A DNA stretch of 64,000 nucleotides from Squalus acanthias (Eukaryota): positions 135,906,001 to 135,970,000 of the forward strand of contig CM059431.1 of NCBI GenBank assembly GCA_030390025.1, written 5' to 3'. Below are positions 1 to 64,000 of the stretch, one piece after another. Position 1 is the first letter of the stretch; each line of letters opens with the position of its first letter. Made by a program: the position numbers and the translations under genes. The notes beneath the pieces were generated by a model. It searched no databases. It was not told where the DNA came from and was given only the letters and a program-made list of their open reading frames with translations.

Positions 1-935
1 TGTGCTTATCCAATAACCGCTTGAAAGTTCCTAAAGTGTCCGACTCCACTATCACAGCAGGCAGTCCATTCCACACCCCAACCACTCTCTGAGTAAAGAA
101 TCTACCTCGGACATCCCTTCTATATCTCCCCCCATGCACCTTATAGTTATGCCCCCTTGTAACAGCTACATCCACCTGAGGAAATAGTCTCTGAACATCC
201 ACTCTATCTATCCCCCTCATCATCTTATAAACCTCTATTAAGTCGCCTCTCATCCTCCTCCGCTCTAAAGAGAAAAGCCCTAGCTCCCTCAATCTTTCCT
301 CATAAGACCTCCCCCCCAAACCAGGCAGCATCCTGGTAAATCTCCTTTGCACTCTTTCCAATGCTTCCACGTCCTTCCTATAGTGAGGTGACCAGAACTG
401 CACACAATATTCCAAATGTGGTCTCACCAAGGTCCTGTACAGTTGCAGCATAACCTCACGGTTCTTAAACTCAAACCCCTTGTTAATAAACGCTAACACA
501 CTATAGGCCTTCTTTACTGCTCTATCCACTTGAGTGGCAACCTTCAGAGATCTGTGGATATGAACCCCCAGATCCCTCTGTTCCTCCACGTTCCTCAGAA
601 CCCTGCCGTTGACCCTGTAATCCTTATTCAAATTTGCCCTACCAAAATGAATCACCTCGCACTTATCAGGGTTAAATTCCATCTGCCATTTTTCGGCCCA
701 GCTCTGCATCCTATCAATGTCTCTTTGCAGCCTACAACAGCCCTCCACCTCATCCACTACTCCACCAATCTTGGTGTCATCAGCGAATTTACTGATCCAC
801 CCTTCAGTCCCCTCCTCCAAGTTATTGATAAAATCACAAACAGCAGAGGACCCAGCACCGACCCCTGTGGCACACCGCTGGTAACTGGTCTCCAGTCCGA
901 AAATGTTCCATCCACCACCACCCTCTGCCTTCTAT
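1..935 (-). mobile_element. CR1 LINE 3' fragment (RT C-terminal half), degenerate
   Basis: Plus-strand ORF 530..937 contains the antisense signature [13 protein letters not shown], which is [13 protein letters not shown] on the minus strand. Confidence 0.85.
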
Positions 936-939
936 GAGA

Positions 940-1274
940 TAGCCAGTTTACTTGGGTTTATAATTAGAGGAATAGAATATAAAAGCAGAGAGATCATGCT
1001 AGAACATTATAAATCACTGGTTAGGCCTCAGCTGCAGCATTGTGGACAATTCTGGGCAAAACACTTCACGAAAGATATAAAGGTCTTAGGAAGTGTACCA
1101 GGGATGAGGGACTTCAGATATGAGGAGAGGTTGGAAATGTTAGGACTGTTCTCCTTGGAATGGAGAAGATTATGTGGTGACCTATGGAGGTTTTCAGGAT
1201 GATGAGAGGTTTTGCTAGAGTAGATAGAGAAAATGTATTTCCTCTGGTGAGTGGGTCAATAACTAGAAGTCATA
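940..1274 (+). mobile_element. CR1 LINE 3' fragment, interrupted by a Harbinger; its tail resumes at 6291-6410
   Basis: [15 protein letters not shown]...LVRPQLQHCGQFW...YEERLEMLGLFSLE motif; TTCTATGATTCTAT tail near 6400. Confidence 0.85.
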
Positions 1275-1787
1275 GGGGGAAAAATTCAGTTGGTTGCGCC
1301 TCCCGTTAGCGCCTTAAGAGGGCGCTAATGGGGCGCAAAGCAATTAGCGCCTGGGCGCAGCGATGTTTGCGCCGCTCGCGAACTTAACTAGACATTTTGC
1401 GGCGGCGCTAAACTTTACCGCCGCGATCTCCTGCGCACGCAGATCTTGATGTCATACGAGGGTGCAACGCCCTTGTGGCGCCCCGGAGCGGAAATTGAGT
1501 GGCGCCCCCATCCTTTCCGCCTGGCGCATCCAACGACCGGAAGACTGGAACGCTATCAGTCGCTGTGGGGCTGGGGGGGGGGCGCTATTTAAAGGGGGCC
1601 TCTTCCTGTCTTTCTCTGTGGTTGACATTTTTGCACCACTCGTTCTGAGAGAGAGAGAGAGATTCGGAGAGAGAGAAAGAGAGACTTCTGCATTGAGTCA
1701 ACGCTGTGTGAGGTAGTTTTGGCTACTGATCTTAACTTGGCAGGTAGTTTGGTTTTTGGCCTTCATAACTTTGCTTGCTAAGAGACT

Positions 1788-2831
1788 ATGGGGGCTGCAC
1801 TGATTGGGGGCGTCGTCCTGCTACAGCTGAATCGGAGGACACAGAGACGCAGAGAGAGAGTGGCAGAGAGAGAGTGGCAATGATGGCCAGACGGAGGAGG
1901 GCCAACAGGCGTATGTACAGGAGAGCTTACCCTCCCAGGGTATATCGTGAACAGCTCTCCTACATTCATATGTCTGAGGAGCAGTGTTTGCGAAGGCTGC
2001 GCTTCAGCAAGGAGGTAGTCACTGAGCTCTGCCACCTGCTGCAGCCAGATCTGCAGCCTCAACTGAGGTCCAGGACGTCTCTGTCGGTGGCAGTGAAGAT
2101 CACAGTGGCTCTGAACTTTTATGCTATTGGCTCATTTCAATCTGCTGCTGGGGACATCGCCAATTACTCCCAGTTCGCGGTGCATTGCTGCATCCGTCAG
2201 GTCACAAATGCCCTCTTTAAAAGGAGACGAGAGTACATCTCTTTCCCCATGACCCCAGACAAGCAGCATGAACGTGCTCTGGGCTTTGCGAGGATAGCGG
2301 GCTTCCCCATGGTGCAGGGCGCCATTGACTGCACGCATGTGGCTTTGCGTGCTCCGCATGAGAATGCCGAGGATTTCCGGAACAGAAAGGGGTTCCATTC
2401 CTTGAATGTTCAGTTGGTCTGTGACCACAGACAGCTGATACTCGCTGTCAATGCCCACTATCCTGGCAGCTGCCACGATGCTTTCATCCTGTGCCAGACT
2501 ACTGTGGCAGAACTTTTCGAGGCACCGCATCAGCCAGTTGGTTGGCTTCTCGGGGACAAGGGGTATCCACTGAGCACCTGGCTGATGACACCGCTCCGTA
2601 CTCCCAACACCCTGCTGAGCTGCGGTACAACGAGAGCCATCAAGCTACCAGGAACATCGTTGAGCACACAATCGGCGTGCTGAAGCAACGGTTCCGCTGT
2701 CTGGACCATTCTGGAGGAGCCCTGCAGTACTCGCCTGAGCGAGTTTCCCACTTCGTAGTTGTGTGCTGCATGCTGCATAACATGGCAATCCTCAGGACCC
2801 AGCCAATGCCACCAGGCCTTGGAGCACCACC

Positions 2832-2862
<31 letters not shown>

Positions 2863-2961
2863 GAGGAGGATGATCATCAGCAGCACCAAGGCGTGAGGGC
2901 GGCCCACAATGTTGAAACGGTAAGGGCCGTCCGTCAACGGCTGATAGCAAGCCGCTTCTAG
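1788..2961 (+). pseudogene. Harbinger (HARBI1-like) DDE transposase, frameshifted
   Basis: GAIDCTH, HDAFI, LLGDKGY and RNIVEHTIGVLKQRFRCL motifs. A ~14-bp duplication near 1851-1878 and a 1-bp loss near 2610 relative to the copy at 39694. Confidence 0.92.
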
Positions 2962-3259
2962 GCCCCTGCTGTGGAAATGGCTTCTGCCATTGAGAACAAC
3001 ATGAATGAAACTAACCTGCAACCCCTAAGCCGGCCAAGGCACCAATGATTCCAAACACCAAACATGTATATTTTGAATACAAAAACTTATTTATTTCACA
3101 AACTCTGTGTGTGTCATTTCCTCATGACAAACAAATAGAAAGAAACACAAAAACACAGTCATTAACAGAACTGGTTCTCATAACCTGGAGATAATGTCCA
3201 AAAGTTTGACCACGAACCTTAGCCTTTAATAAAAAAAAGACCAACATTTTGTCACACCT

Positions 3260-5112
3260 CCTACTTTTTGCCCTTCGAGGGTGATCTCCTTCCCTTGCGC
3301 ACTTCCCCCCTTCTTACCCTACTGCTCCTCTGTAATGGGACCTCAGTGGCTGCAGCAAGGCTGGTGGAAGGCTGCTGATTGTCAGAACCTGAGACTGCAG
3401 ATGCCCTTGAAGGACGGCCTCGACCAGCTCTGGCCTGGAGGGCCCGGCTGCAGACTGCACCAACTCTGCATGGGCGGCAGCAGTCTGTCCTACAGGCGGT
3501 GGCAAGTGCAGTGGAGAAGTGACAGTGGTGGCAGCAGGAATGCTGTCATCTTGAGAGAGGACAGCAACTCCCTGCTCGACCGACACACTGGCACTCCCAC
3601 GGGGCAGCACTTCAGCATCCGGAGCAATCTGCTGGAGCACAGATTGCTGGCCTGCTGCGGCACGGTGAGAGCCCCGGGGAAATGTGTACGAACCATCGAG
3701 GATGGCAGCAGTCAGTGCTCGCGTGGCCTCAATCTGAGTCTGCATGAGAGCAGTCTGAGACTGAATTGCAGCACTAAGCTTTAGTGTGGCATCCGCCTGT
3801 GCTACAGCGAAGTGCTCCACACTCCTTGCCAGTGATTCAATGCATTCGGGCACCCTTCCCACTGCACCCATGAGCTCAGTGTGCATGTCCACCGCCTGGG
3901 TGTTCATTTCAGCGATGAGCCGCTCCTCCTCTGCGTCCAGTGCAGTAGGAGTCGCTGGCATACTCTCCCTCCGGGGAGAAGGCACCCGTTCTTCCCTACC
4001 CCCATCGCGTTGCTGCAGCCCGCTGGGTCCTGGAGCTTCACCCTCATCAGACCCTTCCCCCCTGCTCCCCTCCAGGGAAGGCGTGTTCCCAGTGTGGGCA
4101 TGGGCTTCCTCGGGAGAGGGTGGCACTGATGCTCCGCCTTCATCTTCCTCCTCGCCTGCAGCTTCACTCCCACTGGCAGCTTGAAGGCCCGTCTCCTCAG
4201 CTGGTGAATCACCATCTGAAAGCAGGGAGGTACAAGAGTGGCTTTAGCGTGAGGACAGGGTGGCAGTAAGGGAGGAATAAGTGCAGCGATTTAGTAAGTT
4301 GGATTGAAAGTGTCAAAGGCTGGTGTTGTGATGGACAAGTGGAAGGACAGAGGACAAAAAGGTGATGACCTTACCATTGCTGTCCAGAACGGGGTCGGCG
4401 TCTCCAGTGGCGACGGGACCGATCACCCGGCTTGCCACAATCCTCTGGACGCGCGCCTCAAGATCGCTGAGGGGTTGCAGCTGAGGCCGCCCTCCACCCG
4501 TCCGTTGCTGCTGTCTCCTATTATGAGATAGCTTGGCCTGCAAGAAAAAGGACGGCGTCTGAGTAAATATACAGCCATGGTCTTGCCTGATGTGCCTCCC
4601 ATAGGTGAATAGCCCTTACTGTATGCAGCCATGGTCTTGCCTGATGTGCCTCCCATAGCTGAATAGCCCTTACTGTATGCAGCCATGGTCTTGCCTGATG
4701 TGCCTCCCATAGGTGAATAGCCCTTACTGTATGCAAAGTGTGGAATGTGTGTGTGTGTTTCATGAGAGGGCCATAGGTGTTGGATGAGTGTTGTGCATTG
4801 GGGATTTAAGACCCTCTGGCCATAGAGTGAGGTTGAGATGGAGGGATGGAGAGGTATTGAAAAAAAGCCACTCACCCTGACGACCCGAGTGAGGTCGTTG
4901 AACTTTTTTCGACATTGTATATGGGTCCTGGGCACCATGCTCCTGCAGGAGACGCTCTGAGCCACCTCCCTCCACACTCTTCTGTACTCGTGCGGCAAAG
5001 GCCTCCTGCCACTCTCAGGGAAGAGTATAGATCTTCTGCGCTCCACCGCGCCAACCAGAGCATCCAAGGCCCGCTCGCTGAAGCGCTGAGCTCGTTCTCT
5101 CACCGTCTCCAT
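3260..5112 (-). pseudogene. Harbinger Myb/SANT-like DNA-binding protein, 3 exons (5112-4876, 4537-4375, 4215-~3260), late frameshift
   Basis: W...RTHIQCRKKFNDL and RTGGG motifs (MSANTD/NAIF1-like); canonical GT-AG sites giving 237-nt and 163-nt exons in copies 1, 2 and 3; 1-bp deletion near 3432. Confidence 0.88.
4572..4735. repeat. 3 x 54-bp tandem repeat in Myb-gene intron 1
   Basis: CAGCCATGGTCTTGCCTGATGTGCC... recurs at 4572, 4626 and 4680. Confidence 0.9.
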
Positions 5113-5473
5113 AGTCCTTGGCTGGAAGATTTAGGCACAGGTCTCTCCAGGCTGAGATTCAAGACTCCAATGAGCAGGGTGTGGCTGGAGTGCAAGATCG
5201 ACCCTCCCCTTTAAGAACTGTCTGGCGCCAGTGTGTCTGTGTTCCATCGCTAACTGACAGCACCTGCGCTGCGCCCGCGCTCTGAGTTAGCGCCTCGCTC
5301 CTCGGCCTTTGCGCCTTAAGACAGGTGTGTAGCGCCTGATTTAGCGCTCCAATCACCTCCAGGGGCGTTAAAAGTCAAGTTTGCAGTCAGTGGCGATAAT
5401 TAGCGCCAGGCGCTAATCTTTGCGCATGGCCGATAATTGCACCCCAAATGGGGCGCGACTGAATTTCTCCCCC

Positions 5474-6290
5474 TTTGGCGCAGCGATGTTTGCGCCGCTC
5501 GGGAACTTAACTAGAGATTGTGCGGCGGCACTAAACTTTACCGCTGCGACCACCTGCGCGCGCAGTTTGTGACGTCATTCCATGGTGCAACGCCCTTGTG
5601 GCGCCCCGGAGCAGAAATTGAGTGGTGCCCCCTGCCTTACCGCCTGGCGCATCCAACGACCAGAAGACTGGAACGCTATCAATCGCTGTGGGGCTGGGGG
5701 GGGCGCTATTTAAAGGGGGCCTCTTCCTGTCTTTTATTGTTGGTGGCATTTTTGAACTACGCATTCTGAGAGAGAGAGGGAGAGACTTCTGGAGAGATTC
5801 AACGTTGTGTGAAGGAGTTTTGGGTACTGAGCAGCACTTTGCAGGTTCATTTTGATTTGCCAATCCTTGTATCGATTTAGCAGAGACTGTGGGAGCTGCA
5901 CTCTGAGCTCTTTGCCTGGTACTCTCCATTGTTCTTTCCAGCACATTTGATGTGCAAGTCTCTCCAGGCCGAGATTCAAGGCTGCAATGAACAGGATGTG
6001 CATGGAAAGCAAGATTAACCATCCCCTTTAAGAACTGGCCCGTGCCATTGTGTGTGTGTTCCATTGCTGACTGACATTACATGAGCTTTGCCAGCGCTCT
6101 GAGGTAGCGCCTCACTCCTTGGCCTTTGCGCCTTAAGACAGGTGTGCAGCGCCTGATTTAGCGCTCCACTCACCTCCCGGGGCGGTAAAAGTGAAGTTTC
6201 CAGTCAGTGCCGATAATTAGCGCCAGGCGCTAATATTTGCGTCCAGACGATATTTGCGCCCCAAATAGGGCGCGACCTAATTTTTCCCCC
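5474..6290 (+). mobile_element. Non-autonomous Harbinger A derivative lacking its first ~78 bp
   Basis: Similar to 22881..23774; right TIR ...CTAATTTTTCCCCC followed by ATA. Confidence 0.9.
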
Positions 6291-8512
6291 ATAGGGTTAC
6301 AGATAAAAAGCAGGAATGTGGGACTAAGCACAATTACTCTTTCAAAGAGCTAGCACAGGCACAATGGGTCAAATGGCCTCCTTCTGTGCTGTAAGTTTCT
6401 ATGATTCTATCATTTAGGCTGTTCTAAACTGGTACTGTAATCTTGTAGCCTGAGGAAAAAATATTGTATTAAATCTTACACCTGCTGAGAAACTTTAAAC
6501 TAAGAAGTAAAAACACCTCATTAACAAATTAGAAAACCATAACCTACAAAAAGGAAACAATTGGTGATAAACAGGCATTGCTAATGGTTTTCTGTGATTT
6601 TGCTGAACTCAGTTTAAGGAAGTATGTCTGATACCTTGATTCAAAATTTGAATGCTGTTCTCTAATGTCATCATGCACCTAACTATTCAAAGCAAAGCAC
6701 TTCTGCTAGCTGTTACTAGAGATGTCTGAATTAATGTCAGGACATTACAATACCTGAATGAATGAACCTAATTCAATGCAGTAAAACAAACAATACCCAA
6801 AAATCCCTAAAATCAGGAAAGGGAAAAAAAACAAAGTTCTCGAATCTGATTGTTACAATTGGTCTCAGTGCTCCAGTCCAGAGAAGGAAAAATGTCACAG
6901 TCATGCTTCCCGTTCTAGATTGTGATCCAATGATCCCTACCAGAAGGTATATATGTGAGGGCATCGGGTGAGGAAAGAATTGACCACAGTTTGGATGCAC
7001 AAAAAGTTAAATAGACTCATGACATGTATAACCTGTTTATATTACAGCATCAGAGGCAGCTCTGTAATATAAGTGAGACAGTCCACATGTCTCTGTCGAC
7101 CCCAAGACCCACCTCAGATGGTGGTTTTACTGTCTGTCTCAAGAGACAAAATGCCAGTGGTGGAAAAGAGAAATGACTGCTGCTGTTGGCACTAGCATTG
7201 GCTTCTCACATATAGCACCCATACAAGCCAGCATATCATTTTCATGTTGTTAGTTTGGACACATCCCCAAATTTGGGAACGATTTGCAGCCTGAATAATA
7301 AAGTTGCAAATGTGACTATGTAGTAACTATGCATGAAGAAGATAACACATGCACATGTGCACTTGTTCTGGTGTTGCTGAATCCACTCCACAACATGAAC
7401 AGGGTAAATTTGGCACAATGCAAAGGCCACATAGGATATCACTGGCTAGAGCCTCAAATGGAGATAGCCACTTAGAGAAGGTACGGGAATGCTACTGGCA
7501 CCATAGAACCAGCATGAGCCAAAGATTTCAATAGAGGATCAGAGGAAATTGGAAAAAGAAACTGATTCAGGATTAAAGAATAAAGATACAGAGGGGGTGA
7601 ATTTCGTTGGGGCTGCTTACGCTTGGCACTTTGAGCAGAAACCCCACTTACATGCGTAAATGGAGATCTGCCAAACACCTTGAAAGAAAAGTTAAAAGGA
7701 AATTTTAAAAAATCAATGAAAAAGAAATGCACTGCTGAGTGGCAATACAAACACACCAGGGTCCAGGAATCTGAATTAAAAGCCCAATATGAAAGCAGCC
7801 AAAGGTTATAACAATGTTGCAGAAGTGAAAGGATTACTTCAGTGGGCAAAGCTATTCACATGCTAATGTATTCAGGGGGCTAAAGATGCAGCCAGGTGAG
7901 AAACGATTCAGTAATTTTTGCATATTGAATTGTAGTTAGCTGTAATAAATTAAATACAGAAGGAATTATTGAGATTAAACTCTCCATTGCAGTGCTCCAT
8001 CCAGCACATTCTATACTCTTCTCTATATGGAATAATAGGTAGACTAGTGGACAATAAACATCTGCAATCTTAGACCGAGTTTATCAAATTATACGATATC
8101 TGTGCCAGTTAATCCAAGTCAGGGATGTAAATGTAAAAGCAACAGTTGAATTGTGTATAGCACAGATGGTTAGAAGTGTGACACTACACACCTGCTTTGA
8201 CATTGGGTGACCAGCAAGTGGGTCTCACCCAACCAGCAGCAACTTCAATGGAAAATTTCTGGATATGTTAAAACTGGCTGCCAGTAAGGCTGTAACCCAA
8301 TTTTAAGCTGAGATTGAAAAATTTAGCGTTAAAGATTTCACCTCATCATTTTCTGTAAAGTTATCTAAACCTCTTAATTGTAGAACTTCTTTGTAACACA
8401 CTCCAAAGTAACTCACTGTGGCAAAGCATTCGATGCTTCAACCCTCTTTTTAAAGAATTCTCTCCTAAACTTTTTCCTCACTCTTAGTGACAATTTAAAT
8501 CGATGACCCTTC

Positions 8513-8720
8513 AACAACAACAACAACTTGTATTTATATAGCGCCTTTAAGGTAGTAAAATGTCCCAAGGCACTTCACAGGAGTATTATAAGATAAACAA
8601 TTTGACACCGAGCCACATAAGGAGAAATTGGGGCAGGTGACCAAAAGCTTGGTCAAAGAGGTAGGTTTTAAGGAGCGTCTTAAAGGAGGAAAGGGAGGTA
8701 GAGATGCGGAGAGGTTTCAC
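8513..8720 (-). mobile_element. L2/SINE-type 3' tail fragment
   Basis: (CAA)n followed by TTGTATTTATATAGCGCCTTT; minus-strand ...SSFKTLLKTYLF resembles an L2-clade C-terminus. Confidence 0.6.
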
Positions 8721-9250
8721 CGACTTCCCAACCAGAGAAAATAGTCTTTCTCTAATCAGCCTATCAAACTGTTTCATAATTTAAAAATCTCTATTAAATC
8801 TCCTCCCAGTCTTCTCTGCTCCACTGGAAATAGTACCAGTATCTCAAGTCTCTCCTCAGTACTATAGTTTGCCATCCATGGCATCACTATGGCCAATCTT
8901 TGCTCGACACTCCCTATAGCTTTAATGTCCTTTCTATAATGGGGTGCCAAAACTGCACAGTACTCTAAATGTGGCTTGAGCTATGCTATGTACAATTCTA
9001 TCATTACTTGGTTACTCTTGTACTGTATGCCGCTTTTTATAAAATCCAAAATGTTGTTAGCCTTTTTAATAGTTTTATTTACCTTCATCGTCAAGGAGTT
9101 ATATATTTGAACCTCTATGTCTCTCTGTTAATCCACATCCTTCAGTATCTTGCGTATATACTCCAGTTCCTTGCTTTTCCTCCTAAAATGTATTACTGCA
9201 CAGTTATCCAGATTAAACTGCATTTGCCACTTGTATGTCCTTCTGTTAAC
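8720..9250 (-). mobile_element. Old degenerate CR1 fragment
   Basis: Antisense CR1 motifs such as CCAAAACTGCACAGTACTC. Confidence 0.6.
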
Positions 9251-9269
9251 CTGTCTATGTCTTTTTTTT

Positions 9270-9440
9270 CATTCACGAGATGTGGTCACCACTGACAAGG
9301 TCAGCATTTATTGCCCATCCCTAATTGCCCTTGAGAAGGTTGTGGTGAGCTGCCTTCTTGAACCATTGCAGTCTGTGTGGTGAAGGTGCTCCCACAGTGC
9401 TGTTAGTTGTTGGATTTTTAACCAGCGACGATGAAGGAAC
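9270..9440 (-). mobile_element. 3' end of a non-LTR retroelement (probably the 21655-type family)
   Basis: Minus strand reads NGSRRQLTTTFSRAIRDGQ, followed by AATAAATGCTG. Confidence 0.55.
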
Positions 9441-10620
9441 TGCGGTCTGCACAGAGCGAGATTAAAACGGAGTGCACTTAAACAGAGTGTTTTATTTGGG
9501 AATTTGGAAAGAGTGGGAATTCGGAGAAGAGGGAGAAGGAGTTGCTGCTTTTTGCCGACACTACTTGTAGTGTTTTGTGTTACAGGTAGATATTTAATTT
9601 CAGTACCCATAACTTAATCTAGATCAAATAAGTAGTCAAGAAACTACACTGTAAACTAAGTTACCTAATTACAAATTGAATTAAATAAATCAAGGCCATA
9701 TAGGGATGGCAGTGTAGATGGTGTGCCACAACTGCAGCATATGGGAGTTTGTGGAGAGCATTGTGATACCGGAGAACCATGTCTGCAGTAAGTACCTGCA
9801 TCTTGAGGAACTTCAGCTCAGAGTTTTTTGAGCTGGAGTCTGAGGTGCAGACATTGCGGGGCATCAGGGATGGGGAAAGTTACCTGGACATTTTGATCCA
9901 GGAGGCAGTCACACACCTTAGGTTAGGTACTGGTACAGATCTGGTTAGTGGTCAGGGACAGGAGGGTGTGACTGCAACTCAGGCAGGTAAGGGGACCCCA
10001 GGTGCAGTGCTGGAGGAGCCTCAGCCTTTGCCCTTGTCCAACAGGTATGAGGTTCTTGCTGCCTGTGTGGATGAGGGAAAAACCTGCAGGATGGATGAGC
10101 AAGCTGACCATGGCACCATGGCGCAGGAGGCCATTCAAGTGGGGGAGTGAAAGGGAATGTAGCTGTGGTAGGGGACAGTATAGTCAGGGGGATAGATACT
10201 GTTCTCTGCAGCCGCGACCAAGAGTTCCGAAGGTTGTGTTGCCTGCCCGGTGCCAGGGTTAAAGACATCTCCTCATGGCTGGATGAGAACTTGGAGTGGG
10301 AGGGGAAGGATCCAGTTGTCAAGGAACCAACGACATAGGTAGAACTAGGAATGAGGTTCTGCTGAGTGAGTTTGAGGAGCTAGGATCCAAATTAAAAAGC
10401 AGAACTTCAAAGGTAACAATCTCTGGATTGTTACCTGAGCCACGTGCAAATTGGCATAGGGACAAACAGATTAGAGGATTAAATGTGTGGCTCAAAGAGT
10501 GGTGTGGGTGGAAGGGGTTTCAGTTCATGGGGCACTGGCACCAGTACTGGGGAAAAAGGGAGCTGTTCCGTTGGGACGGGCTCCACTTAAATCGGACTGG
10601 GACCAGTGTCCTGGCCCAAC
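9440..10620 (+). mobile_element. CR1 5'UTR plus degenerate ORF1 (Zn-finger/coiled coil/SGNH esterase)
   Basis: PLSNRYEVL, VVGDSIVRG, CCLPGARVKD, GTNDIG and DGLHLN motifs. Confidence 0.85.
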
Positions 10621-11123
10621 CCAATGAGCGGGAAAAAGTCACCAGTGCCCTAAACAAAGATGGCAGCCCCTAAAGCAGAACTCCCGGCCGCACTAAGATG
10701 GTGACACCCGTGCCCTAGAAAATGCTGGCGGCATTGCTCAATGAACAATAGAGCAGGACCTCCGCCCCACAAACATATGGCGGCACTCGCACTCTGGACA
10801 GCAAAAGCGACTCTGGCACCCAGCACAAAAATGGCTGAGGGGCCTTTTCTGTCAGGTGGTTGACGCCATTGAGGTTCCATTTCCAGAAGTGATGCCTGGT
10901 AAGTTGCAGTGGGAGTCGAGAGTCCGGAGCGCAGCAACTGGAGGTCTGGTTACCATGGGAGCGAGTGGAGCAGCCCAGCATGGTAAGGAGGAGACCTGGC
11001 ACCAGGCCACTGACTCAGTGTCAGCTCACTTCCTGGCGACCGACCGTGCTCCACATTAGCACAGCTCCGCCCGGGACACCCGTCACTTAGCGGGCCCGGT
11101 GAAATAGCTATATCAGTTTTTCT

Positions 11124-11354
11124 TTAGTATTGTTCCTAGTTATTCTGATGACTGCTTGCACCTCTAGATGCCTTTCCATAGCTGCTCTGCTGACTATTGT
11201 AGGTATCATATTCTGGAGCGTATCCGCAGTTGTTGTAGTTATACCCAGAGTAATGAGAACCTCCATATCCAATGTAACCTGGATTGCTATCGCCATTGTT
11301 GTAACGAATATAACCTTGATTCCAGCTGCTGTTGTATCCCTGGTTCCAGTTCTG
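11124..11354 (-). pseudogene. HNRNPDL: Processed pseudogene fragment of hnRNP D-like C-terminal Tyr/Gly-rich domain
   Basis: QNWNQGYN...[11 protein letters not shown]...[22 protein letters not shown] matches the HNRNPDL end (YGKASRGGGNHQNNYQPY*), with TAC changed to TAG. Confidence 0.75.
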
Positions 11355-11619
11355 ATTTTTAGAAGAACATACGAACATACGAACTCTTTTCTGGCAGTTA
11401 GCAATATGTGCAAGTTCCAAAAGACATTCAGCACTCAAAAGGGTTATTTTTCCATTTTAACATTTCAGTGATGTGTGCCAGTGGCAAAACACTTGCCTTG
11501 GATAATTTTTTTCTTGCATTTCACTGTTGTTGCGATTAGTTTCGTTTGAACATTGGGGGTGAAGGAGTATCTCGGGGGTGAGTTGGAATATATTTATTTT
11601 TAGGTTAACTTAATTATCC

Positions 11620-12980
11620 CAATCCGGTGCCCCGGGAGGTATGGAGGCTTGTGCTCCTGGGGCTCTCCGGGTCCGCGCAGGCAGAGCCCCACGTATCCCA
11701 GGGGCGCATGCGGTTCGCGAGCGCCCCTGGGATCACATGGGCCGGCCCAACCAATAAAAGAAGGGAATCCCCATTCATACTTCTGGGAGTTGCGTACGTA
11801 CAGAACTCCCATAAGTATGAATGGGGATCACTTAAAAAATACACAATACACATGTAATAATTTTGTTTTTAATTACATATTTAAAATTAATTAAAAAGCC
11901 ATTTAATTAAATTTTTTAAACGAAAATTTAAAATTTTTGGAAAAATAAAAATGGGTCAGAAATTCGGGTCTCCACGGGTGAGTACGCGCTGTGTACTCAC
12001 CCGTAGACCCAACGAAAGTGCCGTTTTCACGCATGCACTGCGCATGCGCTGGAAACCGGAACTTCCGTTCCCCTGAAGGAAGGGGTTCAGAGGTCGAACG
12101 CGTGCGCCGGAGAGGCAGCGCGCACGCAGCAAACTTCGGGTTTTTTTTCAGGTTTCTCCGTGAGGGTAAGTACGGAGAAGCTGCGCAGGAAAAAAGGAGG
12201 CGCAAGGCCTGCTTTTAACAAGGTAAGTGGTGAATTAAGTACAATTTAAACATTTTTTCAACAGGTTTATCTTTTTTACATACTTCAAAGAAAGGTAAGT
12301 TTATTTTTAGCACCGTTAAAAAGTGTAATTAATTTTTTCAAAAGTTTAAATTTTTGTTTAAAGTAGTTAATTTATGTAATTTATAGTTATTTTAAAAATG
12401 TGATGTTTTTTTTTAATTTATTTGAAGTTTTAGTGAGGTTTTGGGGCTGATCTCTATTCATAGATTGGACAGGTCTTCCTGTCAAAATCTATGAATGAAG
12501 ATTCCCTGCTCCGATTGGCTCTCCATGGCCCACGTGATCCCAGGGGACGCTTCGAACTAACTGCGCCCCTGGGATACGCAAGCACTGCGCGCCGGCAGCT
12601 GCAGGAGGCCCAGGAGCCGAATTCCACGCGGGCCTGAAGCACAACGGCAGGCGCGCTAGGTAAGTACATGCGCGATCCTTGCACCCGCGGGAAGCCGGAG
12701 AGCCAAATTTCTGGCCCAATGTATATGTTTTAACAGGGCTAAAAATAAACTTACCTTATTGGACAGTTTTTAATATATAAATAAGTGATAAAATTTTATT
12801 TTTCTATTTTTTAAAACTCTTATGCTGGTAAAAGCAGGCCTTATAGCGGGTGGAGGTTGGGCAAATAGCGCAACTCTCCACCCGCAGAGGCCCATCTCCC
12901 GGGGATGCAGAGGATCTGTCAAGAGGATTCTTAACAGATCGCAAGTTCCATGTTTTCGTGGGGATCGCAAAATATGGCCC
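11620..12980 (-). mobile_element. Non-autonomous Harbinger-type element (hairpin family), left end not found, interrupted by 11953..12717
   Basis: End ...GCAAAATATGGCCC; shares the ATCCCAGGGG/CCCCTGGGAT and ATTCATA/TATGAAT hairpins with the inner element in opposite orientation. Confidence 0.7.
11953..12717 (+). mobile_element. Non-autonomous Harbinger-type MITE (hairpin family), 765 bp
   Basis: TIRs GGGTCAGAAATT / AATTTCTGGCCC; perfect AAT target-site duplication. Confidence 0.92.
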
Positions 12981-14012
12981 AGTATGTTATGTCTCGGGTT
13001 GATTTTACACCAGGACTGTCTCGGTGTGAGAATTTACACTGTGACTAAACTAAAATCAATGCACAACTTTTGTATTCTTTGTTTTTTTTAAAAATGCTTC
13101 AATTTCAAAAATATTTTCTAGCTAGATCATTAATTATTTGTTAACTGTTTTTACGTAGTCTGTTCATTTGTGCATGTTTGTACCTGCGCCATTATTGTTA
13201 AATGGTTGTATCTGGGCCGGACCATTCTTCAGGCAAACTTTTTTTTTATGTTTCATGTTTCAATTCATGCAGACAAAGGTGAGCTGTGGATGTGTAACCC
13301 AAGAAGACAGTCTTGAACTGTAAATGTTGATGTGAATGAGTGCCTAACTAAAGCTGAACAATACCAAGGCAGGAGGGGTAGGGAAGCACTTTTTAATCTT
13401 AAAGTAGGCCACAGTTCTGCAAGCGCTTTTGCTCCTATGGAAAGTGGTTTTGATTACACTTCAATGAAAAAGTAGTGGTATAACCTAAGACATAATTAAG
13501 GCTACTAAAGGTGTGAGGCATGAGTCTCGTATGGTTTATGTTTGCACAGAGTGCACGTTAACTCCAGCTTTAGTTTCTCACCACCTCTCAACAAATGTTG
13601 GAAACAAAGTTATTGCTAATGTCTGGTGTAATAATAAGAAAACTTAACAGAACAAGTTATTTGCTTCATCAAGTGTTTTCCTTCCACCAACCATATCCAG
13701 TCTATCCATTTTTGTTTTTGGGATGAGACATTGAGCTCGATTTTGCCAGTGTGGGTGGGCTGGAGCGTGTCAGGTGAGAGTCGTGTCAGGACCCTGACTC
13801 CTAAGTGAAGTGTTGAAAAATTGCGATTTTCCCCTAATTAGGCAATTGATTTCCAGCGTGTGGGAACCCCTGGCCCAATGAGTCTTTTCATACAAAAAGT
13901 TGCCTCCGACAACGTCATCAATGCTGCTGGATTTAAGGCCTGCAAGCAGCCTTGCTTCTTCTGGAGACTGGAAACGCTTTGGAAATTGTATGAAGGACTT
14001 CATTTACCAACC

Positions 14013-15270
14013 ATGTCCACCAGCAAGTAAAAGTGTGCACCTCGCTTTGATGAGCCCTCCCTCCAAGCTCTGGTGCAGGGAGCAAGACCTAATAAGGAGG
14101 TGCTCTTCCCTTCCTCAGGAAGAAAAAAGCCACCCCAGCAGACTAAAGCTGTGTGGCTGCAAGTGGCCGAGGAGGTCAACTCCATTTCGCTGAGCCGCAG
14201 AACCTGGCTGCAATGCAGGAAGAGGTTTCATGACCTTCTCCGCACAGGAAAAGTGAGTATGACTTTCCCATCACCCTCAATCTGATCCCCATCGCCTCTC
14301 CTCACCAGCACTCTGCTTTGCCAACCTCTTCCTCCACATCCCACTTGACACTGACATCCCTGCACCCTTACCCATTCCCTCTCTCTCTATGGTCACATTC
14401 ACTTAACTATTCTACCATGCAGCCCTCACACTCTCTATCACTGTGATGAAATGACAACAACTTACAACACACAGGGAGGGTCCTTTGTCACCTTCTAAGC
14501 ATCTATGCTATGGATTCTCTCCACTCACTCCTTCATTCTCACTCAAACTCCACTTGTGTCCCTCATTGCAGGAAAAGAGAGCCCACAATAAGAAGGAAAG
14601 TGCCATGACAGGAGGAGGGCCACCCTCAGTAGCCCAGCTCACCGCCTGGGAGGAGGCGGCACTGGAAATCGCCAGGATCGAGGAGGATTCCCAAGTGGGG
14701 GACGGACAGACAGGCGCATCACAGCAAGCTGGTGACAGAATAGTTAGGCATCTCTCTCATTGACATTGCATGAGTCACTGATAATGAATCTGATGCTCTA
14801 ACAGATTGGCTTATGATCATCTGCACTATTCAATGTGCATGTAACCTTGACCTCACATCTCCAACTCTTTCCTTTACTCCCCCACAGGACCATCGAAAGT
14901 CCCCATCCCCACTGTCCAGGAGGAAGAGCCTGAGCTTCCAGACTCCTCAGAGGAAGCTGCAACCTCTGAGGGTGCAGCATCAGCAGAATTCAGTGCACCC
15001 AGCACCAGCGCAGACACTCACACCTCGGTGGGACCCTCGCGAGATAGAGTAGTGTTGGCACCTGGTGCATCACAGCTCACAAGTGAGCATCAGCAAATGG
15101 TGGAGACAGGGTCAGCAGTGGAGAGTCCTCGTCGGAGGGCGCAGGACTCTGCCAGCTCGGCTCAGCTGCATGTCGACCCTGTGCCTCCGGGTCCATCCAG
15201 AAGGAGAGCGGTGCTGGAACTCCAGGAACAGGTGCAGGAGTCTCTGGCAGGTTTTGTCTCCAGGGTCTGT
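14013..15270 (+). pseudogene. Harbinger Myb/SANT-like gene, family C (exons ~14013-14252, 14572-14731, 14888-truncated)
   Basis: WLQVAEEVNS...RTWLQCRKRFHDL|GT and AG|EKRAHNKKESAMTGGGPP; same intron positions as family A. Confidence 0.8.
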
Positions 15271-15299
15271 TAAAAAGCATACGGGATCCTTGGCATATA

Positions 15300-18200
15300 T
15301 TACATTCTGAAGGGGGAGGGTGAACAGCCAGAGGTCGTGGTCCATATCGGTACCAACGACATAGGTAGAAAGAGGGACGAGGTCCTGCAAGCAGAATATA
15401 GGGAGCTAGGAAATAATTTAAAAAGCAGGACCTCAAAGGTAGTAATCTCAGGATTACTCCCAGTGCCACGTGCTAGCGAGAGCAGAAATAAGAGAATAGA
15501 CCAGATGAATGCGTGGCTGGAGAGATGGTGTAGGAGGAGGGATTTAAATTCCTGAGGCATTGGGACCGATTCTGGGGAAGGTGGGACCTGTACAAGCTGG
15601 ACGGGTTACACTTTGGCAGAAACAGGACCAACATCCTCACAGGGGGGTTTGCTAGTGCTGTTGGGAAGGATTTAAACTAGTTTGTCAGGGGGCTGGGAAC
15701 CTAAGTCTGGGCCCAGAACGGAGAGAAACAAAGCTGGAAGTGCAAGTTAGAAAAGTAGTCAACAAAACTAGTAGGGAGCAGAAACAAAGGCCAACAGTAA
15801 AGAGGGTCAAAGTGCAGAAAAATATTAAACAGGCAAAGTTGAAGGCACTTTATCTAAATGCACGTAGCATTCGCAACAAGGTGGATGAATTAATGGCACT
15901 AATAGAAGTAAATGGGTATGATGTAATGCCATTACAGAGACATGGTTGCAGGGTAACCAAAGCTGGGAACTGAATGTTCCAGGGTACTCAATATTTAGGA
16001 AGGACAGACAAAAAGGAAAAAGAGGTGGCGTAGCGCTGTTAATAAGGGATGAGATCGGTACGGTAGAGATAAAAGATCTTGGCTTAGCAGATCGTGATGT
16101 AGAACTGGAATCAGTTTGTGTGGAGCAAAGAAACAGCAAAGGGCGGAAAACATTGGTGGGAGTTGTGTATAGGCCACCAAACAGTTATGGTAATGTAGGG
16201 CACAGTATCAATCAAGAGATTAGAAGTGCATGTAACAAGGGCAATACGGTAATGACGGGGGACTTTAATCTACATATTGACTGGGCAAATTAAATTATCA
16301 CTAATGGTGTGGAGGACGAATTCTTGGAATGCATGCGAGATGGTTTCCTGGATCAGTATGTGGAGGAACCAACCAGGGAACAGGCTATTCTGGATCTGGT
16401 ACTGTGTAATGAGAAAGGGCTAATCAATAATCTTGTGGTAAAGGGGCCTTTAGGGACAAGTGACCATAATATGATTGAATTTTACATTAAGTTTGAGAGT
16501 GATGTAGTTCAATCTGAAACTAAGGTCTTCAATCTAAACAGAGGAAACTACAAGGGTATGAGGGACAAGTTGGCCATGGTAGATTGGGAGACTACACTAA
16601 AAGATATGAAGGTGGACATACAATGGCTAACATTCAAGGAAATAATGCATAATTTGCAACAAACATATATTCCTCTAGGGCATAAAAACCCAAAAGGATA
16701 GGTGATCCAACCATGGCTAACAAAAGAAATTAAAGCTAGTATTAAGTCAAAGGAGGAAGCTTATAAAGTTGCCAGAAAAAGCGGCCAGCCTGAGGATTGG
16801 GATCTTTTTAGAAATCAGCAAAGGGGGACCAAGGAATTGATAAAGAAAGGGAAAATGGAATATGAGCACAAACTAGCGAAAAATATAAAAACGGATTGTA
16901 AAAGCTTCTATAGGTATGTGAAAAGGAAAAGACTGGTGAAGGTAAATATAGGTCCTTTACAGTCAGAGACGGGAGAATTTATAATGAGGAATGAGGAAAT
17001 GGCGAGAGAAATTAAATAAATACTTTGTTTCTGCCTTCACGGAGGAAGACACAAAAAACCTCCCAGAAATACGAGAAAACAAAGGGTGTGATGAGAATAA
17101 GGAACTTAAAGAAATTATTATTAGTAAAAAAACAGTACTAGCAAAATTAATGGGACTAAAAGTCGACAAATCCCAAGGACCGGATGACCTACATCCTAGG
17201 GTTTTGAAAGAGGTGGCCATTGAATAGTGGACGCATTGGTTGTCATCTTCCAAACTTCTATAGATTCTGGAACGGTTCCTGCAGATTGGAGGATAGCAAA
17301 TGTAACCCCGCTATTTAAGAAAGGAGGGAGAGAGAAAACGGGGAACTACAGACCTGTTAGCCTTACATCAGTAGTTGGGAAAATGTTGGAATCTATTATA
17401 AAGGATGCAATAACTCGGCACTTAGAAACTAATAGTAAGATTGGGCAGAGTCAACATGGATTTATGAAAGGGAAATCCTGTTTGACAAACCTATTGGAGT
17501 TCTTTGAGGATGTAACTAGTGGAGTAGACAAAGGGGAACCGGTAGATGTGGTGTATCTGGATTTTCAGAAGGCCTTCGATAAGGTCCCACACAAGAGGTT
17601 GGTGAACAAAATTAGGGCACATGGAATTGGGGGTAATATACTAGCATGGATTGAGAATTGGTTAACAGACAGAAAACAAAGAGTAGGGATAAACAGGTCT
17701 TTTTCAGGATGGCAGGCTGTGACTAGTGGGGTACCGCAAGGATCGGTGCTTGGGCCCCAGCTATTCACAATCTATATCAATGATTTGGATGAGGGGACTA
17801 AATGTAACATTTCCAAATTTGCTGATGACACAAAGCTAGGTGGCAGTGTCAGTTGCGAAGAGGATGTGAAGAGGTTTCAAGGGGATCTCGACAGGCTCAG
17901 TGAGTGGGCGAGAACATGGCATATGGAATATAATGTGGATAAATGTGAAGTTATCCACTTTGGTAGAAAAAACAGAAAGGCAGAGTATTTCCTAAATGGT
18001 GAAAGATTGGGGAATGCAGATTCTCAAAGGGACCTGGGTGTCCTTGTACATGAGTCACTGAAAGTGAATGTGTAGGTGCAGCAAGCCATTAGGAAGGCAA
18101 ATGGTATGCTGGCCTTCATTACAAGAGGATTTGAGTACAGGAGTAAAGAAGTCTTACTCCAATTATATAGGGCCTTGGTGAGACCACACCTGGAGTACCG

Positions 18201-18755
18201 TGTATAATTTTGGTCTCCTTACCTAAGGAAGGATATACTTGCCATAGAGGGAGTGCAACGAAGGTTCACGAGATTGATTCCTGGGATGGCGGGACTGTCG
18301 TATGAGAAGAGATTGAGTAAACTAGGCCTGTATTCTCTTGAATTCAGAAGAATGAGAGGGGATCTCATTGAAGCATACAAAATTATTACAGGGCATGATA
18401 GGATGGATGCTGGGAGAATGTATCCCTTAGCTGGAGAGTCTAGAACCAGGGGCCACAGCCTCAAGATAAAGGGTAGGCCATTCAGGACTGAGATTAGAAG
18501 AGATTTCTTCACACAGAGGGTGGTGAATCTTTGGAATTCTCTACCCCAGAGGGGTGTGGAGGCTCAGTCATTGGGTATATTCAAAACAGAAGTTGATAGA
18601 TTTCTGACTAGTAAGGGCATCAAGGGATATGGCGATAGGGCCAGTGAATGGAGTTGAGGCAGAAGATCAGCCATGATCTCATTGAATGGCGGAGCAGGCT
18701 CGAAGGGCCGAATGGCCCACTCCTACTCCTATTTCTTATGTTCTTATGTTCTTAT
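15300..18755 (+). mobile_element. 5'-truncated CR1 (ORF1 esterase end and complete but disrupted ORF2)
   Basis: APE motifs (LNARSI, GDFN, SDH), RT motifs (QGSVLGP, FADD); (TTCTTATG)n tail. Confidence 0.95.
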
Positions 18756-19019
18756 GGAGGCGGGATTGGGCCTGCCCGCCATTTCTTGCGATTTTACCAC
18801 CTCACGCCTCCAAACCCGCCTCCTCGTGCTTGGCAAAATCGAGCCCATTAAATCTGCTCCTGTGGTTTAGATGGATTCATAAGGGAAAGCCAGCTCGGAT
18901 ATGTTAAAGGCAAATCATGTCTGACTAACCTGACTGAGGTAGCATGGGATGTGTGAGACTTTGCCCAGAATGTATATTGAAGTGAGGTCCCTTCTCTCTA
19001 AACCTCCAGACCTTGACAT

Positions 19020-20350
19020 AGAATCATAGAAATCTACAGCATAGAGATTTAAAGCACATTCGGTCCATCGTGTCTGCGCTGGTTGAAAAATAGCTATCAG
19101 CCTAATCCTACTTTCCAGCTCTTGGGTCTTAGCCTTGCAGGTTACGGTACTTCAAGTGCATATCCAAGTACTTTTTAAATGTGATGAGGGTTTCTGCCTC
19201 TACCACCCTTTCAGGCAGTGCGTTCCAGACCCCCACCACCCTCTGGGTGAAAAGATTTCTCCTCAACTCCTCTCTAAGCCTTCTACCAATTACTTTAAAT
19301 CTATGCCCTCTGGTTATTGACCTCTCTGCTAGGGGAAATAGATCCTTCTGATCCACTCTATCTAGGCCCCTCATCATTTTATGCACCTCGATTAAGTCTC
19401 CCCTCAGCTCCTCTGTTCCAAAAAAAACAACCCCAGCCTATCCAATCTTTCCTCATAGCTAAAATTCTCCAGATCTGGCAACATCCACATAAATCTCCTC
19501 TGTACCCTCTCTAGTGCAACCACATCTTTCCTGTAATGAGGTGACCAGAACTATATGAAGTACTCTAGCTGTGGCCTAACTAATGTTTTATTCAGTTCAA
19601 GCATAACCTCTCTGCTCTTATAAGAACATATAAGAACATAAGAAATAGGAACTGGAGTAGGCCATTTGGCCCTTCAAGCCTGCTTCGCCATTTGACAAGA
19701 TCATGGCTGATCTTCTATCTCAACTCCACCTTCCCACACTATCCCCATATCCCTGAATTCCCTTAGTTCCCAAACATTTATTGACTTCTGTCTTGAATAT
19801 ACTCAATGACTAAGCATCCACAGCTCTCTGGGGTAGAGAATTCCAAAGATTCAAAACCCTTTGAGTGAAGAAATTTCTCCTCATCTCAGTCCTAAATGGC
19901 TGACCCCATTATACCTCTTATAGTCTATGCCTTGGCTAATATAGGAAAGCATCCCATATGCCTTCTTAAGCATCTTGTCTACCTGTCCTGCTACCTTCAG
20001 GCATCTGTGGACATGCACTCCAAGGCCCCTCTGTTCCTCTACGTTTCTCAGTATCCTACCATTTATTGTGTATTCCCTTGCCTTGTTAGCCCTCCCCAAA
20101 TGCATTACCTCACACTTCTCCAGTTGAATTCCATTTGCCACTTTTCTGCCCACCTGACCAGTCCATTGATATCTTCCTACAGTCCTCACTATCAACCACA
20201 CGGCCAATTTTTGTATCATCTGCAAACTTCTTAATCATGCCCTCTACATTGAAATCTAAATCATTGATACATACCACAAAAAACAAGGGACCTAGTACTG
20301 AGCCCTCTGGAACCCCAGTGGAAACAGCCTTCTAGTCACAAAAACACCAT
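19020..20350 (-). mobile_element. CR1 3' fragment with a second CR1 3' end nested at ~19620-19910
   Basis: ORFs 19129 and 19881 encode the CR1 C-terminus; reverse tails ATAGAATC and AAGAACAT. Confidence 0.85.
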
Positions 20351-20587
20351 CTTTGTTAATCAATTTAACCTGATCTTTCCTGTTTTGAATTTACAAAGAT
20401 ACAGGAGATGGAACAGGAACCTGGACAATCTGAGATAGTTAATGTGACCTTGCTAATAGGTGCTAATGTGTTAGCTTCAATGCCTCTGTTGTTCTGGCCA
20501 ATCTGCTATTAACACCTCACATGGGACGAGGCCCAACCCATCTGTTTTGTCCTACTCCACCATTGTCCCAACTAATCTTCAATATTA

Positions 20588-20678
20588 AATAAAAACAGAA
20601 AATGCTGGAGACACTCAGCAGGTCAGGCAGCATCTGTGAAGAGAGAAACAGAGTTAACGTTTCAGGTCGATGACCTTT
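20588..20678. repeat. Short interspersed repeat fragment, possibly a Penelope-type terminal repeat
   Basis: AAAACAGAAAATGCTGGA...CAGGCAGCATCTGTG...AACGTTTCAGGT, recognised from memory only. Confidence 0.4.
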
Positions 20679-21069
20679 ATATATTAGCCTATCCTAATCG
20701 GACAATGACCCTGAGATGTTATGATTAACTTTGATGGGACACCTGGCAGAGCAAAACAAATTCTAACACGAGACACGTGTAATATAGTTTTCGTAAGAGC
20801 TGTGACCTGTTAGAGACTAAATAAAGCCATTAATGAAGTTTAGAAACCAAAAAAAAGCAACTGATTTCATGATTTTTAAGAATGTGTTGATTGTCTCATG
20901 ATTTGAGATAGTGGGGTGGCAATACAGCATTACTGGATATATGCTTTTAAGTGGTTGCTGTTGCTATCGTTGTTGTAAAAGTTGTTGTTGTAAAATTTGC
21001 CAACGGACAAAAAGGGCAGACTCAAAGGAGTTTGTGGCCCACTCAGTACAAAAAAAATTAGAGGGAACA

Positions 21070-21325
21070 TTGGAAATGACATGAAATATTTTCACTCAAA
21101 GAGTTGTCGGGATCTGGCATGCACTAACTGAAAAGGTGGTGGAAGCTGATTCTATGAATAATTTGAGTTGGACAGGTACTTGATGACGAGGAACTTACAG
21201 GGTTATGGACAGAAAACGGGGGGGGGGGGAGGTAGGATTAAGCACAACTGCTCTTTCAAAGAGCCAGAATAGGCGCAATGGGCCGAATGGCCTCATTCTG
21301 TGCTGTAAGTTTCCATTTTTCTATC
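21070..21325 (+). mobile_element. CR1 3' end
   Basis: FTQRVVGIW-like sequence and the GGGCCGAATGGCCT 3'UTR. Confidence 0.75.
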
Positions 21326-21655
21326 AGAATCCCAGTCTAACCTGGCAAAGGAAGGAGGGAAAAGAATGCTAGTATAACCTGGGATAGGATGGCGAAGAAT
21401 TCCAGTAGAACCTGGGGAAGGAAGGAGAAGAATCTCACTAAAACCTGGTGAAAGAAGGATGGAGAAGAATCCTAGTGTAATCAGGGGAAGGAAGGATGGA
21501 GAATGATCCCAGTATAAACTGGGGAACTAAGGAGGGAGCTTGCTAGTCTAATCTGGGGAAGGAAGGAGGAAGAAGTATCCCAGTACAACCTGGTCAAGGA
21601 AGGATGGAGAATGATCCCAGTATGAACTGGGGAAGGAAGGATCGAGAAGAATCCA
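21326..21655. repeat. Degenerate ~34-bp minisatellite
   Basis: GAAT(C)CCAGTATAACCTGGGGAAGGAAGGA-type units. Confidence 0.8.
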
Positions 21656-24600
21656 GACATGAGTTCAAATCCCACCACGGCAGCTGTGGAATTTAAATTC
21701 ATCAAATAAATCTGGAATGATGTCAAGGACATTAGTAATGGTGACCGTGAAACTGCCGGATTGTCGTTAAAAACCCATCTGGTTCACTACTGTCCTTTAG
21801 GGAAGGAAATCCACCGTCCTTATCTGGTCAGGCCTATGTGACTCCAGACCCACAGCTTGACTCTTCTGCCCTCTGGAATGGCCTAGCAAGCCACTCAGTT
21901 GTAACGAACCGATACAAAAAACAATAATAAGAATAAAAGTGGATGGATCACCCGGCATCGACCGAAGCAGCGGATTCAGACACGACAAGGCACAACCAAC
22001 CCAGTCAACCCTGCAAAGTCCTCCTCACTAATATCTGCGGACTTGTGCCAAAATTGGGAGAGCTGGGAGATGATTCAAGCAACAGCCTGACAGAATCATA
22101 ACTTTCAGCCAACGTCCCAGGATCCTCCATCACTATCCTTGGGTATGTCCTGTTCCACTGGCAGGACAGACCCACCAGAGGTGGCAGCACAGTGGTAAAC
22201 AGCTGGGAAGGAGTAGTCTTTGGAGTCCTCAACATTGACTCCAGACCCCATGAAGTCTCATGGCATCAGGTCAAACATGGGCAAGGAAACCTGATTACCA
22301 ACTACCACCCTCCCTCAGCTGATGAATCAGTACTCCTCCATGTTGAACACCACTTGGAAGAAGCATTGAGGGTAGCAAGGGCACAGAATGTACACTGGGT
22401 GGGGAACTTCAATGTCCATCACCAAGACTGGCTCAGTAGCACCACTACTGACCGAGCTGGCCGAGTCCTGAAGGACGTAGCTGCCAGACTGGGCCTGTGA
22501 CAGATGGTGAGAGAACCAACATGAGGGGAAAACCTACTTGACCTTGTCCTCACCAATCTACCTGCCACAGCATACATCTGTCCATTACAGTATTGGTAGG
22601 AGTGACCACCGCACAATCCTTGTGGAGACAAAGTCCCGTCTTCACACTGAGGACACCCTCCATTGTGTTGTGTGGCACTACCACCATGCTAAAACTGGGC
22701 ATCCATGAGGCGCTCTGGGCCATCAGCAGCCACAGAATTATATACCACCACAATCTGTAAACTCATGGCCCGGCATATCCCTCACTCTACCATTACCATC
22801 AAGCTAGGGGACCAACCCTGGTTCAATGAGGAGTGTAGAAGAGCATGCCAGGAGCAGCACCAGGCATACCTAAAGATAAGGGGGGGAAAATTCAGTTGGT
22901 TGCGCCTCCCGTTAGCGCCTAAAAGAGGGCGCTAATGGGGCGCAAATCAACTAGCGCCCAGGCACGGCGATGTTTGCGCCGCTCGCGAAATTAACTAGAC
23001 ACTTTGCGGCGGCACTAAACACTACCACCACGATCTCCTGCGCCGGCAGATCGTGACGTCAGTGGAGTGCGCAACGCCCCGGTATCACCCCGGAGCGGAT
23101 ATTGAGTGGCGCCCCCTGCCTTACCACCTGACGCTAGCAACGACATGTTGAGGGGAGTGTTTTGCAGTCATGAAGGGACTGGGGGAGCGCTATTTAAAGG
23201 CGACCGCTTCCTGCCTTTTATTGTTGGTGCCATTTTTGAACCACGCATTCTGAGAGAGAGGGAGAGAGTCTTCTGGAGAGATTCAACGCTGTGTGAAGGA
23301 GTTTTGGGTACTGAGCAGCACTTTGCAGTTTCATTTTGATTTGCCATTTCTTGTATCGATTTAGAAGAGACTGTGGGGACTGCACTCTGTGCTCTTTCCC
23401 TGGTACTCTCCATTGTTCTTTCCAGCAGATTTGATGTGCAGGTCTCTCCAGGCCGAGATTCAAGGCTGCAATGAGCAGGATGTGGATGGAAAGCAAGATC
23501 AACCATCCCCTTTAAGAACTGGCCAGCGCCATTGTGTGTGTGTTCCGTTGCTGACTGACATCACATGAGCTTCGCCAGCGCCCTGAGGTAGTGCCTCGCT
23601 CCTCGGCCATTGCGCCTTAAGACAGGTGTGAAGCGCCTGATTTAGCGCTCCAATCACCTCCAGGGGCAATAAAAGTCAAGTTTGCAGTCGGTGGTGAAAA
23701 TTAGTGCCAGGCGCTAATCTTTGCGCCCGGCCGATAATTGCGCCCCAAATGGGGCGATACTGAATTTCTCCCCCAAGGTGCCTTACATCACAAGACTACA
23801 TGCATATCAAACAGCGGAAGTAGTATGCTATAGACAGAGCTAAGCAATCCCACAACCAACAGATCAGATCAAAGCTCTACAGTCCTGCCACTTCCAGTCG
23901 TGAATGGTGGTGGACAATTAAACAACTAACGGGAGGAGGAGGCTCCATGAATATCCACATCCTCAATGATGGCGGAGCCCAGCACGTGAGTGCAAAAGAC
24001 CATCTTCAGCCAGAAGTGCCGAGTTGATGACCCATCTTGGCCTCCTCCTGAGTGCCCCTCCATCACAGAAGCCAGTCTTCAGCAAATTCAATTCACTCCA
24101 CGTGATATCAAGAAACAGCTGAGGGCACTGGATATAGCAAAGGCTATGGACCCGACAACATCCCGGCTATCGTGCTGAAGACTTGGGCTCCAGAACTAGC
24201 TGCGTCTCTAGCCAGATGCTACAACACTGGCATCTAACTGACAAAGTGGAAAATTGCCCAGGTATTTCCTGTCCACATAAAGCAGGACAAATCCAATCCG
24301 GCCAATTACCGCCCCATCAGCCTACTCTCAATCATCAGTAAATTGATGGAAAGTGTCGTTGACAGTGTTATTAAGCAGCACTTACTCACCAATAACCTGC
24401 TCACCAATGCTCAGTTTAGGTTCCATCAGGACCACTCGTCCCCAGACTTCATTAAAGCCTTGGTCCAAACATGAGCTGAGTTCTAGAGGTGAGGTAAGAG
24501 TGACTGCCCTTCACATCAAAGCAGCATTTGACCGAGTGTAGCATCAAGGAGCCCTAGTAAAATTGAAGTCAATGGCAATCAGGGGGTAAACTCTCCACTG

Positions 24601-25468
24601 GCTGGAGTCATACCTAGCACAAAGGAAGATGGTTGTGGTTGCTGGAGACCAAATATCTCAGCCCCAGGACATCGCTGTAGGAGTTCCTCAGGGCAGTGTT
24701 CTAGGCCCAACCATCTTCAGCTGCTTCATCAATGACCTTCCCTCCATCATAAGCTTAGAAGTGGGGATGTTTGCTGATGATTGCACAGTGTTTAGTTCCA
24801 TTCGCAACTCCTCAGATAATGCGTGCAGCAAGACCTGGACAACATTGGGCTAATACGTTGCAAATAACATTCGCACTACACAAGTGCTAGGAAATGACCA
24901 TCACCAGCAAGAGAAAGTCTAACCACTTCCCCTTGACATTCAACGGAATTACCATCACTGAATCCCCCACCATGAATATCCTAGACCAGAAACTTAACTG
25001 GACCAGCCACATAAATACTGTGGCTACAACAGCAGGTCAGAGGCTGGGTATTCTGCAGTGAGTGACTCACCTGCTGACTCCCCAAAGCCTTTCCACCATC
25101 TACAAGGCTCAAGTCAGGAGTGCGATAGAATACTCTTCACTTGCCTGGATGAGTGGAGCTCCAACAACACTCAAGAATCTAGACACCACCCAGGACAAAG
25201 TAACCCGCTTGATTGGCACTCCATCCACCACCATAAACATTCACTCCCTCCACCATCGGAGCACCGTGGCTGCAGTGTGTACCATCTACAAGATGCACTG
25301 CAACTACTCGCCAAGAGTTCTTCAACAGCACCTCCCAAACCCGCGACTTATACCAACTAGAAGAACAAGGGCAGCAGGCACATAAGAACACCTCCACCTG
25401 CAAGATCCCCTCCAAGTCACACACCATCCTGATGTTGAAATATATTGCAGTTCCTTCATCGGCGCTGG
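21655..25468 (+). mobile_element. Second LINE family (CR1/L2 group, APE-RT), degenerate, with a tRNA-like 5' head
   Basis: [27 protein letters not shown] and FADD motifs; B-box-like GTTCAAATCC at ~21663. Confidence 0.8.
22881..23774 (+). mobile_element. Complete non-autonomous Harbinger A derivative (894 bp)
   Basis: Family A TIRs; AAG TSD on both sides. Confidence 0.93.
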
Positions 25469-25469
25469 A

Positions 25470-26576
25470 ACGGGGGTAGACTCCCAGTATAGTCTGGGGA
25501 GGGATGGGGGTAGAATCCCAGTAGAGTCTGGGGAGGGACGGGGGTAGACTCCCAGTATAGTCTGGGGAGGGACGGGGGTAGACTCCCAGTATAGTCTGGG
25601 GAGGGATGGGGGTAGAATCCCAGTAGAGTCTGGGGAGGGACGGGGGTAGACTCCCAGTAAAGCCTGGGAAAGGACGGGGGTAGAATCCCAGTATAGTCTG
25701 GGGAGGGTCGGGGGTAGAATCCCAGTATAGCCTGGGAAAGGACGGGGGTAGAATCCCAGTATAGTCTGGGATGGACGGGGGTAGACTCCCAGTATAGACT
25801 GGGATGGACGGGGGTAGAATCCCAGTATTGCCTGGGGAGGGATGGGGGTAGAATCCCAGTATAGTCTGGGGATGGACGGGGGTAGAATCCCAGTATAGTC
25901 TGGGGATGGACGGGGGTAGAATCCCAGTATTGCCTGGGGAGGGACGGGGGTAGAATCCCAGTATTGCCTGGGGAGGGACGGGGGTAGAATCCCAGTATAG
26001 TCTGGGGATGGACGGGGGTAGAATCCCAGTATAGTCTGGGGAGGGACGGGGGTAGAATCCCAGTATAGTCTGGGGATGGACGGGGGTAGACTCCCAGTAT
26101 AGTCTGGGGAAGGACGGACGTAGACTCCCAGTATAACTTGGGGAGGGCCGGGGGCAGAATCCCAGTATAGTCTGGGGAAGGACGGACGTAGACTCCCAGT
26201 ATAACTTGGGGAGGGCCGGGGGCAGAATCCCAGTATAGCTGGGGAGGGACGGGGCTAGACTCCCAGTATAGTCTGGGGAGGGACGGGGGTAGACTCCCAG
26301 TATAGTCTGGGGAAGGACGGGGTAGACTCCCAGCATAGTCTGGGGAGGGACGGGGGTAGACTCCCAGTATAGTCTGGTGAGGGACAGGGGTAAACTCCTA
26401 GTATAACCTGGGGAGGGATGGGGGTAGAATCCCGGTAGAGTCTGGGGAGGGACGGGGGTAGACTCCCAGTATAGTCTAGGGTGGGACTGGGGTAGACTCC
26501 CAGTATAGTCTGGGGAGGGATGGGGGTAGAATCCCAGTATAACTTGGGGAGGGACGACGGTAGAATCCCAGTATAG
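25470..26576. repeat. Homogeneous 34-bp G-rich minisatellite, ~32 copies
   Basis: Unit GGGTAGA(C/A)TCCCAGTATAGTCTGGGGAGGGACGG; period 34 (25545, then 25579). Confidence 0.95.
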
Positions 26577-29500
26577 AAACATAGAAACATAGAAGATAGG
26601 AGCAGGATAGGCCATTCGGCCCCTCGAGCCTGCTCCGCCATTCGATGAGATCATGGCTGATCATCTAAACTCAGTACCCTGTACCTGCCTTCTCCCCATA
26701 TCCCTTGATACCTTTAGCTTTAAGAAATATATCTAACTCATTCTTGAATATATTTAATGACTTGGCCTCAACTACTTTCTGTGGTAGAGAATTCCACAGG
26801 TTCACCACTCTCTGGGTGAAGAAATTCTTCCTCATCCGTTATCCTTAGATTATGACCCCTGGTTCTGGACTCTCCGACCATCGGGAACATTCTTCCTGCA
26901 TCTAGTTTGTCCAGACCTGTCAGAATTTTATATGTTTCGATGAGATCCCCTCTCATTCTTCTATACTCCAGTGAGTATAAGCCCAATCGACCCAATCTCT
27001 CCTCATATGTCATTCCTGCCATCCCAGGTATCAGCCTTGTGAATCTTCGCTGAACTCCTTCCGTGGCAAGAGCATCCTTCCTCAGATAAGGCGACCAAAA
27101 CTGCACACGGTACTCAAGGTGTGGTCTCACCAAGGCCCTGTACAACTGCAGCAGGACATCCCTGTTCCTCTACTCAAACCCTTTTCACTATGAAGGCCAA
27201 CATACCATTTCCTTTCTTCACCGCCTGCTGCACCTGCATGCTTACCTTCAGCGACTGGTGCACAAGGACACCCAGGTCTCATTGCACTTCCCCTTCTCCC
27301 AATCTATTGCCAAATCAGATAATAGTCTGCCTTTCTGTTTTTGACACCAAAGTGGATAACCTCGCATTTATCCATGCTTCTGCCCATTCACCCAACCTGT
27401 CCAAATCATACTGGAGTTTCTCGGTATCCTCCTCGCAGCACACACGCCCGCCCAGCTTTGTGTCATCTGCAAACTTGGTGATGGTGACCCAAAAATTCGT
27501 GAGGAAGCCTTCGTGCGAGGGTAAGGCTTCCCCACGATCTCTCACTGCGCGTTGGCTTTTTCAGTTCCAGCTCGCACGAACTTGATGTTCTGGACAGCTG
27601 CTGTGCTGGGCTTGCGTATCCCACAGGCGTAGTTAATTCGTGCGAGCTGTGGGATCACGTGACTCAGTTAGAGCCAATGGCAGCACACCATCTTCCATTC
27701 ATAACTTTCACATAAGTGCTGTGAAAGCTATGAATACTATAGCCCCCCAAAAGAACAGCTAAACCTCAATTAAATTTGTTTTAAAAACCATCACATTAAT
27801 AAAATAAGTATAGTTAAATAAATTAACCATTTTAAATAAAAAATTAAATTTTTGAAAAAATTAAAAATCTTTTAAAAAGTTATAAAAATAAACTTACCTG
27901 TCTTTAAAGTCTCTAAAAAAGATATACCTGTTAAAAAAAATTCAAAATAATACTTAATTAAGTACTTACCTTGTTAAAAGAGGGTCTTACGCCTCCTTTC
28001 TTTATGTCTAAAATCTTCCATACTTACCTGCGTGCGCAAAGCACTAAGTGCACTGCCTGCGCGCAGCCTGTAGTGGGCACGCGGTTCCCTGAGGAACCGC
28101 CCCCTTTTCCATTCACCAAGTGCCGGTTTCCAGTGCATGCGCAGTGCATGCAGAAAACCGGCAATTGGAGACAGAATACGCGAGAGTACACAGTGCGTAC
28201 TCTCGCGTAGCGGCACTAATTTTTGGGCCATTACATTTAGTTCCCTTATCTAGATCATTAATGTATATTGTGAATAGCAGGGGTCCAAGGACCGATCCCT
28301 GCGGTACCCCACTAGTCACTGCCTGCCACTCGGAAAAAGACCCATTAATTCCTACTCTCTGCTTTCTGTCCGCCAACCTGTTCTCTATCCAAGTCAATAC
28401 CTTGCCCCCAATCCCATGTGCCTTAACTTTACACGCTAATCTCTTATGCGGGACCTTATCGAAAGCCTTTTGAAAGTCCAAATACACCACATCTACTGGT
28501 TCTCCCTTATCTATTTTCCCAGTTACATCCTCAAAAAATTCCAGTAGATTAGTCAAGCACAATTTACCTTTTGTAAATCCATGTTGACTTTGTCCGATCC
28601 TGTCACTGTTTTTCAAGTGCTCAGCTATTACATCCTTTATAATGGACTCTAGCATTTTCCCCACTACCGATGTCAGGCTTACCGGTCTGTAATTCCCCGC
28701 TTTCTCTCTACCACCCTTTTTGAATAGTGGGGTAACATTAGCTACCCTCCAATCCATGGGTACAGTTCCAGATTCCATCGAATGTTGGAAGATGATCAGC
28801 AATGCATCTACTATTTCGAGGGCCACTTCCTTAAGTACCCTAGGATGTAGGTTATCAGGCCCTGGGGATTTATCGGCCTTCAATCCCGTCAATTTCCCTA
28901 ACACCATTTCCCTGCAAATACTGATTTCTTTCAGTTCCTCCCTCTCATCAGACCCTATGTTCTCCAACATCTCTGGGAGGTTATTTGTGTCCTCCTTTGT
29001 GAAGACAGAACCAAAATATGCATTTAATTGGTCTGCCATTTCTTTGTTCCCCATTATAACTTCCCCCGCTTCTGACTACACTTGATTTCACTAATCTTTT
29101 TCTCTTCACATATCTATAAAAGCTTTTACAGTAAGTTTTTATGTTCCCTGAAAGCTTACTTTCATATTCTATTTTCCCCTTCTTAATTAATCCCTTTGTC
29201 CTCCTTTGTTGAATCCTAAACTGCTCCCAATCCTCAGGGTTACTGCTTTTTCTGGTCAATTTATATGCCCTCTCCTTGGATCTTATGCTATCTCTAATTT
29301 CCCTTGTTAGCCATGGTTGAGTCAGCCTTTTTGTTTTATTCTTATGCCACACTGGGATGAACAAATTCTGAAGTTCATCCATGCGGTCTTTGAATGTTTG
29401 CCATTGCCTATCCACCGTCAACCATTTGAGTGACATTCCCCAATCAATCCTACCCAATTCGCGCCTCATACCATCGTAGTTTCCTTTATTTAAATTCAGG

Positions 29501-30022
29501 ACCCAAGTCTCTGATTCAACTACTTCACTCTCCATCCTAATGAAGAATTCTATCATATTATGATCACTCTGACCCAAGGGGCCTCGTCCAAAAAGATTGC
29601 TCATTAATCCTTTCTCGTTACATAATACCCACTCTAAGATGGCCTGATCTCTGGTTGGTTCCTCAACATATTGTTCCAGAAAACCATCCCGTAAACATTC
29701 TAGGAATTCCTCCTCCACAGTATTTTTACTAATTTGGTTAACCCAATCTATATGTAAATTAAAGTCACCCATGATGACTGCTGTGCCCTTACTGCATGCT
29801 TCTCTAATTTCCCTTTTAATGCCGTCCCCAACATCCGTATTACTGTGTGGAGGTCTATACACCACTCCCACTAACGTTTTCTGCCCCTTGTTATTTCTCA
29901 GTTCAACCCATACAGATTCCGCATCATCAGAGCTAATATCCTTCCTTTCAATTGTGTTAATCCCCTCTTTAACCAGCAATGCTACCCCACCTCCCTTTCT
30001 TTTTTGCCTATCTTTCCTAAAT
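26577..30022 (-). mobile_element. 5'-truncated CR1 inserted in the minisatellite; close relative of the 31480 copy
   Basis: ORF2 motifs in ORFs 26768, 28113 and 28981; reverse tail (ATAGAAAC)n. Confidence 0.93.
27486..28229 (-). mobile_element. Divergent hairpin-family MITE within the CR1 RT domain
   Basis: TIRs GACCCAAAAATT / AATTTTTGGGCC; interrupts KGTKCN^ISKFADD. Confidence 0.88.
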
Positions 30023-31479
30023 ATAGCCTGGGGAGGGACGGGGGTAGAATCCCAGTATTGCCTGGGGAGGGACGGGGGTAGACTCCCAGTATAGTCTGGG
30101 GAGGGACGGGGGTAGACTCCCAGTATAGTCTGGGGAGGGACAGGGGTATACCCCCAGTATAACCTGGGGAGGGACGGGGGTAGACTCCCAGCATAGTCTG
30201 GGGAGGGATGGGGGTAGACTCCCAGTATAGTCTGGGGAGGGACAGGGGTAGAATCCCAGTATAACCTGGGCAGGGACGGAGGTAGACTCCCAGTATAACC
30301 TGGGGAGGGACGGGGGTAGACTCCCAGTATAACCTGGGGAGGGACGGGGGTAGACTCCCAGAAAAGTCTGGGGAGGGACGGGGGTAGACTCCCAGTATAG
30401 TCTGGGGAGGGACGGGGGTAGAATCCCAGTATAAACTGGGGAGGGACGGGGGTAGACTCCCAGTATAGTCTGGGGAGGGACGAGGGTAGAATCCCAGTAT
30501 AAACTGGGGAGGGACAGGGGTAGACTCCCAGTATAGTCTGGGGAGGGACGGGGGTAGACTCCCAGTATAGTCTGGGGAGGGACGGGGGTAGACTCCCAGT
30601 ATAGTCTGGGGACGGACGGGGGTAGAATCCCAGTTTAACCTGGGGAAGTAATGAAGGAGAATGCTGACATAATCTGAGGAAGGAATGATGGAGAGGAATG
30701 TGTAACCTGGGGAAGGAAGGATGAAGAACAAACCCAGTATAAACTGGGGAAGGAAGGAAGGAAGGAGAATAATCCCAGTATAACCTTGAATTGAAGCAGG
30801 GTAAAGAATGCCAGTATAGCATGTGGAAGGAAGGAGGGAGAAGAATTCCAGGATCACCTGGGGAAGGAAGGAGGAGAGAATCACAGTCTAACCTGGGGAA
30901 GGAAGGAGGGGAGAATCACAGTCTAACCTGGGGAAGGAAGGAGGAAGAATGCCGATATAAATTGGGGAAAAATGGAGGGGAAAAAAATCCCATTAATCCT
31001 TGAAAAGCCAGGTGGGTGAAGAATCTCAGTATAACCTGGTTAAGCAAGGAGGGAGAAAAATCCCAGTATAGTTGAGGACGGAAGCACGGAGTAGGGTCCT
31101 AGTATAAACCTGCAGAAGGAATGGGTGATAATGCCAGTAGGTCCATGGGAAGGAAGGAGGAATACGAATCCCAGTATAAACTGGGGAAGGAAAGATGGAT
31201 AAGGATCCCAGTATAACTTAGGGAAGGAAGGAAGAAAATGACAGTATAATCTATTAATGGAAGGAGGAAAAAATGCCAGTACGACCTTGGGAAGGAATGA
31301 GGGAAACTGCCAGTAGATCCATGGGAAGGAATGAGGGAGACTAATCCCAGTATAACCTGAAGAAGGAAGGAGCAAATTTGCCAGCATAACCTGCAGAAGG
31401 AAGGAGGGAAAATCATAGTATAACCTGGGGAAGGAGGGAGCAAGTTGGCCAATATAACCTGCGAAGGAAGGAGGGAGTA
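30023..31479. repeat. 34-bp minisatellite: ~18 homogeneous copies to ~30645, then degenerate units (resumes 36031-36180)
   Basis: Same unit as 25470, grading into the GGAAGGAAGG variant. Confidence 0.9.
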
Positions 31480-31790
31480 GAGGCGGCAGACCTGGGTGGA
31501 GCGGCAGCGGCAAGGCGGAGCAGATAAAAGAGGCAGCGGCGACCAGGTAGGCCCACAGAGGCAGCGGAACTGGGTGGAGCGGCAGTGGCGAGGCGGAGCA
31601 GATAAAAGAGGCGGCGGCGACCAGGTAGGCCCACAGAGGCGGCGGACCTGGGTGGAGCGGCAGCGGCGAGGCGGAGCAGATAAAAGAGGCGGCGGCGACC
31701 AGGTAGGCCCACAGAGGCGGCGGACCTGGGTGGAGCGGCAGCGGCGAGGCGGAGCAGATAAAAGAGGCGGCGGCGTCCAGGTAGGCTTAC
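31480..31790 (+). repeat. ~4 x 78-bp CpG-rich monomers at the CR1 5' end
   Basis: 26-aa periodicity in ORFs 31413 and 31496. Confidence 0.9.
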
Positions 31791-32056
31791 CAATCTGAGC
31801 CCCCAGAGCGGGAGAGAGAGAAGTAAAAAATAATCAAAGTGTGACGTCACCGGAAAGCAGGTAAGTGATTGGTTGGTGAGTATTTCTCTCTTTCTCCTTT
31901 TTCCATACTTAAATTCTGTGGTTTATAGTTTCTAGAGTCTCTGTGGTGTAGCGGGGACTGCTGTTAAGCAAGGGTCCATAAGTATATCATTTAATTGAAG
32001 TGAAATTGGTGGGATTCATTTAGTTTAATTTTAATTAATTAATTAAAGGGTAAGTC

Positions 32057-32996
32057 ATGGCAGGAGAGCTCCGCCCCGTGATATGCTCCTCCTGCTATAT
32101 GTGGGAAACCAGGGACGCTTCCTGTATCCCTGACGACCATGTGTGTGGGAAATGTATCCAGCTGCAGCTACTGACGGACCGCATTGCGGTGCTGGAGCTG
32201 CGGATGGATGCATATTGGAGCATTCGCGACGCTGAGAACGTCGTGGATAACACGTTTAGTGAGTTGGTCACACCGCAGGTAAAGGGTGTACAGGCAGGAA
32301 GTGAATGGGTGACCACCAGGCAGAGTAAGAGGTGCAGGCAGGTAGTGCATGGGTCCCCTGTGGCCATCCCCCTCTCAAACAGATATACCACTTTGGATGC
32401 TGTTGGGGGGGATGACTTATCAGGGGAAGGTGGCAGCAGCCAACTTCCTGGCACCATGGGTGGCTCTGCTGCACAGGCTGGGAGGAAAAAGTGTGGAAGA
32501 GCTATAGTGATAGGGGATTCAATTGTAAGGGGAATAGATAGGTGTTTCTGCGGCCGCAAATGAGACTCCAGGATGGTGTGTTGCCTCCCTGGTGCAAGGG
32601 TCAAGGACGTCTCGGAGCGGCTACAGAACATTTTGGAGGGGGAGGGCGAACAGCCAGTTCATAGGCATCAACGATATAGGTAAAAAACGGGATGAGGTCC
32701 TAAAAGCAGAATATAGGGAGTTAGGAGGTAAATTAAAAAAGAGGACCTCAAAGGTAGTAATCTCAGGATTGCTACCAGTGCCACGTGCTAGTCAGAGTAG
32801 AAATAGGAGGATATTTCAAATGAATACGTGGCTAGAGGAATGGTGCAAGGGGGAGGGATTCAAATTCCTTGGACATTGGAACCGGTTCTGGGGGAGGTGG
32901 GACCAGTACAAACGGGACGGTCTGCACCTGGGCAGGGCCGGGACCGATGTCCTAGGGGGAGTGTTTGCGAGTGCTGTTGGGGAGGGTTTAAACTAA
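32057..32996 (+). pseudogene. CR1 ORF1 (CxxC Zn-finger, leucine zipper, SGNH/GDSL esterase)
   Basis: CSSC...CGKC, IGDSIVRG and DGLHL motifs; internal stop at 32561 and a small deletion near 32660. Confidence 0.9.
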
Positions 32997-33118
32997 AGTG
33001 GCAGGGGGTTGGGTCCCTGAGATGGGAGACAGAGGAAAGGGAAACAAGGATAAAAGCTAAAGACAGGAAGGAGAAAAACAAAAGTAGAAGGCAAAGAACT
33101 CAACGGTTTAAATGAAAC

Positions 33119-35927
33119 ATGGTCACAGTAAATAATAATTCATATAGGTCAGAGAGCGTTAAAAAAACAAGCCTGAAGGCTTTGTGTCTTAATGCAAGGA
33201 GCATTCGGAACAAGATGGATGAATTAGCTGCGCAAATAGAGGTAAATGAATACGATTTGATTGGGATTACAGAAACCTGGCTCCAGGGTGGCCAAGGCTG
33301 GGAACACAACATCCAGGGTTATTCAATATTTAGGAAAGATAGGCAAAAAAGAAAGGGAGGTGGGGTAGCATTGCTGGTTAAAGAGGGAATTAACACAATT
33401 GAAAGGAAGGCTATTAGCTCTGATGATGTGGAATCTGTATGGGTAGAACTGAAAAATAACAAGGGGCAGAAAACGTTAGTGGGAGTGGTATATAGACCTC
33501 CAAACAGTAATACGGAGGTTGGGGACGGCATTAAAAGGAAAATTAGAGAAGCATGCAGTAAGGGCACAGCAGTCATCATGGGTGACTTTAATTTACATAT
33601 AGATTGGGCTAACCAAATTAGTAAAAATACTGTGGAGGAGGAATTCCTAGAATGTTTACGAGATGGTTTTCTGGAACAATATGTCGAGGAACCAACCAGA
33701 GATCAGGCCATCTTAGACTGGGTATTATGTAACGAGAAAGGATTAATTAGCAATCATGTTGTACGAGGCCCCTTGGGTCAGAGTGATCATAATATGATAG
33801 AATTCTTCATTAGGATGGAGAGTGAAGTAGTTGAATCAGAGACTAGGGTCCTGAATTTAAATAAAGGAAACTACGATGGTATGAGGCGCGAATTGGGTAG
33901 GATTGATTGGGGAATGGCACTCAAGGGGTTGACGGTGGATAGGCAATGGCAAACATTCAAAGACTGCATGGATGAACTACAGAATTTGTTCATCCCAGTG
34001 TGGCATAAGAATAAAACAAAAAGGGTGACTCAACTGTGGCTAACAAGGGAAATTAGGGATAGCATAAGATCCAAGGAGAGGGCATATAAATTGGCCAGAA
34101 AAAGCAGTAACCCTGAGGATTGGGAGCAGTTTAGGATTCAACAAAGGAGGACAAAGGGATTAATTAAGAAGGGGAAAATAGAATATGAAAGTAAGCTTGC
34201 TGGGAACATAAAAACTGACTGTAAGAGCTTTTATAGATATGTGAAGAGAAAAAGATTAGTGAAATCAAGTGTAGGTCCCTTGCAGTCAGAAGTGGGGGAA
34301 GTTATAATGGGGAACAAAGAAATGGCAGACCAATTAAATGCATATTTTGGTTCTGTCTTCACAAAGGAGGACACAAATAACCTCCCAGAGATGTTGGAGA
34401 ACATACAGTCTGATGAAAGGGAGGAACTGAAAGAAATCAGTATTTGCAGGGAAATGGTGTTAGGGAAAATGACGGGATTGAAGGCCGATAAATCCCCAGG
34501 GCCTGATAATCTACATCCTAGGGTACTTAAGGAAGTGGCCCTCGAAATAGTAGATGCATTGCTGATCATCTTCCAACATTCGATGGAATCTGGAACTGTA
34601 CCCATGGATTGGAGGGTAGCTAATGTTACCCCACTATTCAAAAAGGGTGGTAGAGAGAGAGCGGGGAATTACAGACTGACATCGGTATTTGGGAAAATGC
34701 TAGTGTCCATTATAAAGGATGTAATAGCTGAGCACTTGAAAAACAGTGACAGGATCGGACAAAGTCAACATGGATTTACAAAAGGTAAATCGTGCTTGAC
34801 TAATCTACTGGAATTTTTTGAGGATGTAACTGGTAAAATAGGCTTTCGATAAGGTCCCGCATAAGAGATTAGCGTGTAAAGTTAAGGCACATGGGATTGG
34901 GGGCAAGGTATTGACTTGGATAGAGAACTGGTTGGCGGACAGAAAGCAGAGAGTAGGAATTAATGGGTCTTTTTCCGAGTGGCAAGCAGTGACTAGTGGG
35001 GTACCACAGGGATCGGTCCTTGGACCCCAGCTATTCACAATATACATTAATGATCTAGATAAGGGAACTAAATGTAATATCTCCAAGTTTGCAGATGACA
35101 CAAAGCTGGATGGGAGTGTGTGCTGTGAGGAGGATACCGAGAAACTCCAGGATGATTTGGACAGGTTGGGTGAGTGGGCAGAAGCGTGGCAGATGCAATA
35201 TAACGTGGATAAATGCGAGGTTATCCACTTTGGTGTCAAAAACAGAAAGGCAGACTATTATCTGAATGGCAATAGATTGGGAGAAGGGGAAGTGCAACGA
35301 GATCTGGGTGTCCTTGTGCACCAGTCGCTGAAAGTAAGCATGCAGGTGCAGCAGGCGGTGAAGAAGGCAAATGGTATGTTGGCCTTCATAGCGAAAGGGT
35401 TTGAGTATAGGAACAGGGATGTCCTGCTGCAGTTGTACAGGGCCTTGGTGAGACCACACCTTGAGTACTGTGTGCAGTTTTGGTCGCCTTATCTGAGGAA
35501 GGATGTTCTTGCCATGGAAGGAGTTCAGCGAAGATTCACAAGGCTGATACCTGGGATGGCAGGAATGACATATGAGGAGAGATTGGGTCGATTGGGCTTA
35601 TATTCGCTGGAGTATAGAAGAATGAGAGGGGATCTCATCGAAACATATAAAATTCTGACAGGTCTGGACAAACTAGATGCAGGAAGAATGTTCCCGATGG
35701 TCAGAGAGTCCAGAGCCAGGGGTCATAATCTAAGGATAACGGGTAAGCCATTTAGGACAGAAATGAGGAAGAATTTCTTCACCCAGAGAGTGGTGAACCT
35801 GTGGAATTCTCTACCACAGAAGGTAGTTGAGGCCAAGTCATTAAATATATTCAAGAATGAGTTAGATATATTTCTTAAAGCTAAAGGTATCAAGGGATAT
35901 GGGGAGAAGGCAGGTACAGGGTACTGA
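33119..35927 (+). pseudogene. CR1 ORF2 (AP endonuclease + reverse transcriptase)
   Basis: 577-aa and 338-aa ORFs separated by a deletion/frameshift near 34840. Confidence 0.93.
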
Positions 35928-36371
35928 GTTTGGCTGATCAGCCATGATCTCATCGAATGGCGGAGCAGGCTCGAGGGGCCGAATGGCCTACTCCTGCTCC
36001 TATCTTCTATGTTTCTATGTTTCTATGTTTCCAGTATAACCAGGAGAACGATGAGTGAGAATCCCAGTATAACCTGGGGTAGGAAGGAGGGAGAAGAATG
36101 CCAGTATAATCTGAGGATGATTAGGAGGGACACAAATGGTAGTATAACCTGGAAGGGGGGAGGAGAAAAATGCCAGTAAACCTTTTTGTATCTATGCACT
36201 ACTTTTTTGCTGATTTGTGTACATGGACACATAACACCCTTTGCTCCTCCACAGCTCCTAGTCTCGCATCTTGAACAAAATAGTCTAATTTGTCTTTCTC
36301 AGATCCACAGTCAATGACCTCAGACTTCCCCATATTGAACTCTGTTTTCCTTACTTTTGGCCATTCACTAT

Positions 36372-36830
36372 TGGAATCATAGAATCATAGAAATTTACGG
36401 CACAGAAGGAGGCCATTCAGCCCATTGTGTCTGCCAGCTAAAAAAGAGCTAGCCTGCCTAATCCCATTTTCCAGCTCTTGGTCCGTAGCCCTGCAGGTTA
36501 CGGCACTTCTAGTGCCTATCCAAGTACTTTTTAAATGTGATGAGGGTTTCTGCCTCTACCACCCTTTCAGGCAATGCAATCCAGACCCACACTGCCCTCT
36601 GGATGAAAAGATTTCTCCTCAACTCCCCTTTAATTCTTCTACCAGTTACTTTAAATCTGTGCCGCCTGGTTATTGACCTCTCTGCTGAAGGAAATAGGTC
36701 CTTCCTATCCACTCTGTATAGGCCTCATATAATTTTATACACCCTAATTAGGTCCCCCCTCAGTCTCCTCTGTTCCAAAGAAAACAACCCCAGCCGATCC
36801 AATCCAATCATAGCTAAAATTCTCCAGTCT
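36372..36830 (-). mobile_element. CR1 3' fragment
   Basis: ORF 36509; reverse tail ATCATAGA. Confidence 0.8.
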
Positions 36831-36945
36831 TGGGTTCATCTCCCTTCTAGATCTTTAGCCAATGGTTTTAAATCTATGACCTCTAGTTATTGAACGACTC
36901 ACCAGAGGGAACAGTCTTTCTCTATCTACTCAATCAAAACCCCTC
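36830..36945 (-). mobile_element. CR1 fragment that continues at 50033..51355
   Basis: Joining the flanks restores ...VFKKMEGF... on the minus strand. Confidence 0.75.
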
Positions 36946-37387
36946 GGGGGAGAAATTGAGTGCCTTTGCGCCTCTCATTAGCGTCTCCGGGGGCACCAAC
37001 GAGGCGCTACCAGCTTTGCGACTGGGAGCGGTGCAAGTACCGACAGCTGCGAGATTGAGCTGGAGGTTTGCATCATCCAGGTGCGCAGTGCCCTGGCAGC
37101 GCCCTGGCTCAGAAATTCACTCTCACGCCCTGCCTGAGCGCCTGCCATTAGCAACGACAGGTACAGGAGGCGGTTTGCAGTCAGATGAGTGCTGGAGGAG
37201 CGCTATATAAAGGGGTCAACTTCCGGGTATTTTTTGTCTGCAAACAATGCTGCCTTGTCAGTTTGACACAAGCAGACAGGCGTTTTGACCCATTTGACAG
37301 TTTTCAACTTGAAGGAGTATTCTGGCTGAGAAAAATGTATCACTTTCATTTGGGTTACATTTGATAGTGCAACATTTCCATCATTTA

Positions 37388-38555
37388 ATGGGGGCTGTAC
37401 TGGCACTGGACTTCGCCTTCCAGCATCACAGCGGAGGCAGAGACAAAGACTGCAAAATGTGGCCAGAGGGAGGAGGGCCAACAGGGCTCTCAACAGGAGG
37501 CCTTACCCTCCCAGGGTATTCCGGAAGCACTTCTCCTACATTCATCTCTCAGAGGAGCAGTGTCTTAGAAGGCTCCGTTTCAGCAAGGAGGTGGTCACAG
37601 AGCTTTGCCACCTCCAGCAGCCAGACTTCCAGTCTCAGCTGAGGACCAGGACGTCTCTCTCAGTGGCAGTTAAGGTCACAGTCACTCTCAATTTCTACGC
37701 CAGCAGTTCCTTCCAGGGGATATTGCAAACATTTCACAGTTCGCCATCCATTGCTGCATCTGGGAGGTAACAACGCTCTCTACAGAAGGAGAAGGGAGTA
37801 CATCTCATTCCCCATGACCAGAGAGAAACAGGATGAACGCTCATGTGGCTTTGCAAGGAGAGCGGCCTTCCCTATGGTTCAGGGCGCCATTGACTGCACC
37901 CACGTGGCATTGCGGGCACCTCATCACAATGCAGAGGTGTTCCACAACTGCAAAGGCTACCACTCTCTGAATGTTCAGTTGGTGTGCGACCACAGACAGC
38001 GCATCCTCGCTATCCTGGCAGCAGCCATGATGCATTCATCCTGCGATGGACCGGTGTCCCAGCACTGTTCCACCCACGACATGAAGCTCGCGGCTGGTTG
38101 CTCGGAGACAAGGGTTATCCACTCGCCACCTGGCTGATGATACTCCTCCGCAACCCCAACACTCCTGCTCAGCATGCATACAATGACAGCCATAGCGCCA
38201 GCAGGAACCTGATCGAACAGACTATCAGCATGCTAAAGCAATGGTTCCGCTGCCTTGACCGCTCTGGAGGAGCCTTGCAGTACGCCCCTTATCGAGTCTC
38301 TCTTTTCATCGTTGTGTGCTACATGCTGCACAACCTGGCCATTCTGAGGGCCCAGCCATTGGCACCAGGGATTGCAGGTCCACCTCAGGAGGAAGAAGAG
38401 GGAGAGGAGGAGGAGGAGGAGGCAGAGGAGGAGGAGGAAGAGGGAGAGGAGGAGGAGGATGAAGAGGAAGACCAGCAGCAATGGAGGAGGGAGCCACTCA
38501 ATCTTGCTTCTGCAAGGGCCGTTCATGAGCGTCTAATTAGACACCGCTTTCAATT
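37388..38555 (+). pseudogene. Harbinger B transposase, several frameshifts
   Basis: GAIDCTH, HDAFI, LLGDKGY and RNLIEQTI motifs; long poly-Glu tract. Confidence 0.9.
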
Positions 38556-39693
38556 AATGATATATCACATGGCATTTGCGCAGCACAACCACATCATTAC
38601 ATCAAGCTCAATCCAGGGCATTCTGGAGGGGGAGGGTGAACAGCCAGTTGTCGTGGTGCATATAGGTACCAACGATACAGGTAAAAAACGGGATGAGGTC
38701 CTAAAAGCTGAATATAGGGAGTTAGGAGGTAAATTAAAAAATAGGACCTCAAAGTTAGTAATCTCAGGTTTGCTACCAGTGCCACGTGCTAGTCAGAGTA
38801 GAAATAGAAGGGTATTTCAGATGAATACGTGGCTAGAGGAATGGTGCAAGGGGGAGGGATTCAAATTCCTGGGACATTGGAACTGGTTCTGGGGGAGGTG
38901 GGACCAATACAAACTGGCGGTTTGCACCTGGGCAGGACCTGGACTGATGTCCTAGGGGGAGTGTTTGCTAGTGCTGTTGAGGAGGGTTTAAACTAAAATG
39001 GCAGGGGGTTGGGAACCTGTGCAGGGAGACAGAGGAAAGGGAAGCAAGGATAGAATCAAAAGACAGGAAGGAGAAAAGCAAAAGTGGAAGGCAGAGAAAT
39101 CAAGGGTGTAAATCAAACAGGGCCACAGTAAATAATAATTCTAAAAGGACTAAGAGTGGTAAAAAAAACAAGCCTGAAGGCTTTGGGGTAAAAATTCAGT
39201 TGGTTGCGCCTCCCGTTAGCGCCTTAAGAGGGCGCTAATGGGGCGCAAAGCCGCTAACGCCCGGGCGCAGCGATGTTTGCGCCGCTCGGGAACTTAACTA
39301 GAGATTGTGCAGCGGCGCTAAACCTTACCGCTGCGACCACCTGCGCGCGCAGATTATGACGTCATTCCATGGTGCAACGCCCTTGTGGCGCCCCGGAGCG
39401 CAAATTGAGTGGCGCCCCCTGCCTTACCGCCTGGCGCATCCAACGACCGGAAGACTGGAATGCTATCAATCGCTGTGGGGCTGGGGGTGGCGCTATTTAA
39501 AGGGGGCCTCTTCCTGTCTTTTTCTGTGGTCGACATTTTTGCACCACTCGTTCTGAGAGAGAGAGAGATTCGGAGAGAGAGAAAGAGAGACTTCTACATT
39601 GACTCAACGCTTTGTGAGGTAGTTTTGCCTATTGATCCTAACTTCGCTGGTACTTTAGTTGCTGTCCTTCATTACTTTGCTTGCAAAGAGAAT

Positions 39694-40854
39694 ATGGGGG
39701 CTGCACTGATTGGGGGCGTCGTCCTGCTCCAGCTGAATCGGAGGATACAGAGACGCAGAGAGAGAGTGGCAATGATGGCCAGACGGAGGAGGGCCATCAG
39801 GCGTATGTACAGGAGAGCTTACCCTCCCAGGGTATATCGTGAACAGCTCTCCTACATCCATATGTCTGAGGAGCTGTGTTTGCGAAGGCTGCGATTCAGC
39901 AAGGAGGTGGTCACTGAGCTCTGCCACCTGCTGCAGCCAGATCTGCAGCCTCAACTGAGGTCCAGGACGTCTCTGTCGGTGGCAGTGAAGGTCACAGTGG
40001 CTCTGAACTTTTACGCTACTGGCTCATTTCAAGCTGCTGCTGGGGACCTCGCCAATATCTCCCAGTTCGCGGTGCATTGCTGCATCCGTCAGGTCACAAA
40101 TGCCCTCTTTAAAAGGAGACGAGAGTTCATCTCTTTCCCCATGACCCCAGACAAGCAGCGTGACCGCGCTCTGGGCTTTGTGAGGGTAGCGGGCTTCCCC
40201 ATGGTGCAGGGCGCCATTGACTGCACGCATGTGGCTTTGCGTGCTCCGCATGAGAATGCCGAGGAATTCCGGAACAGAAAGGGGTTCCATTCCTTGAATG
40301 TCCAGTTGGTCTGTGACCACAGACAGCTGATACTCGCTGTCAATGCCCAGTATCCTGGCAGCTGCCACGATGCTTTTATCCTGCGCCAGACTACTGTGGC
40401 AGAACTTTTCGAGGCACCGCATCAGCCAGTTGGTTGGCTTCTCGGGGACAAGGGGTATGCATTGAGCACCTGGCTGATGACACCGCTCCGTACGCCCAAC
40501 ACCCCTGCTGAGCTGCGGTACAATGAGAGCCATCAAGCTACCAGGAACACCGTGGAGCGCACAATCGGCATGCTGAAGCAACGGTTCCGCTGTCTCGACC
40601 ATTCTGGAGGAGCCCTGCAGTACTCGCCTGAGCGAGTATCGAACTTCGTAGTCGTGTGCTGCATGTTGCATAACATGGCAATCCTCAGGACCCAGCCAAT
40701 GCCACCAGGCCTTGGAGCACCACCAGAGGAGGAGGAGGAAGAGGAGGAAGAGGACGCGGAGGATGATCATCAGCAGCACCAAGGCGGGAGGGCAGCCCAC
40801 AATGGTCAAACTGCAAGGGCCGTCCGTCAACGGCTAATAGCAAGCCGCTTCTAG
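39694..40854 (+). CDS. Intact Harbinger DDE transposase (~386 aa)
   Basis: Uninterrupted frame MGAALIGG...RLIASRF* with GAIDCTH, HDAFI, GDKGY and RNTVERTIG; TATTTAAA box at ~39494 upstream. Confidence 0.92.
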   Translation: MGAALIGGVVLLQLNRRIQRRRERVAMMARRRRAIRRMYRRAYPPRVYREQLSYIHMSEELCLRRLRFSKEVVTELCHLLQPDLQPQLRSRTSLSVAVKVTVALNFYATGSFQAAAGDLANISQFAVHCCIRQVTNALFKRRREFISFPMTPDKQRDRALGFVRVAGFPMVQGAIDCTHVALRAPHENAEEFRNRKGFHSLNVQLVCDHRQLILAVNAQYPGSCHDAFILRQTTVAELFEAPHQPVGWLLGDKGYALSTWLMTPLRTPNTPAELRYNESHQATRNTVERTIGMLKQRFRCLDHSGGALQYSPERVSNFVVVCCMLHNMAILRTQPMPPGLGAPPEEEEEEEEEDAEDDHQQHQGGRAAHNGQTARAVRQRLIASRF

Positions 40855-41148
40855 GGCCCCTGCCATTGCTAACAACATTAATGAACCCAGCACGCAACCC
40901 CTAAGCCGGCCAAGGCACCAATAATTCCAACCACCAACCATGTATATTTTGAATACAGAAACTTATTTATTTTACAAACTCTGTGTGTGTCAATTCCTCA
41001 TGACAAACTCATAGAAATAAACACAAAAAAACAGTCAATAACATAACTGGTTCTCACAACCTGGAGATAATGTCCAAAACACTAAACAAAAGTTGGACCA
41101 TGAACCTCGACCTTTAATAAAAAAATGACCAGCATTTTGTCACACCTC

Positions 41149-42973
41149 CTACTTTTTGCCCTTCGAGGGTGATCTCCTTCCCTTGCGCACTTCCCCCCTT
41201 CTAACCCTACTGCTCCTCCGTAATGAGACCTCAGTGGCTGCAGCAAGGCTGGTGGAAGGCTGCTGCTCGTCAGACCCTGACACTGCAGATGCCCCTGAAG
41301 GACGGCCTCGACCACTTCTGGGCCTGGAGGGCCCGGCTGCAGACTGCACCAACTCTGCATGGGCGGCAGCAGTCTGTCCTACAGGCGGTGGCAAGTGCAG
41401 TGGAGAAGTGACAGTGTTGGCAGCAGGAATGCTGTCATCGTGAGAGAGGACAGCAACTCCCTGCTCGCCCGACACACTGGCACTCCCATGGGGCAGCACT
41501 TCAGCATCCGGAGCAATCTGCTGGAGAACAGATTGCTGGCCTGCTGCGGCGCGGTGACAGCCCCGGGGACATGTGCACGAACCATCGAGGTTGGCAGCAG
41601 TCTGTGCTCGCGTGGCCTCAATCTGAGTCTGTATGAGAGCAGTCAGAGATGGGATCACGGCAGCCAGTGACTGAATTGCAGCACTAAGCGTTAGTGTGGC
41701 ATCCGCCTGTGCTACAGCGAAGTGCTCCACACTCCTTGCCAGTGACTCAATGCATTCGGGCACCCTTCCCACTGCACCCATGAGCTCAGTGTGCATGCCC
41801 ACCGCCTGGGTGTTCATTTCTGCGATCAGCCGCTCCTCCTCTGCGTCCATTGCAGTAGGAGTGTCTGGCATACTCTCCCTCTGGGGAGAAGGCCCCCGTT
41901 CTTCCCTACCCCCCCCCCCCATGGCGTTGCTGCAGCCTGCTGGGTCCTGGAGCTTCACCCTCATCAGACCCTTCCCCCCTGCTCCCCTCCAGGGAAGGCG
42001 TGTTCCCAGTGTGGGCATGGGCTTCCTCGGGAGAGGGTGGCACTGATGCTCCGGCTTCCTCTTCCTCCTCAGCTGCAGCATCACTCCCAGTGGCAGCTTC
42101 AGGGCCCGTCTCCTCAGCTGGTGAATCACCATCTGAAAGCAGGGAGGTACAAGAGTGGCTTTAGCGTGAGGACAGGGTGGCAGTAAGGGAGGAATAAGTG
42201 CAGCGAGTTAGCAAGTTGGATTGAAAGTGTCAAAGGCTGGTGTTGTGAGGGACAAGTGGAAGGACAGAGGACAAAAAGGTGATGACCTTACCATTGCTGT
42301 CCAGAACGGGGTCGGCGTCTCCAGTGGCGACGGGACCGATCACCCGGCTTGCCACAATCCTCTGGACGCGCTCCTCCAGATCGCTGAGGGGTTGCAGCTG
42401 AGGCCGACCTCCACCTGTCCGTTGCTGCTGTCTCCGATTATGCGCCAGCTTGGCCTGTAAGAAAAAGGACAGCATCTGAGTAAATATACAGCCATGGTCT
42501 TGCCTGATGTGCCTCCCATAGGTGAATAGCCCTTACTGTATACAGCCATGGTCTTGCCTGATGTGCCTCCCATAGGTGAATAGCCCTTACTGTATGCAAA
42601 GTGTGGAATGTGTGTGTGTTTCATGAAAGGGCCATAGGTGTTGGATGAGTGTTGTGCATTGGGGTTTTAAGACCCTCTGGCCATAGAGTGAGGTTGAGAT
42701 GGAGGGATGGAGAGGTATTGAGAAAAAGCCACTCACCCTGACGACCCGAGTGAGGTCGTTGAACTTTTTGCGGCATTGAGTATGGGTCCTGGGCACCATG
42801 CTCCTGGAGGAGACGCTCTGAGTCACCTCCCTCCACACTGTTCTGAACTCGCGTGGCAAAGGCCTCCTGCCACTCTCAGGGAAGAGCATACATCTTCTGC
42901 GCTTGACCGCGCCAACCAGAGCATCCAAGGCCCGCTCGGTGAAGCGATGAACGCGTTCTCTCACCCTCTCCAT
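41149..42973 (-). CDS. Harbinger Myb/SANT-like protein, 3 exons (42973-42737, 42454-42292, 42132-41149), single +1 frameshift at C12 run
   Basis: GT-AG sites conserved; spliced length 1384 nt (3n+1); C12 at 41909-41920 versus C5 in other copies. Confidence 0.8.
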
Positions 42974-45283
42974 CCTTGGCAGCAAAATGGATTCACAGGT
43001 CTCTCCAGGCCGAGATTCAAGGCTGCAATGAGCAGGGTGTGGCTGGGGAGCAAGTTGGCCCCCCCCGCTTTAAGAAGTGGCCGGCACCAGTGTGTCTGTG
43101 TTCCCTCGCTAACTGGCAGCAGCTGCGCTGCGCTCGCGCGCTGAGTTAGCGCCTCACTCCTTGGCCTTTGCGCCTTAAGACAGGTGTGCAGCGCCTGATT
43201 TAGCGCTCCACTCACCTCCCGGGGCGGTAAAAGTGAAGTTTCCAGTCAGTGCCGACAATTAGCGCCAGGCACTAATATTTGCGTCCAGACGATATGTGCG
43301 CCCCAAATGGGGCGCGACCTAATTTTTACCCCTTTGTGTCTTAATTCGAGGAGCATTTGTAATAAGGTGGATGAATTAGCTGCGCAAATAGATGTAAATG
43401 GATATGATATAATTGGGATTACGGAGACATGGCTCCAGGGTTACCAAGGCTGGGAATTCAACATCCAGGGGTATTCAATATTCAGGAAGGACAGGCAAAA
43501 AGGAAAAGGAGGTGGGGTAGCATTGCTGGTTAAAGAGGAGATTAACACAATAGTAAGGAAGGTTATTAGCTCTGATGATGTGGAATCTGTATGGGTAGAG
43601 CTGAGAAATACCAAGGGGCAGAAAACATTAGTGGGAGTTGTATACAGACCCCCAAACAGTAATGCTGAGGTTGGGGATGGCATTAAATGGGAAATTAGAG
43701 ATGCGTGCAATAAGGGCACAGCAGTTATCATGGGTGACTTTAATCTATATATAGATTGGGCTAACCAAATTAGTAACAATACTGTGGAGGAGGAATTCCT
43801 AGAGTGTATACGAGATAGTTTCCTGGACCAATATGTCGAGGAACCAACTAGAGATCAGGTCATCTTAGACTGGGTATTATGTAATGAGAAAGGATTAATT
43901 AGCAATCTTGTTGTGCGAGGCCCCTTGGGGAAGGGCGATCATAATATGATAGAATTCTTCATTAAGATGGAGAGTTAAGTAGTTGACTCAGAGACTAGGG
44001 TCCTGAATTTAAATAAAGGAAACTACGATGGTATGAGGCGCAAGTTGGCTAGGATGGACTGGGGAGCATTACTTAAAGGGTTGATGGTGGATAGGCAATG
44101 GCAAACATTTAAAGATCGCATGGATGAACGACAGAATTTGTTCATCCCTGTTTGATATAAAAATAAAACAAAAAAGGTGACTCAACCGTGGCTAACAAGG
44201 GAAATTAGGGATAGCATAAGATCCAAGGAGAGGGCACATAAATTGGCCAGAAAAAGCAGCAAACCTGAGGATTGGGAGCAGTTTAGGATTCAGCAAAGGA
44301 GGACAAAGGGATTAATTAAGAGGGGGAAAATAGAGTATGAGAGTAAGCTTGCAGGGAACATAAAAACTGACTGTTAAAGCTTCTATAGATATGTGAAGAG
44401 AAAAAGATTGGTGAAGTCAAGCGTAGGTCCCTTTCAGTCAGAATCAGGGGAATTTATAATGGGGAACAAAGAAATGGCCGACCAATTAAATACATACTTT
44501 GGTTCTGTCTTCACAAAGGAGGACACAAATAACCTCCCAGAGATGTCGGGGAACATAGGGTCTAATGAGAGGGAGGAATTGAATGAAATCAGTATTTGTA
44601 GGGAAATGGTGTTAGGGAAATTGATGGGATTGAAGGCCGATAAATCCCCAGGGCCTGATAATCTACATCCTAGGGTACTTAAGGAAGTGGCCCTAGAAAT
44701 AGTAGATGCATTGCTGGTCATCTTTCAAAATTCTGTAGACTCTGGAACAGTTCCCATGAATTGGAGGGTAGCTAATGTAACCCCACTATTTAAAAAAGGT
44801 GGTAGAGAAAAAACGGGGAATTATAGACCGGTAAGCCTGACATCGGTACTGGGTAAAATGCTAGTGTCCATTATAAAAGATGTAATAGCAGAGCACTTGG
44901 AAAACAGTGACAGGATCGGAGAAAGTCAACATGGATTTACAAAAGGTAAATCATGCCTGACTAATCTACTGGAATTTTTTGAGGATGTAACTGGTAGAAT
45001 AGATAAGGGAGAACCAGTAGATGTGATGTATTTGGACTTTCAGAAAGCTTTCGATAAGGTCCCGCATAAGAGATTAGCGTGCAAAGTTGAAGCACATGGG
45101 ATTGGGGGTTAGGTACTGATTTGGATAGAGAACTGGTTGGCAGACAGCAAGCAAAGAGTTGGAATAAACAGGTCTTTTTCCGAGTGGCAGGCAGTGAGTA
45201 GTGGGGTACCGCAGGGATCGGTGCTAGGACCCCAGCTATTCACAATATATATTAATGATATAGACGAGGGAACTAGATGCAAT

Positions 45284-46045
45284 GGGCCAGAAATTCGGCA
45301 CTTGCCGGGTGAGTACGCACTGTGTACTTACCCGTAAGGCCAGCTGAAGTGTCGGTTTCCTGCATGCACTGCGCATGCGTGGGAAACCGCAACATCCGTT
45401 CCCCTGAAGGGAGGGGTTCAGAGGTGAACCGTGTGCGTGGGAGAGGCTGCGCACACGCAGCGAATTTCGGGTTTTTTTCAGGTTTCTCCGGGAAGGTAAG
45501 TATGGAAGAAGCTGCGCTTTTAAAAAGGAGGCGCAAGACCCATTTTTAACAAGGTAAGTGGTTAATTAATTACAATTTAAAAAAAATTTCAACAGGTTTA
45601 TCTTTTTTAGATACTTTAAAGAAAGTTAAGTTTATTTTTAGCACTGTTAACAAGTATTTTAATTTTTCAAAATTGTAAATATTTGTTTAAAGTAGTTAAT
45701 TTATTTAACTTAGTTATTTTAAAAATGTGATGGTTTTTTTTTAATTTATTTGAAGTTTAGGTGTTGTTTTGGGGCCGATTTCAATTCATAGATTTGACAG
45801 GTCTTCCTGTCAAATCTATGAATGAAAAATGGTCTGCTGCCATTGGCTCCCCATGGCCCACGTGATCCCAGGGGACGCATCGCACTAACTACGCCACTGG
45901 GATTCACAAGCACTGCGCACCGGCAGCTGCAGGAGGCCCAGGAGCTGAAGTCCCCGTGGGCCCAGAGGTCAACGGCAGGCGCGGTAGGTAGGTGCGCGTG
46001 TGATCCTTGCACCCGCGGGAAGCCAGGGAGCCGAATTTCTGGCCC
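45284..46045 (+). mobile_element. Hairpin-family MITE within the CR1 RT domain
   Basis: Perfect TIR GGGCCAGAAATTCGGC; AAT/ATT flanks; colinear with 11953..12717. Confidence 0.92.
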
Positions 46046-46196
46046 ATTACTCTAAGTTTGCAGATGACACAAAGCTGGGTGGGGGTGTGTGCTGTGAGGA
46101 GGATGCAGAGAAACTCCAGTATGATTTGGACAGGTTGGGTAATTGGGCAGATGCATGGCAGATGCAGTATAATGTGGATAAATGCGAGATAAATGC

Positions 46197-47720
46197 GAGT
46201 AGGCCAATCGGCCCCTCGAGCCTGCTCCGCCATTCAATAAGATCATGGCTGATCTGATCCTAACCTCAAATCTAAAGAACACAAGAAGTAGGAGCAGGAC
46301 CCGGCCACTCAGCCCCTGGGCCCGCTCCGCCACCCACAGGGCCTTGACCGATCCAAACTCAGCCTCATGTCCTGCCCGCTCCCCGTAACCCCTAATTCCC
46401 TTTACTTCTAGGAAACTGTCTATTTCTGTTTTAAATTTATTTAATGATGTAGCTTCCACAGCTTCCTGGGGCAGCAAATTCCACAGACCTACTACCCTCT
46501 GAGTGAAGAAGTTTCTCCTCATCTCAGTTTTGAAAGAGCAGCCCCTTATTCTAAGATTATGCCCCCTAGTTCTAGTTTCACCCATCCTTGGGAACATCCT
46601 TACCGCATCCACCCGATCAAGCCCCTTCACAATCTTATATGTTTCAATAAGATCGCCTCTCATTCTTCTGAACTCCAATGAGTAGAGTCCCAATCTACTC
46701 AACCTCTCCTCATATGTCCACCCCCTCATCCCCGGGATTAACCGAGTGAACCTTCTTTGTACCTCGAGAGCAAGTATGTCTTTTCTTAAGTATGGACACC
46801 AAAACTGTATGCAGTATTCCAGGTGCGGTCTCACCAATACCTTATATAACTGCAGCAATACCTCCCTGTTTTTATAATCTATCCCCCTAGCAATAAAAGC
46901 CAACATTCCGTTGGCCTTCTTGATCACCTGCATACTAACTTTTTGATTTTCTTGCACTAGGACCCCCAGATCCCTTTGTACTGCAGTACTTTCCAGTTTC
47001 TCGCCATTAAGATAATAACTTGCTCTCTGATTTTTCCTGCCAAAGTGCATAACCTCACATTTTCCAATATTGTATTGCATCTGCCAAATCTCCGCCCACT
47101 CACCCAGCCTGTCTATATCCCCTTGTAGGTTTTTTATGTCCTCCTCACTTTCTACTTTCCCTCCCATCTTTGTATCATCTGCAAACTTTGATATGTTACA
47201 CTCGGTCCCCTCCTCCAAATCGTTAATATAGATTGTAAAGAGTTGGGGACCCAGCACCGACCCCTGCGGAACACCACTGGCTACTGGTTGCCAGTCCGAG
47301 AATGAACCATTTATCCCAACTCTCTGCTTCCTGTTAGATAACCAATCCTCCACCCATGCCAGAATATTACCCCCAATCCAGTGATTTTTTATCTTGAGCA
47401 ATAATCTTTTATGTGGCACCTTGTCGAATGCCTTCTGGAAGTCTAAATACACTACATCCACTGGTTCCCCTTTATCCACCCTGTACGTTATGTCCTCAAA
47501 GAACTCAAGCAAATTTGTCAGACATGACTTCCCCTTCATAAAGCCATGCTGACTTTGTCCTATTAAATTATGTTTATTTAAATGTTCCATTACTGTCTCC
47601 TTAATAATAGACTCCAAAATTTTACCCACCACAGATGTTAGGCTAACTGGTCTATAATTTCCAGCCTTCTGCCTACTACCCTTTTTAAATAAGGGTGTTA
47701 CATTAGCAGTTTTCCAATCT
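46197..47720 (-). mobile_element. Young 5'-truncated CR1 with an open RT frame
   Basis: ORF 46052..47725 carries the full RT motif set. Confidence 0.92.
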
Positions 47721-47817
47721 AACATAACTATTCATAAAGAAACACAACAATATAATTACAAACACAAACACACACTACCCCCATTTGCTGCTAAAGTATT
47801 CTTTACTCCCCCTTCTT

Positions 47818-49676
47818 CAATGATTTCCCTCCCCTTTTGAGTTCCCCCTCCCAACCCTACAGTTCCCCCGTAATGTGGCCCCAGTGGCTGCAGCAAGGCT
47901 GGTGGAAGGCTCCTGAATCTGGGAGCCAGAGACTGCAGATGACCTTGCAGGATGCCCTCGACCAGCTCTGGGCATGGAAGGCCTGGCTGCAGACTGCACC
48001 ACCTCAGCATGGGCTGGGATGGCTGGGTTACAGGCTGTGACAAGTGCAGTGGCGGATTAGCAGTGGTGGGAGCAGGAATACCGTCATCCTGAGAGAGGAC
48101 AGCACCTTCCTGCTCAACCGACACACTGCCACTCCCTCGGGGCATACCCTCAGCATCCAGAGCAATCTGCTTGAGCACAGATTGCTGGCCTGCTGCGGCA
48201 CCGTGAGATCCCCGGTGGACAGTGGACGACCCTGCGATGATGGCAGCAGTCAGCGCTTGCGTGGCATCAATCTGAGACTGCATGAGAGCAGTCTGAAACT
48301 GGATGCCACCAACTACTGACTCCATCACAGCACTAAGCCATTGCGCTGCTTCGGCCTGTACTGCAATAGCTGCTGCCACCTCACCCATGACACGCGGCAT
48401 AAGGTCTGGGTCCCCACGGTCACTATGCGAGTCGACCATCCTTTCCAAACTGTCAAGGATGGGCTCGATGGTGTGAGCAGAGCTGAGTGCAATGCTGGAG
48501 GTGGACTCCTCCACGCTCCTTGCCAGTTCATCCATGCTCTCGGGCACCCTTGCCATTGCCTGCATGAGCTCGGTGTGCATGCCCATCACCCGTGTCGTCA
48601 ACGCCTCCACATCGAGGTCGTCATTTGAGTCCTGTGCAGCAGAACTCGCGCACGAACTCACCCTCTGGGGAAATGGCCCCCGAGCTTCCCTTTCCCCGTG
48701 GCGTTGCTGCAGCCCGCTGGGTCCCGTAGCTTCACCCACATCAGACCCATCTTCTCGGTTCCCCTCCAGCGACTGCATCGCCCCATTATCGGACCTCGCA
48801 TCTTCAGGAGACACAGGCAGTGAGGCTCTGGCTTGTTCTTCCACCTCCTCTCCCGCGTCACTGCCACTGGGCAGCTGAGGGACAGGCTGTTCAGCTGGTG
48901 GCTGATTATCTGAAAGCATAAAGGCACAAGAGTGGGTTAAGGTCAGGGAAGTGGGGCAGGAAGGGGGCAAGGAATGAAGACAGTATACTTAGATGGAAAG
49001 TGGAAAGGCTTGTGGTGTGAGGGGGAAGTGGTATGAGAGAAGAGGGAGAGGTGATGAGCATACCGTTGTTGTCCCCAAGGGGGTCGACGTCTCCGACGGC
49101 CACAGCACCCACGACCTGGGCCCCAATGATGCTCCCTACTCACTACTCCAGGTCTGTAAGGGGGTACAGGTCCACCTCACCTCCTCACGTTCGTACCTGC
49201 TCCCTCCTGTTGTGAGCAAGCTTGGCCTCCAAGAAAAAGGAAAGCGTGTGAGTGAGTGTGCAGCTATGTGTTTGGCAGATGTGCCCACCATAGTTGAATG
49301 GCTGTTAATGTATGCAAGGCGTGAGATGTGCATGTCACTTTTAGAAGGTGGGCATAATTGGTGGGTGAGTGTTGGAGATGTGATAGATTATACAGTCTGT
49401 GCACAGAGTGAGGTTGAGATAGTGGCATGTAGAGGTTTATGAAGCATCTACTCACCCTGACCACCCGAGTGAGGTCGTTGAATTTCTTCCGGCACTGTGT
49501 CGGAGTTCTGGGGACCACACTTCTGGCCAACACATGCTGGGAGACCTCCCTCCACATCCTCCTAAAGGTCTGTGGCAATGGCCTCCTGCCCATCAGTGTT
49601 CCACAGCCGTGACCAGAGCCTACAAGGCGTGGTCGCTGATCCGGCAAGCTCTCTCTCTGAGCCTCTGATCAGCCAT
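47818..49676 (-). pseudogene. Harbinger B Myb/SANT-like gene, 3 exons, degenerate
   Basis: RTPTQCRKKFNDLTRVVR|GT at 49456; exon 3 homologous to family A. Confidence 0.85.
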
Positions 49677-50032
49677 CAGTTATTGAATGAAGGCTTGCAG
49701 TTCCTTGCAGGCCCAGTTCACAAGCAGCAATGATCAGAGTGAGGCTGTGCAGCATGATTGAACCTCCCCTTTAAGAACTGGAAGGCGCCAGTCTGTCTGA
49801 GGACTCTCTAATTGACAGCATTGGAACTTGATTAGTGCTCTGAAGGTAGCGCCCCCGCTCTGCGATGTTAGCGCCCTAAGAGAAGTGTGTAGTGCTCGAT
49901 TTTGTGCTGCACTTCCCTCTTTGGGCACTAAAACTCAATTTCGCATTCGCCGGAGCTACTTAGCACCTGGCACTAAAGTTAGCGCCCAGGCAATGTTAGC
50001 CCCCCAAAATGGTCGATACCGAATTTTCCCCC

Positions 50033-51355
50033 TCCATCTTTTTGAAAACCTCAATTAGGTCACCTCTTAACCTTCTCTGTTCCAAGGAGAACAGTCCTAA
50101 CTTTTCCAACCTCTCCTCATAACTGAAGTTTCTCATCCCTGGTAACATCCTGGTAAACCTCCTCTGTCCCCTTTCTAAGGCCTTTACATCTTTCCTGAAG
50201 TGTGATGCCCAGAATTGTCCACAATTCTCCAGTTGAGACCTCGTCAGTGATTTATAAATTTCTAGCATCATCTCTTTGCTATCTATATCCTATGCCTCTA
50301 TTTGTAAATCCAAATAACCTGTAAGCTTTTTTAACCACCTTATCAACTTGCTCTGCCACCTTTAAGGATTTGTGTATATGGACACCAAGGACTCTCTGCT
50401 CATCTACACTTTCCAAAATCGTGCCATTTATAGTATACTGTCTTTCCATGTTAGTCCACCCAAAATGCATCACTTCACACTTCTCTGCATTGAACTCTAT
50501 TTGCCATGCTTCTGCCCATTTCACCATCCTGTCTATGTCATCCTGAAGTCCATAACTATCCTCAGAAATATCTGCTACATTGCCAAGTTTCATATCATCT
50601 GCAAACTTTATAATGCTGCTCCCTACAACTGGGTCTAGGTCATTTATAAAAATGAAAAAGAGGAATGGACCACTGCAAACCACCTCCCAGTCTGAAAAAC
50701 ATCTATACACCACCACACTCTGTTTCCTTTCACAGAGCCAATTCCATATCCATACTGCCACTTTCCCCTTAATTCCATGGTCTTCTATCTTCTTAACAAG
50801 TCTCCTGTGTGGCACTTTGTTGAATGCCTTTCGAAAGCCCATATATACAACATCTACTGCACTACCTTGATCAACTTTCTTTGTTACCTCATCAAAGAAT
50901 TAAATCAAGTTAGTGATACACGATTTGCCTTTAACAAATCCATGCTGGCTCTCCTTGATTAACCCTTGCCATTCCAAATGAAAGTTTATTTTGTCCCTGA
51001 TAATAGTTTCCAGTAACATCTCCACTACCGATGTTAGGCTGACTGGCCTGTAGTTTCCTGGTTTATCCCTCACCCCTTTCTTGAGTAGTGGTATAACCTT
51101 AATAACACTCCAGTCCTCTGGCACTACTCCTGTATCCAATGAGGATCGAAAGATTGCGAACAATGCCTCTGCTATTTCTACCTTTGCTTCTTGCAGCAAC
51201 CTAAGATGCATTCCATCCAGACCAGGTGACTTACCAACTTTCTGTAATGCTAATCATTTTAGTATATCTTCTCTATCTATTAGAATCCTGTCCATAACTT
51301 CCCTCTCCTCTTTTAGTGTAACCTTCACATCATCCACTTCCTTTGTGAAGACAGA
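50033..51355 (-). mobile_element. Older CR1 ORF2 fragment
   Basis: ORFs 49996, 50279 and 50900. Confidence 0.85.
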
Positions 51356-51882
51356 TGAAAAGGCCTTCACCACACTTTAGGGAGGATGTGAAGACCTTAG
51401 AGAGGGTGCAGAAAAGAATTACAAGAATGGTTCCAGGGATGAGGGACTTCACTTATGTGGATAGACTGGGGAAGCTGAGGTTGTTCTGCTTAGAGCAGAG
51501 AAGGAGAGGAGATTTGATAGAGGTGTTCAAAACCATGAGGGGTCTAGACAGAGTAGATAGAGAGTAACTATTCCCATTGGCGGAAGGGTCGAGAACCAGA
51601 GGACACAGATTTAAGGTGATTGACAAAAGAACCAGAGGTGACATGAGGAAAACATTTTTACGCAGCGAGTGGTTAGGATCAGGAATGCACTGCCTGAAAG
51701 CGTGGTGGAGGCAGACTCAATCATGGCTTTCAAAAGGGAATTGGATAACTACCTGAAGGAAAATAAATTGCAGGGCTACGGGGAAAGGGTGGGGGAGTGG
51801 GACTAGCTGAAGTGCTCTTGCAGAGAGCTGGCATGGGCTCGACGGGCCGAAAGAACTCCTTCTGTGCTGTAACCATTCTATC
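51356..51882 (+). mobile_element. CR1 3' end
   Basis: ORF 51355 and 3'UTR. Confidence 0.8.
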
Positions 51883-52253
51883 AGTCATAGAGTCATAGGG
51901 GGAGAAATTCAGTATCGCCCCATTTGGGGCGCAATTATCGGCCGGGCGCAAAGATTAGCGCCTGGCGCTAATTATCGCCTCCGACTGACTTTTATCGCCC
52001 CTGGAGGTGATTGGAGCGCTAAATCAGGCGCTACACATCTGTCTTAAGGCGCAAAGGCCGAGGAGCGAGGCGCTAACTCAGAGCGGCGCGGGTGCAGCAC
52101 AGGTGCTGTCAGTTAGCGATGGAACACAGACACACTGGCGCCGGACAGTTCTTAAAGGGGAGGGTCGATCTTGCACTCCAGCCACACCCTGCTCATTGGA
52201 GCCTTGAATCTTGGCCTGGAGAGACCTGTGCCTAAATCTTCCAGCCAAGGACT

Positions 52254-54012
52254 ATGGAGACGGTGAGAGAATGAGCTCAGCATTTCAGCGAGCGGGCCTT
52301 GGATGCTCTGGTTGGCGCGGTCGAGCGCAGAAGATCTATACTCTTCCCTGAGAGTGGCAGGAGGCCTTTGCCGCACGAGTACAGAAGAGTGTGGAGGGAG
52401 GTGGCTCAGAGCGTCTCCTCCAGGAGCATGGTGCCCAGGACCCATACACAATGTCGAAAAAAGTTCAACGACCTCACTCGGGTCGTCAGGGTGAGTGGCT
52501 TTTTTTCAATACCTCTCCATCCCTCCATCTCAACCTCACTCTATGGCCAGAGGGTCTTAAAACCCCAATGCCCAACACTCATCCAACACCTATGGCCCTC
52601 TCATGAAACACACACGCACATTCCACACTTTGCATACAGTAAGGGCTATTCACCTATGGGAGGCACATCAGGTAAGACCATGGCTGTATATTTACTCAGA
52701 CGCCGTCCTTTTTCTTGCAGGCCAAGCTATCTCATAATAGGAGACAGCAGCAATGGACGGGTGGAGGGCGGCCTCAGCTGCAACCCCTCAGCGATCTTGA
52801 GGCGCGCGTCCACAGGATTGTGGCAAGCCGGGTGATCGGTCCCGTCGCCACTGGAGACGCCGACCCCGTTCTGGACAGCAATGGTAAGGCCATCACCTTT
52901 TTGTCCTCTGTCCTTCCACTTGTCCCTCACAACACCAGCCTTTGACACTTTCAATCCAACTTACTAAATCGCTGCACTCATTCCTCCCTTACTGCCCCCC
53001 TGTCCTCACGCTAAAGCCACTCTTGTACCTTCCTGCTTTCAGATGGTGATTCACCAGCTGAGGAGACGGGCCCTCAAGCTGCCAGTGGGAGTGAAGCTGC
53101 AGGCGAGGAGGAAGATGAAGGCAGAGCATCAGCGTCACCCTCTCCCGAGGAAGCCAATGTCCACACTGGGAACACGCCTTCCCTGGAGGGGAGCAGTGGA
53201 GAAGTGTCTGATGAGGGTAAAGCTCCAGGACCCAGCGGGCTGCAGCAACGCGATGGGGGTAGGGAAGCTCGGGGGCCTTCTCCTTGGAGGGAGAGTAGGC
53301 CAGCGAGTCCTACTGCACTGGACGCAGAGGAGGAGCGGCTCATCACTGAAATGAACACCCAGGCGGTGGACGAGCTCATGGGTGCAGTGGGAAGGGTGCC
53401 CGAATGCATTGAATCACTGGCAAGGAGTGTGGAGCACTTCGCTGTAGCACAGGCGGATGCCACGCAAATGTTTAGTACTGCAATTCAGTCACTGGCTGCC
53501 ATGACCCCATCTCTGACTGCTCTCATGCAGACTTAAATTGAGGCCACGCGAGCACTGACTGCTACCATCCTCGCTGGTTCGGACACATTTCCCCGGGACT
53601 CTCACCGCGCCGCAGCAGGCCAGCAATCTGTGCTCCAGCAGATTGCTCTGGATGCTGAAGTGCTGCCCCGTGGGAGTGCCAGTGTGTCGGTCGAGCAGGG
53701 AGTTGCTGTCCTCTCTCAAGATGACAGCATTCCTGCTGCCACCACTGTCACTTCTCCACTGCACTTGCTGCCGCCTGTAGGACAGACTGCTACCGCCCAT
53801 GCTGAGTTGGTGCAGTCTGCAGCCGGGCCCTCCAGGCTCAGAGCTGGTCGAGGTCGTCCTTCAAGGGCATCTGCAGTCTCAGGTTCTGACAATCAGCAGC
53901 CTTCCACCAGCCTTGCTGCAGCCACTGAGGCCCCATTACGGAGGAGCAGTAGGGTGGGAAGGGGGGGGAAGTGCGCAAGGGAAGGAGATCACCCTCAAAG
54001 GGCAAAAAGTAG
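52254..54012 (+). pseudogene. Myb/SANT-like gene (exons 52254-52490, 52721-52883, 53043-54012) with stops
   Basis: TGA at codon 7; TAA at ~53534. Confidence 0.88.
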
Positions 54013-54308
54013 GAGGTGTGACAAAATGTTGGTCATTTTTTTATAAAGGCCGAGGTTCATGGTCAAACTTTTGTTTAGTGTTTTGGACATTATCTCCAGG
54101 TTGTGAGAACCAGTTATGTTAATGACTGTTTTTTTGTGTTTCTTTCTATTAGTTTGTCATGAGGAAATGACACACACAGAGTTTGTAAAATATTCAAAAT
54201 GTACATGTTTGGTCTTTGGAATCATTGCTGCCTTGGCCGGCTTAGGGGTTGCGGGTTGGTTTCATTCATGTTGTTCTCAATGGCAGAAGCCATTTCCTCA
54301 GCAGGGGC

Positions 54309-55452
54309 CTAGAAGCGGCTGTTGACGGACGGCCCTTGCAGTTTCAACATTGTGGGCCTCCCTCCCGCCTTGGTGCTGCTGATGATCATCCTCCTCCTCT
54401 TCCTCCTCCTCCTCTGGTGGTGCTCCAAGGCCTGGTGGCATTGGCTGGGTCCTGAGGATTGCCAGGTAATGCAGCATGCAGCCCACAACAACGAAGTGGG
54501 AAACTCACTCAGGCGAGTACTGCAGGGCTCCTCCAGAATGGTCCAGACAGCGGAACCGTTGCTTGAGCACGCCGATTGTGTGCTCAACGATGTTCCTGGT
54601 AGCTTGATGGCTCTCGTACCGTAGCTCAGCAGGGGTGTTGGGCGTATGGAGCGGTGTCATCAGCCAGGTGCTCAGTGGATATCCCTTGTCCCCGAGAAGC
54701 CAACCAACTGGCTGATGCAGTGCCTGGAAAAGTTCTGCCACAGTAGTCTGGCGCAGGATGAATGCATCGTGGCAGCTGCCAGGATAGTGGGCATTGACAG
54801 CGAGTATCAGCTGTCTGTGGTCACAGACCAACTGAACGTTTAAGGAATGGAACCCCTTTCTGTTGCGGAAACCCTCAGCATTCTCATGCGGAGCACGCAA
54901 AGCCACAAAGCCACAAAGCCACATGTCAATGGCGCTCTGCACCATGGGGAAGCCTGCTATCCTAGCAAAGCCCATTGCGCATTCTTGCTGCTTGTCTGGG
55001 GTCATGGGGAAAGAGATGTACTCTCGTCTCCTTTTAAAGAGGGCATTTGTGACCTGACGGATGCAGCAATGCACCGCGAACTGGGAGATATTGGCAATGT
55101 CCCCAGTAGCTGATTGAAATGAGCCAGTGGCATAAAAGTTCAGAGCCACTGTGATCTTCACTGCCACCGACAGAGACGTCCTGGACCTCAGTTGAGGCTG
55201 CAGATCTGGCTGCAGCAGGTGGCAGAGCTCAGTAACTACCTCCTTGCTGAAGCGCAGCCTTCGCAAACACTGCTCCTCAGACATATTAATATGTGTGAAT
55301 TATTGGCAATATACCCTGGGAGGGTAAGGTCTCCTGTACAGAGGCCTGTTGGCCCACCTCCATCTGGCCATGATTGCCACTCTCTCTCTGTGTCTCTGTG
55401 TCCTCCGATTCTGGTGGCGCAGGACGACGCCCCCAATCAGTGCAGCCCCCAC
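54309..55452 (-). pseudogene. Harbinger A transposase, disrupted
   Basis: ORF 54505; duplication in the first catalytic motif; start ATG changed to GTG. Confidence 0.9.
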
Positions 55453-57199
55453 AGTCTCTTGGCAATCAAAGTTATGAAGGTCAAAAACCAAAGTACCTGC
55501 AAAGTTATAATCAGTAGCTAAAACTACCTCACACAGCGTTGACTCAATGCAGAAGTCTCTCTTTCTCTCTCTCCGAATCTCTCTCTCTCTCTCTCTCAGA
55601 ACGAGTGGTGCAAAAATGTCTACCACAGAGACAGGAAGAGGCCCCTTTAAATAGCGCCCCCACCCCCCAGCCCCACTGCGACTGGGGAGCGTTCCAGTCT
55701 TCCGGTCGTTGGTTGCGCCAGGCGGAAAGGATGGGGGCGCCACTCAATTTCCACTCCGGGCCGCCATAAGGGCGTTGCACCCTCGTATGACGTCAAGATC
55801 TGCGTGTGCAGGAGATCACGGTGGTAAAGTTTAGCGCCGCCGCAAAATGTCTAGTTAATTTCGCGAGCGGCGCAAACATCGCTGCGCCCGGGCGCAAGTT
55901 ACTTTGCGCCCCATTAGCGCCCTCTTAAGGTGCTAACGGGAGGCGCAACCAACTGAATTTTTCCCCCTACAGCGCAGAAGGAGGCCATTCAGCCCATCGA
56001 GTCCGTGCCGGCTCTCCGCAGAGCAATCCAGTCAGTCCCATTCCCCCACTTTATCCCCATAGCTCTGCAAGTTTATTTCCCTCAAGTGCCTATCCAGTCT
56101 CCCCTTGAAAACATTGAGTGTCTCCGCTTCCACCACTTCCGTCGGCAGCGAATTCCAGGTCCTCACCACTCGCTGCGTAAAAAAGTATTTCCTCACATCC
56201 CCCCTGTATCTATTGCTCAAAACCTTAAATCTGTGCCCCTAGTCCTTGCACCATCAACTAGTGGAAACAGCCTTTCCCCATCTAGCCTATCCAAACGGGT
56301 CATAATTTTGTACACCTCTATCAAATCACCCATCAACCTCCTTTGCTCCAATGAAAACAAATCCAGCTTCTCCAACCTGTCCTTGTAGCTAAGATCCCCC
56401 ATCCCCGGAACCATTCTGGTAAATCTCCTCTACACCCTCTCAAGGGCCTTCACATCCTTCCTAAAGTGTGGTGACCAGAACTGGATGCAATACTCCAGTT
56501 GTGGCCTAACCAGCGCTTTATAAAGGTTCAGCATAACTTCTCCACTTTTGTCCTCAATACCTCCATTTATGAAACCCAAGATCCCATATGCTTTGCTAAT
56601 CACTCTCTCAATATGTTCTGCCATCTACAGGGACCTATGCACATTAACTCTCAGTTCCCCCTGTCCCTGCACACTCTTTAAAACTGTGTTCCTTCTGCCA
56701 AAATGCATCACCTCACACTTCTCTGTATTAAATTCCATCTGCCACTTGTCTGCCCATTCTGCTAGCCTTTCTATGTTCTGTTGCAGTCGATTGGTATCAT
56801 CTCAATTGTTTGCCACACCCCCAAGTTTGGTGTCATCGGCAAATTTAGAAATTCTACTCTGTATTTCAATATCGAGGTCATTTATATATATCAAGAAAAG
56901 CAGTGGCCCCAGCACTGACCCTTGGGGAACACCACTATCTACCATCCTCCAGTCTGAAAAACAGTCATTTACCACAACTCGCTGTATTCTGTCCAGCCAA
57001 TTTCTTATCCAAGCTGCCATTGACCCACCTATTCCATGAGCCTCAATTTTGTTAACCAGTCTTCTATGTGGTACTTTGTCAAACGCCTTCCTAAAATCCA
57101 TGTAGACAACATCCATTGCATTCCCTTCAACAATCCTTCCTGTTACTTCATCAACAAATTCAATTATATTAGTCAAACACGATCTGCCTTTTACAAATT

Positions 57200-59174
57200 T
57201 GGCACATTGGATCAGGACAATTTGGCACATTGGATCCAAAATTGGCTTAGTGGCAGGAGGCAGAGGGTGATGGTCGAAGGTTGTTTTTGTGACTGGTAGC
57301 CTGTGTCCAGTGGTGTACCGCAGGGATCGGTGCTGGGTCCTTTGCTGTTTGTAGTGTACATTAATGATTTAGATATGAATGTAGGAGGTATGATCAGTAA
57401 GTTCGCAGATGACATGAAAATTGGTGGAGTAGTAAATAGCGAGGAGGGAAGCCTCAGGCTACAGGATGATATAGACGGGTTGGTTAGATGGGCAGAACAG
57501 TGGCAAATGGAATTTAACCCTGAAAAGTGTGAGGTGATGCATTTTGGGAGGACTAACAAGGCAAGGGAATACACAATGAATGGTAGGACCCTAGGAAGGA
57601 CAGAGGATCAGAGGGACCTTGGTGTGCATGTACATAGATCCCTGAAGGCAGCAGGACAGGTAGATAAGGTGGTTAAGAAGGCATATGGGATACTTGCCTT
57701 CATTAGCCGAGGTATAGAATATAAGAGCAGGGAGGTTATGATGGAGCTGTACAAAATGCTAGTTAGGCCACAGCTGGAATACTGTGTGCACTTCTGGTCG
57801 CCACACTATAGGAAGGATGTGATTGCATTGAAGAGGGTGCAGAGGAGATTCACCAGGATGTTACCTGGGCTGGAGCGTTTCAGCTATGAAGAGAGACTGG
57901 ACAGGCTGGGGTTGTTTTCCTTAGAGCAGAGAAGGCTGAGGGGGGACCTGATTGAGGTGTACAAAATTATGAGGGGCATAGATAGGGTAGATAGAAAGGA
58001 ACTTTTCCCCTTAGTAGAGGGGTCAATAACCAGGGGGCATAGTTTCAAGGTAAGGGGCAGGAGGCTTAGAAGGGATTTGAGGAAAAACTTTTTCACCCAG
58101 AGGGTGGTTGGAATCTGGAAGTCACTGCCTGAAAGGATGGTAGAGGCAGGAACCCTCACAACATTCAAGAAGCATTTAGATGAGCACTTGAAACACCATA
58201 GCATACAAGGCTACGAACCAAGTGCTGGAAAATGGGATTAGAATAGACAGGGCTTAATGGCCGGAGCAGACACGATGGGCTGAAGGGCCTCTCTGTGCTG
58301 TGAAACTTTATGACTCTATGGGCAGAATTGGCATTGAGCCGTGGAGGCGGGTTTGGAGACGGGACTGGATTGAAAATAGCTGAATCAGGGGTCCCGACCC
58401 CATCCCGCCCCCAACCCACCTCCATGCCAGTTTCGCTGGAGGCGGGTACCCGACCTGTGCTGGTACCCGCCTCCCCGAGGCGGGAAGGGGATTAGTGGCA
58501 ATAAACTGCCTGTTAACAGTTAGTTAACAGGCAGTTTTTTTGCCTAATCCCTATTTTTATGCCTGAAATGTGGGCTGTCCGACAGGTCACAACCACGCTG
58601 TTTCAGCGAGGCGGACTGTAGGTCTGCAGGGGTTGGAGGGGTCGATATGTCTGGTGGGCAGGTGAGTGATGGGTGCATGTGTGCAGAGGTAAGTGTGTAA
58701 GGTAAGTGTAAAGTGTGGAAAAAAGTTTTACTTACCTTAACTTCCTCCTGCTGGTGTCAGCCCTTCATGTCTTGGGAGTCAGAAATCTCACCGGCACAGA
58801 AAGCAGAATGGCCATTGAGCTGTCAAAAGCTGCAGCCTCTGCTTTTTGTTCTGCAGAGATCTCTAAATCAGCCTGAGAGGAAGGAATTAACTTAGAGTAC
58901 AGATTGTCAGTGTTTGACAGCTTCAAAGAGCTGTCAAACGCTGATATTTCATCTGTCAAAAGCTCTTGACAGATGAAATGTCAATCTGTGACGTCACCTG
59001 TTGCCGGGTGGCCCTTAATTGGCCTGCTGAGCCCGCTGGGCGGGCTCAACAAGGTCAATCAAGTGAAAATACAGTGGGTTGGCCACAAGTCGATGGAGGC
59101 GGGACTACAACCCAAAAAGTGGGAGGCCCGCCTCCATCCCGTCCCCAGTTTCAAAATCCAGCCCTATGACTCTA
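57200..59174 (+). mobile_element. 5'-truncated CR1 with a MITE in its (ATGACTCT)n tail
   Basis: 312-aa ORF 57303..58241 encodes the RT C-terminus. Confidence 0.9.
58320..59164. mobile_element. Non-autonomous Harbinger-type MITE related to family C ends
   Basis: GGGC...GCCC termini; TAT TSD; shares GGAGGCGGGTTTGGAG with the reverse complement of 18800-18846. Confidence 0.82.
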
Positions 59175-59864
59175 AATCCGTGTTGGCTCTCCTTAATTAG
59201 CTTAAACCTCTCCAAGTGCCCATTAATTTTTTCCTTGATTATTGTTTCTAAAACTTTACCCACCACTGATGTTAAACTGACCGGCCTGTAGTTACTGGAA
59301 TTGTCCTTACACCCTTTCTTGAACAATGGTGTCACATTTGCCACTTTCCAATCCTCAGGCACCTCCCCCACATCTGGGGAAGATTGGAAAATGATGGCAA
59401 GCCCTTCCGCTATCTCCTCCCCCACTTCCCTTAGCAACCTGGGATGCAAGCCATCTGGACCAGGTGACTAATCCACTCTAATTATACCCAGCCTTTCTAG
59501 TACATCCTGTCTAACAATTTACACCCCTTCCATTGCTTTTACCTTTTCCACTTCTACCGATATTTTGTCAGCATCCACCTCCTTAGTAAACACCGATACA
59601 AAGTACTCATTGAGTATTCTAGCCTTACTCTGTGCCTCTAAGCTTATAGCACCTTCTTTGTCCCTAATAGGCCCCACCCCGCCTCTTACTAACCACTTAC
59701 TGTTTACATGCCGATTTTTGGGTTCCCTTTTATGTTAACCGCCATTCTACTCTCATATTCTCGCTTTACCAATCTTATTTTCATCTTCACTTCCCCTCTC
59801 AACTTATTGTATTTGGTCTGGTTCTGCCTTGAAGAATTCACCTGACATGCATCATACACCCTTT

Positions 59865-62800
59865 TTTAATTTAAATTAGTTAAAGGGTAAGTCATGGCAG
59901 CACGGCTCGGCCCCGTGGCATGCTCCTCCTGCACTATGTGGGAAATCAGGGACACTTCCTGTGTCCCTGACGACCATGTGTGCGGGAAGTGTATCCAGCT
60001 ACAGCTACTGGAAGACCGCATTGCAGCGCAGGAGCTGCGAATGGATACATACTGGAGCATTTGCGATGTTGAGGACGTCGTGGATAGCATGTTTAATGAG
60101 TTGGTCACACTGCAGGTAAAGGCTGCACAGGCAGGAAAGGAATGGGTGACCGCGAGGCAGAGTAGTAGGCGCAGGCAGGTAGTGCAGGGGTCTCCTGCGG
60201 CCATCCCCTCTCAAACAGATATACCGCTTTGGATGTTGTTGGGGGAGATGGCTTATTGGGGGAAGGCAGCAGCAGCCAACTTCCTGGCACCATGGGTGGT
60301 TCTGCTGCACAGGACGGGAGGAAAAAGAGTGGGAGAGCTATAGTGATAGGGGATTGTATTGTAAGGGGAATAGATAGGCATTTCTGCGGCTGCAAACGAG
60401 ACTCCAGGATGGTATGTTGCCTCCCTGGTACAAGGGTCAAGGATGTCTCGGAGCGGCTGCAGGGCATTCTGGAGGGGGAGAGTGAACAGCCAGTTGTCGT
60501 GGTGTATATAGGTACCAACGATACAGGTAAAAAATGGGATGAGGTCCTAAAAGCTGAATATAGGGAGTTAGGAGGTAAATTAAAAAATAGGACCTCAAAG
60601 CTAGTAATCTCAGGATTGCTACCAGTGCCACGTGCTAGTCAGAGTAGAAATAGAAGGATATTTCAGATGAATACGTGGCTAGAGGAATGGTGCAAGGGGG
60701 AGGGATTCAATATCCTGGGACATTGGAACCGGTTCTGGGGGAGGTGGGACCAGTACAAACTGACGGTTTGCACCTGGGCAGGACCTGGACTGATGTCCTA
60801 GGGGGAGTGTTTGCTAGTGCTGTTGGGGAGGGTTTAAACTAAAATGGCAGGGGGGTTGGGAACCTGTGCAGGGAGACAGAAGAAAGGGAAGCAAGGATAG
60901 AAGCAAAAGACAGGAAGGAGAAAAGCAAAAGTGGAAGGCAGAGAAATCAAGGGTGTAAATCAAACAGGGCCACAGTAAATAATAATTCTAAAAGGACTAA
61001 GAGTGGTAAAAAAACAAGCCTGAAGGCTTTGGGGGAAAAATTCAGTTGGTTGCGCCTCCCGTTAGCGACTTAAGAGGGCGCTAATGGGGCGCAAATCATC
61101 TAGCGCCCAGGCGCGGCCATGTTTGCGCCGCTAGCAAAATTAACTAGACATTTTGCGGCGGAGCTAAACACTACCGCCACGATCTCCTGCGCCGGCAGAT
61201 CGTGACGTCAGTCGAGTGCGCAACGCCCCGGTATCGCCCCGGAGCGGATATTGAGTGGCGCCCCCTGCCTTACCGCCTGACGCAAGCAACGACAGGTTGA
61301 GGGGAGCGTTCTGCAGTCATGAAGAGAAAGGGGGGAGCGCTATTTAAAGGTGACGGCTTCCTGGGGGAAAAATTCAGTTGGTTGCGCCTCCCGTTAGCGC
61401 CTTAAGAGGGCGCTAATGGGGTGCAAAGCATCTAGCGCCCAGGCGCGGCAAAGTTTGCGCCGCTCGTGAAATTAACTAGACATTTTGCGGCGGCGCTAAA
61501 CACTACCGCCACGATCTCCTGCGCCGGCAGATCATGACGTCACTCGAGTGTGCAACGCCCCGGTATCGTCCCGGAGCGGATATTGAGTGGCGCCCCCTGC
61601 CTTACCGCCTGACGCTAGCAATGACAGGTTGAGGGGAGCGTTCTGCAGTCATGAAGGGAAAGGGGGAGCGCTATTTAAAGGTGACCGCTTCCTGCCTTTT
61701 ATTGTTGGTGCCATTTTTGAACTACGCATTCTGTGAGAGAGAGGGAGAGACTTCTAGAGAGATTCAACGTTGTGTGAAGGAGTTTTGGGTACTGAGCAGC
61801 ACTTTGCAGGTTCATTTTGATTTGCCATTCCTTGTATCGAATTAGAAGAGACTTTGGTCCTGCACTCTGAGCTCTTTGCCTGGTACTCTCCATTGTTCTT
61901 TCCAGCAGATTTGATGTGCAGGTCTCTCCAGGCAGAGATTCAAGGATGCAATGAGCAGGATGTGGATGGAAAGCAAGATTAACCATCCCCTTTAAGAACT
62001 GGCCCGTGCCATTGTGTGTGTGTTCCATTGCTGACTGACATTACATGAGCTTCGCCAGCGCTCTGAGGTAGCGCCTCGCTCCTCGGCCTTTGCGCCTTAA
62101 GACAGGTGTGAAGCGCCTGATTTAGCGCTCCAATCACCTCCAGTGTCGATAAAAGTCAAGTTTGCAGTCGGTGGCGATAATTAGTGCCAGGCGCTAATCT
62201 TTGCGCCCGGGCCAATAATTGCACCCCAAATGGGGCAATACTGAATTTCTCCCCCTTTGTGTCTTAATTCGAGGAGCATTCGTAATAAGGTGGATGAATT
62301 AGCTGCACAAATAGATGTAAACGGATATGATATAATTGGGATTACGGAGACATGGCTCCAGGGTGACCAAGGCTGCGAATTCAACATCCAGGGGTATTCA
62401 ATATTCAGGAAGGACAGGCAAAAAGGAAAAGGAGGTGGGGTAGCATTGCTGGTTAAAGAGGAGTTTAACACAATAGTAAGGAAGGATATTAGCTCTGATG
62501 ATGTGGGATCTGTATGGGTAGAGCTGAGAAATACCAAGGGGCAGAAAACGTTAGTGGGAGTTGTATACAGACCCCCAAACAGTAATGCTGAGGTTGGGGA
62601 TGGCATTAAATGGGAAATTAGAGACACGTGCAATAAGGTTACAGCAGTTATCATGGGTTACTTTAATCTACATATAGATTGGGCTAACCAAATTAGTAAC
62701 AATACTGTGGAGGAGGAATTCCTAGAGTGTATAAGGGATGGTGTCCTGACCAATATGTCGAGGAACCAACTAGAGATCATGCCATCTTAGACTGGGTATT

Positions 62801-64000
62801 ATGTATTGAGAAAGGATTAATTAGCAATCTTGTTGTGCGAGGCCCCTTGGGGAGGAGCGATCATAATATGATAGAATTCTTCATTAAGATGGAGAGTGAA
62901 GTAGTTGACTCAGAGACTAGGGTCCTGAATTTAAATAAAGGAAACTACGATGGTATGAGGCGCGAGTTGGCTAGGATGGATTGGGGAACGTTACTTAAAG
63001 GGTTGATGGTGGATAGGCAAAGGCAAACATTTAATGATCGCATGGATGAACTACAGAATTTGTTCATCCCTGTTTGGCATAAAAATAAAACAAAAAAGGA
63101 GACTCAACCGTGGCTAACAAGGGAAATTAAGGATAGCATAAGATCCAAGGAGAAGGCATATAAATTGGCCAGAAAAAGCAGCAAACCTGAGGCTTGGGAG
63201 CAGTTTAGGATTCAGCAAAGGAAGACAAAGGGATTAATTAAGAGTGGGAAAATAGAGTATGAGAGTAAGCTTTCAGGGAACATAAAAACTGACTGTAAAA
63301 GCTTCTATAGATATGTGAAGAGAAAAAGATTGGTGAAGTCAAGCGTAGGTCCCTTGCAGTCAGAATCAGGGGAATTTATAATGGGGAACAAAGAAATGGC
63401 AGACCAATAAAATACATATTTTGGTTCTGTCTTCACAAAGGAGGACACAAGTAACCTCCCAGAAATGTCAGGGAAAATAGGGTCTAATGAGAGGGAGGAA
63501 CTGAATGAAATCAGTATTTGAAGGGTAATGGTGTTAGGGAAATTGATGGGATTGAAGGCCGATAAATCCCCAGGGCCTGATAATCTACATCCTAGGGTAC
63601 TTAAGGAAGTGGCCCTAGAAATAGTAGATGCATTGCTGGTTATCTTCCAAAATTCTACAGTCTCTGGAACAGTTCCCATGGATTGAAGGGTAGTTAATGA
63701 AACCCCACTATTTTAAAAAGGTGGTCGAGAGAAAACGGGGAATTATAGACCGGTAAGCCTGACATCGGTACTGGGTAAAATGCTAGAGTCCATTATAAAA
63801 GATGTAATAGCAGAGCACTTGGAAAACAGTGACAAGATCGGAGAAAGTCAACATGGATTTACAAAAGGTAAATCATGCCTGACTAATCTACTGGAATTTT
63901 TGGAGGATGTAACTGGCAGAATAGCTAAGGGAGAACCAGTGGTATATTTGGACTTTCAGAAGGACTTCGATAAGGTCCCGCATAAGAGATTAGCATGCAA
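59865..64000 (+). mobile_element. CR1 (ORF1 and ORF2, disrupted), runs off the window end
   Basis: ORFs 59894, 60229, 62257 and 62727. Confidence 0.93.
61031..62255 (+). mobile_element. Non-autonomous Harbinger A derivative with a doubled left end (second left TIR at 61363)
   Basis: TTT TSD; first 332 bp repeated with some divergence. Confidence 0.93.

What the first reader, a model, noticed from the sequence alone, without database searches (positions are those of the whole stretch)
11953..12717. Non-coding element family conserves several hairpins through compensatory changes
Seen across up to four copies (11620, 11953, 27486, 45284). Stem 1: ACGGGTGAGTAC/GTACTCACCCGT (11974-12004) becomes TACGCGAGAGTAC/GTACTCTCGCGTA (28177-28209), with the 7-nt loop GC(A/G)CTGT kept. 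Stem 2: ATTCATA...TATGAAT encloses three different but still paired inner stems (12456-12496 and 45784-45823; 27697-27735; 11767-11828). Stem 3: ATCCCAGGG/CCCTGGGAT becomes ATCCCACAG/CTGTGGGAT (~27618). Inference: structure rather than sequence is maintained, pointing to a structured RNA or ssDNA/cruciform cargo in a DNA transposon. This is the best candidate here for an undescribed system, especially given the same-site insertions.
Basis: partly seen in the sequence, partly recalled or inferred. Interest (0 to 1): 0.75.

Follow-up and report, generated by a model that had tools for sequence, protein, structure and literature searches.

The report
Shark mini-transposon with co-mutating hairpins
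A very abundant, non-coding jumping DNA element in what is likely a shark or ray genome carries a row of hairpins whose two arms changed together between subfamilies, likely because one arm gets copied onto the other while the element multiplies, not because it makes a working RNA.

Summary
11953-12717 (A) is a 765-bp non-coding element with 12-bp terminal inverted repeats and an AAT duplication. Relatives sit at 45284 (C) and 27486 (B). 11620 (D) is a more distant, older element that A splits. The ends match the window's autonomous Harbingers at 10 of 12 bases (DDE transposase plus Myb gene, best hits all sharks and rays), and 16,230 contigs of one run lay on A. It is a PIF/Harbinger-type MITE. 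Between the A/C lineage and B, 8 of 71 stem pairs changed on both arms and still pair (0.7 expected); A versus C shows none above chance. The RNA reading is weak: no Rfam match, both strands fold alike as DNA, the G·T bias is not significant, and 6 of 8 double changes are transversions, like the lineage background. B and C do share one CR1 site, but family flanks are diverse (CR1 flank 0-5% of end depth) and no loop matches the target. Best reading: arm-to-arm template switching in the mobile lineage (0.55). Selection on DNA fold-back or binding sites (0.28) and a functional RNA (0.1) remain open.

The parts
11953..12717 (+). Copy A of the Harbinger-type MITE, 765 bp, non-coding (longest ATG ORF 71 aa)
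11950..11952 (+). [quoted passage not shown]
   Evidence: junction table
12718..12720 (+). Right copy of the AAT duplication
11953..11964 (+). Left terminal inverted repeat GGGTCAGAAATT
12706..12717 (-). Right terminal inverted repeat GGGCCAGAAATT (10 of 12 identical to the autonomous Harbinger end GGGGGAGAAATT)
11974..12004 (.). Hairpin 1 (12 bp, 7-nt loop); 2 double changes in B; in A extended by GGGTCT/AGACCC
12016..12064 (.). Hairpin 2, around GCATGC-ACTGC-GCATGC; pair at columns 78:96 is C-G in A, T·G in C, T-A in B
12084..12127 (.). Hairpins 3 and 4 (short); 1 double change in B
12165..12665 (+). Four GGTAAGT motifs (12165, 12222, 12294, 12659), all on one strand; 0.05 expected; three kept in B
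12208..12440 (.). AT-rich core, the best-conserved part between subfamilies (15% different, against 23-41% elsewhere)
12456..12496 (.). Stem 2 (ATTCATA...TATGAAT); in C a perfect 18-bp stem; A departs from the family majority at 12467 and has an extra A near 12484
12537..12575 (.). Stem 3 (ATCCCAGGGG/CCCCTGGGAT); 2 adjacent double changes in B
45284..46045 (+). Copy C, 85% identical to A, inserted in CR1 reverse transcriptase just before the FADD motif; flanks AAT/ATT
27486..28229 (-). Copy B, a separate subfamily (69-70% identical to A and C), at the same CR1 nucleotide; flanks AAT/ACC
11620..12980 (-). Older relative D (11620-11952 plus 12721-12980), split by A; shares the AT core and stems 2 and 3; one terminal repeat GGGCCATATTTT at 12980, other end not found
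   Evidence: (joints that skip A)
26608..30024 (-). CR1 LINE hosting B
   Evidence: RVT_1
43332..46188 (+). CR1 LINE hosting C
39185..43332 (.). Context: autonomous two-gene Harbinger (DDE_Tnp_4 on +, Myb/SANT on -), TTT duplication; sisters at 1275-5473 and 51898-55967. Shares only the end motif with the MITE, so it is not shown to be the partner

Best explanation
This is a high-copy, non-coding miniature transposon with terminal inverted repeats and a 3-bp duplication, likely moved by a Harbinger transposase and its Myb partner, whose internal hairpins changed on both arms between subfamilies, likely because one arm is copied onto the other by template switching while the mobile lineage is re-copied. 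Shown: ends, duplication at A, lack of coding, hairpin excess, 8 double changes on the A/C-versus-B branch, one-sided decay in inserted copies, diverse flanks. Inferred: mobilisation in trans by a Harbinger not present in this window; repeated copying by gap repair after excision (recalled from P-element and similar work, not tested); fold-back of the new strand that turns a one-arm mutation into either a reversion or a double change and leaves the loop as it was. The repeated CR1 site is inferred to follow from an extended sequence preference around T-AWT-A meeting a very common LINE.
For: Ends match the window's Harbingers at 10 of 12 bases, and those carry 3-bp duplications ATA, TTT, AAG, TTT. 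16,230 contigs of run X3 lay on A. Double changes are clustered (columns 25/27, 595/596, 516/520), and D has a wholly rewritten inner stem 2; multiple parallel changes with the loop kept are what PMC8794818 expects of intrastrand template switching (passages). Six of 8 double changes are transversions, matching the lineage background (109 of 158 differences) and unlike host CR1 decay (27 of 74); rRNA shows 61% double transitions (PMC8794818 section 8; P=0.044). As DNA both strands fold alike (z -8.5/-9.0, -8.6/-8.4, -8.2/-7.0, -4.1/-3.9, -9.4/-11.3). Most excess folding energy stays when G·U is forbidden. C's G·T in stem 1 is private: at least 99.6% of depth reads C in all four runs. Unrelated element E and the autonomous Harbinger ends are also hairpin-rich.
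Against: Template switching was not observed; one branch and three copies cannot separate it from selection. Stems diverged less than the rest (23 of 142 positions against 138 of 502), and neutral arm-copying alone would not lower that rate, although stems were chosen for being recognisable. Loops are conserved and none is inverted. The + strand folds at least as well as the - strand with G·U in 8 of 8 segments (several by under 2.5 kcal/mol; a CR1 control also differs by 9), whole copy C gives z -13.4 against -8.8, and G·T outnumbers A·C 18 to 7 (P=0.085; 13 to 7 without one AT-rich stem, P=0.30). In B's core stems one-sided changes are 3 G·T, 0 A·C, 4 other. The duplication is imperfect at B and C. 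No cognate transposase was identified.
Confidence: 0.55

Rival explanations
1. Same Harbinger MITE, but the symmetry is selected at the DNA level: fold-back or cruciform DNA, or paired binding sites for the Myb protein or host factors, make a copy more likely to be excised or re-copied, so lineages that keep pairing win. Template switching may supply the double changes.
For: The order of hairpins is kept over about 30% divergence, and stems 2 and 3 are kept in D. Stems diverge less than other parts. Loops and GGTAAGT motifs are conserved. The Myb protein of Harbinger3_DR binds a 9-bp subterminal motif (PMC9710019 passage). Short motifs recur in both orientations (CTGCGCA, AGTGCC).
Against: Arms change sequence freely, which a protein site should resist. 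The stems share no single motif. Right-end hairpins are rebuilt in B rather than kept. No functional data.
Confidence: 0.28
2. The + strand is transcribed into a structured non-coding RNA that matters to the element (protection from silencing, scaffold for the Harbinger proteins), with GGTAAGT acting as U1-binding splice-donor motifs.
For: Mild + strand bias. No variant reaching 10% is listed at columns 78 or 96 when contigs are laid on C, so T·G looks like the majority state there. Four GGTAAGT on one strand against 0.05 expected.
Against: No Rfam family: 0 at gathering score over 64 kb; 12 weak hits at E 0.06-0.84, far below their cut-offs. Double changes are mostly transversions. The G·T excess is not significant. 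The T·G at 78:96 is also part of the palindrome TGCGCATGCGC. GGTAAGT occurs in both orientations in element E. Donor motifs lie only 57-72 bases apart.
Confidence: 0.1
3. A guided, site-specific system: the variable parts direct insertion to the CR1 reverse-transcriptase site, as bridge or seek RNAs do in IS110/IS1111.
For: B and C, only 70% alike, sit at the same nucleotide of CR1 copies whose 5' flanks are 92% alike, so the insertions are independent.
Against: CR1-flank depth is 0.18%, 1.3%, 5.4% and 0% of end depth in four runs, and loose flanks agree at only 0.4-0.47. The longest exact match between any copy and the CR1 flanks is 5-9 bases. A sits elsewhere. Another Harbinger family also hits one CR1 site twice (39185 and 61031). 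Extended target preference is known for Harbingers.
Confidence: 0.02
4. The double changes are an artefact of picking stems after the fact, of alignment, or of symmetric CpG decay.
For: Helices were chosen by eye; n=3; pair 78:96 is a double transition in a CpG setting.
Against: The held-out test still gives 9-11 against 2.5-4.5. Six of 8 are transversions, which CpG decay does not make. B-type and A-type sequences appear as shared loose-end consensuses in several runs.
Confidence: 0.05

Closest known systems
Tourist-like MITEs of the PIF/Harbinger superfamily: mPing with Ping/Pong; zebrafish Harbinger3N_DR with Harbinger3_DR (PMC2836001, PMC3016246, PMC9710019, PMC9179366: passages read; the primary paper PMC2290759 is not held)
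   Same: Non-coding, short terminal inverted repeats, 3-bp duplication, extended target preference, two-gene autonomous relatives (DDE transposase plus Myb) in the same genome.
   Different: Target centred on AWT rather than CWG or TWA; 12-bp ends, shorter than the 25-50 bp given in PMC9179366; an internal array of hairpins with double changes, which those passages do not mention; cognate transposase not identified.
Harbinger-N12A_XT of Xenopus tropicalis (PMC12676858, passages read; its Supplementary Figure S1 not seen)
   Same: Vertebrate Harbinger MITE, thousands of copies, terminal repeats plus internal repeats of palindromic nature, NRF-type sites reported.
   Different: 342 bp against 765 bp; no compensatory change reported in the passages read; sequence similarity not tested.
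Template-switch maintenance of hairpins in rRNA and microRNA genes (PMC8794818: passages and section 8 read)
   Same: Several double changes within a stem, stem extension, loop kept.
   Different: There the RNA structure is also under selection; here no RNA function is shown, and the word transposon does not occur in that paper.

Membership tests
PIF/Harbinger MITE | Short terminal inverted repeats like those of autonomous Harbingers | tested here: met
   GGG(T/C)CAGAAATT at both ends; 10 of 12 identical to GGGGGAGAAATT of the DDE+Myb elements
PIF/Harbinger MITE | 3-bp target-site duplication | tested here: met
   Exact AAT/AAT at A; imperfect at C (AAT/ATT) and B (AAT/ACC), so 1 of 3 exact. 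Family flank consensus fits T-AAT or T-ATT (the offset is my reading)
PIF/Harbinger MITE | No coding capacity | tested here: met
   Longest ATG ORFs 68-74 aa; the one 100-aa ORF overlapping A has no Pfam hit
PIF/Harbinger MITE | High copy number, dispersed | tested here: met
   16,230, 5,048, 2,663 and 651 contigs laid in four runs; diverse flanks
PIF/Harbinger MITE | Extended target-site preference | tested here: inconclusive
   Two independent hits at one TAATA site in CR1; flank consensus only at -4
PIF/Harbinger MITE | Cognate autonomous element sharing subterminal sequence | tested here: inconclusive
   No blastn hit better than E 0.14 to the five Harbinger stretches in the window; no genome held
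PIF/Harbinger MITE | Mobilised by transposase plus Myb protein; Myb binds a subterminal motif | not testable with these tools
   needs a cell assay
Known structured ncRNA (Rfam) | Match to a covariance model at gathering score | tested here: not met
Structured ncRNA (new) | Covariation beyond phylogeny | tested here: inconclusive
   8 double changes, all on one branch of three sequences
Structured ncRNA (new) | One-strand G·U tolerance; double transitions dominate | tested here: inconclusive
   G·T 18 against A·C 7, P=0.085; only 2 of 8 double transitions
Structured ncRNA (new) | Discrete stranded transcript | not testable with these tools
   only unstranded contigs were available
RNA-guided insertion (bridge/seek RNA, OMEGA; features recalled, papers seen only as search listings) | One target per element, matched by a loop | tested here: not met
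   diverse flanks; longest match to CR1 flanks 5-9 bases
SINE (features recalled) | tRNA/5S/7SL-derived head and 3' tail, no terminal inverted repeats | tested here: not met
   no tRNA, no Rfam hit, inverted ends present
Helitron/Helentron non-autonomous element (features recalled) | No duplication, asymmetric ends with a 3' hairpin | tested here: not met
   symmetric ends and AAT duplication

The most novel reading that the evidence does not exclude
Shark Harbinger MITEs are selected for an ordered single-strand structure: the + strand, as RNA or exposed DNA, folds into an array of hairpins around an AT-rich core with repeated U1-type GGTAAGT motifs, and this fold is needed for mobilisation or for escape from silencing. 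That would be a structural cis- or RNA-component of cut-and-paste transposition that I did not find described for this superfamily.
Probability: 0.15. Interest if true: 0.7.

Novelty: new member of a known kind. Interest (0 to 1): 0.3.

Why it matters
As a family it is an ordinary Harbinger MITE. Its use is as a test case: a repeat with very many copies and several subfamilies lets one measure whether compensatory stem changes can pile up by template switching without RNA selection, which is a caution for covariation-based RNA discovery. It would also show whether internal DNA structure helps MITEs spread. It adds to evidence that Harbingers are abundant in sharks and rays, which PMC9179366 left open after finding none in elephant shark. 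I found no paper on this family or on compensated hairpins in Harbinger MITEs; Repbase and Dfam could not be searched and may already hold it.

Tried and rejected
No genome is held for the window, so only three copies plus D were available. Pattern scans found nothing in viral contigs or metagenome contigs. Run search: no RNA holder listed; the runs marked 'RNA?' are guesses, and their contigs (X12, X15) show neither strand nor expression, so I use them for nothing on transcription. Summed contig depth (1e5-1.6e6 over A in X3) is not a copy number; it only indicates a very high one. RNAalifold on three copies gave about the same number of double changes on either strand (30 of 229 pairs on +, 31 of 203 on -), and many of these are spurious long-range pairs, so I did not use them. 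No covariance model was built: three sequences are too few. The bacterial promoter/terminator scan was at chance level and is not apt for a vertebrate. Loop inversion, the strongest sign of template switching, was looked for by eye in alignments A1 and A2 and not seen. B and C as one duplicated insertion was rejected: elements 70% alike, 5' flanks 92% alike. D as a fourth copy was rejected: its left part shows no alignment to A. Look-ups of earlier findings by sequence, by seven words and near this place were empty. The primary Harbinger3_DR paper is not held.

Full report
Setting. The window is repeat-dense vertebrate DNA: CR1 LINEs (RVT_1) and two-gene Harbinger transposons with a DDE_Tnp_4 transposase (E 2e-40) and a convergent Myb/SANT gene. 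The best relatives of that transposase are from sharks and rays (Pristiophorus 66%, Narcine, Mobula, Heptranchias), so the host is likely an elasmobranch. No genome is held.

Anatomy. Copy A (11953-12717) has ends GGGTCAGAAATT / GGGCCAGAAATT and an exact AAT duplication. C (45284-46045) is 85% identical to A; B (27486-28229, minus strand) is 69-70% identical to both. D is a more distant element on the minus strand. A lies inside it: both halves match A's AT core and right-hand stems, and contigs in two runs join across A's place (table 5). D's left part does not align with A. The longest ATG ORFs are 68-74 aa. There is no tRNA and no Rfam hit. The ends match the autonomous Harbinger end GGGGGAGAAATT at 10 of 12 bases, and those elements carry 3-bp duplications (ATA, AAG, TTT, TTT; one imperfect). 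Beyond the ends there is no similarity (best E 0.14), so the partner transposase is not shown. The stretch is held by 20 listed runs under six organism codes in 7 studies, 8 of them with half its words or more, and 16,230 contigs of run X3 lay on it. This is a high-copy Harbinger-type MITE.

The observation. In six core helices, 71 of 73 pairs could be scored: B keeps 56, changes both arms and still pairs in 8, and changes one arm in 7 (0 of 100,000 permutations reach 8; one search agrees). Because I chose those helices after seeing the copies, I also ran a held-out test: stems found in one copy alone give 9-11 double changes in 101-103 pairs between A/C and B (2.5-4.5 expected) and 0-2 between A and C (0.9-1.9 expected). 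Population data show that inserted copies decay on one side: C's G·T in stem 1 is private, and A's G at 12467 departs from 99% of depth. A-type and B-type sequences recur as loose-end consensuses in several runs, so they are subfamilies. Compensation is thus a property of the mobile lineage.

RNA or DNA. As DNA both strands fold alike in five regions. With G·U forbidden most of the excess energy remains. Six of the 8 double changes are transversions, as are 109 of 158 lineage differences, while host CR1 flanks show 27 of 74. In rRNA 61% of instantaneous compensatory changes are double transitions (PMC8794818 section 8); 2 of 8 here gives P=0.044. The changes cluster, and D has a wholly rewritten inner stem 2 with a longer outer stem, patterns that paper ties to template switching. 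Against this: the + strand folds at least as well in 8 of 8 segments with G·U allowed (some by very little, and a CR1 control also differs by 9 kcal/mol); C as a whole gives z -13.4 against -8.8; G·T outnumbers A·C 18 to 7 (P=0.085); T·G appears to be the majority state at one pair; stems diverged less than the rest (23 of 142 against 138 of 502); no loop is inverted; and GGTAAGT occurs four times on the + strand (0.05 expected). These keep a selected structure open but do not show one.

Same-site insertion. B and C lie at the same nucleotide of CR1 (TGTAAT^ATCTCC in the intact copy near 35078) and are independent, since the elements are 70% alike and their 5' flanks 92%. But laid on C's junction, the CR1 flank has 0.18%, 1.3%, 5.4% and 0% of the depth of the element end in four runs, and 41 and 62 loose flanks in X3 agree at only 0.4. 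Depth is a crude measure and C's flank has private bases that may clip junction contigs, so these may be underestimates. The loose flanks end in a way that fits T-AAT or T-ATT, and the CR1 site is TAATA. No copy matches the CR1 flanks over more than 9 bases. A second Harbinger family also hits one CR1 site twice (39185, 61031). Extended target preference is a known trait: 15 bp in vertebrates (PMC2836001) and AAACACCWGGTCTTT for Harbinger3_DR (PMC3016246).

Mechanism. Most likely (0.55): a Harbinger transposase and Myb protein excise and insert the element at AWT sites (inferred); the lineage multiplies through repeated repair copying (recalled, not tested; template switches during gene conversion are mentioned in PMC9262586); the new strand folds back and copies one arm from the other, which yields clustered, transversion-tolerant double changes with loops kept; inserted copies then decay. 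Rivals: selection on DNA fold-back or paired binding sites (0.28), functional RNA (0.10), artefact (0.05), guided targeting (0.02).

Known kin and novelty. Closest are Tourist-like PIF/Harbinger MITEs and Xenopus Harbinger-N12A_XT, which also has internal palindromes (PMC12676858; its supplementary figure was not seen and may bear on how alike they are). I found no paper on this family or on compensated hairpins in such MITEs; repeat databases were not searchable. Papers were seen as follows: PMC8794818 passages and section 8; PMC9179366, PMC9710019, PMC3016246, PMC2836001, PMC12676858, PMC9262586 and PMC5753468 passages only; all others search listings only. Earlier AI notes from this scan describe what is probably the same family elsewhere in this genome; they are leads, not support. 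Labels such as NRF1, ETS, CCAAT, E-box and splice donor are recalled, not from a call. Verdict: real observation, new member of a known kind, interest 0.3.

Noticed in passing
window 58320-59164: A second, unrelated Harbinger-like MITE (E, 845 bp; ends GGGCAGAATT / GGGCTGGATTTT, TAT/TAT duplication) in a CR1 tail repeat; 7 perfect hairpins in 58480-59164 against 0.18 expected, and GGTAAGT in both orientations.
   Followed up: partly
window 12165, 12222, 12294, 12659; 45495, 45553; 27892, 27964, 28022; 12749; 58688, 58701, 58730: The splice-donor consensus GGTAAGT (label recalled) recurs in A, B, C, D and E next to AT-rich DNA; 13 of the window's 19 occurrences outside one stem-1 match lie in these elements or are listed here as such. 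Unexplained: protein site, U1 site or relic of 5' introns.
   Followed up: partly
window 39185-43332 and 61031-62255: An autonomous Harbinger and its short derivatives sit at the same CR1 site (GAAGGC-TTT-GTGTCT) with TTT duplications.
   Followed up: partly
window 27483-27485 and 46046-46048: The right-hand duplication is replaced or altered at B (ACC for AAT) and C (ATT plus a 1-base loss), although B's host CR1 is 98% identical to an intact copy.
   Followed up: partly
window 39709-40854 and 41149-43069: Harbinger with an open transposase frame and Myb gene; sisters at 1275-5473 and 51898-55967 are 88-91% identical, so the family is young.
   Followed up: partly
window 1275-6290 and 61031-62255: Head-to-tail or nested Harbinger structures: an autonomous copy followed by a short derivative lacking its first 80 bases, and a partial copy before a full short derivative.
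   Followed up: no
alignment A1 (A/C versus B): Lineage differences are transversion-rich (109 of 158) and highest at the ends (29% left, 41% right, 15% in the AT core), unlike host CR1 decay.
   Followed up: partly
window 12031-12066, 12516-12536: Promoter-like motifs recalled from memory (TGCGCATGCGC, ACTTCCG, ATTGG, CACGTG) lie in or beside the hairpins; some symmetry may come from such sites.
   Followed up: no
window 25327-26676 and about 29895-30900: Long 34-bp tandem arrays inside or beside CR1 copies.
   Followed up: no
window 18755-18846, 36946-38422, 47844-50032, 7593: Further Harbinger-like ends and decayed autonomous elements of other families.
   Followed up: no

What the first reader, a model, noticed from the sequence alone, without database searches (positions are those of the whole stretch)
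27486..46045. Two divergent MITEs sit at the same nucleotide of the CR1 RT gene
Seen: the elements at 28229-27486 and 45284-46045 both insert immediately after the AAT codon in GT(K/R)CN^ISKFADD, in the same orientation relative to CR1. The two MITEs are clearly divergent (TIR GGCCCAAAAATT versus GGGCCAGAAATT) and their CR1 hosts are different variants. The close sister of the first host has an empty site at 35076-35078. Known: Harbinger3_DR prefers a ~17-bp palindromic target. Inference: independent site-specific insertions, i.e. a DNA transposon that uses, and inactivates, an abundant LINE next to its catalytic FADD motif.
Basis: partly seen in the sequence, partly recalled or inferred. Interest (0 to 1): 0.75.

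Follow-up and report, generated by a model that had tools for sequence, protein, structure and literature searches.

The report
Harbinger landing site inside shark LINE
Two distantly related miniature cut-and-paste transposons sit on the same three bases of two copies of a common retrotransposon in a shark-like genome, likely because that spot spells the symmetric landing pattern such transposons prefer, which would make it an ordinary hot spot rather than an attack on the retrotransposon.

Summary
Observation confirmed. E1 (28229-27486) and E2 (45284-46045) both begin right after the AAT of CR1 ..C-N^I-S-K-FADD; 35076-35078 is the empty site. The insertions are independent: MITEs 69.7% identical, hosts 91%, E1's host 98% like the empty copy, and a clade of filled hosts is rejected (p-AU 4e-9). 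Contigs of 2 of 4 public runs, under two organism labels, show further TIR-bearing junctions at exactly 35076/35078.

CR1-specific targeting and inactivation are not supported. A third family copy (11953-12717) lies outside CR1. Both hosts carry other lesions. A second site in the same CR1 (33181-33183) was hit twice by other Harbinger elements. These two sites are the only 2 of 3959 CR1 positions that match RRRNRY-NWN-RYNYYY, my post hoc purine/pyrimidine reduction of the published Harbinger3_DR target. Other Harbinger-type ends in the window share the pattern.

Best reading: a sequence preference, multiplied by LINE copy number, gives a passive hot spot, a known kind. Genome-wide occupancy and peak height were not measurable because no genome is held.

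The parts
27486..28229 (-). MITE E1, 744 bp, 12-bp TIR, non-coding, inserted after AAT of CR1 RT
45284..46045 (+). MITE E2, 762 bp, perfect 16-bp TIR, 69.7% identical to E1, same CR1 triplet
11953..12717 (+). MITE E3, 85% identical to E2, perfect AAT duplication, nested in the AT-rich core of a related MITE-like element, not in CR1
26573..30024 (-). CR1 host H1 of E1; 5'-truncated inside the endonuclease domain, sits in a 34-bp minisatellite
32029..36027 (+). CR1 copy H0, empty at both hot spots; esterase ORF1 (PF13472), endonuclease (PF03372), RT (PF00078), octamer tail
35070..35084 (+). Empty RT hot spot AAATGT-AAT-ATCTCC (duplicated triplet 35076-35078); perfect match to RRRNRY-NWN-RYNYYY
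33175..33189 (+). Empty second hot spot GAAGGC-TTT-GTGTCT at the ORF2 start; the only other perfect match in H0
38619..46188 (+). CR1 host H2 of E2, interrupted at both hot spots, 3'-truncated near 46188
39185..43332 (+). Autonomous-type Harbinger element (DDE_Tnp_4 transposase on +, Myb/SANT ORF on -), TTT duplication, at the second hot spot of H2
61031..62255 (+). Non-autonomous Harbinger derivative at the same second hot spot of CR1 copy H4 (59864-64000); ends 79-81% identical to the 39185 element, 92-95% to the copy at 22881-23774

Best explanation
Two MITEs only 70% alike inserted separately on the same AAT triplet of two CR1 copies, likely because a Harbinger-type transposase prefers a 15-bp symmetric purine/pyrimidine pattern that this spot of the CR1 RT gene happens to spell. 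Steps: (1) shown: E1, E2 and E3 are non-coding elements with GG-starting TIRs, and E3 has a 3-bp duplication. (2) Inferred: a Harbinger transposase plus Myb/SANT protein moves them in trans; the cognate partner is not identified. (3) Shown in this window, post hoc: the preferred flank is RRRNRY-NWN-RYNYYY, and the CR1 holds exactly two perfect matches, each hit twice. (4) Inferred: CR1 is highly repeated and the codons of K-C-N-I-S keep the pattern under every silent change except at Ser (48 of 144 encodings perfect), so the genome offers very many copies of one good target, and different MITE subfamilies land there repeatedly. (5) Inferred: damage to CR1 is incidental, since the hosts seen are defective anyway.
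For: Independence: identities; tree with H1+H0 100/100 and H2+H4 98/96; filled-host clade rejected, p-AU 4.2e-9 (5 rows). Recurrence: loose ends with TIR-like consensus behind 35078 and before 35076 in X1 (2 and 4 contigs) and X15 (9 and 12 contigs, agreement 0.55 and 0.62, so diverse interiors). Motif: 2 of 3959 positions of H0 are perfect with W centre, and both are the reused sites. 1 of 192 palindromic R/Y patterns of that form fits both sites, and it is the reduction of AAACACCWGGTCTTT (consensus from PMC3016246 passage). 16 other Harbinger-type ends score a mean of 3.81 of 5 against 2.50 (0 of 200,000 draws; 13 of 16 with W centre). The 8 ends not scored before the pattern was fixed score 31 of 40, P = 0.0006. 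35076 is the only one of 34 perfect empty sites in the window with an AAT/ATT centre. Extended preference is a superfamily trait (PMC2836001 passages).
Against: The R/Y reduction was chosen after looking at the two CR1 sites. Literal identity to the Harbinger3_DR consensus is only 7 of 15 at the RT site, and 146 of 3959 CR1 positions score higher. E3's own site scores only 7 of 10. I picked the 16 ends by eye; 5 are single ends without a proven partner, and paired ends are not independent. A perfect site at 17806 is empty. The junction rows were not among the 6 rows shown for X5 or X20 (210 rows hidden), nor among the 24 rows shown for the whole CR1 (11,153 hidden). E1 and E2 share nothing beyond the TIR with the window's autonomous element. 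The right-hand duplications of E1 and E2 are altered.
Confidence: 0.82

Rival explanations
1. The MITE family is specialised on the CR1 RT site (by longer sequence recognition or tethering), uses it as a safe harbour and knocks out active LINEs.
For: 2 of 3 family copies in the window sit there; further junctions under two organism labels; both lie in CR1 sense and carry 2-3 GGTAAGT donor-like motifs.
Against: E3 is outside CR1. H1 lacks its 5' half and H2 has other lesions. Unrelated Harbinger elements reuse a second CR1 site. The same pattern flanks non-CR1 insertions. Orientation is only 2 of 2.
Confidence: 0.08
2. One ancestral insertion into a CR1 copy was later multiplied by segmental duplication or by retrotransposition of the MITE-bearing CR1.
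For: Same position and orientation; both in one 64-kb window; some contig junctions could be such duplicates.
Against: MITEs are 30% apart while hosts are 9% apart; E2 is closer to the non-CR1 copy E3 (85%) than to E1; H1 groups with the empty copy; clade rejected at p-AU 4e-9.
Confidence: 0.03
3. One old insertion whose interior was later swapped by gene conversion or gap repair from another MITE subfamily, with precise excision producing the empty copies.
For: Harbinger-type elements generally excise precisely (PMC4561436 abstract). Both right junctions are altered, as after local repair.
Against: It needs a shared filled ancestor of H1, H0 and H2, then loss in H0. 1795 of 1843 contigs laid in X1 fit the empty site without a loose part (contigs are not copies). 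It does not explain the motif match or the second hot spot.
Confidence: 0.04
4. The bias comes from DNA shape, chromatin or local hopping in a Harbinger-rich region, not from base recognition.
For: The pattern is purine/pyrimidine only, which can reflect bendability; the window is dense in Harbinger-type ends (22 listed).
Against: Regional bias cannot give single-nucleotide reuse. A shape readout is a variant of the best explanation, not an alternative to it.
Confidence: 0.03

Closest known systems
Harbinger3_DR / Harbinger3N_DR of zebrafish (PMC3016246 and PMC2836001, passages read; the primary paper PMC2290759 is not held)
   Same: TIR element with 3-bp duplication inside a 15-bp palindromic preference. 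The CR1 RT site has the same purine/pyrimidine letter at all 12 flank positions as AAACAC-CWG-GTCTTT.
   Different: Centre is AAT, not CWG; only 7 of 15 letters identical; the preference looks looser (E3 site 7 of 10); the partner transposase is unknown; shark-like host.
TE-in-TE insertion hot spots of the human genome (Levy, Schwartz, Ast, PMC2836564; abstract and passages read)
   Same: A DNA transposon with a near-palindromic preference reuses fixed positions of an abundant older repeat (hAT/MER1 in MIR3 positions 154 and 160; MER types in L1).
   Different: Here a Harbinger-type MITE in a CR1 RT gene; the site lies in coding sequence whose codons keep the pattern.
PHIS groups Pangu (ANT duplication), NuwaI (CWG) and PIF/Harbinger (TWA) (Han et al., PMC4482050; Results section read)
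   Same: GG/GGG-starting TIRs, 3-bp duplication. AAT fits the Pangu rule; the window's autonomous element has the DDE + Myb/SANT layout of PIF/Harbinger and Nuwa.
   Different: Duplications in this window vary (AAT, ATT, TTT, ATA, AAG), so no single group rule fits; the species listed for Pangu include no vertebrate.
Obligate target-specific elements such as Dada DNA transposons and Tx1-clade LINEs (recalled, not from a call)
   Same: Repeated use of one position in a multicopy sequence.
   Different: As recalled, those sit almost only in their target; here 1 of 3 copies is elsewhere and the motif is short and degenerate.

Membership tests
Harbinger-type (PHIS superfamily) MITE | Short TIRs starting with G/GG | tested here: met
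   12-16 bp TIRs in E1, E2, E3
Harbinger-type (PHIS superfamily) MITE | 3-bp target duplication | tested here: met
   Perfect AAT in E3; contig loose ends behind 35078 and before 35076; altered on the right side in E1 and E2
Harbinger-type (PHIS superfamily) MITE | Short and non-coding | tested here: met
   744-765 bp; longest stop-free stretch 84-99 aa; no Rfam match near threshold for E2
Harbinger-type (PHIS superfamily) MITE | Target preference extending beyond the duplication | tested here: met
   window only, pattern post hoc
Harbinger-type (PHIS superfamily) MITE | Mobilised by a DDE transposase plus Myb/SANT protein with matching ends | tested here: inconclusive
   Such an element with a similar TIR is in the window but shares no sequence with E1/E2 beyond the TIR
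PIF/Harbinger group in the strict sense (PMC4482050) | TWA duplication | tested here: not met
   AAT in all three copies
NuwaI group (PMC4482050) | CWG duplication | tested here: not met
   AAT
Pangu group (PMC4482050) | ANT duplication | tested here: met
   AAT
Pangu group (PMC4482050) | Transposase in the Pangu clade, second ORF without Myb | not testable with these tools
   Cognate autonomous element not identified; no genome held
CR1-type LINE (host) | Esterase ORF1, APE endonuclease + RT ORF2, octamer 3' tail (feature list recalled) | tested here: met
   PF13472, PF03372, PF00078; TTCTATGT tail at 36005-36031
Obligate repeat-targeting transposon (Dada/Tx1 kind, recalled) | Nearly all copies at the one target | tested here: inconclusive
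   1 of 3 copies is elsewhere in the window, which counts against; no genome-wide count possible

The most novel reading that the evidence does not exclude
This MITE family has tuned its target to a spot in the CR1 RT gene that silent mutation can hardly escape, and inserts in sense with a conserved row of GGTAAGT splice-donor-like motifs, so that it works as a genome-wide brake on the dominant LINE: one transposon class policing another.
Probability: 0.07. Interest if true: 0.75.

Novelty: new member of a known kind. Interest (0 to 1): 0.27.

Why it matters
It shows that the long Harbinger target preference, worked out for one zebrafish element, is active in a shark-like genome and strong enough to give single-base hot spots in an abundant LINE. 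In practice, shared MITE-in-CR1 insertions here are prone to homoplasy and are poor markers of common descent or dating, and repeat libraries may get false CR1-MITE chimeras. The codon-held target is a small, testable twist. It would be important only if occupancy exceeded what the motif predicts.

Tried and rejected
No whole genome is held, so flank mapping, a logo and occupancy could not be computed.

Laying contigs on the whole empty CR1: the 24 loose-end rows shown were dominated by the 3' tail, 3' UTR variation and a deletion private to H0. Neither hot spot appeared, 11,153 rows were hidden, and the tool left some ends uncounted, so this is uninformative.

X5 and X20: no TIR row among the 6 shown each; this is not evidence of absence.

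Pattern scans for the MITE end and the CR1-MITE junction: 0 hits in metagenome contigs and 0 in viral contigs.

Protein read-through of RT into the MITE: 0 of 267 proteins examined.

Rfam on E2: 2 chance-level rows, E > 0.6.

The literal Harbinger3_DR consensus as predictor was rejected (7 of 15). A Spy-like insertion without duplication was rejected by E3 and the contig ends. No look-alike earlier findings by sequence.

Literature: 10 searches gave no listing that by title or abstract start describes this MITE family or this CR1 site. Repbase/Dfam and subscription journals were not searchable, and no supplements were read (those of PMC4482050 list families and could hold a relative).

Full report
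Setting. The best hits of the window's transposase are proteins of sharks and rays, so the genome is shark-like. No whole genome is held. The window is a nest of CR1-type LINEs, Harbinger-type elements and minisatellites.

Observation. E1 (28229-27486, minus) and E2 (45284-46045, plus) start right after the AAT codon of C-N in C-N-I-S-K-F-A-D-D, nine bases before the F codon, in the same orientation relative to CR1. The copy H0 is empty at 35076-35078. The right flanks are not clean duplications: E1 is followed by ACC within a 6-base tandem repeat that also covers the changed TIR base, and E2 by ATT. I read these as later local repair or mutation (inference). A third copy, E3 (11953-12717), is 85% identical to E2, has a perfect AAT duplication, and lies in the AT-rich core of a related MITE-like element, not in CR1.

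Independence. E1 and E2 are 69.7% identical, while their hosts are 91.3% identical upstream and E1's host is 98.1% identical to the empty H0. A tree of five CR1 copies pairs H1 with H0 (100/100) and H2 with H4 (98/96). Forcing the two filled hosts together costs 271 log units, p-AU 4.2e-9. A single insertion later duplicated is rejected.

Recurrence beyond the window. Contigs of four public runs were laid on 35030-35125. In X1, 2 contigs leave the CR1 behind 35078 and 4 enter it before 35076, with TIR-like consensus that differs from E1 and E2 past the TIR. In X15, which has another organism label, the counts are 9 and 12, with agreement of 0.55 and 0.62 over 30 letters, so the interiors are diverse. 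The three-base overlap gives the AAT duplication. Among the 24 rows shown, TIR-like loose ends occur only at these two places. Limits: X5 and X20 show no such row among their 6 each, 210 rows are hidden, X1 may be the window's own sample, and contigs are not copies. Partly laid contigs were 48 of 1843, 82 of 2474, 279 of 8798 and 74 of 4066. On the whole CR1 the site was not among the 24 rows shown. Recurrence is therefore shown; peak height and occupancy are not.

A second hot spot. H2 also carries a 4.15-kb element at 39185-43332 with a DDE_Tnp_4 transposase and a Myb/SANT ORF, flanked by TTT at the start of ORF2. The sister copy H4 (96-97.5% identical to H2) carries a different, 1.2-kb non-autonomous element at the same TTT (61031-62255). 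Its ends are 79-81% like the first element but 92-95% like a copy at 22881-23774 in unrelated flanks. So this CR1 family has two positions, each hit twice.

Why these positions. Harbinger3_DR integrates into the palindromic consensus AAACACCWGGTCTTT (PMC3016246, passage). An extended preference of 9-15 bp is described for the superfamily (PMC2836001, passages). Taken literally the consensus is a poor predictor: the RT site has 7 of 15 letters and 146 of 3959 CR1 positions score higher. Reduced to purines and pyrimidines it becomes RRRNRY-NWN-RYNYYY. I made that reduction after seeing the sites. Exactly 2 of 3959 positions of H0 match it perfectly, and they are the two reused sites. Only 1 of 192 palindromic patterns of that form fits both, and it is this one.

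Test on other ends. Sixteen other Harbinger-type ends in the window, picked by eye from TIR scans, average 3.81 of 5 against a background of 2.50 (0 of 200,000 draws), with a W centre in 13 of 16. The 8 ends not scored before the pattern was fixed give 31 of 40, P = 0.0006; the 8 ends of the four pairs with matching duplications give 32 of 40, P = 0.0001. Five of the 16 lack a proven partner end. The window holds 34 perfect empty sites, as chance predicts (39.5 expected), and 35076 is the only one with an AAT or ATT centre. Against a strict rule: E3's site scores 7 of 10, and the perfect site at 17806 (centre AAC) is empty. The codons of K-C-N-I-S give a perfect match in 48 of 144 synonymous encodings, which is every encoding with a TCY serine. 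This would keep the target in place across CR1 subfamilies; more distant RT copies in the window have other residues there and score 4-9.

Inactivation. H1 begins inside the endonuclease domain, joined directly to a minisatellite, so it was likely dead on arrival. H2 has 4 stops in its best frame before the site, the Harbinger at the ORF2 start and a cut 3' end. The order of events in H2 is unknown. Closeness to FADD needs no special explanation, since the other hot spot is 1.9 kb away.

Comparison. It works like Harbinger3_DR target selection. It produces the TE-in-TE hot spots described for human repeats, including DNA transposons at fixed positions of older repeats (PMC2836564, abstract and passages). 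By duplication it fails the TWA rule of strict PIF/Harbinger and the CWG rule of NuwaI, and fits the ANT rule of Pangu (PMC4482050, Results). The group cannot be fixed without the partner transposase; E1 and E2 share only the TIR with the window's autonomous element. PMC9179366 (passages) detected no Harbinger in elephant shark and asked for other cartilaginous fish to be checked. Ten searches found no paper on this family or site (listed under Tried and rejected). Earlier notes of this scan on the same genome reach the same reading. I saw them after my own tests; they are unchecked AI notes, not support, and their occupancy figure of one in four to one in three was not testable here.

Verdict. 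It is most likely a passive Harbinger hot spot in an abundant LINE (0.82). New member of a known kind; interest 0.27.

Noticed in passing
window 27486-28229, 45284-46045, 11953-12717: The MITEs carry 3, 2 and 4 sense copies of GGTAAGT (splice-donor consensus) against about 0.05-0.09 expected from shuffles, at aligned positions despite 30% divergence; also one in E3's host element (12755). Splice donors or protein-binding sites; untested.
   Followed up: partly
window 33181-33183, 39185-43332, 61031-62255: Second CR1 hot spot at the ORF2 start, hit by an autonomous-type Harbinger and by a different non-autonomous element.
   Followed up: yes
window 1275, 51898, 59164: Three Harbinger-type ends abut the same AGTC-ATA flank, which looks like a LINE octamer tail repeat; a likely third class of hot spot.
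   Followed up: partly
window 39409-40854: Uninterrupted Harbinger transposase ORF (PF13359, E 3e-40); three copies of the element at 88-91% identity (1275-5473, 39185-43332, 55967-51898). Relatives are annotated as 'putative nuclease HARBI1' genes in shark and ray proteomes, likely transposon copies.
   Followed up: partly
window 27470-27490 and 46046-46056: Right junctions of E1 and E2 are altered: a 6-base tandem duplication over E1's TIR end, and in E2 five bases that equal the reverse complement of the usual left flank; possible templated repair after abortive excision.
   Followed up: partly
window 11150-11380 (-): Open frame rich in Y, G, N, Q (NQNWNQGY...), resembling the low-complexity tail of an hnRNP D/AB-like protein (resemblance recalled); possibly an exon or retrocopy.
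   Followed up: no
window 25327-26576 and 30022-31444: 34-bp minisatellite arrays flank the truncated CR1 H1 on both sides; related units lie at 21326-21654 and after H0's tail (36060-36183).
   Followed up: no
window 13733-18846: Element with GxGCTCGATTTT TIRs and ATT duplication enclosing a divergent CR1 copy (15302-18756).
   Followed up: partly
window 1275-6290 and 61031-61694: Composite Harbinger structures: an autonomous-type copy fused to a non-autonomous copy lacking its first 80 bp within one ATA duplication; a 332-bp tandem duplication of a left end.
   Followed up: no

Follow-up and report, generated by a model that had tools for sequence, protein, structure and literature searches.

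The Harbinger3_DR / Harbinger3N_DR system of zebrafish combines a DDE transposase with a Myb-like gene and has autonomous and non-autonomous members (PMC3016246, PMC2836001). Its 3-bp TSD is part of a semi-palindromic 15-bp target whose half-sites are AAACAC / AAAGAC, published as AAACACCWGGTCTTT (PMC3016246), and a target preference of 9-15 bp is described as a trait of the superfamily (PMC2836001). The NuwaI group of the PHIS superfamily, known from animal hosts, has two ORFs (DDE and Myb/SANT), TIRs starting with GGG, a stated mean size of about 4.5 kb and a defining CWG TSD (PMC4482050). The same source reports PHIS as missing from sharks, and a further report, in which PHIS was not found in the elephant shark, called for looking at other cartilaginous fish (PMC9179366). 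Double insertions of transposable elements at one site are described in Drosophila as independent events that arise from site preference, near-consensus sites being favoured (PMC5932611), and P elements are described as being replaced, member by member, through gap repair (PMC3887531).

Here we describe a Harbinger-type family, family A, in a window of 64,000 nucleotides of Squalus acanthias DNA, which is the whole stretch that was analysed. Two of its members occupy one common TTT position in ORF2 of two CR1 LINE copies, H1 and H2, and the position is empty in a third copy, E. Two independent insertions into one preferred target probably account for this. The features of the locus are as follows.

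5477..6290, + strand: mosaic non-autonomous copy, from informative-site painting
27481..28230, - strand: family C element at the same ORF2 position as in H1, within CR1 M, a host of the other subfamily
33175..33189, + strand: unfilled 15-bp target, GAAGGC-TTT-GTGTCT, within CR1 E, a sister-subfamily copy spanning about 31800-36027
38614..39184, + strand: 5' part of host CR1 H1, with the 3' half of ORF1 (esterase) and the ORF2 start, from Lipase_GDSL_2 (Pfam) in 37894-38952, alignment and junction
39182-39184, + strand: left TSD TTT of H1, by motif match
39185..43332, + strand: potentially autonomous Harbinger-type element of family A, 4,148 bp, from TIRs and TSD
39409..40854, + strand: transposase frame of 481 codons between stops, from DDE_Tnp_4 (E=3e-40) and translation
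41149-42207, - strand: predicted last exon of the second Harbinger gene, an open frame, from reading frames
42737..42973, - strand: predicted Myb/SANT exon of the second Harbinger gene, from Myb_DNA-bind_5 (PF13873, E=8e-8)
43333..46188, + strand: 3' part of H1, with the right TSD TTT (43333-43335) and ORF2, by alignment
45284..46045, + strand: non-coding element of a second TIR family, C, from alignment to two empty CR1s and to the C copies 27481-28230 and 11953-12717
59860..61030, + strand: 5' part of host CR1 H2, with the end of the 5' UTR, ORF1 and the ORF2 start, from Lipase_GDSL_2, alignment and junction
61028-61030, + strand: left TSD TTT of H2, by motif match
61031..61362, + strand: extra 332-bp left end of N, 94.9% identical to 61363-61693
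61363..62255, + strand: complete 893-bp non-autonomous Harbinger N, 93.4% identical to the copy at 22881-23774
62256..64000, + strand: 3' part of H2, with the right TSD TTT (62256-62258) and ORF2, by alignment

The first-pass annotation had described TTT-framed elements at 39185 and 61031 and an unfilled site at 33181, and exact motif matches confirm this. The left CR1 motif with TTT occurs at 33171, 39172 and 61018, and TTT with the right CR1 motif at 33181, 43333 and 62256; no further exact copy of either junction motif is present on either strand of the window. Three CR1 copies in the window thus carry exactly this site, two occupied and one empty, and both 39185-43332 and 61031-62255 are bounded by TTT at the common position, which falls in the codons just upstream of the first endonuclease motif (L-C-L-N-A-R-S) of ORF2. 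When contigs of four sequencing runs were compared with 38700-43800, joints bypassing the 39185 element were present in all four, so empty sites exist; the contigs are short, and the joints listed give no occupancy rate. One X4 contig joining 39153 to 39185, which might come from a variant host with the site filled, was left out of the evidence. An exact scan of viral contigs for the 21-nt CR1 junction returned 0 stretches. A single metagenome contig matching that junction is attributed to chance, its likeness to the window being limited to a 21-22-nt pattern. A literature search, covering mostly sources outside subscription journals and Repbase reports, turned up no account of a CR1 hotspot for Harbinger elements.

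The element at 39185 belongs with PIF-Harbinger by its short TIRs (GGGGT at the start of each), its 3-bp TSD set against the single TTT of the unfilled CR1, its HARBI1-type DDE transposase (PF13359) and its second gene with a Myb/SANT domain. The transposase frame has zero internal stops and probably starts at an ATG near 39694. Its best relatives are 'putative nuclease HARBI1' proteins of sharks and rays, and nearly all relatives among the matches listed (at least 120) bear that name. The element shares 88-91% identity with two full-length copies, one at 1275 and one at 55967. Family A TSDs in the window are TTT, TTT, ATA, AAG and TA(T), which follow neither the TWA by which PMC4482050, in its strict scheme, defines the PIF/Harbinger group nor the CWG of the NuwaI group. 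The family resembles NuwaI, as described there, in its two ORFs, its GGG-starting TIRs, its size (about 4.1 kb against the mean of about 4.5 kb) and its animal host, and differs in its TSD. With Harbinger3_DR it shares the two genes, the autonomous and non-autonomous members and the 3-bp TSD within a 15-bp semi-palindromic target; the centre, however, is not CWG as in the published description, the target looks more degenerate, and the host is a cartilaginous fish; the likeness described here is one of features.

The occupant of H2 (61031-62255) is a non-coding relative of 1,225 bp with GGGGG at the start of each TIR, and is compound, consisting of an extra left end and a complete non-autonomous element. 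The extra end most likely arose by tandem duplication in place; such a duplication would use a 9-nt stretch that is similar in the host flank and at the end of the duplicated segment. The left ends at 61031 and 61363 share 3 derived sites and the other pairings 2 and 1, counts too close to mark these two ends as sisters. Lengths, TIR letters and alignment bear out the earlier statement that the occupants differ in size, TIR and end haplotype. Divergence between them is 20.9% (94/449) at one end and 21.0% (77/366) at the other, against 3.9% (91/2307) overall between the hosts, so neither was derived from the other, and the 61031 element does not descend directly from that at 39185. Identity of just 76-80% likewise led us to reject N as a deletion derivative of the 39185 element, in agreement with the first reading of the pair. 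The 61031 element matches the N copy at 22881 along both ends; from 39185 it departs in the fifth base of each TIR and in several positions among the final 20 of the right end.

All three copies E, H1 and H2 carry a CR1-type ORF1 with a Lipase_GDSL_2 esterase, and E has Exo_endo_phos and RVT_1 domains, as expected of an ORF2 with APE and RT; the short-tandem-repeat 3' tail is present in E (about 36000-36030), lost in H1 and beyond the window for H2. The view that the hosts are close relatives holds: they are 97.5% identical over 565 nt upstream of the site and 95.6% over 1,742 nt downstream, versus about 90-91% to E, and as nearest relatives of each other they lie 22 kb apart in one orientation. 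Both have an ORF1 frameshift, an A-to-S change in the LNARS motif and, as had been noted, IKWEIRD, with W from R. The claimed common 1-nt ORF1 deletion stands in part. One base is missing in each (about 38917 and about 60762), yet from a GGA H1 lacks the A and H2 the G; the differing letters therefore imply either one deletion and a transition or two deletions. Contigs of all four runs (14, 30, 58 and 65 contigs) contain the base absent from H1, so the deletion is not universal; contig indel shares undercount (an A-run length private to H1 among H1, H2 and E scores 4-12%), and the frequency of the deletion is therefore not readable from them.

H1 is 5'-truncated, with 5 nt of microhomology to its flank at the junction, and starts about 590 nt deeper into CR1 than H2. 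It lies within another Harbinger, and H2 within an old LINE piece. A comparison of the outer 5' flanks (2.5 kb for H1, 3.5 kb for H2) gave an inverted 75% LINE fragment as its sole match. On the two tests proposed at the outset, the upstream flanks are unrelated, which on the 5' side speaks against a segmental duplication, and the 5' ends are different. The ORF2 branch common to both hosts has 17 synonymous and 8 non-synonymous changes (21 : 10 in a four-copy count), whereas the four tips have 28 : 70 (Fisher p=4e-4); the common branch does not differ from the sister branch with its 27 : 18 (p=0.61), and its ORF2 is under purifying selection. No stop or frameshift in the aligned ORF2 is common to both. 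The 3' part in H1 has three private stops in its aligned portion, is broken at 45284-46045 and lacks its 3' end, and that of H2 has four private stops and a private frameshift and continues past the window end. Given the different 5' ends and outer flanks, the lack of a common stop and the purifying branch, H1 and H2 look like separate retrotranspositions, with perhaps a short common history of up to about 0.8% shared neutral change. Non-CpG divergence is 3.4% between the hosts and 3.5-4.5% among family copies; hosts and occupants are thus similar in age, and dating gives no order of events.

The site was scored in the empty CR1 with three matrices (three other family A sites; the published half-sites; both combined), built from 2-8 half-sites and none including the scored site, and it ranked 3, 3 and 1 among 4,214 positions. 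It has 3 mismatches to the target consensus and 0 purine/pyrimidine violations; at most 3 mismatches are found at 4 of the 4,214 positions and in 0.08% of the window. An extended 9-15-bp preference is thus evident in the family, with one of the four distinct window sites poor on one side (55967, 7 mismatches; 1275 has 4). In run X16, 344 contig ends preceding the left end of the element gave a consensus flank of AAAGAC and then TAT (agreement 0.66), the same half-site as in the published target; this run represents a related organism (0.39 of words) and is not the one that shares most with the window, and 24 of its roughly 7,400 loose ends were open to inspection. A degenerate pattern with 1 match in the empty CR1 and 10 in the window was post hoc and circular and was not counted. 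The matrix ranks and flank consensus support the hotspot that had been offered as one alternative, and its cause is of a kind already known, namely a long semi-palindromic target.

Two further elements serve as internal controls. The copy at 5477-6290 has ends of the 39185 haplotype (to about 5730 and from about 6108) around an N-type middle; gap-repair swapping therefore does occur in family A, much as described for P elements, and its product retains the original ends. In H1, a family C element is inserted following AAT (35076-35078 in the empty CR1), and another lies at the same position in M. These copies are 29.9% diverged in hosts about 9% apart, and a second transposon family thus shows the same-site pattern elsewhere in CR1.

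The other alternative first offered, in which a single ancestral insertion was copied, by duplication or by retrotransposition of a CR1-Harbinger chimera, and then swapped, is not favoured, given the differing flanks and 5' ends, the purifying branch and the ends of the 61031 element. A single CR1 could have been copied locally as DNA soon after its insertion, with the duplicates then hit separately, or with one occupant precisely excised and the restored target entered by another family member. Proximity, orientation, 96% identity, the shared ORF1 loss, A-to-S and R-to-W changes and the non-universal deletion are consistent with this, as is the precise excision reported as usual for the superfamily (PMC2836001), after which a vacated site would look like an empty one. 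It is nevertheless unlikely: outer flanks are unshared, 5' ends differ, all ORF2 stops and frameshifts are private, the common branch is as synonymous as that of the sister subfamily, and the CR1 pair E and M is closer still (2.8%), yet has different ends within this window. A master copy with a broken ORF1 would be tolerable, since ORF1 of the CR1 group is described as dispensable in cell assays (PMC3905857) and repeatedly lost (PMC13343379). Local duplication would still need a target preference and differs from independent insertion into separate copies in host origin only. Replacement of one occupant by gap repair, following duplication of a host together with its ancestral insertion, has precedent in the precise replacement documented for P elements (PMC3887531) and in the A/N swapping at 5477-6290. 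Repair of this kind depends on homologous sequence on either side of the break and keeps the original ends, but the 61031 element retains no 39185-type ends and follows the N copy at 22881, so the P-element description does not fit this pair; the end haplotypes largely refute the replacement, which we regard as highly improbable.

We give almost no credence to a CR1 retrotransposed in trans as a chimera with its Harbinger at the ORF2 start. Independent 5' ends, a microhomology junction typical of LINE truncation (PMC4245944) and occupants about as old as the host split would suit it, but a chimera would carry its occupant along and these are 21% apart, an insertion that kills ORF2 sits poorly with a purifying branch, and H1 would require about 7.5 kb of continuous reverse transcription across the Harbinger genes. 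That the family evolved a preference for CR1 beyond the motif, as a safe harbour or through selective retention because insertion kills ORF2, is scarcely more credible. At least four of the five family A insertions with both flanks in the window are in LINEs (1275, 39185, 55967, 61031), and the site interrupts ORF2 immediately before the first endonuclease motif; against this, much of the window is LINE fragments, CR1-group elements are reported to form 22-34% of shark and ray genomes (PMC13343379), and the insertions lie at differing CR1 positions with differing TSDs. The motif resembles that of zebrafish Harbinger3_DR and therefore need not have been shaped by CR1. Homing-like spread, in which an excision break in one LINE is repaired from an occupied copy and the occupant is copied in, is very unlikely; its sole hint is the lower H1/H2 difference beside the site (2/167 and 5/200, with 6-13 per 200 elsewhere), and the differing occupants argue against conversion between H1 and H2.

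Independent insertion into a preferred target would proceed as follows. H1 and H2 would be separately retrotransposed copies within one CR1 subfamily. Elements of an abundant Harbinger-type family would later have inserted into them in two independent events, the 4.1-kb element into H1 and the 0.9-kb non-autonomous relative into H2, an order of host and Harbinger events that we infer. The transposase complex, presumably the transposase/Myb pair by analogy with Harbinger3_DR, would read a degenerate semi-palindromic 15-bp target of about AAASAC-NNN-GTSTTT and duplicate the three bases at its centre. In the 4.2-kb CR1, the best or nearly best target of this kind would lie in the codons just before the first endonuclease motif, so every copy of that LINE would offer the same landing pad. 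Since the CR1 site spells a known preferred 15-base target, the same-site occupancy is most likely ordinary target choice and not a new hitch-hiking or swapping mechanism. The Drosophila cases, as described, are similar in cause, although those are tandems at one locus and these are paralogous LINE copies.

The behaviour is thus known for transposons, and the family is new, in a cartilaginous fish. A common insertion point in two repeat copies is no proof of descent if the transposon target is long, a caution for nested-repeat dating and for duplication calls. The locus adds an abundant Harbinger-type family, active in recent times, whose target is like that of Harbinger3_DR but has a non-CWG centre, in the shark and ray group that the cited surveys report as lacking such elements or leave unexamined. 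Its near-intact natural copy with a definable target is of some value for work on the recognition of the 15-bp target. The importance would be larger if occupancy exceeded what the motif predicts, as under targeted LINE inactivation or homing; if homing were true, a DNA transposon could multiply by way of a LINE family with tens of thousands of hosts and systematically disable that family at its first endonuclease motif.

Nested transposable elements make up nearly the whole window, as self-comparison showed. An exact motif search of the window found each motif flanking the site at the start of CR1 ORF2 exactly three times, which bears out the first-pass annotation that the same TTT site is occupied twice and empty once:

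33171-33193: empty site in CR1 copy E, motifs unsplit
39185-43332: long occupant, in CR1 host H1, TTT on either side
61031-62255: short occupant, in CR1 host H2, TTT on either side

The long occupant, of Harbinger-type family A, carries an unbroken DDE transposase frame (39409-40854), whose closest relatives among the 120 of 214 matches listed are putative nuclease HARBI1 proteins of sharks and rays at no more than 70% identity, and a Myb/SANT exon, with putative splice junctions, on the opposite strand; it is thus potentially autonomous. The transposase relatives point to a cartilaginous fish as the source. The short occupant comprises a 332-bp left end and a complete 893-bp non-coding element of the non-autonomous relative N, with relatives at 22881-23774 and 5477-6290; N copies are 92-95% identical. 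Between the occupants, 94 of 449 left-end sites and 77 of 366 right-end sites are different, so neither is a simple deletion of the other, as previously proposed, and by this measure they are separate lineages. Since the hosts differ at only 91 of 2,307 sites, two occupation events are required whatever the history. The 39185 copy alone has T at base 5 of both TIRs (39185-39189, 43328-43332), either a sub-lineage trait or a TIR-to-TIR conversion; the sister right-end haplotype, at 6290, shows the usual base there. Copy number of a 60-bp tandem unit in the Myb-gene intron (42479-42598 region, and 4568-4735) varies among family-A copies.

Harbinger3_DR is reported to integrate at AAACACCWGGTCTTT (PMC3016246), and a 9-15-bp target preference with precise excision is described as a superfamily hallmark (PMC2836001). 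Target matrices were built from the three other family-A sites, the published half-sites or both, the shared CR1 site being left out of all; in that order they ranked it 3, 3 and 1 among 4,214 positions of E. It has three mismatches to AAASAC-NNN-GTSTTT, every one inside the purine or pyrimidine class; a match this close or closer is found at 4 of E's 4,214 positions and at 0.08% of those in the window. The remaining family-A sites have 3, 4 and 7, the last fitting poorly on one side, and the distant CR1 at 15302, unoccupied at the equivalent position, has 5 there. In a related organism (run X16; 0.39 of words; 24 of about 7,400 loose ends listed), the consensus 5' of the left TIR over 344 contig ends is AAAGAC then TAT (agreement 0.66). 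These ranks and this flank favour the suggested targeting hotspot, and on such sequence scores the shared position is a preferred Harbinger-type target. Family A thus resembles Harbinger3_DR in its target. Its TSD centre is neither CWG nor TWA, so on TSD the family falls outside both the NuwaI group and the strict PIF/Harbinger group described in PMC4482050. Another two-gene Harbinger (36946-38613 and ~47732-50033; about 66-80% to family A), its convergent genes separated by H1 and a second CR1, also has AAASAC-like outer half-sites. Two different TIR families, both with a TAT-type centre, lie in short tandem-repeat 3' tails of CR1 (51898-55967, 58320-59164).

A second, non-coding TIR family (family C; ends like GGGCCAGAAATT), which serves as an internal control, has AAT as left TSD in all three copies:

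45284-46045: family C in H1, after AAT of ORF2
27481-28230: family C in M, a fourth close CR1 copy, after the same AAT
11953-12717: third family C copy, apparently inside a related element

The paired occupants are 29.9% apart and their hosts about 9%; the shared point is based on left junctions, right-hand TSDs being degraded in both. The position is unoccupied in E and the distant CR1.

H1 and H2 are 97.5% identical on one side of the Harbinger site and 95.6% on the other, and about 91% identical to E; E and M are 97.2% identical. The reported shared 1-nt ORF1 deletion stands in part: late in ORF1 each host is one base short, but they retain different letters, so either one deletion and a transition or two deletions took place. 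H1 starts at ~38614 with 5-nt microhomology inside another Harbinger, and H2 at ~59860 in an old LINE piece, ~590 nt more 5' within CR1. Shared outer flanks were not borne out on the 5' side, the side compared, where only an inverted 75% LINE fragment is common to both. Microhomology is reported as typical of 5'-truncated LINE inserts (PMC4245944), though not unique to them; H1 and H2 look like separate retrotranspositions.

Over 510 ORF2 codons shared by H1, H2, E and M, synonymous to non-synonymous changes number 17:8 on the H1+H2 branch, 27:18 on the E/M branch and 28:70 on the tips (neutral expectation, 20-27% synonymous); the H branch differs from the tips (Fisher p=4e-4) and not from the E/M branch (p=0.61). 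A further 18 branch changes are unpolarised (8:10, including the W of IKWEIRD) and 8 follow other patterns; omitting M gives 21:10 over 559 codons. H1 has 3 stops and H2 has 4 plus a frameshift, none in common. On these counts, most of the history they share looks like that of a functional master copy. A broken ORF1 is compatible with such a master, as ORF1 is reported dispensable for ZfL2-1 in cell assays (PMC3905857) and recurrently lost among CR1s (PMC13343379). All four aligned copies (32987-32996, H1, H2 and the CR1 at 15302) close ORF1 with TTTAAAC-TAA; behind it the frame into ORF2 stays open in E and H2, which fits a possible -1 frameshift. A 34-bp satellite (25464-31478, 36029-36180) contains E and M, 97% alike and in opposite orientation, and GC-rich units of about 78 bp (31480-31786) lie in the 5' region of E.

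The end of the 332-bp piece matches the host flank at 8 of 9 bases, pointing to tandem duplication in place; a nested N that lost the shared right part yields the same structure, and informative sites favour neither. The two left ends (61031, 61363) are 5.1% apart (17/331). This agrees with a doubling of the H2 tip length, which is about 2.5% (38 changes in 510 codons), and would put N at the site from an early date.

Local duplication of the host, followed by separate hits or re-entry, is unlikely. H1 and H2 lie close together in the same orientation with the ORF1 loss and an A-to-S change in LNARS in common, and up to ~0.8% shared decay, were all 10 shared non-synonymous changes neutral, would allow duplication soon after insertion; but the 5' flanks differ, no stop is common and the shared ORF2 branch is mostly synonymous. 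Replacement of one occupant by gap repair is much less probable still. The family does show a swap-type mosaic, 5477-6290, with the 39185 haplotype to ~5730 and from ~6108 around an N-type middle, which points to exchange between autonomous and non-autonomous members by recombination or gap repair and resembles the product described for P-element replacement (PMC3887531). The 61031 element, however, is N throughout (61031/61363) and both its TIRs differ from 39185 at base 5, so it is not the swap product once proposed. A single ATA TSD surrounds a full-length family-A element (1275-5473), a TTT matching neither TSD nor N sequence, and the 5477-6290 copy, which lacks its first ~80 bases; a nested or a double insertion that later suffered a deletion may explain this. 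Targeting tuned to CR1 itself is equally improbable as gap repair, and joint retrotransposition of a CR1-Harbinger chimera slightly more so. Precise excision and re-entry would be the same mechanism as independent targeting and indistinguishable from it. Non-CpG divergence is 3.4% for hosts and 3.5-4.5% for family copies, and similar ages give no order of events.

Contigs from all four runs show empty sites (presence only), and exact scans of public viral and metagenome contigs for a 21-nt CR1 junction found no further hosts. Our literature search found no description of a Harbinger hotspot in CR1; two surveys have Harbinger-like elements absent from or unexamined in sharks. The shared site is real and far exceeds what a random target would give; its probable explanation is a known Harbinger-type target preference, which would act on a multi-copy LINE to give repeated independent hits at one CR1 site. 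Together with the family C pair, the family A/N pair would make two cases, within these 64 kb, of same-site occupancy without common descent.
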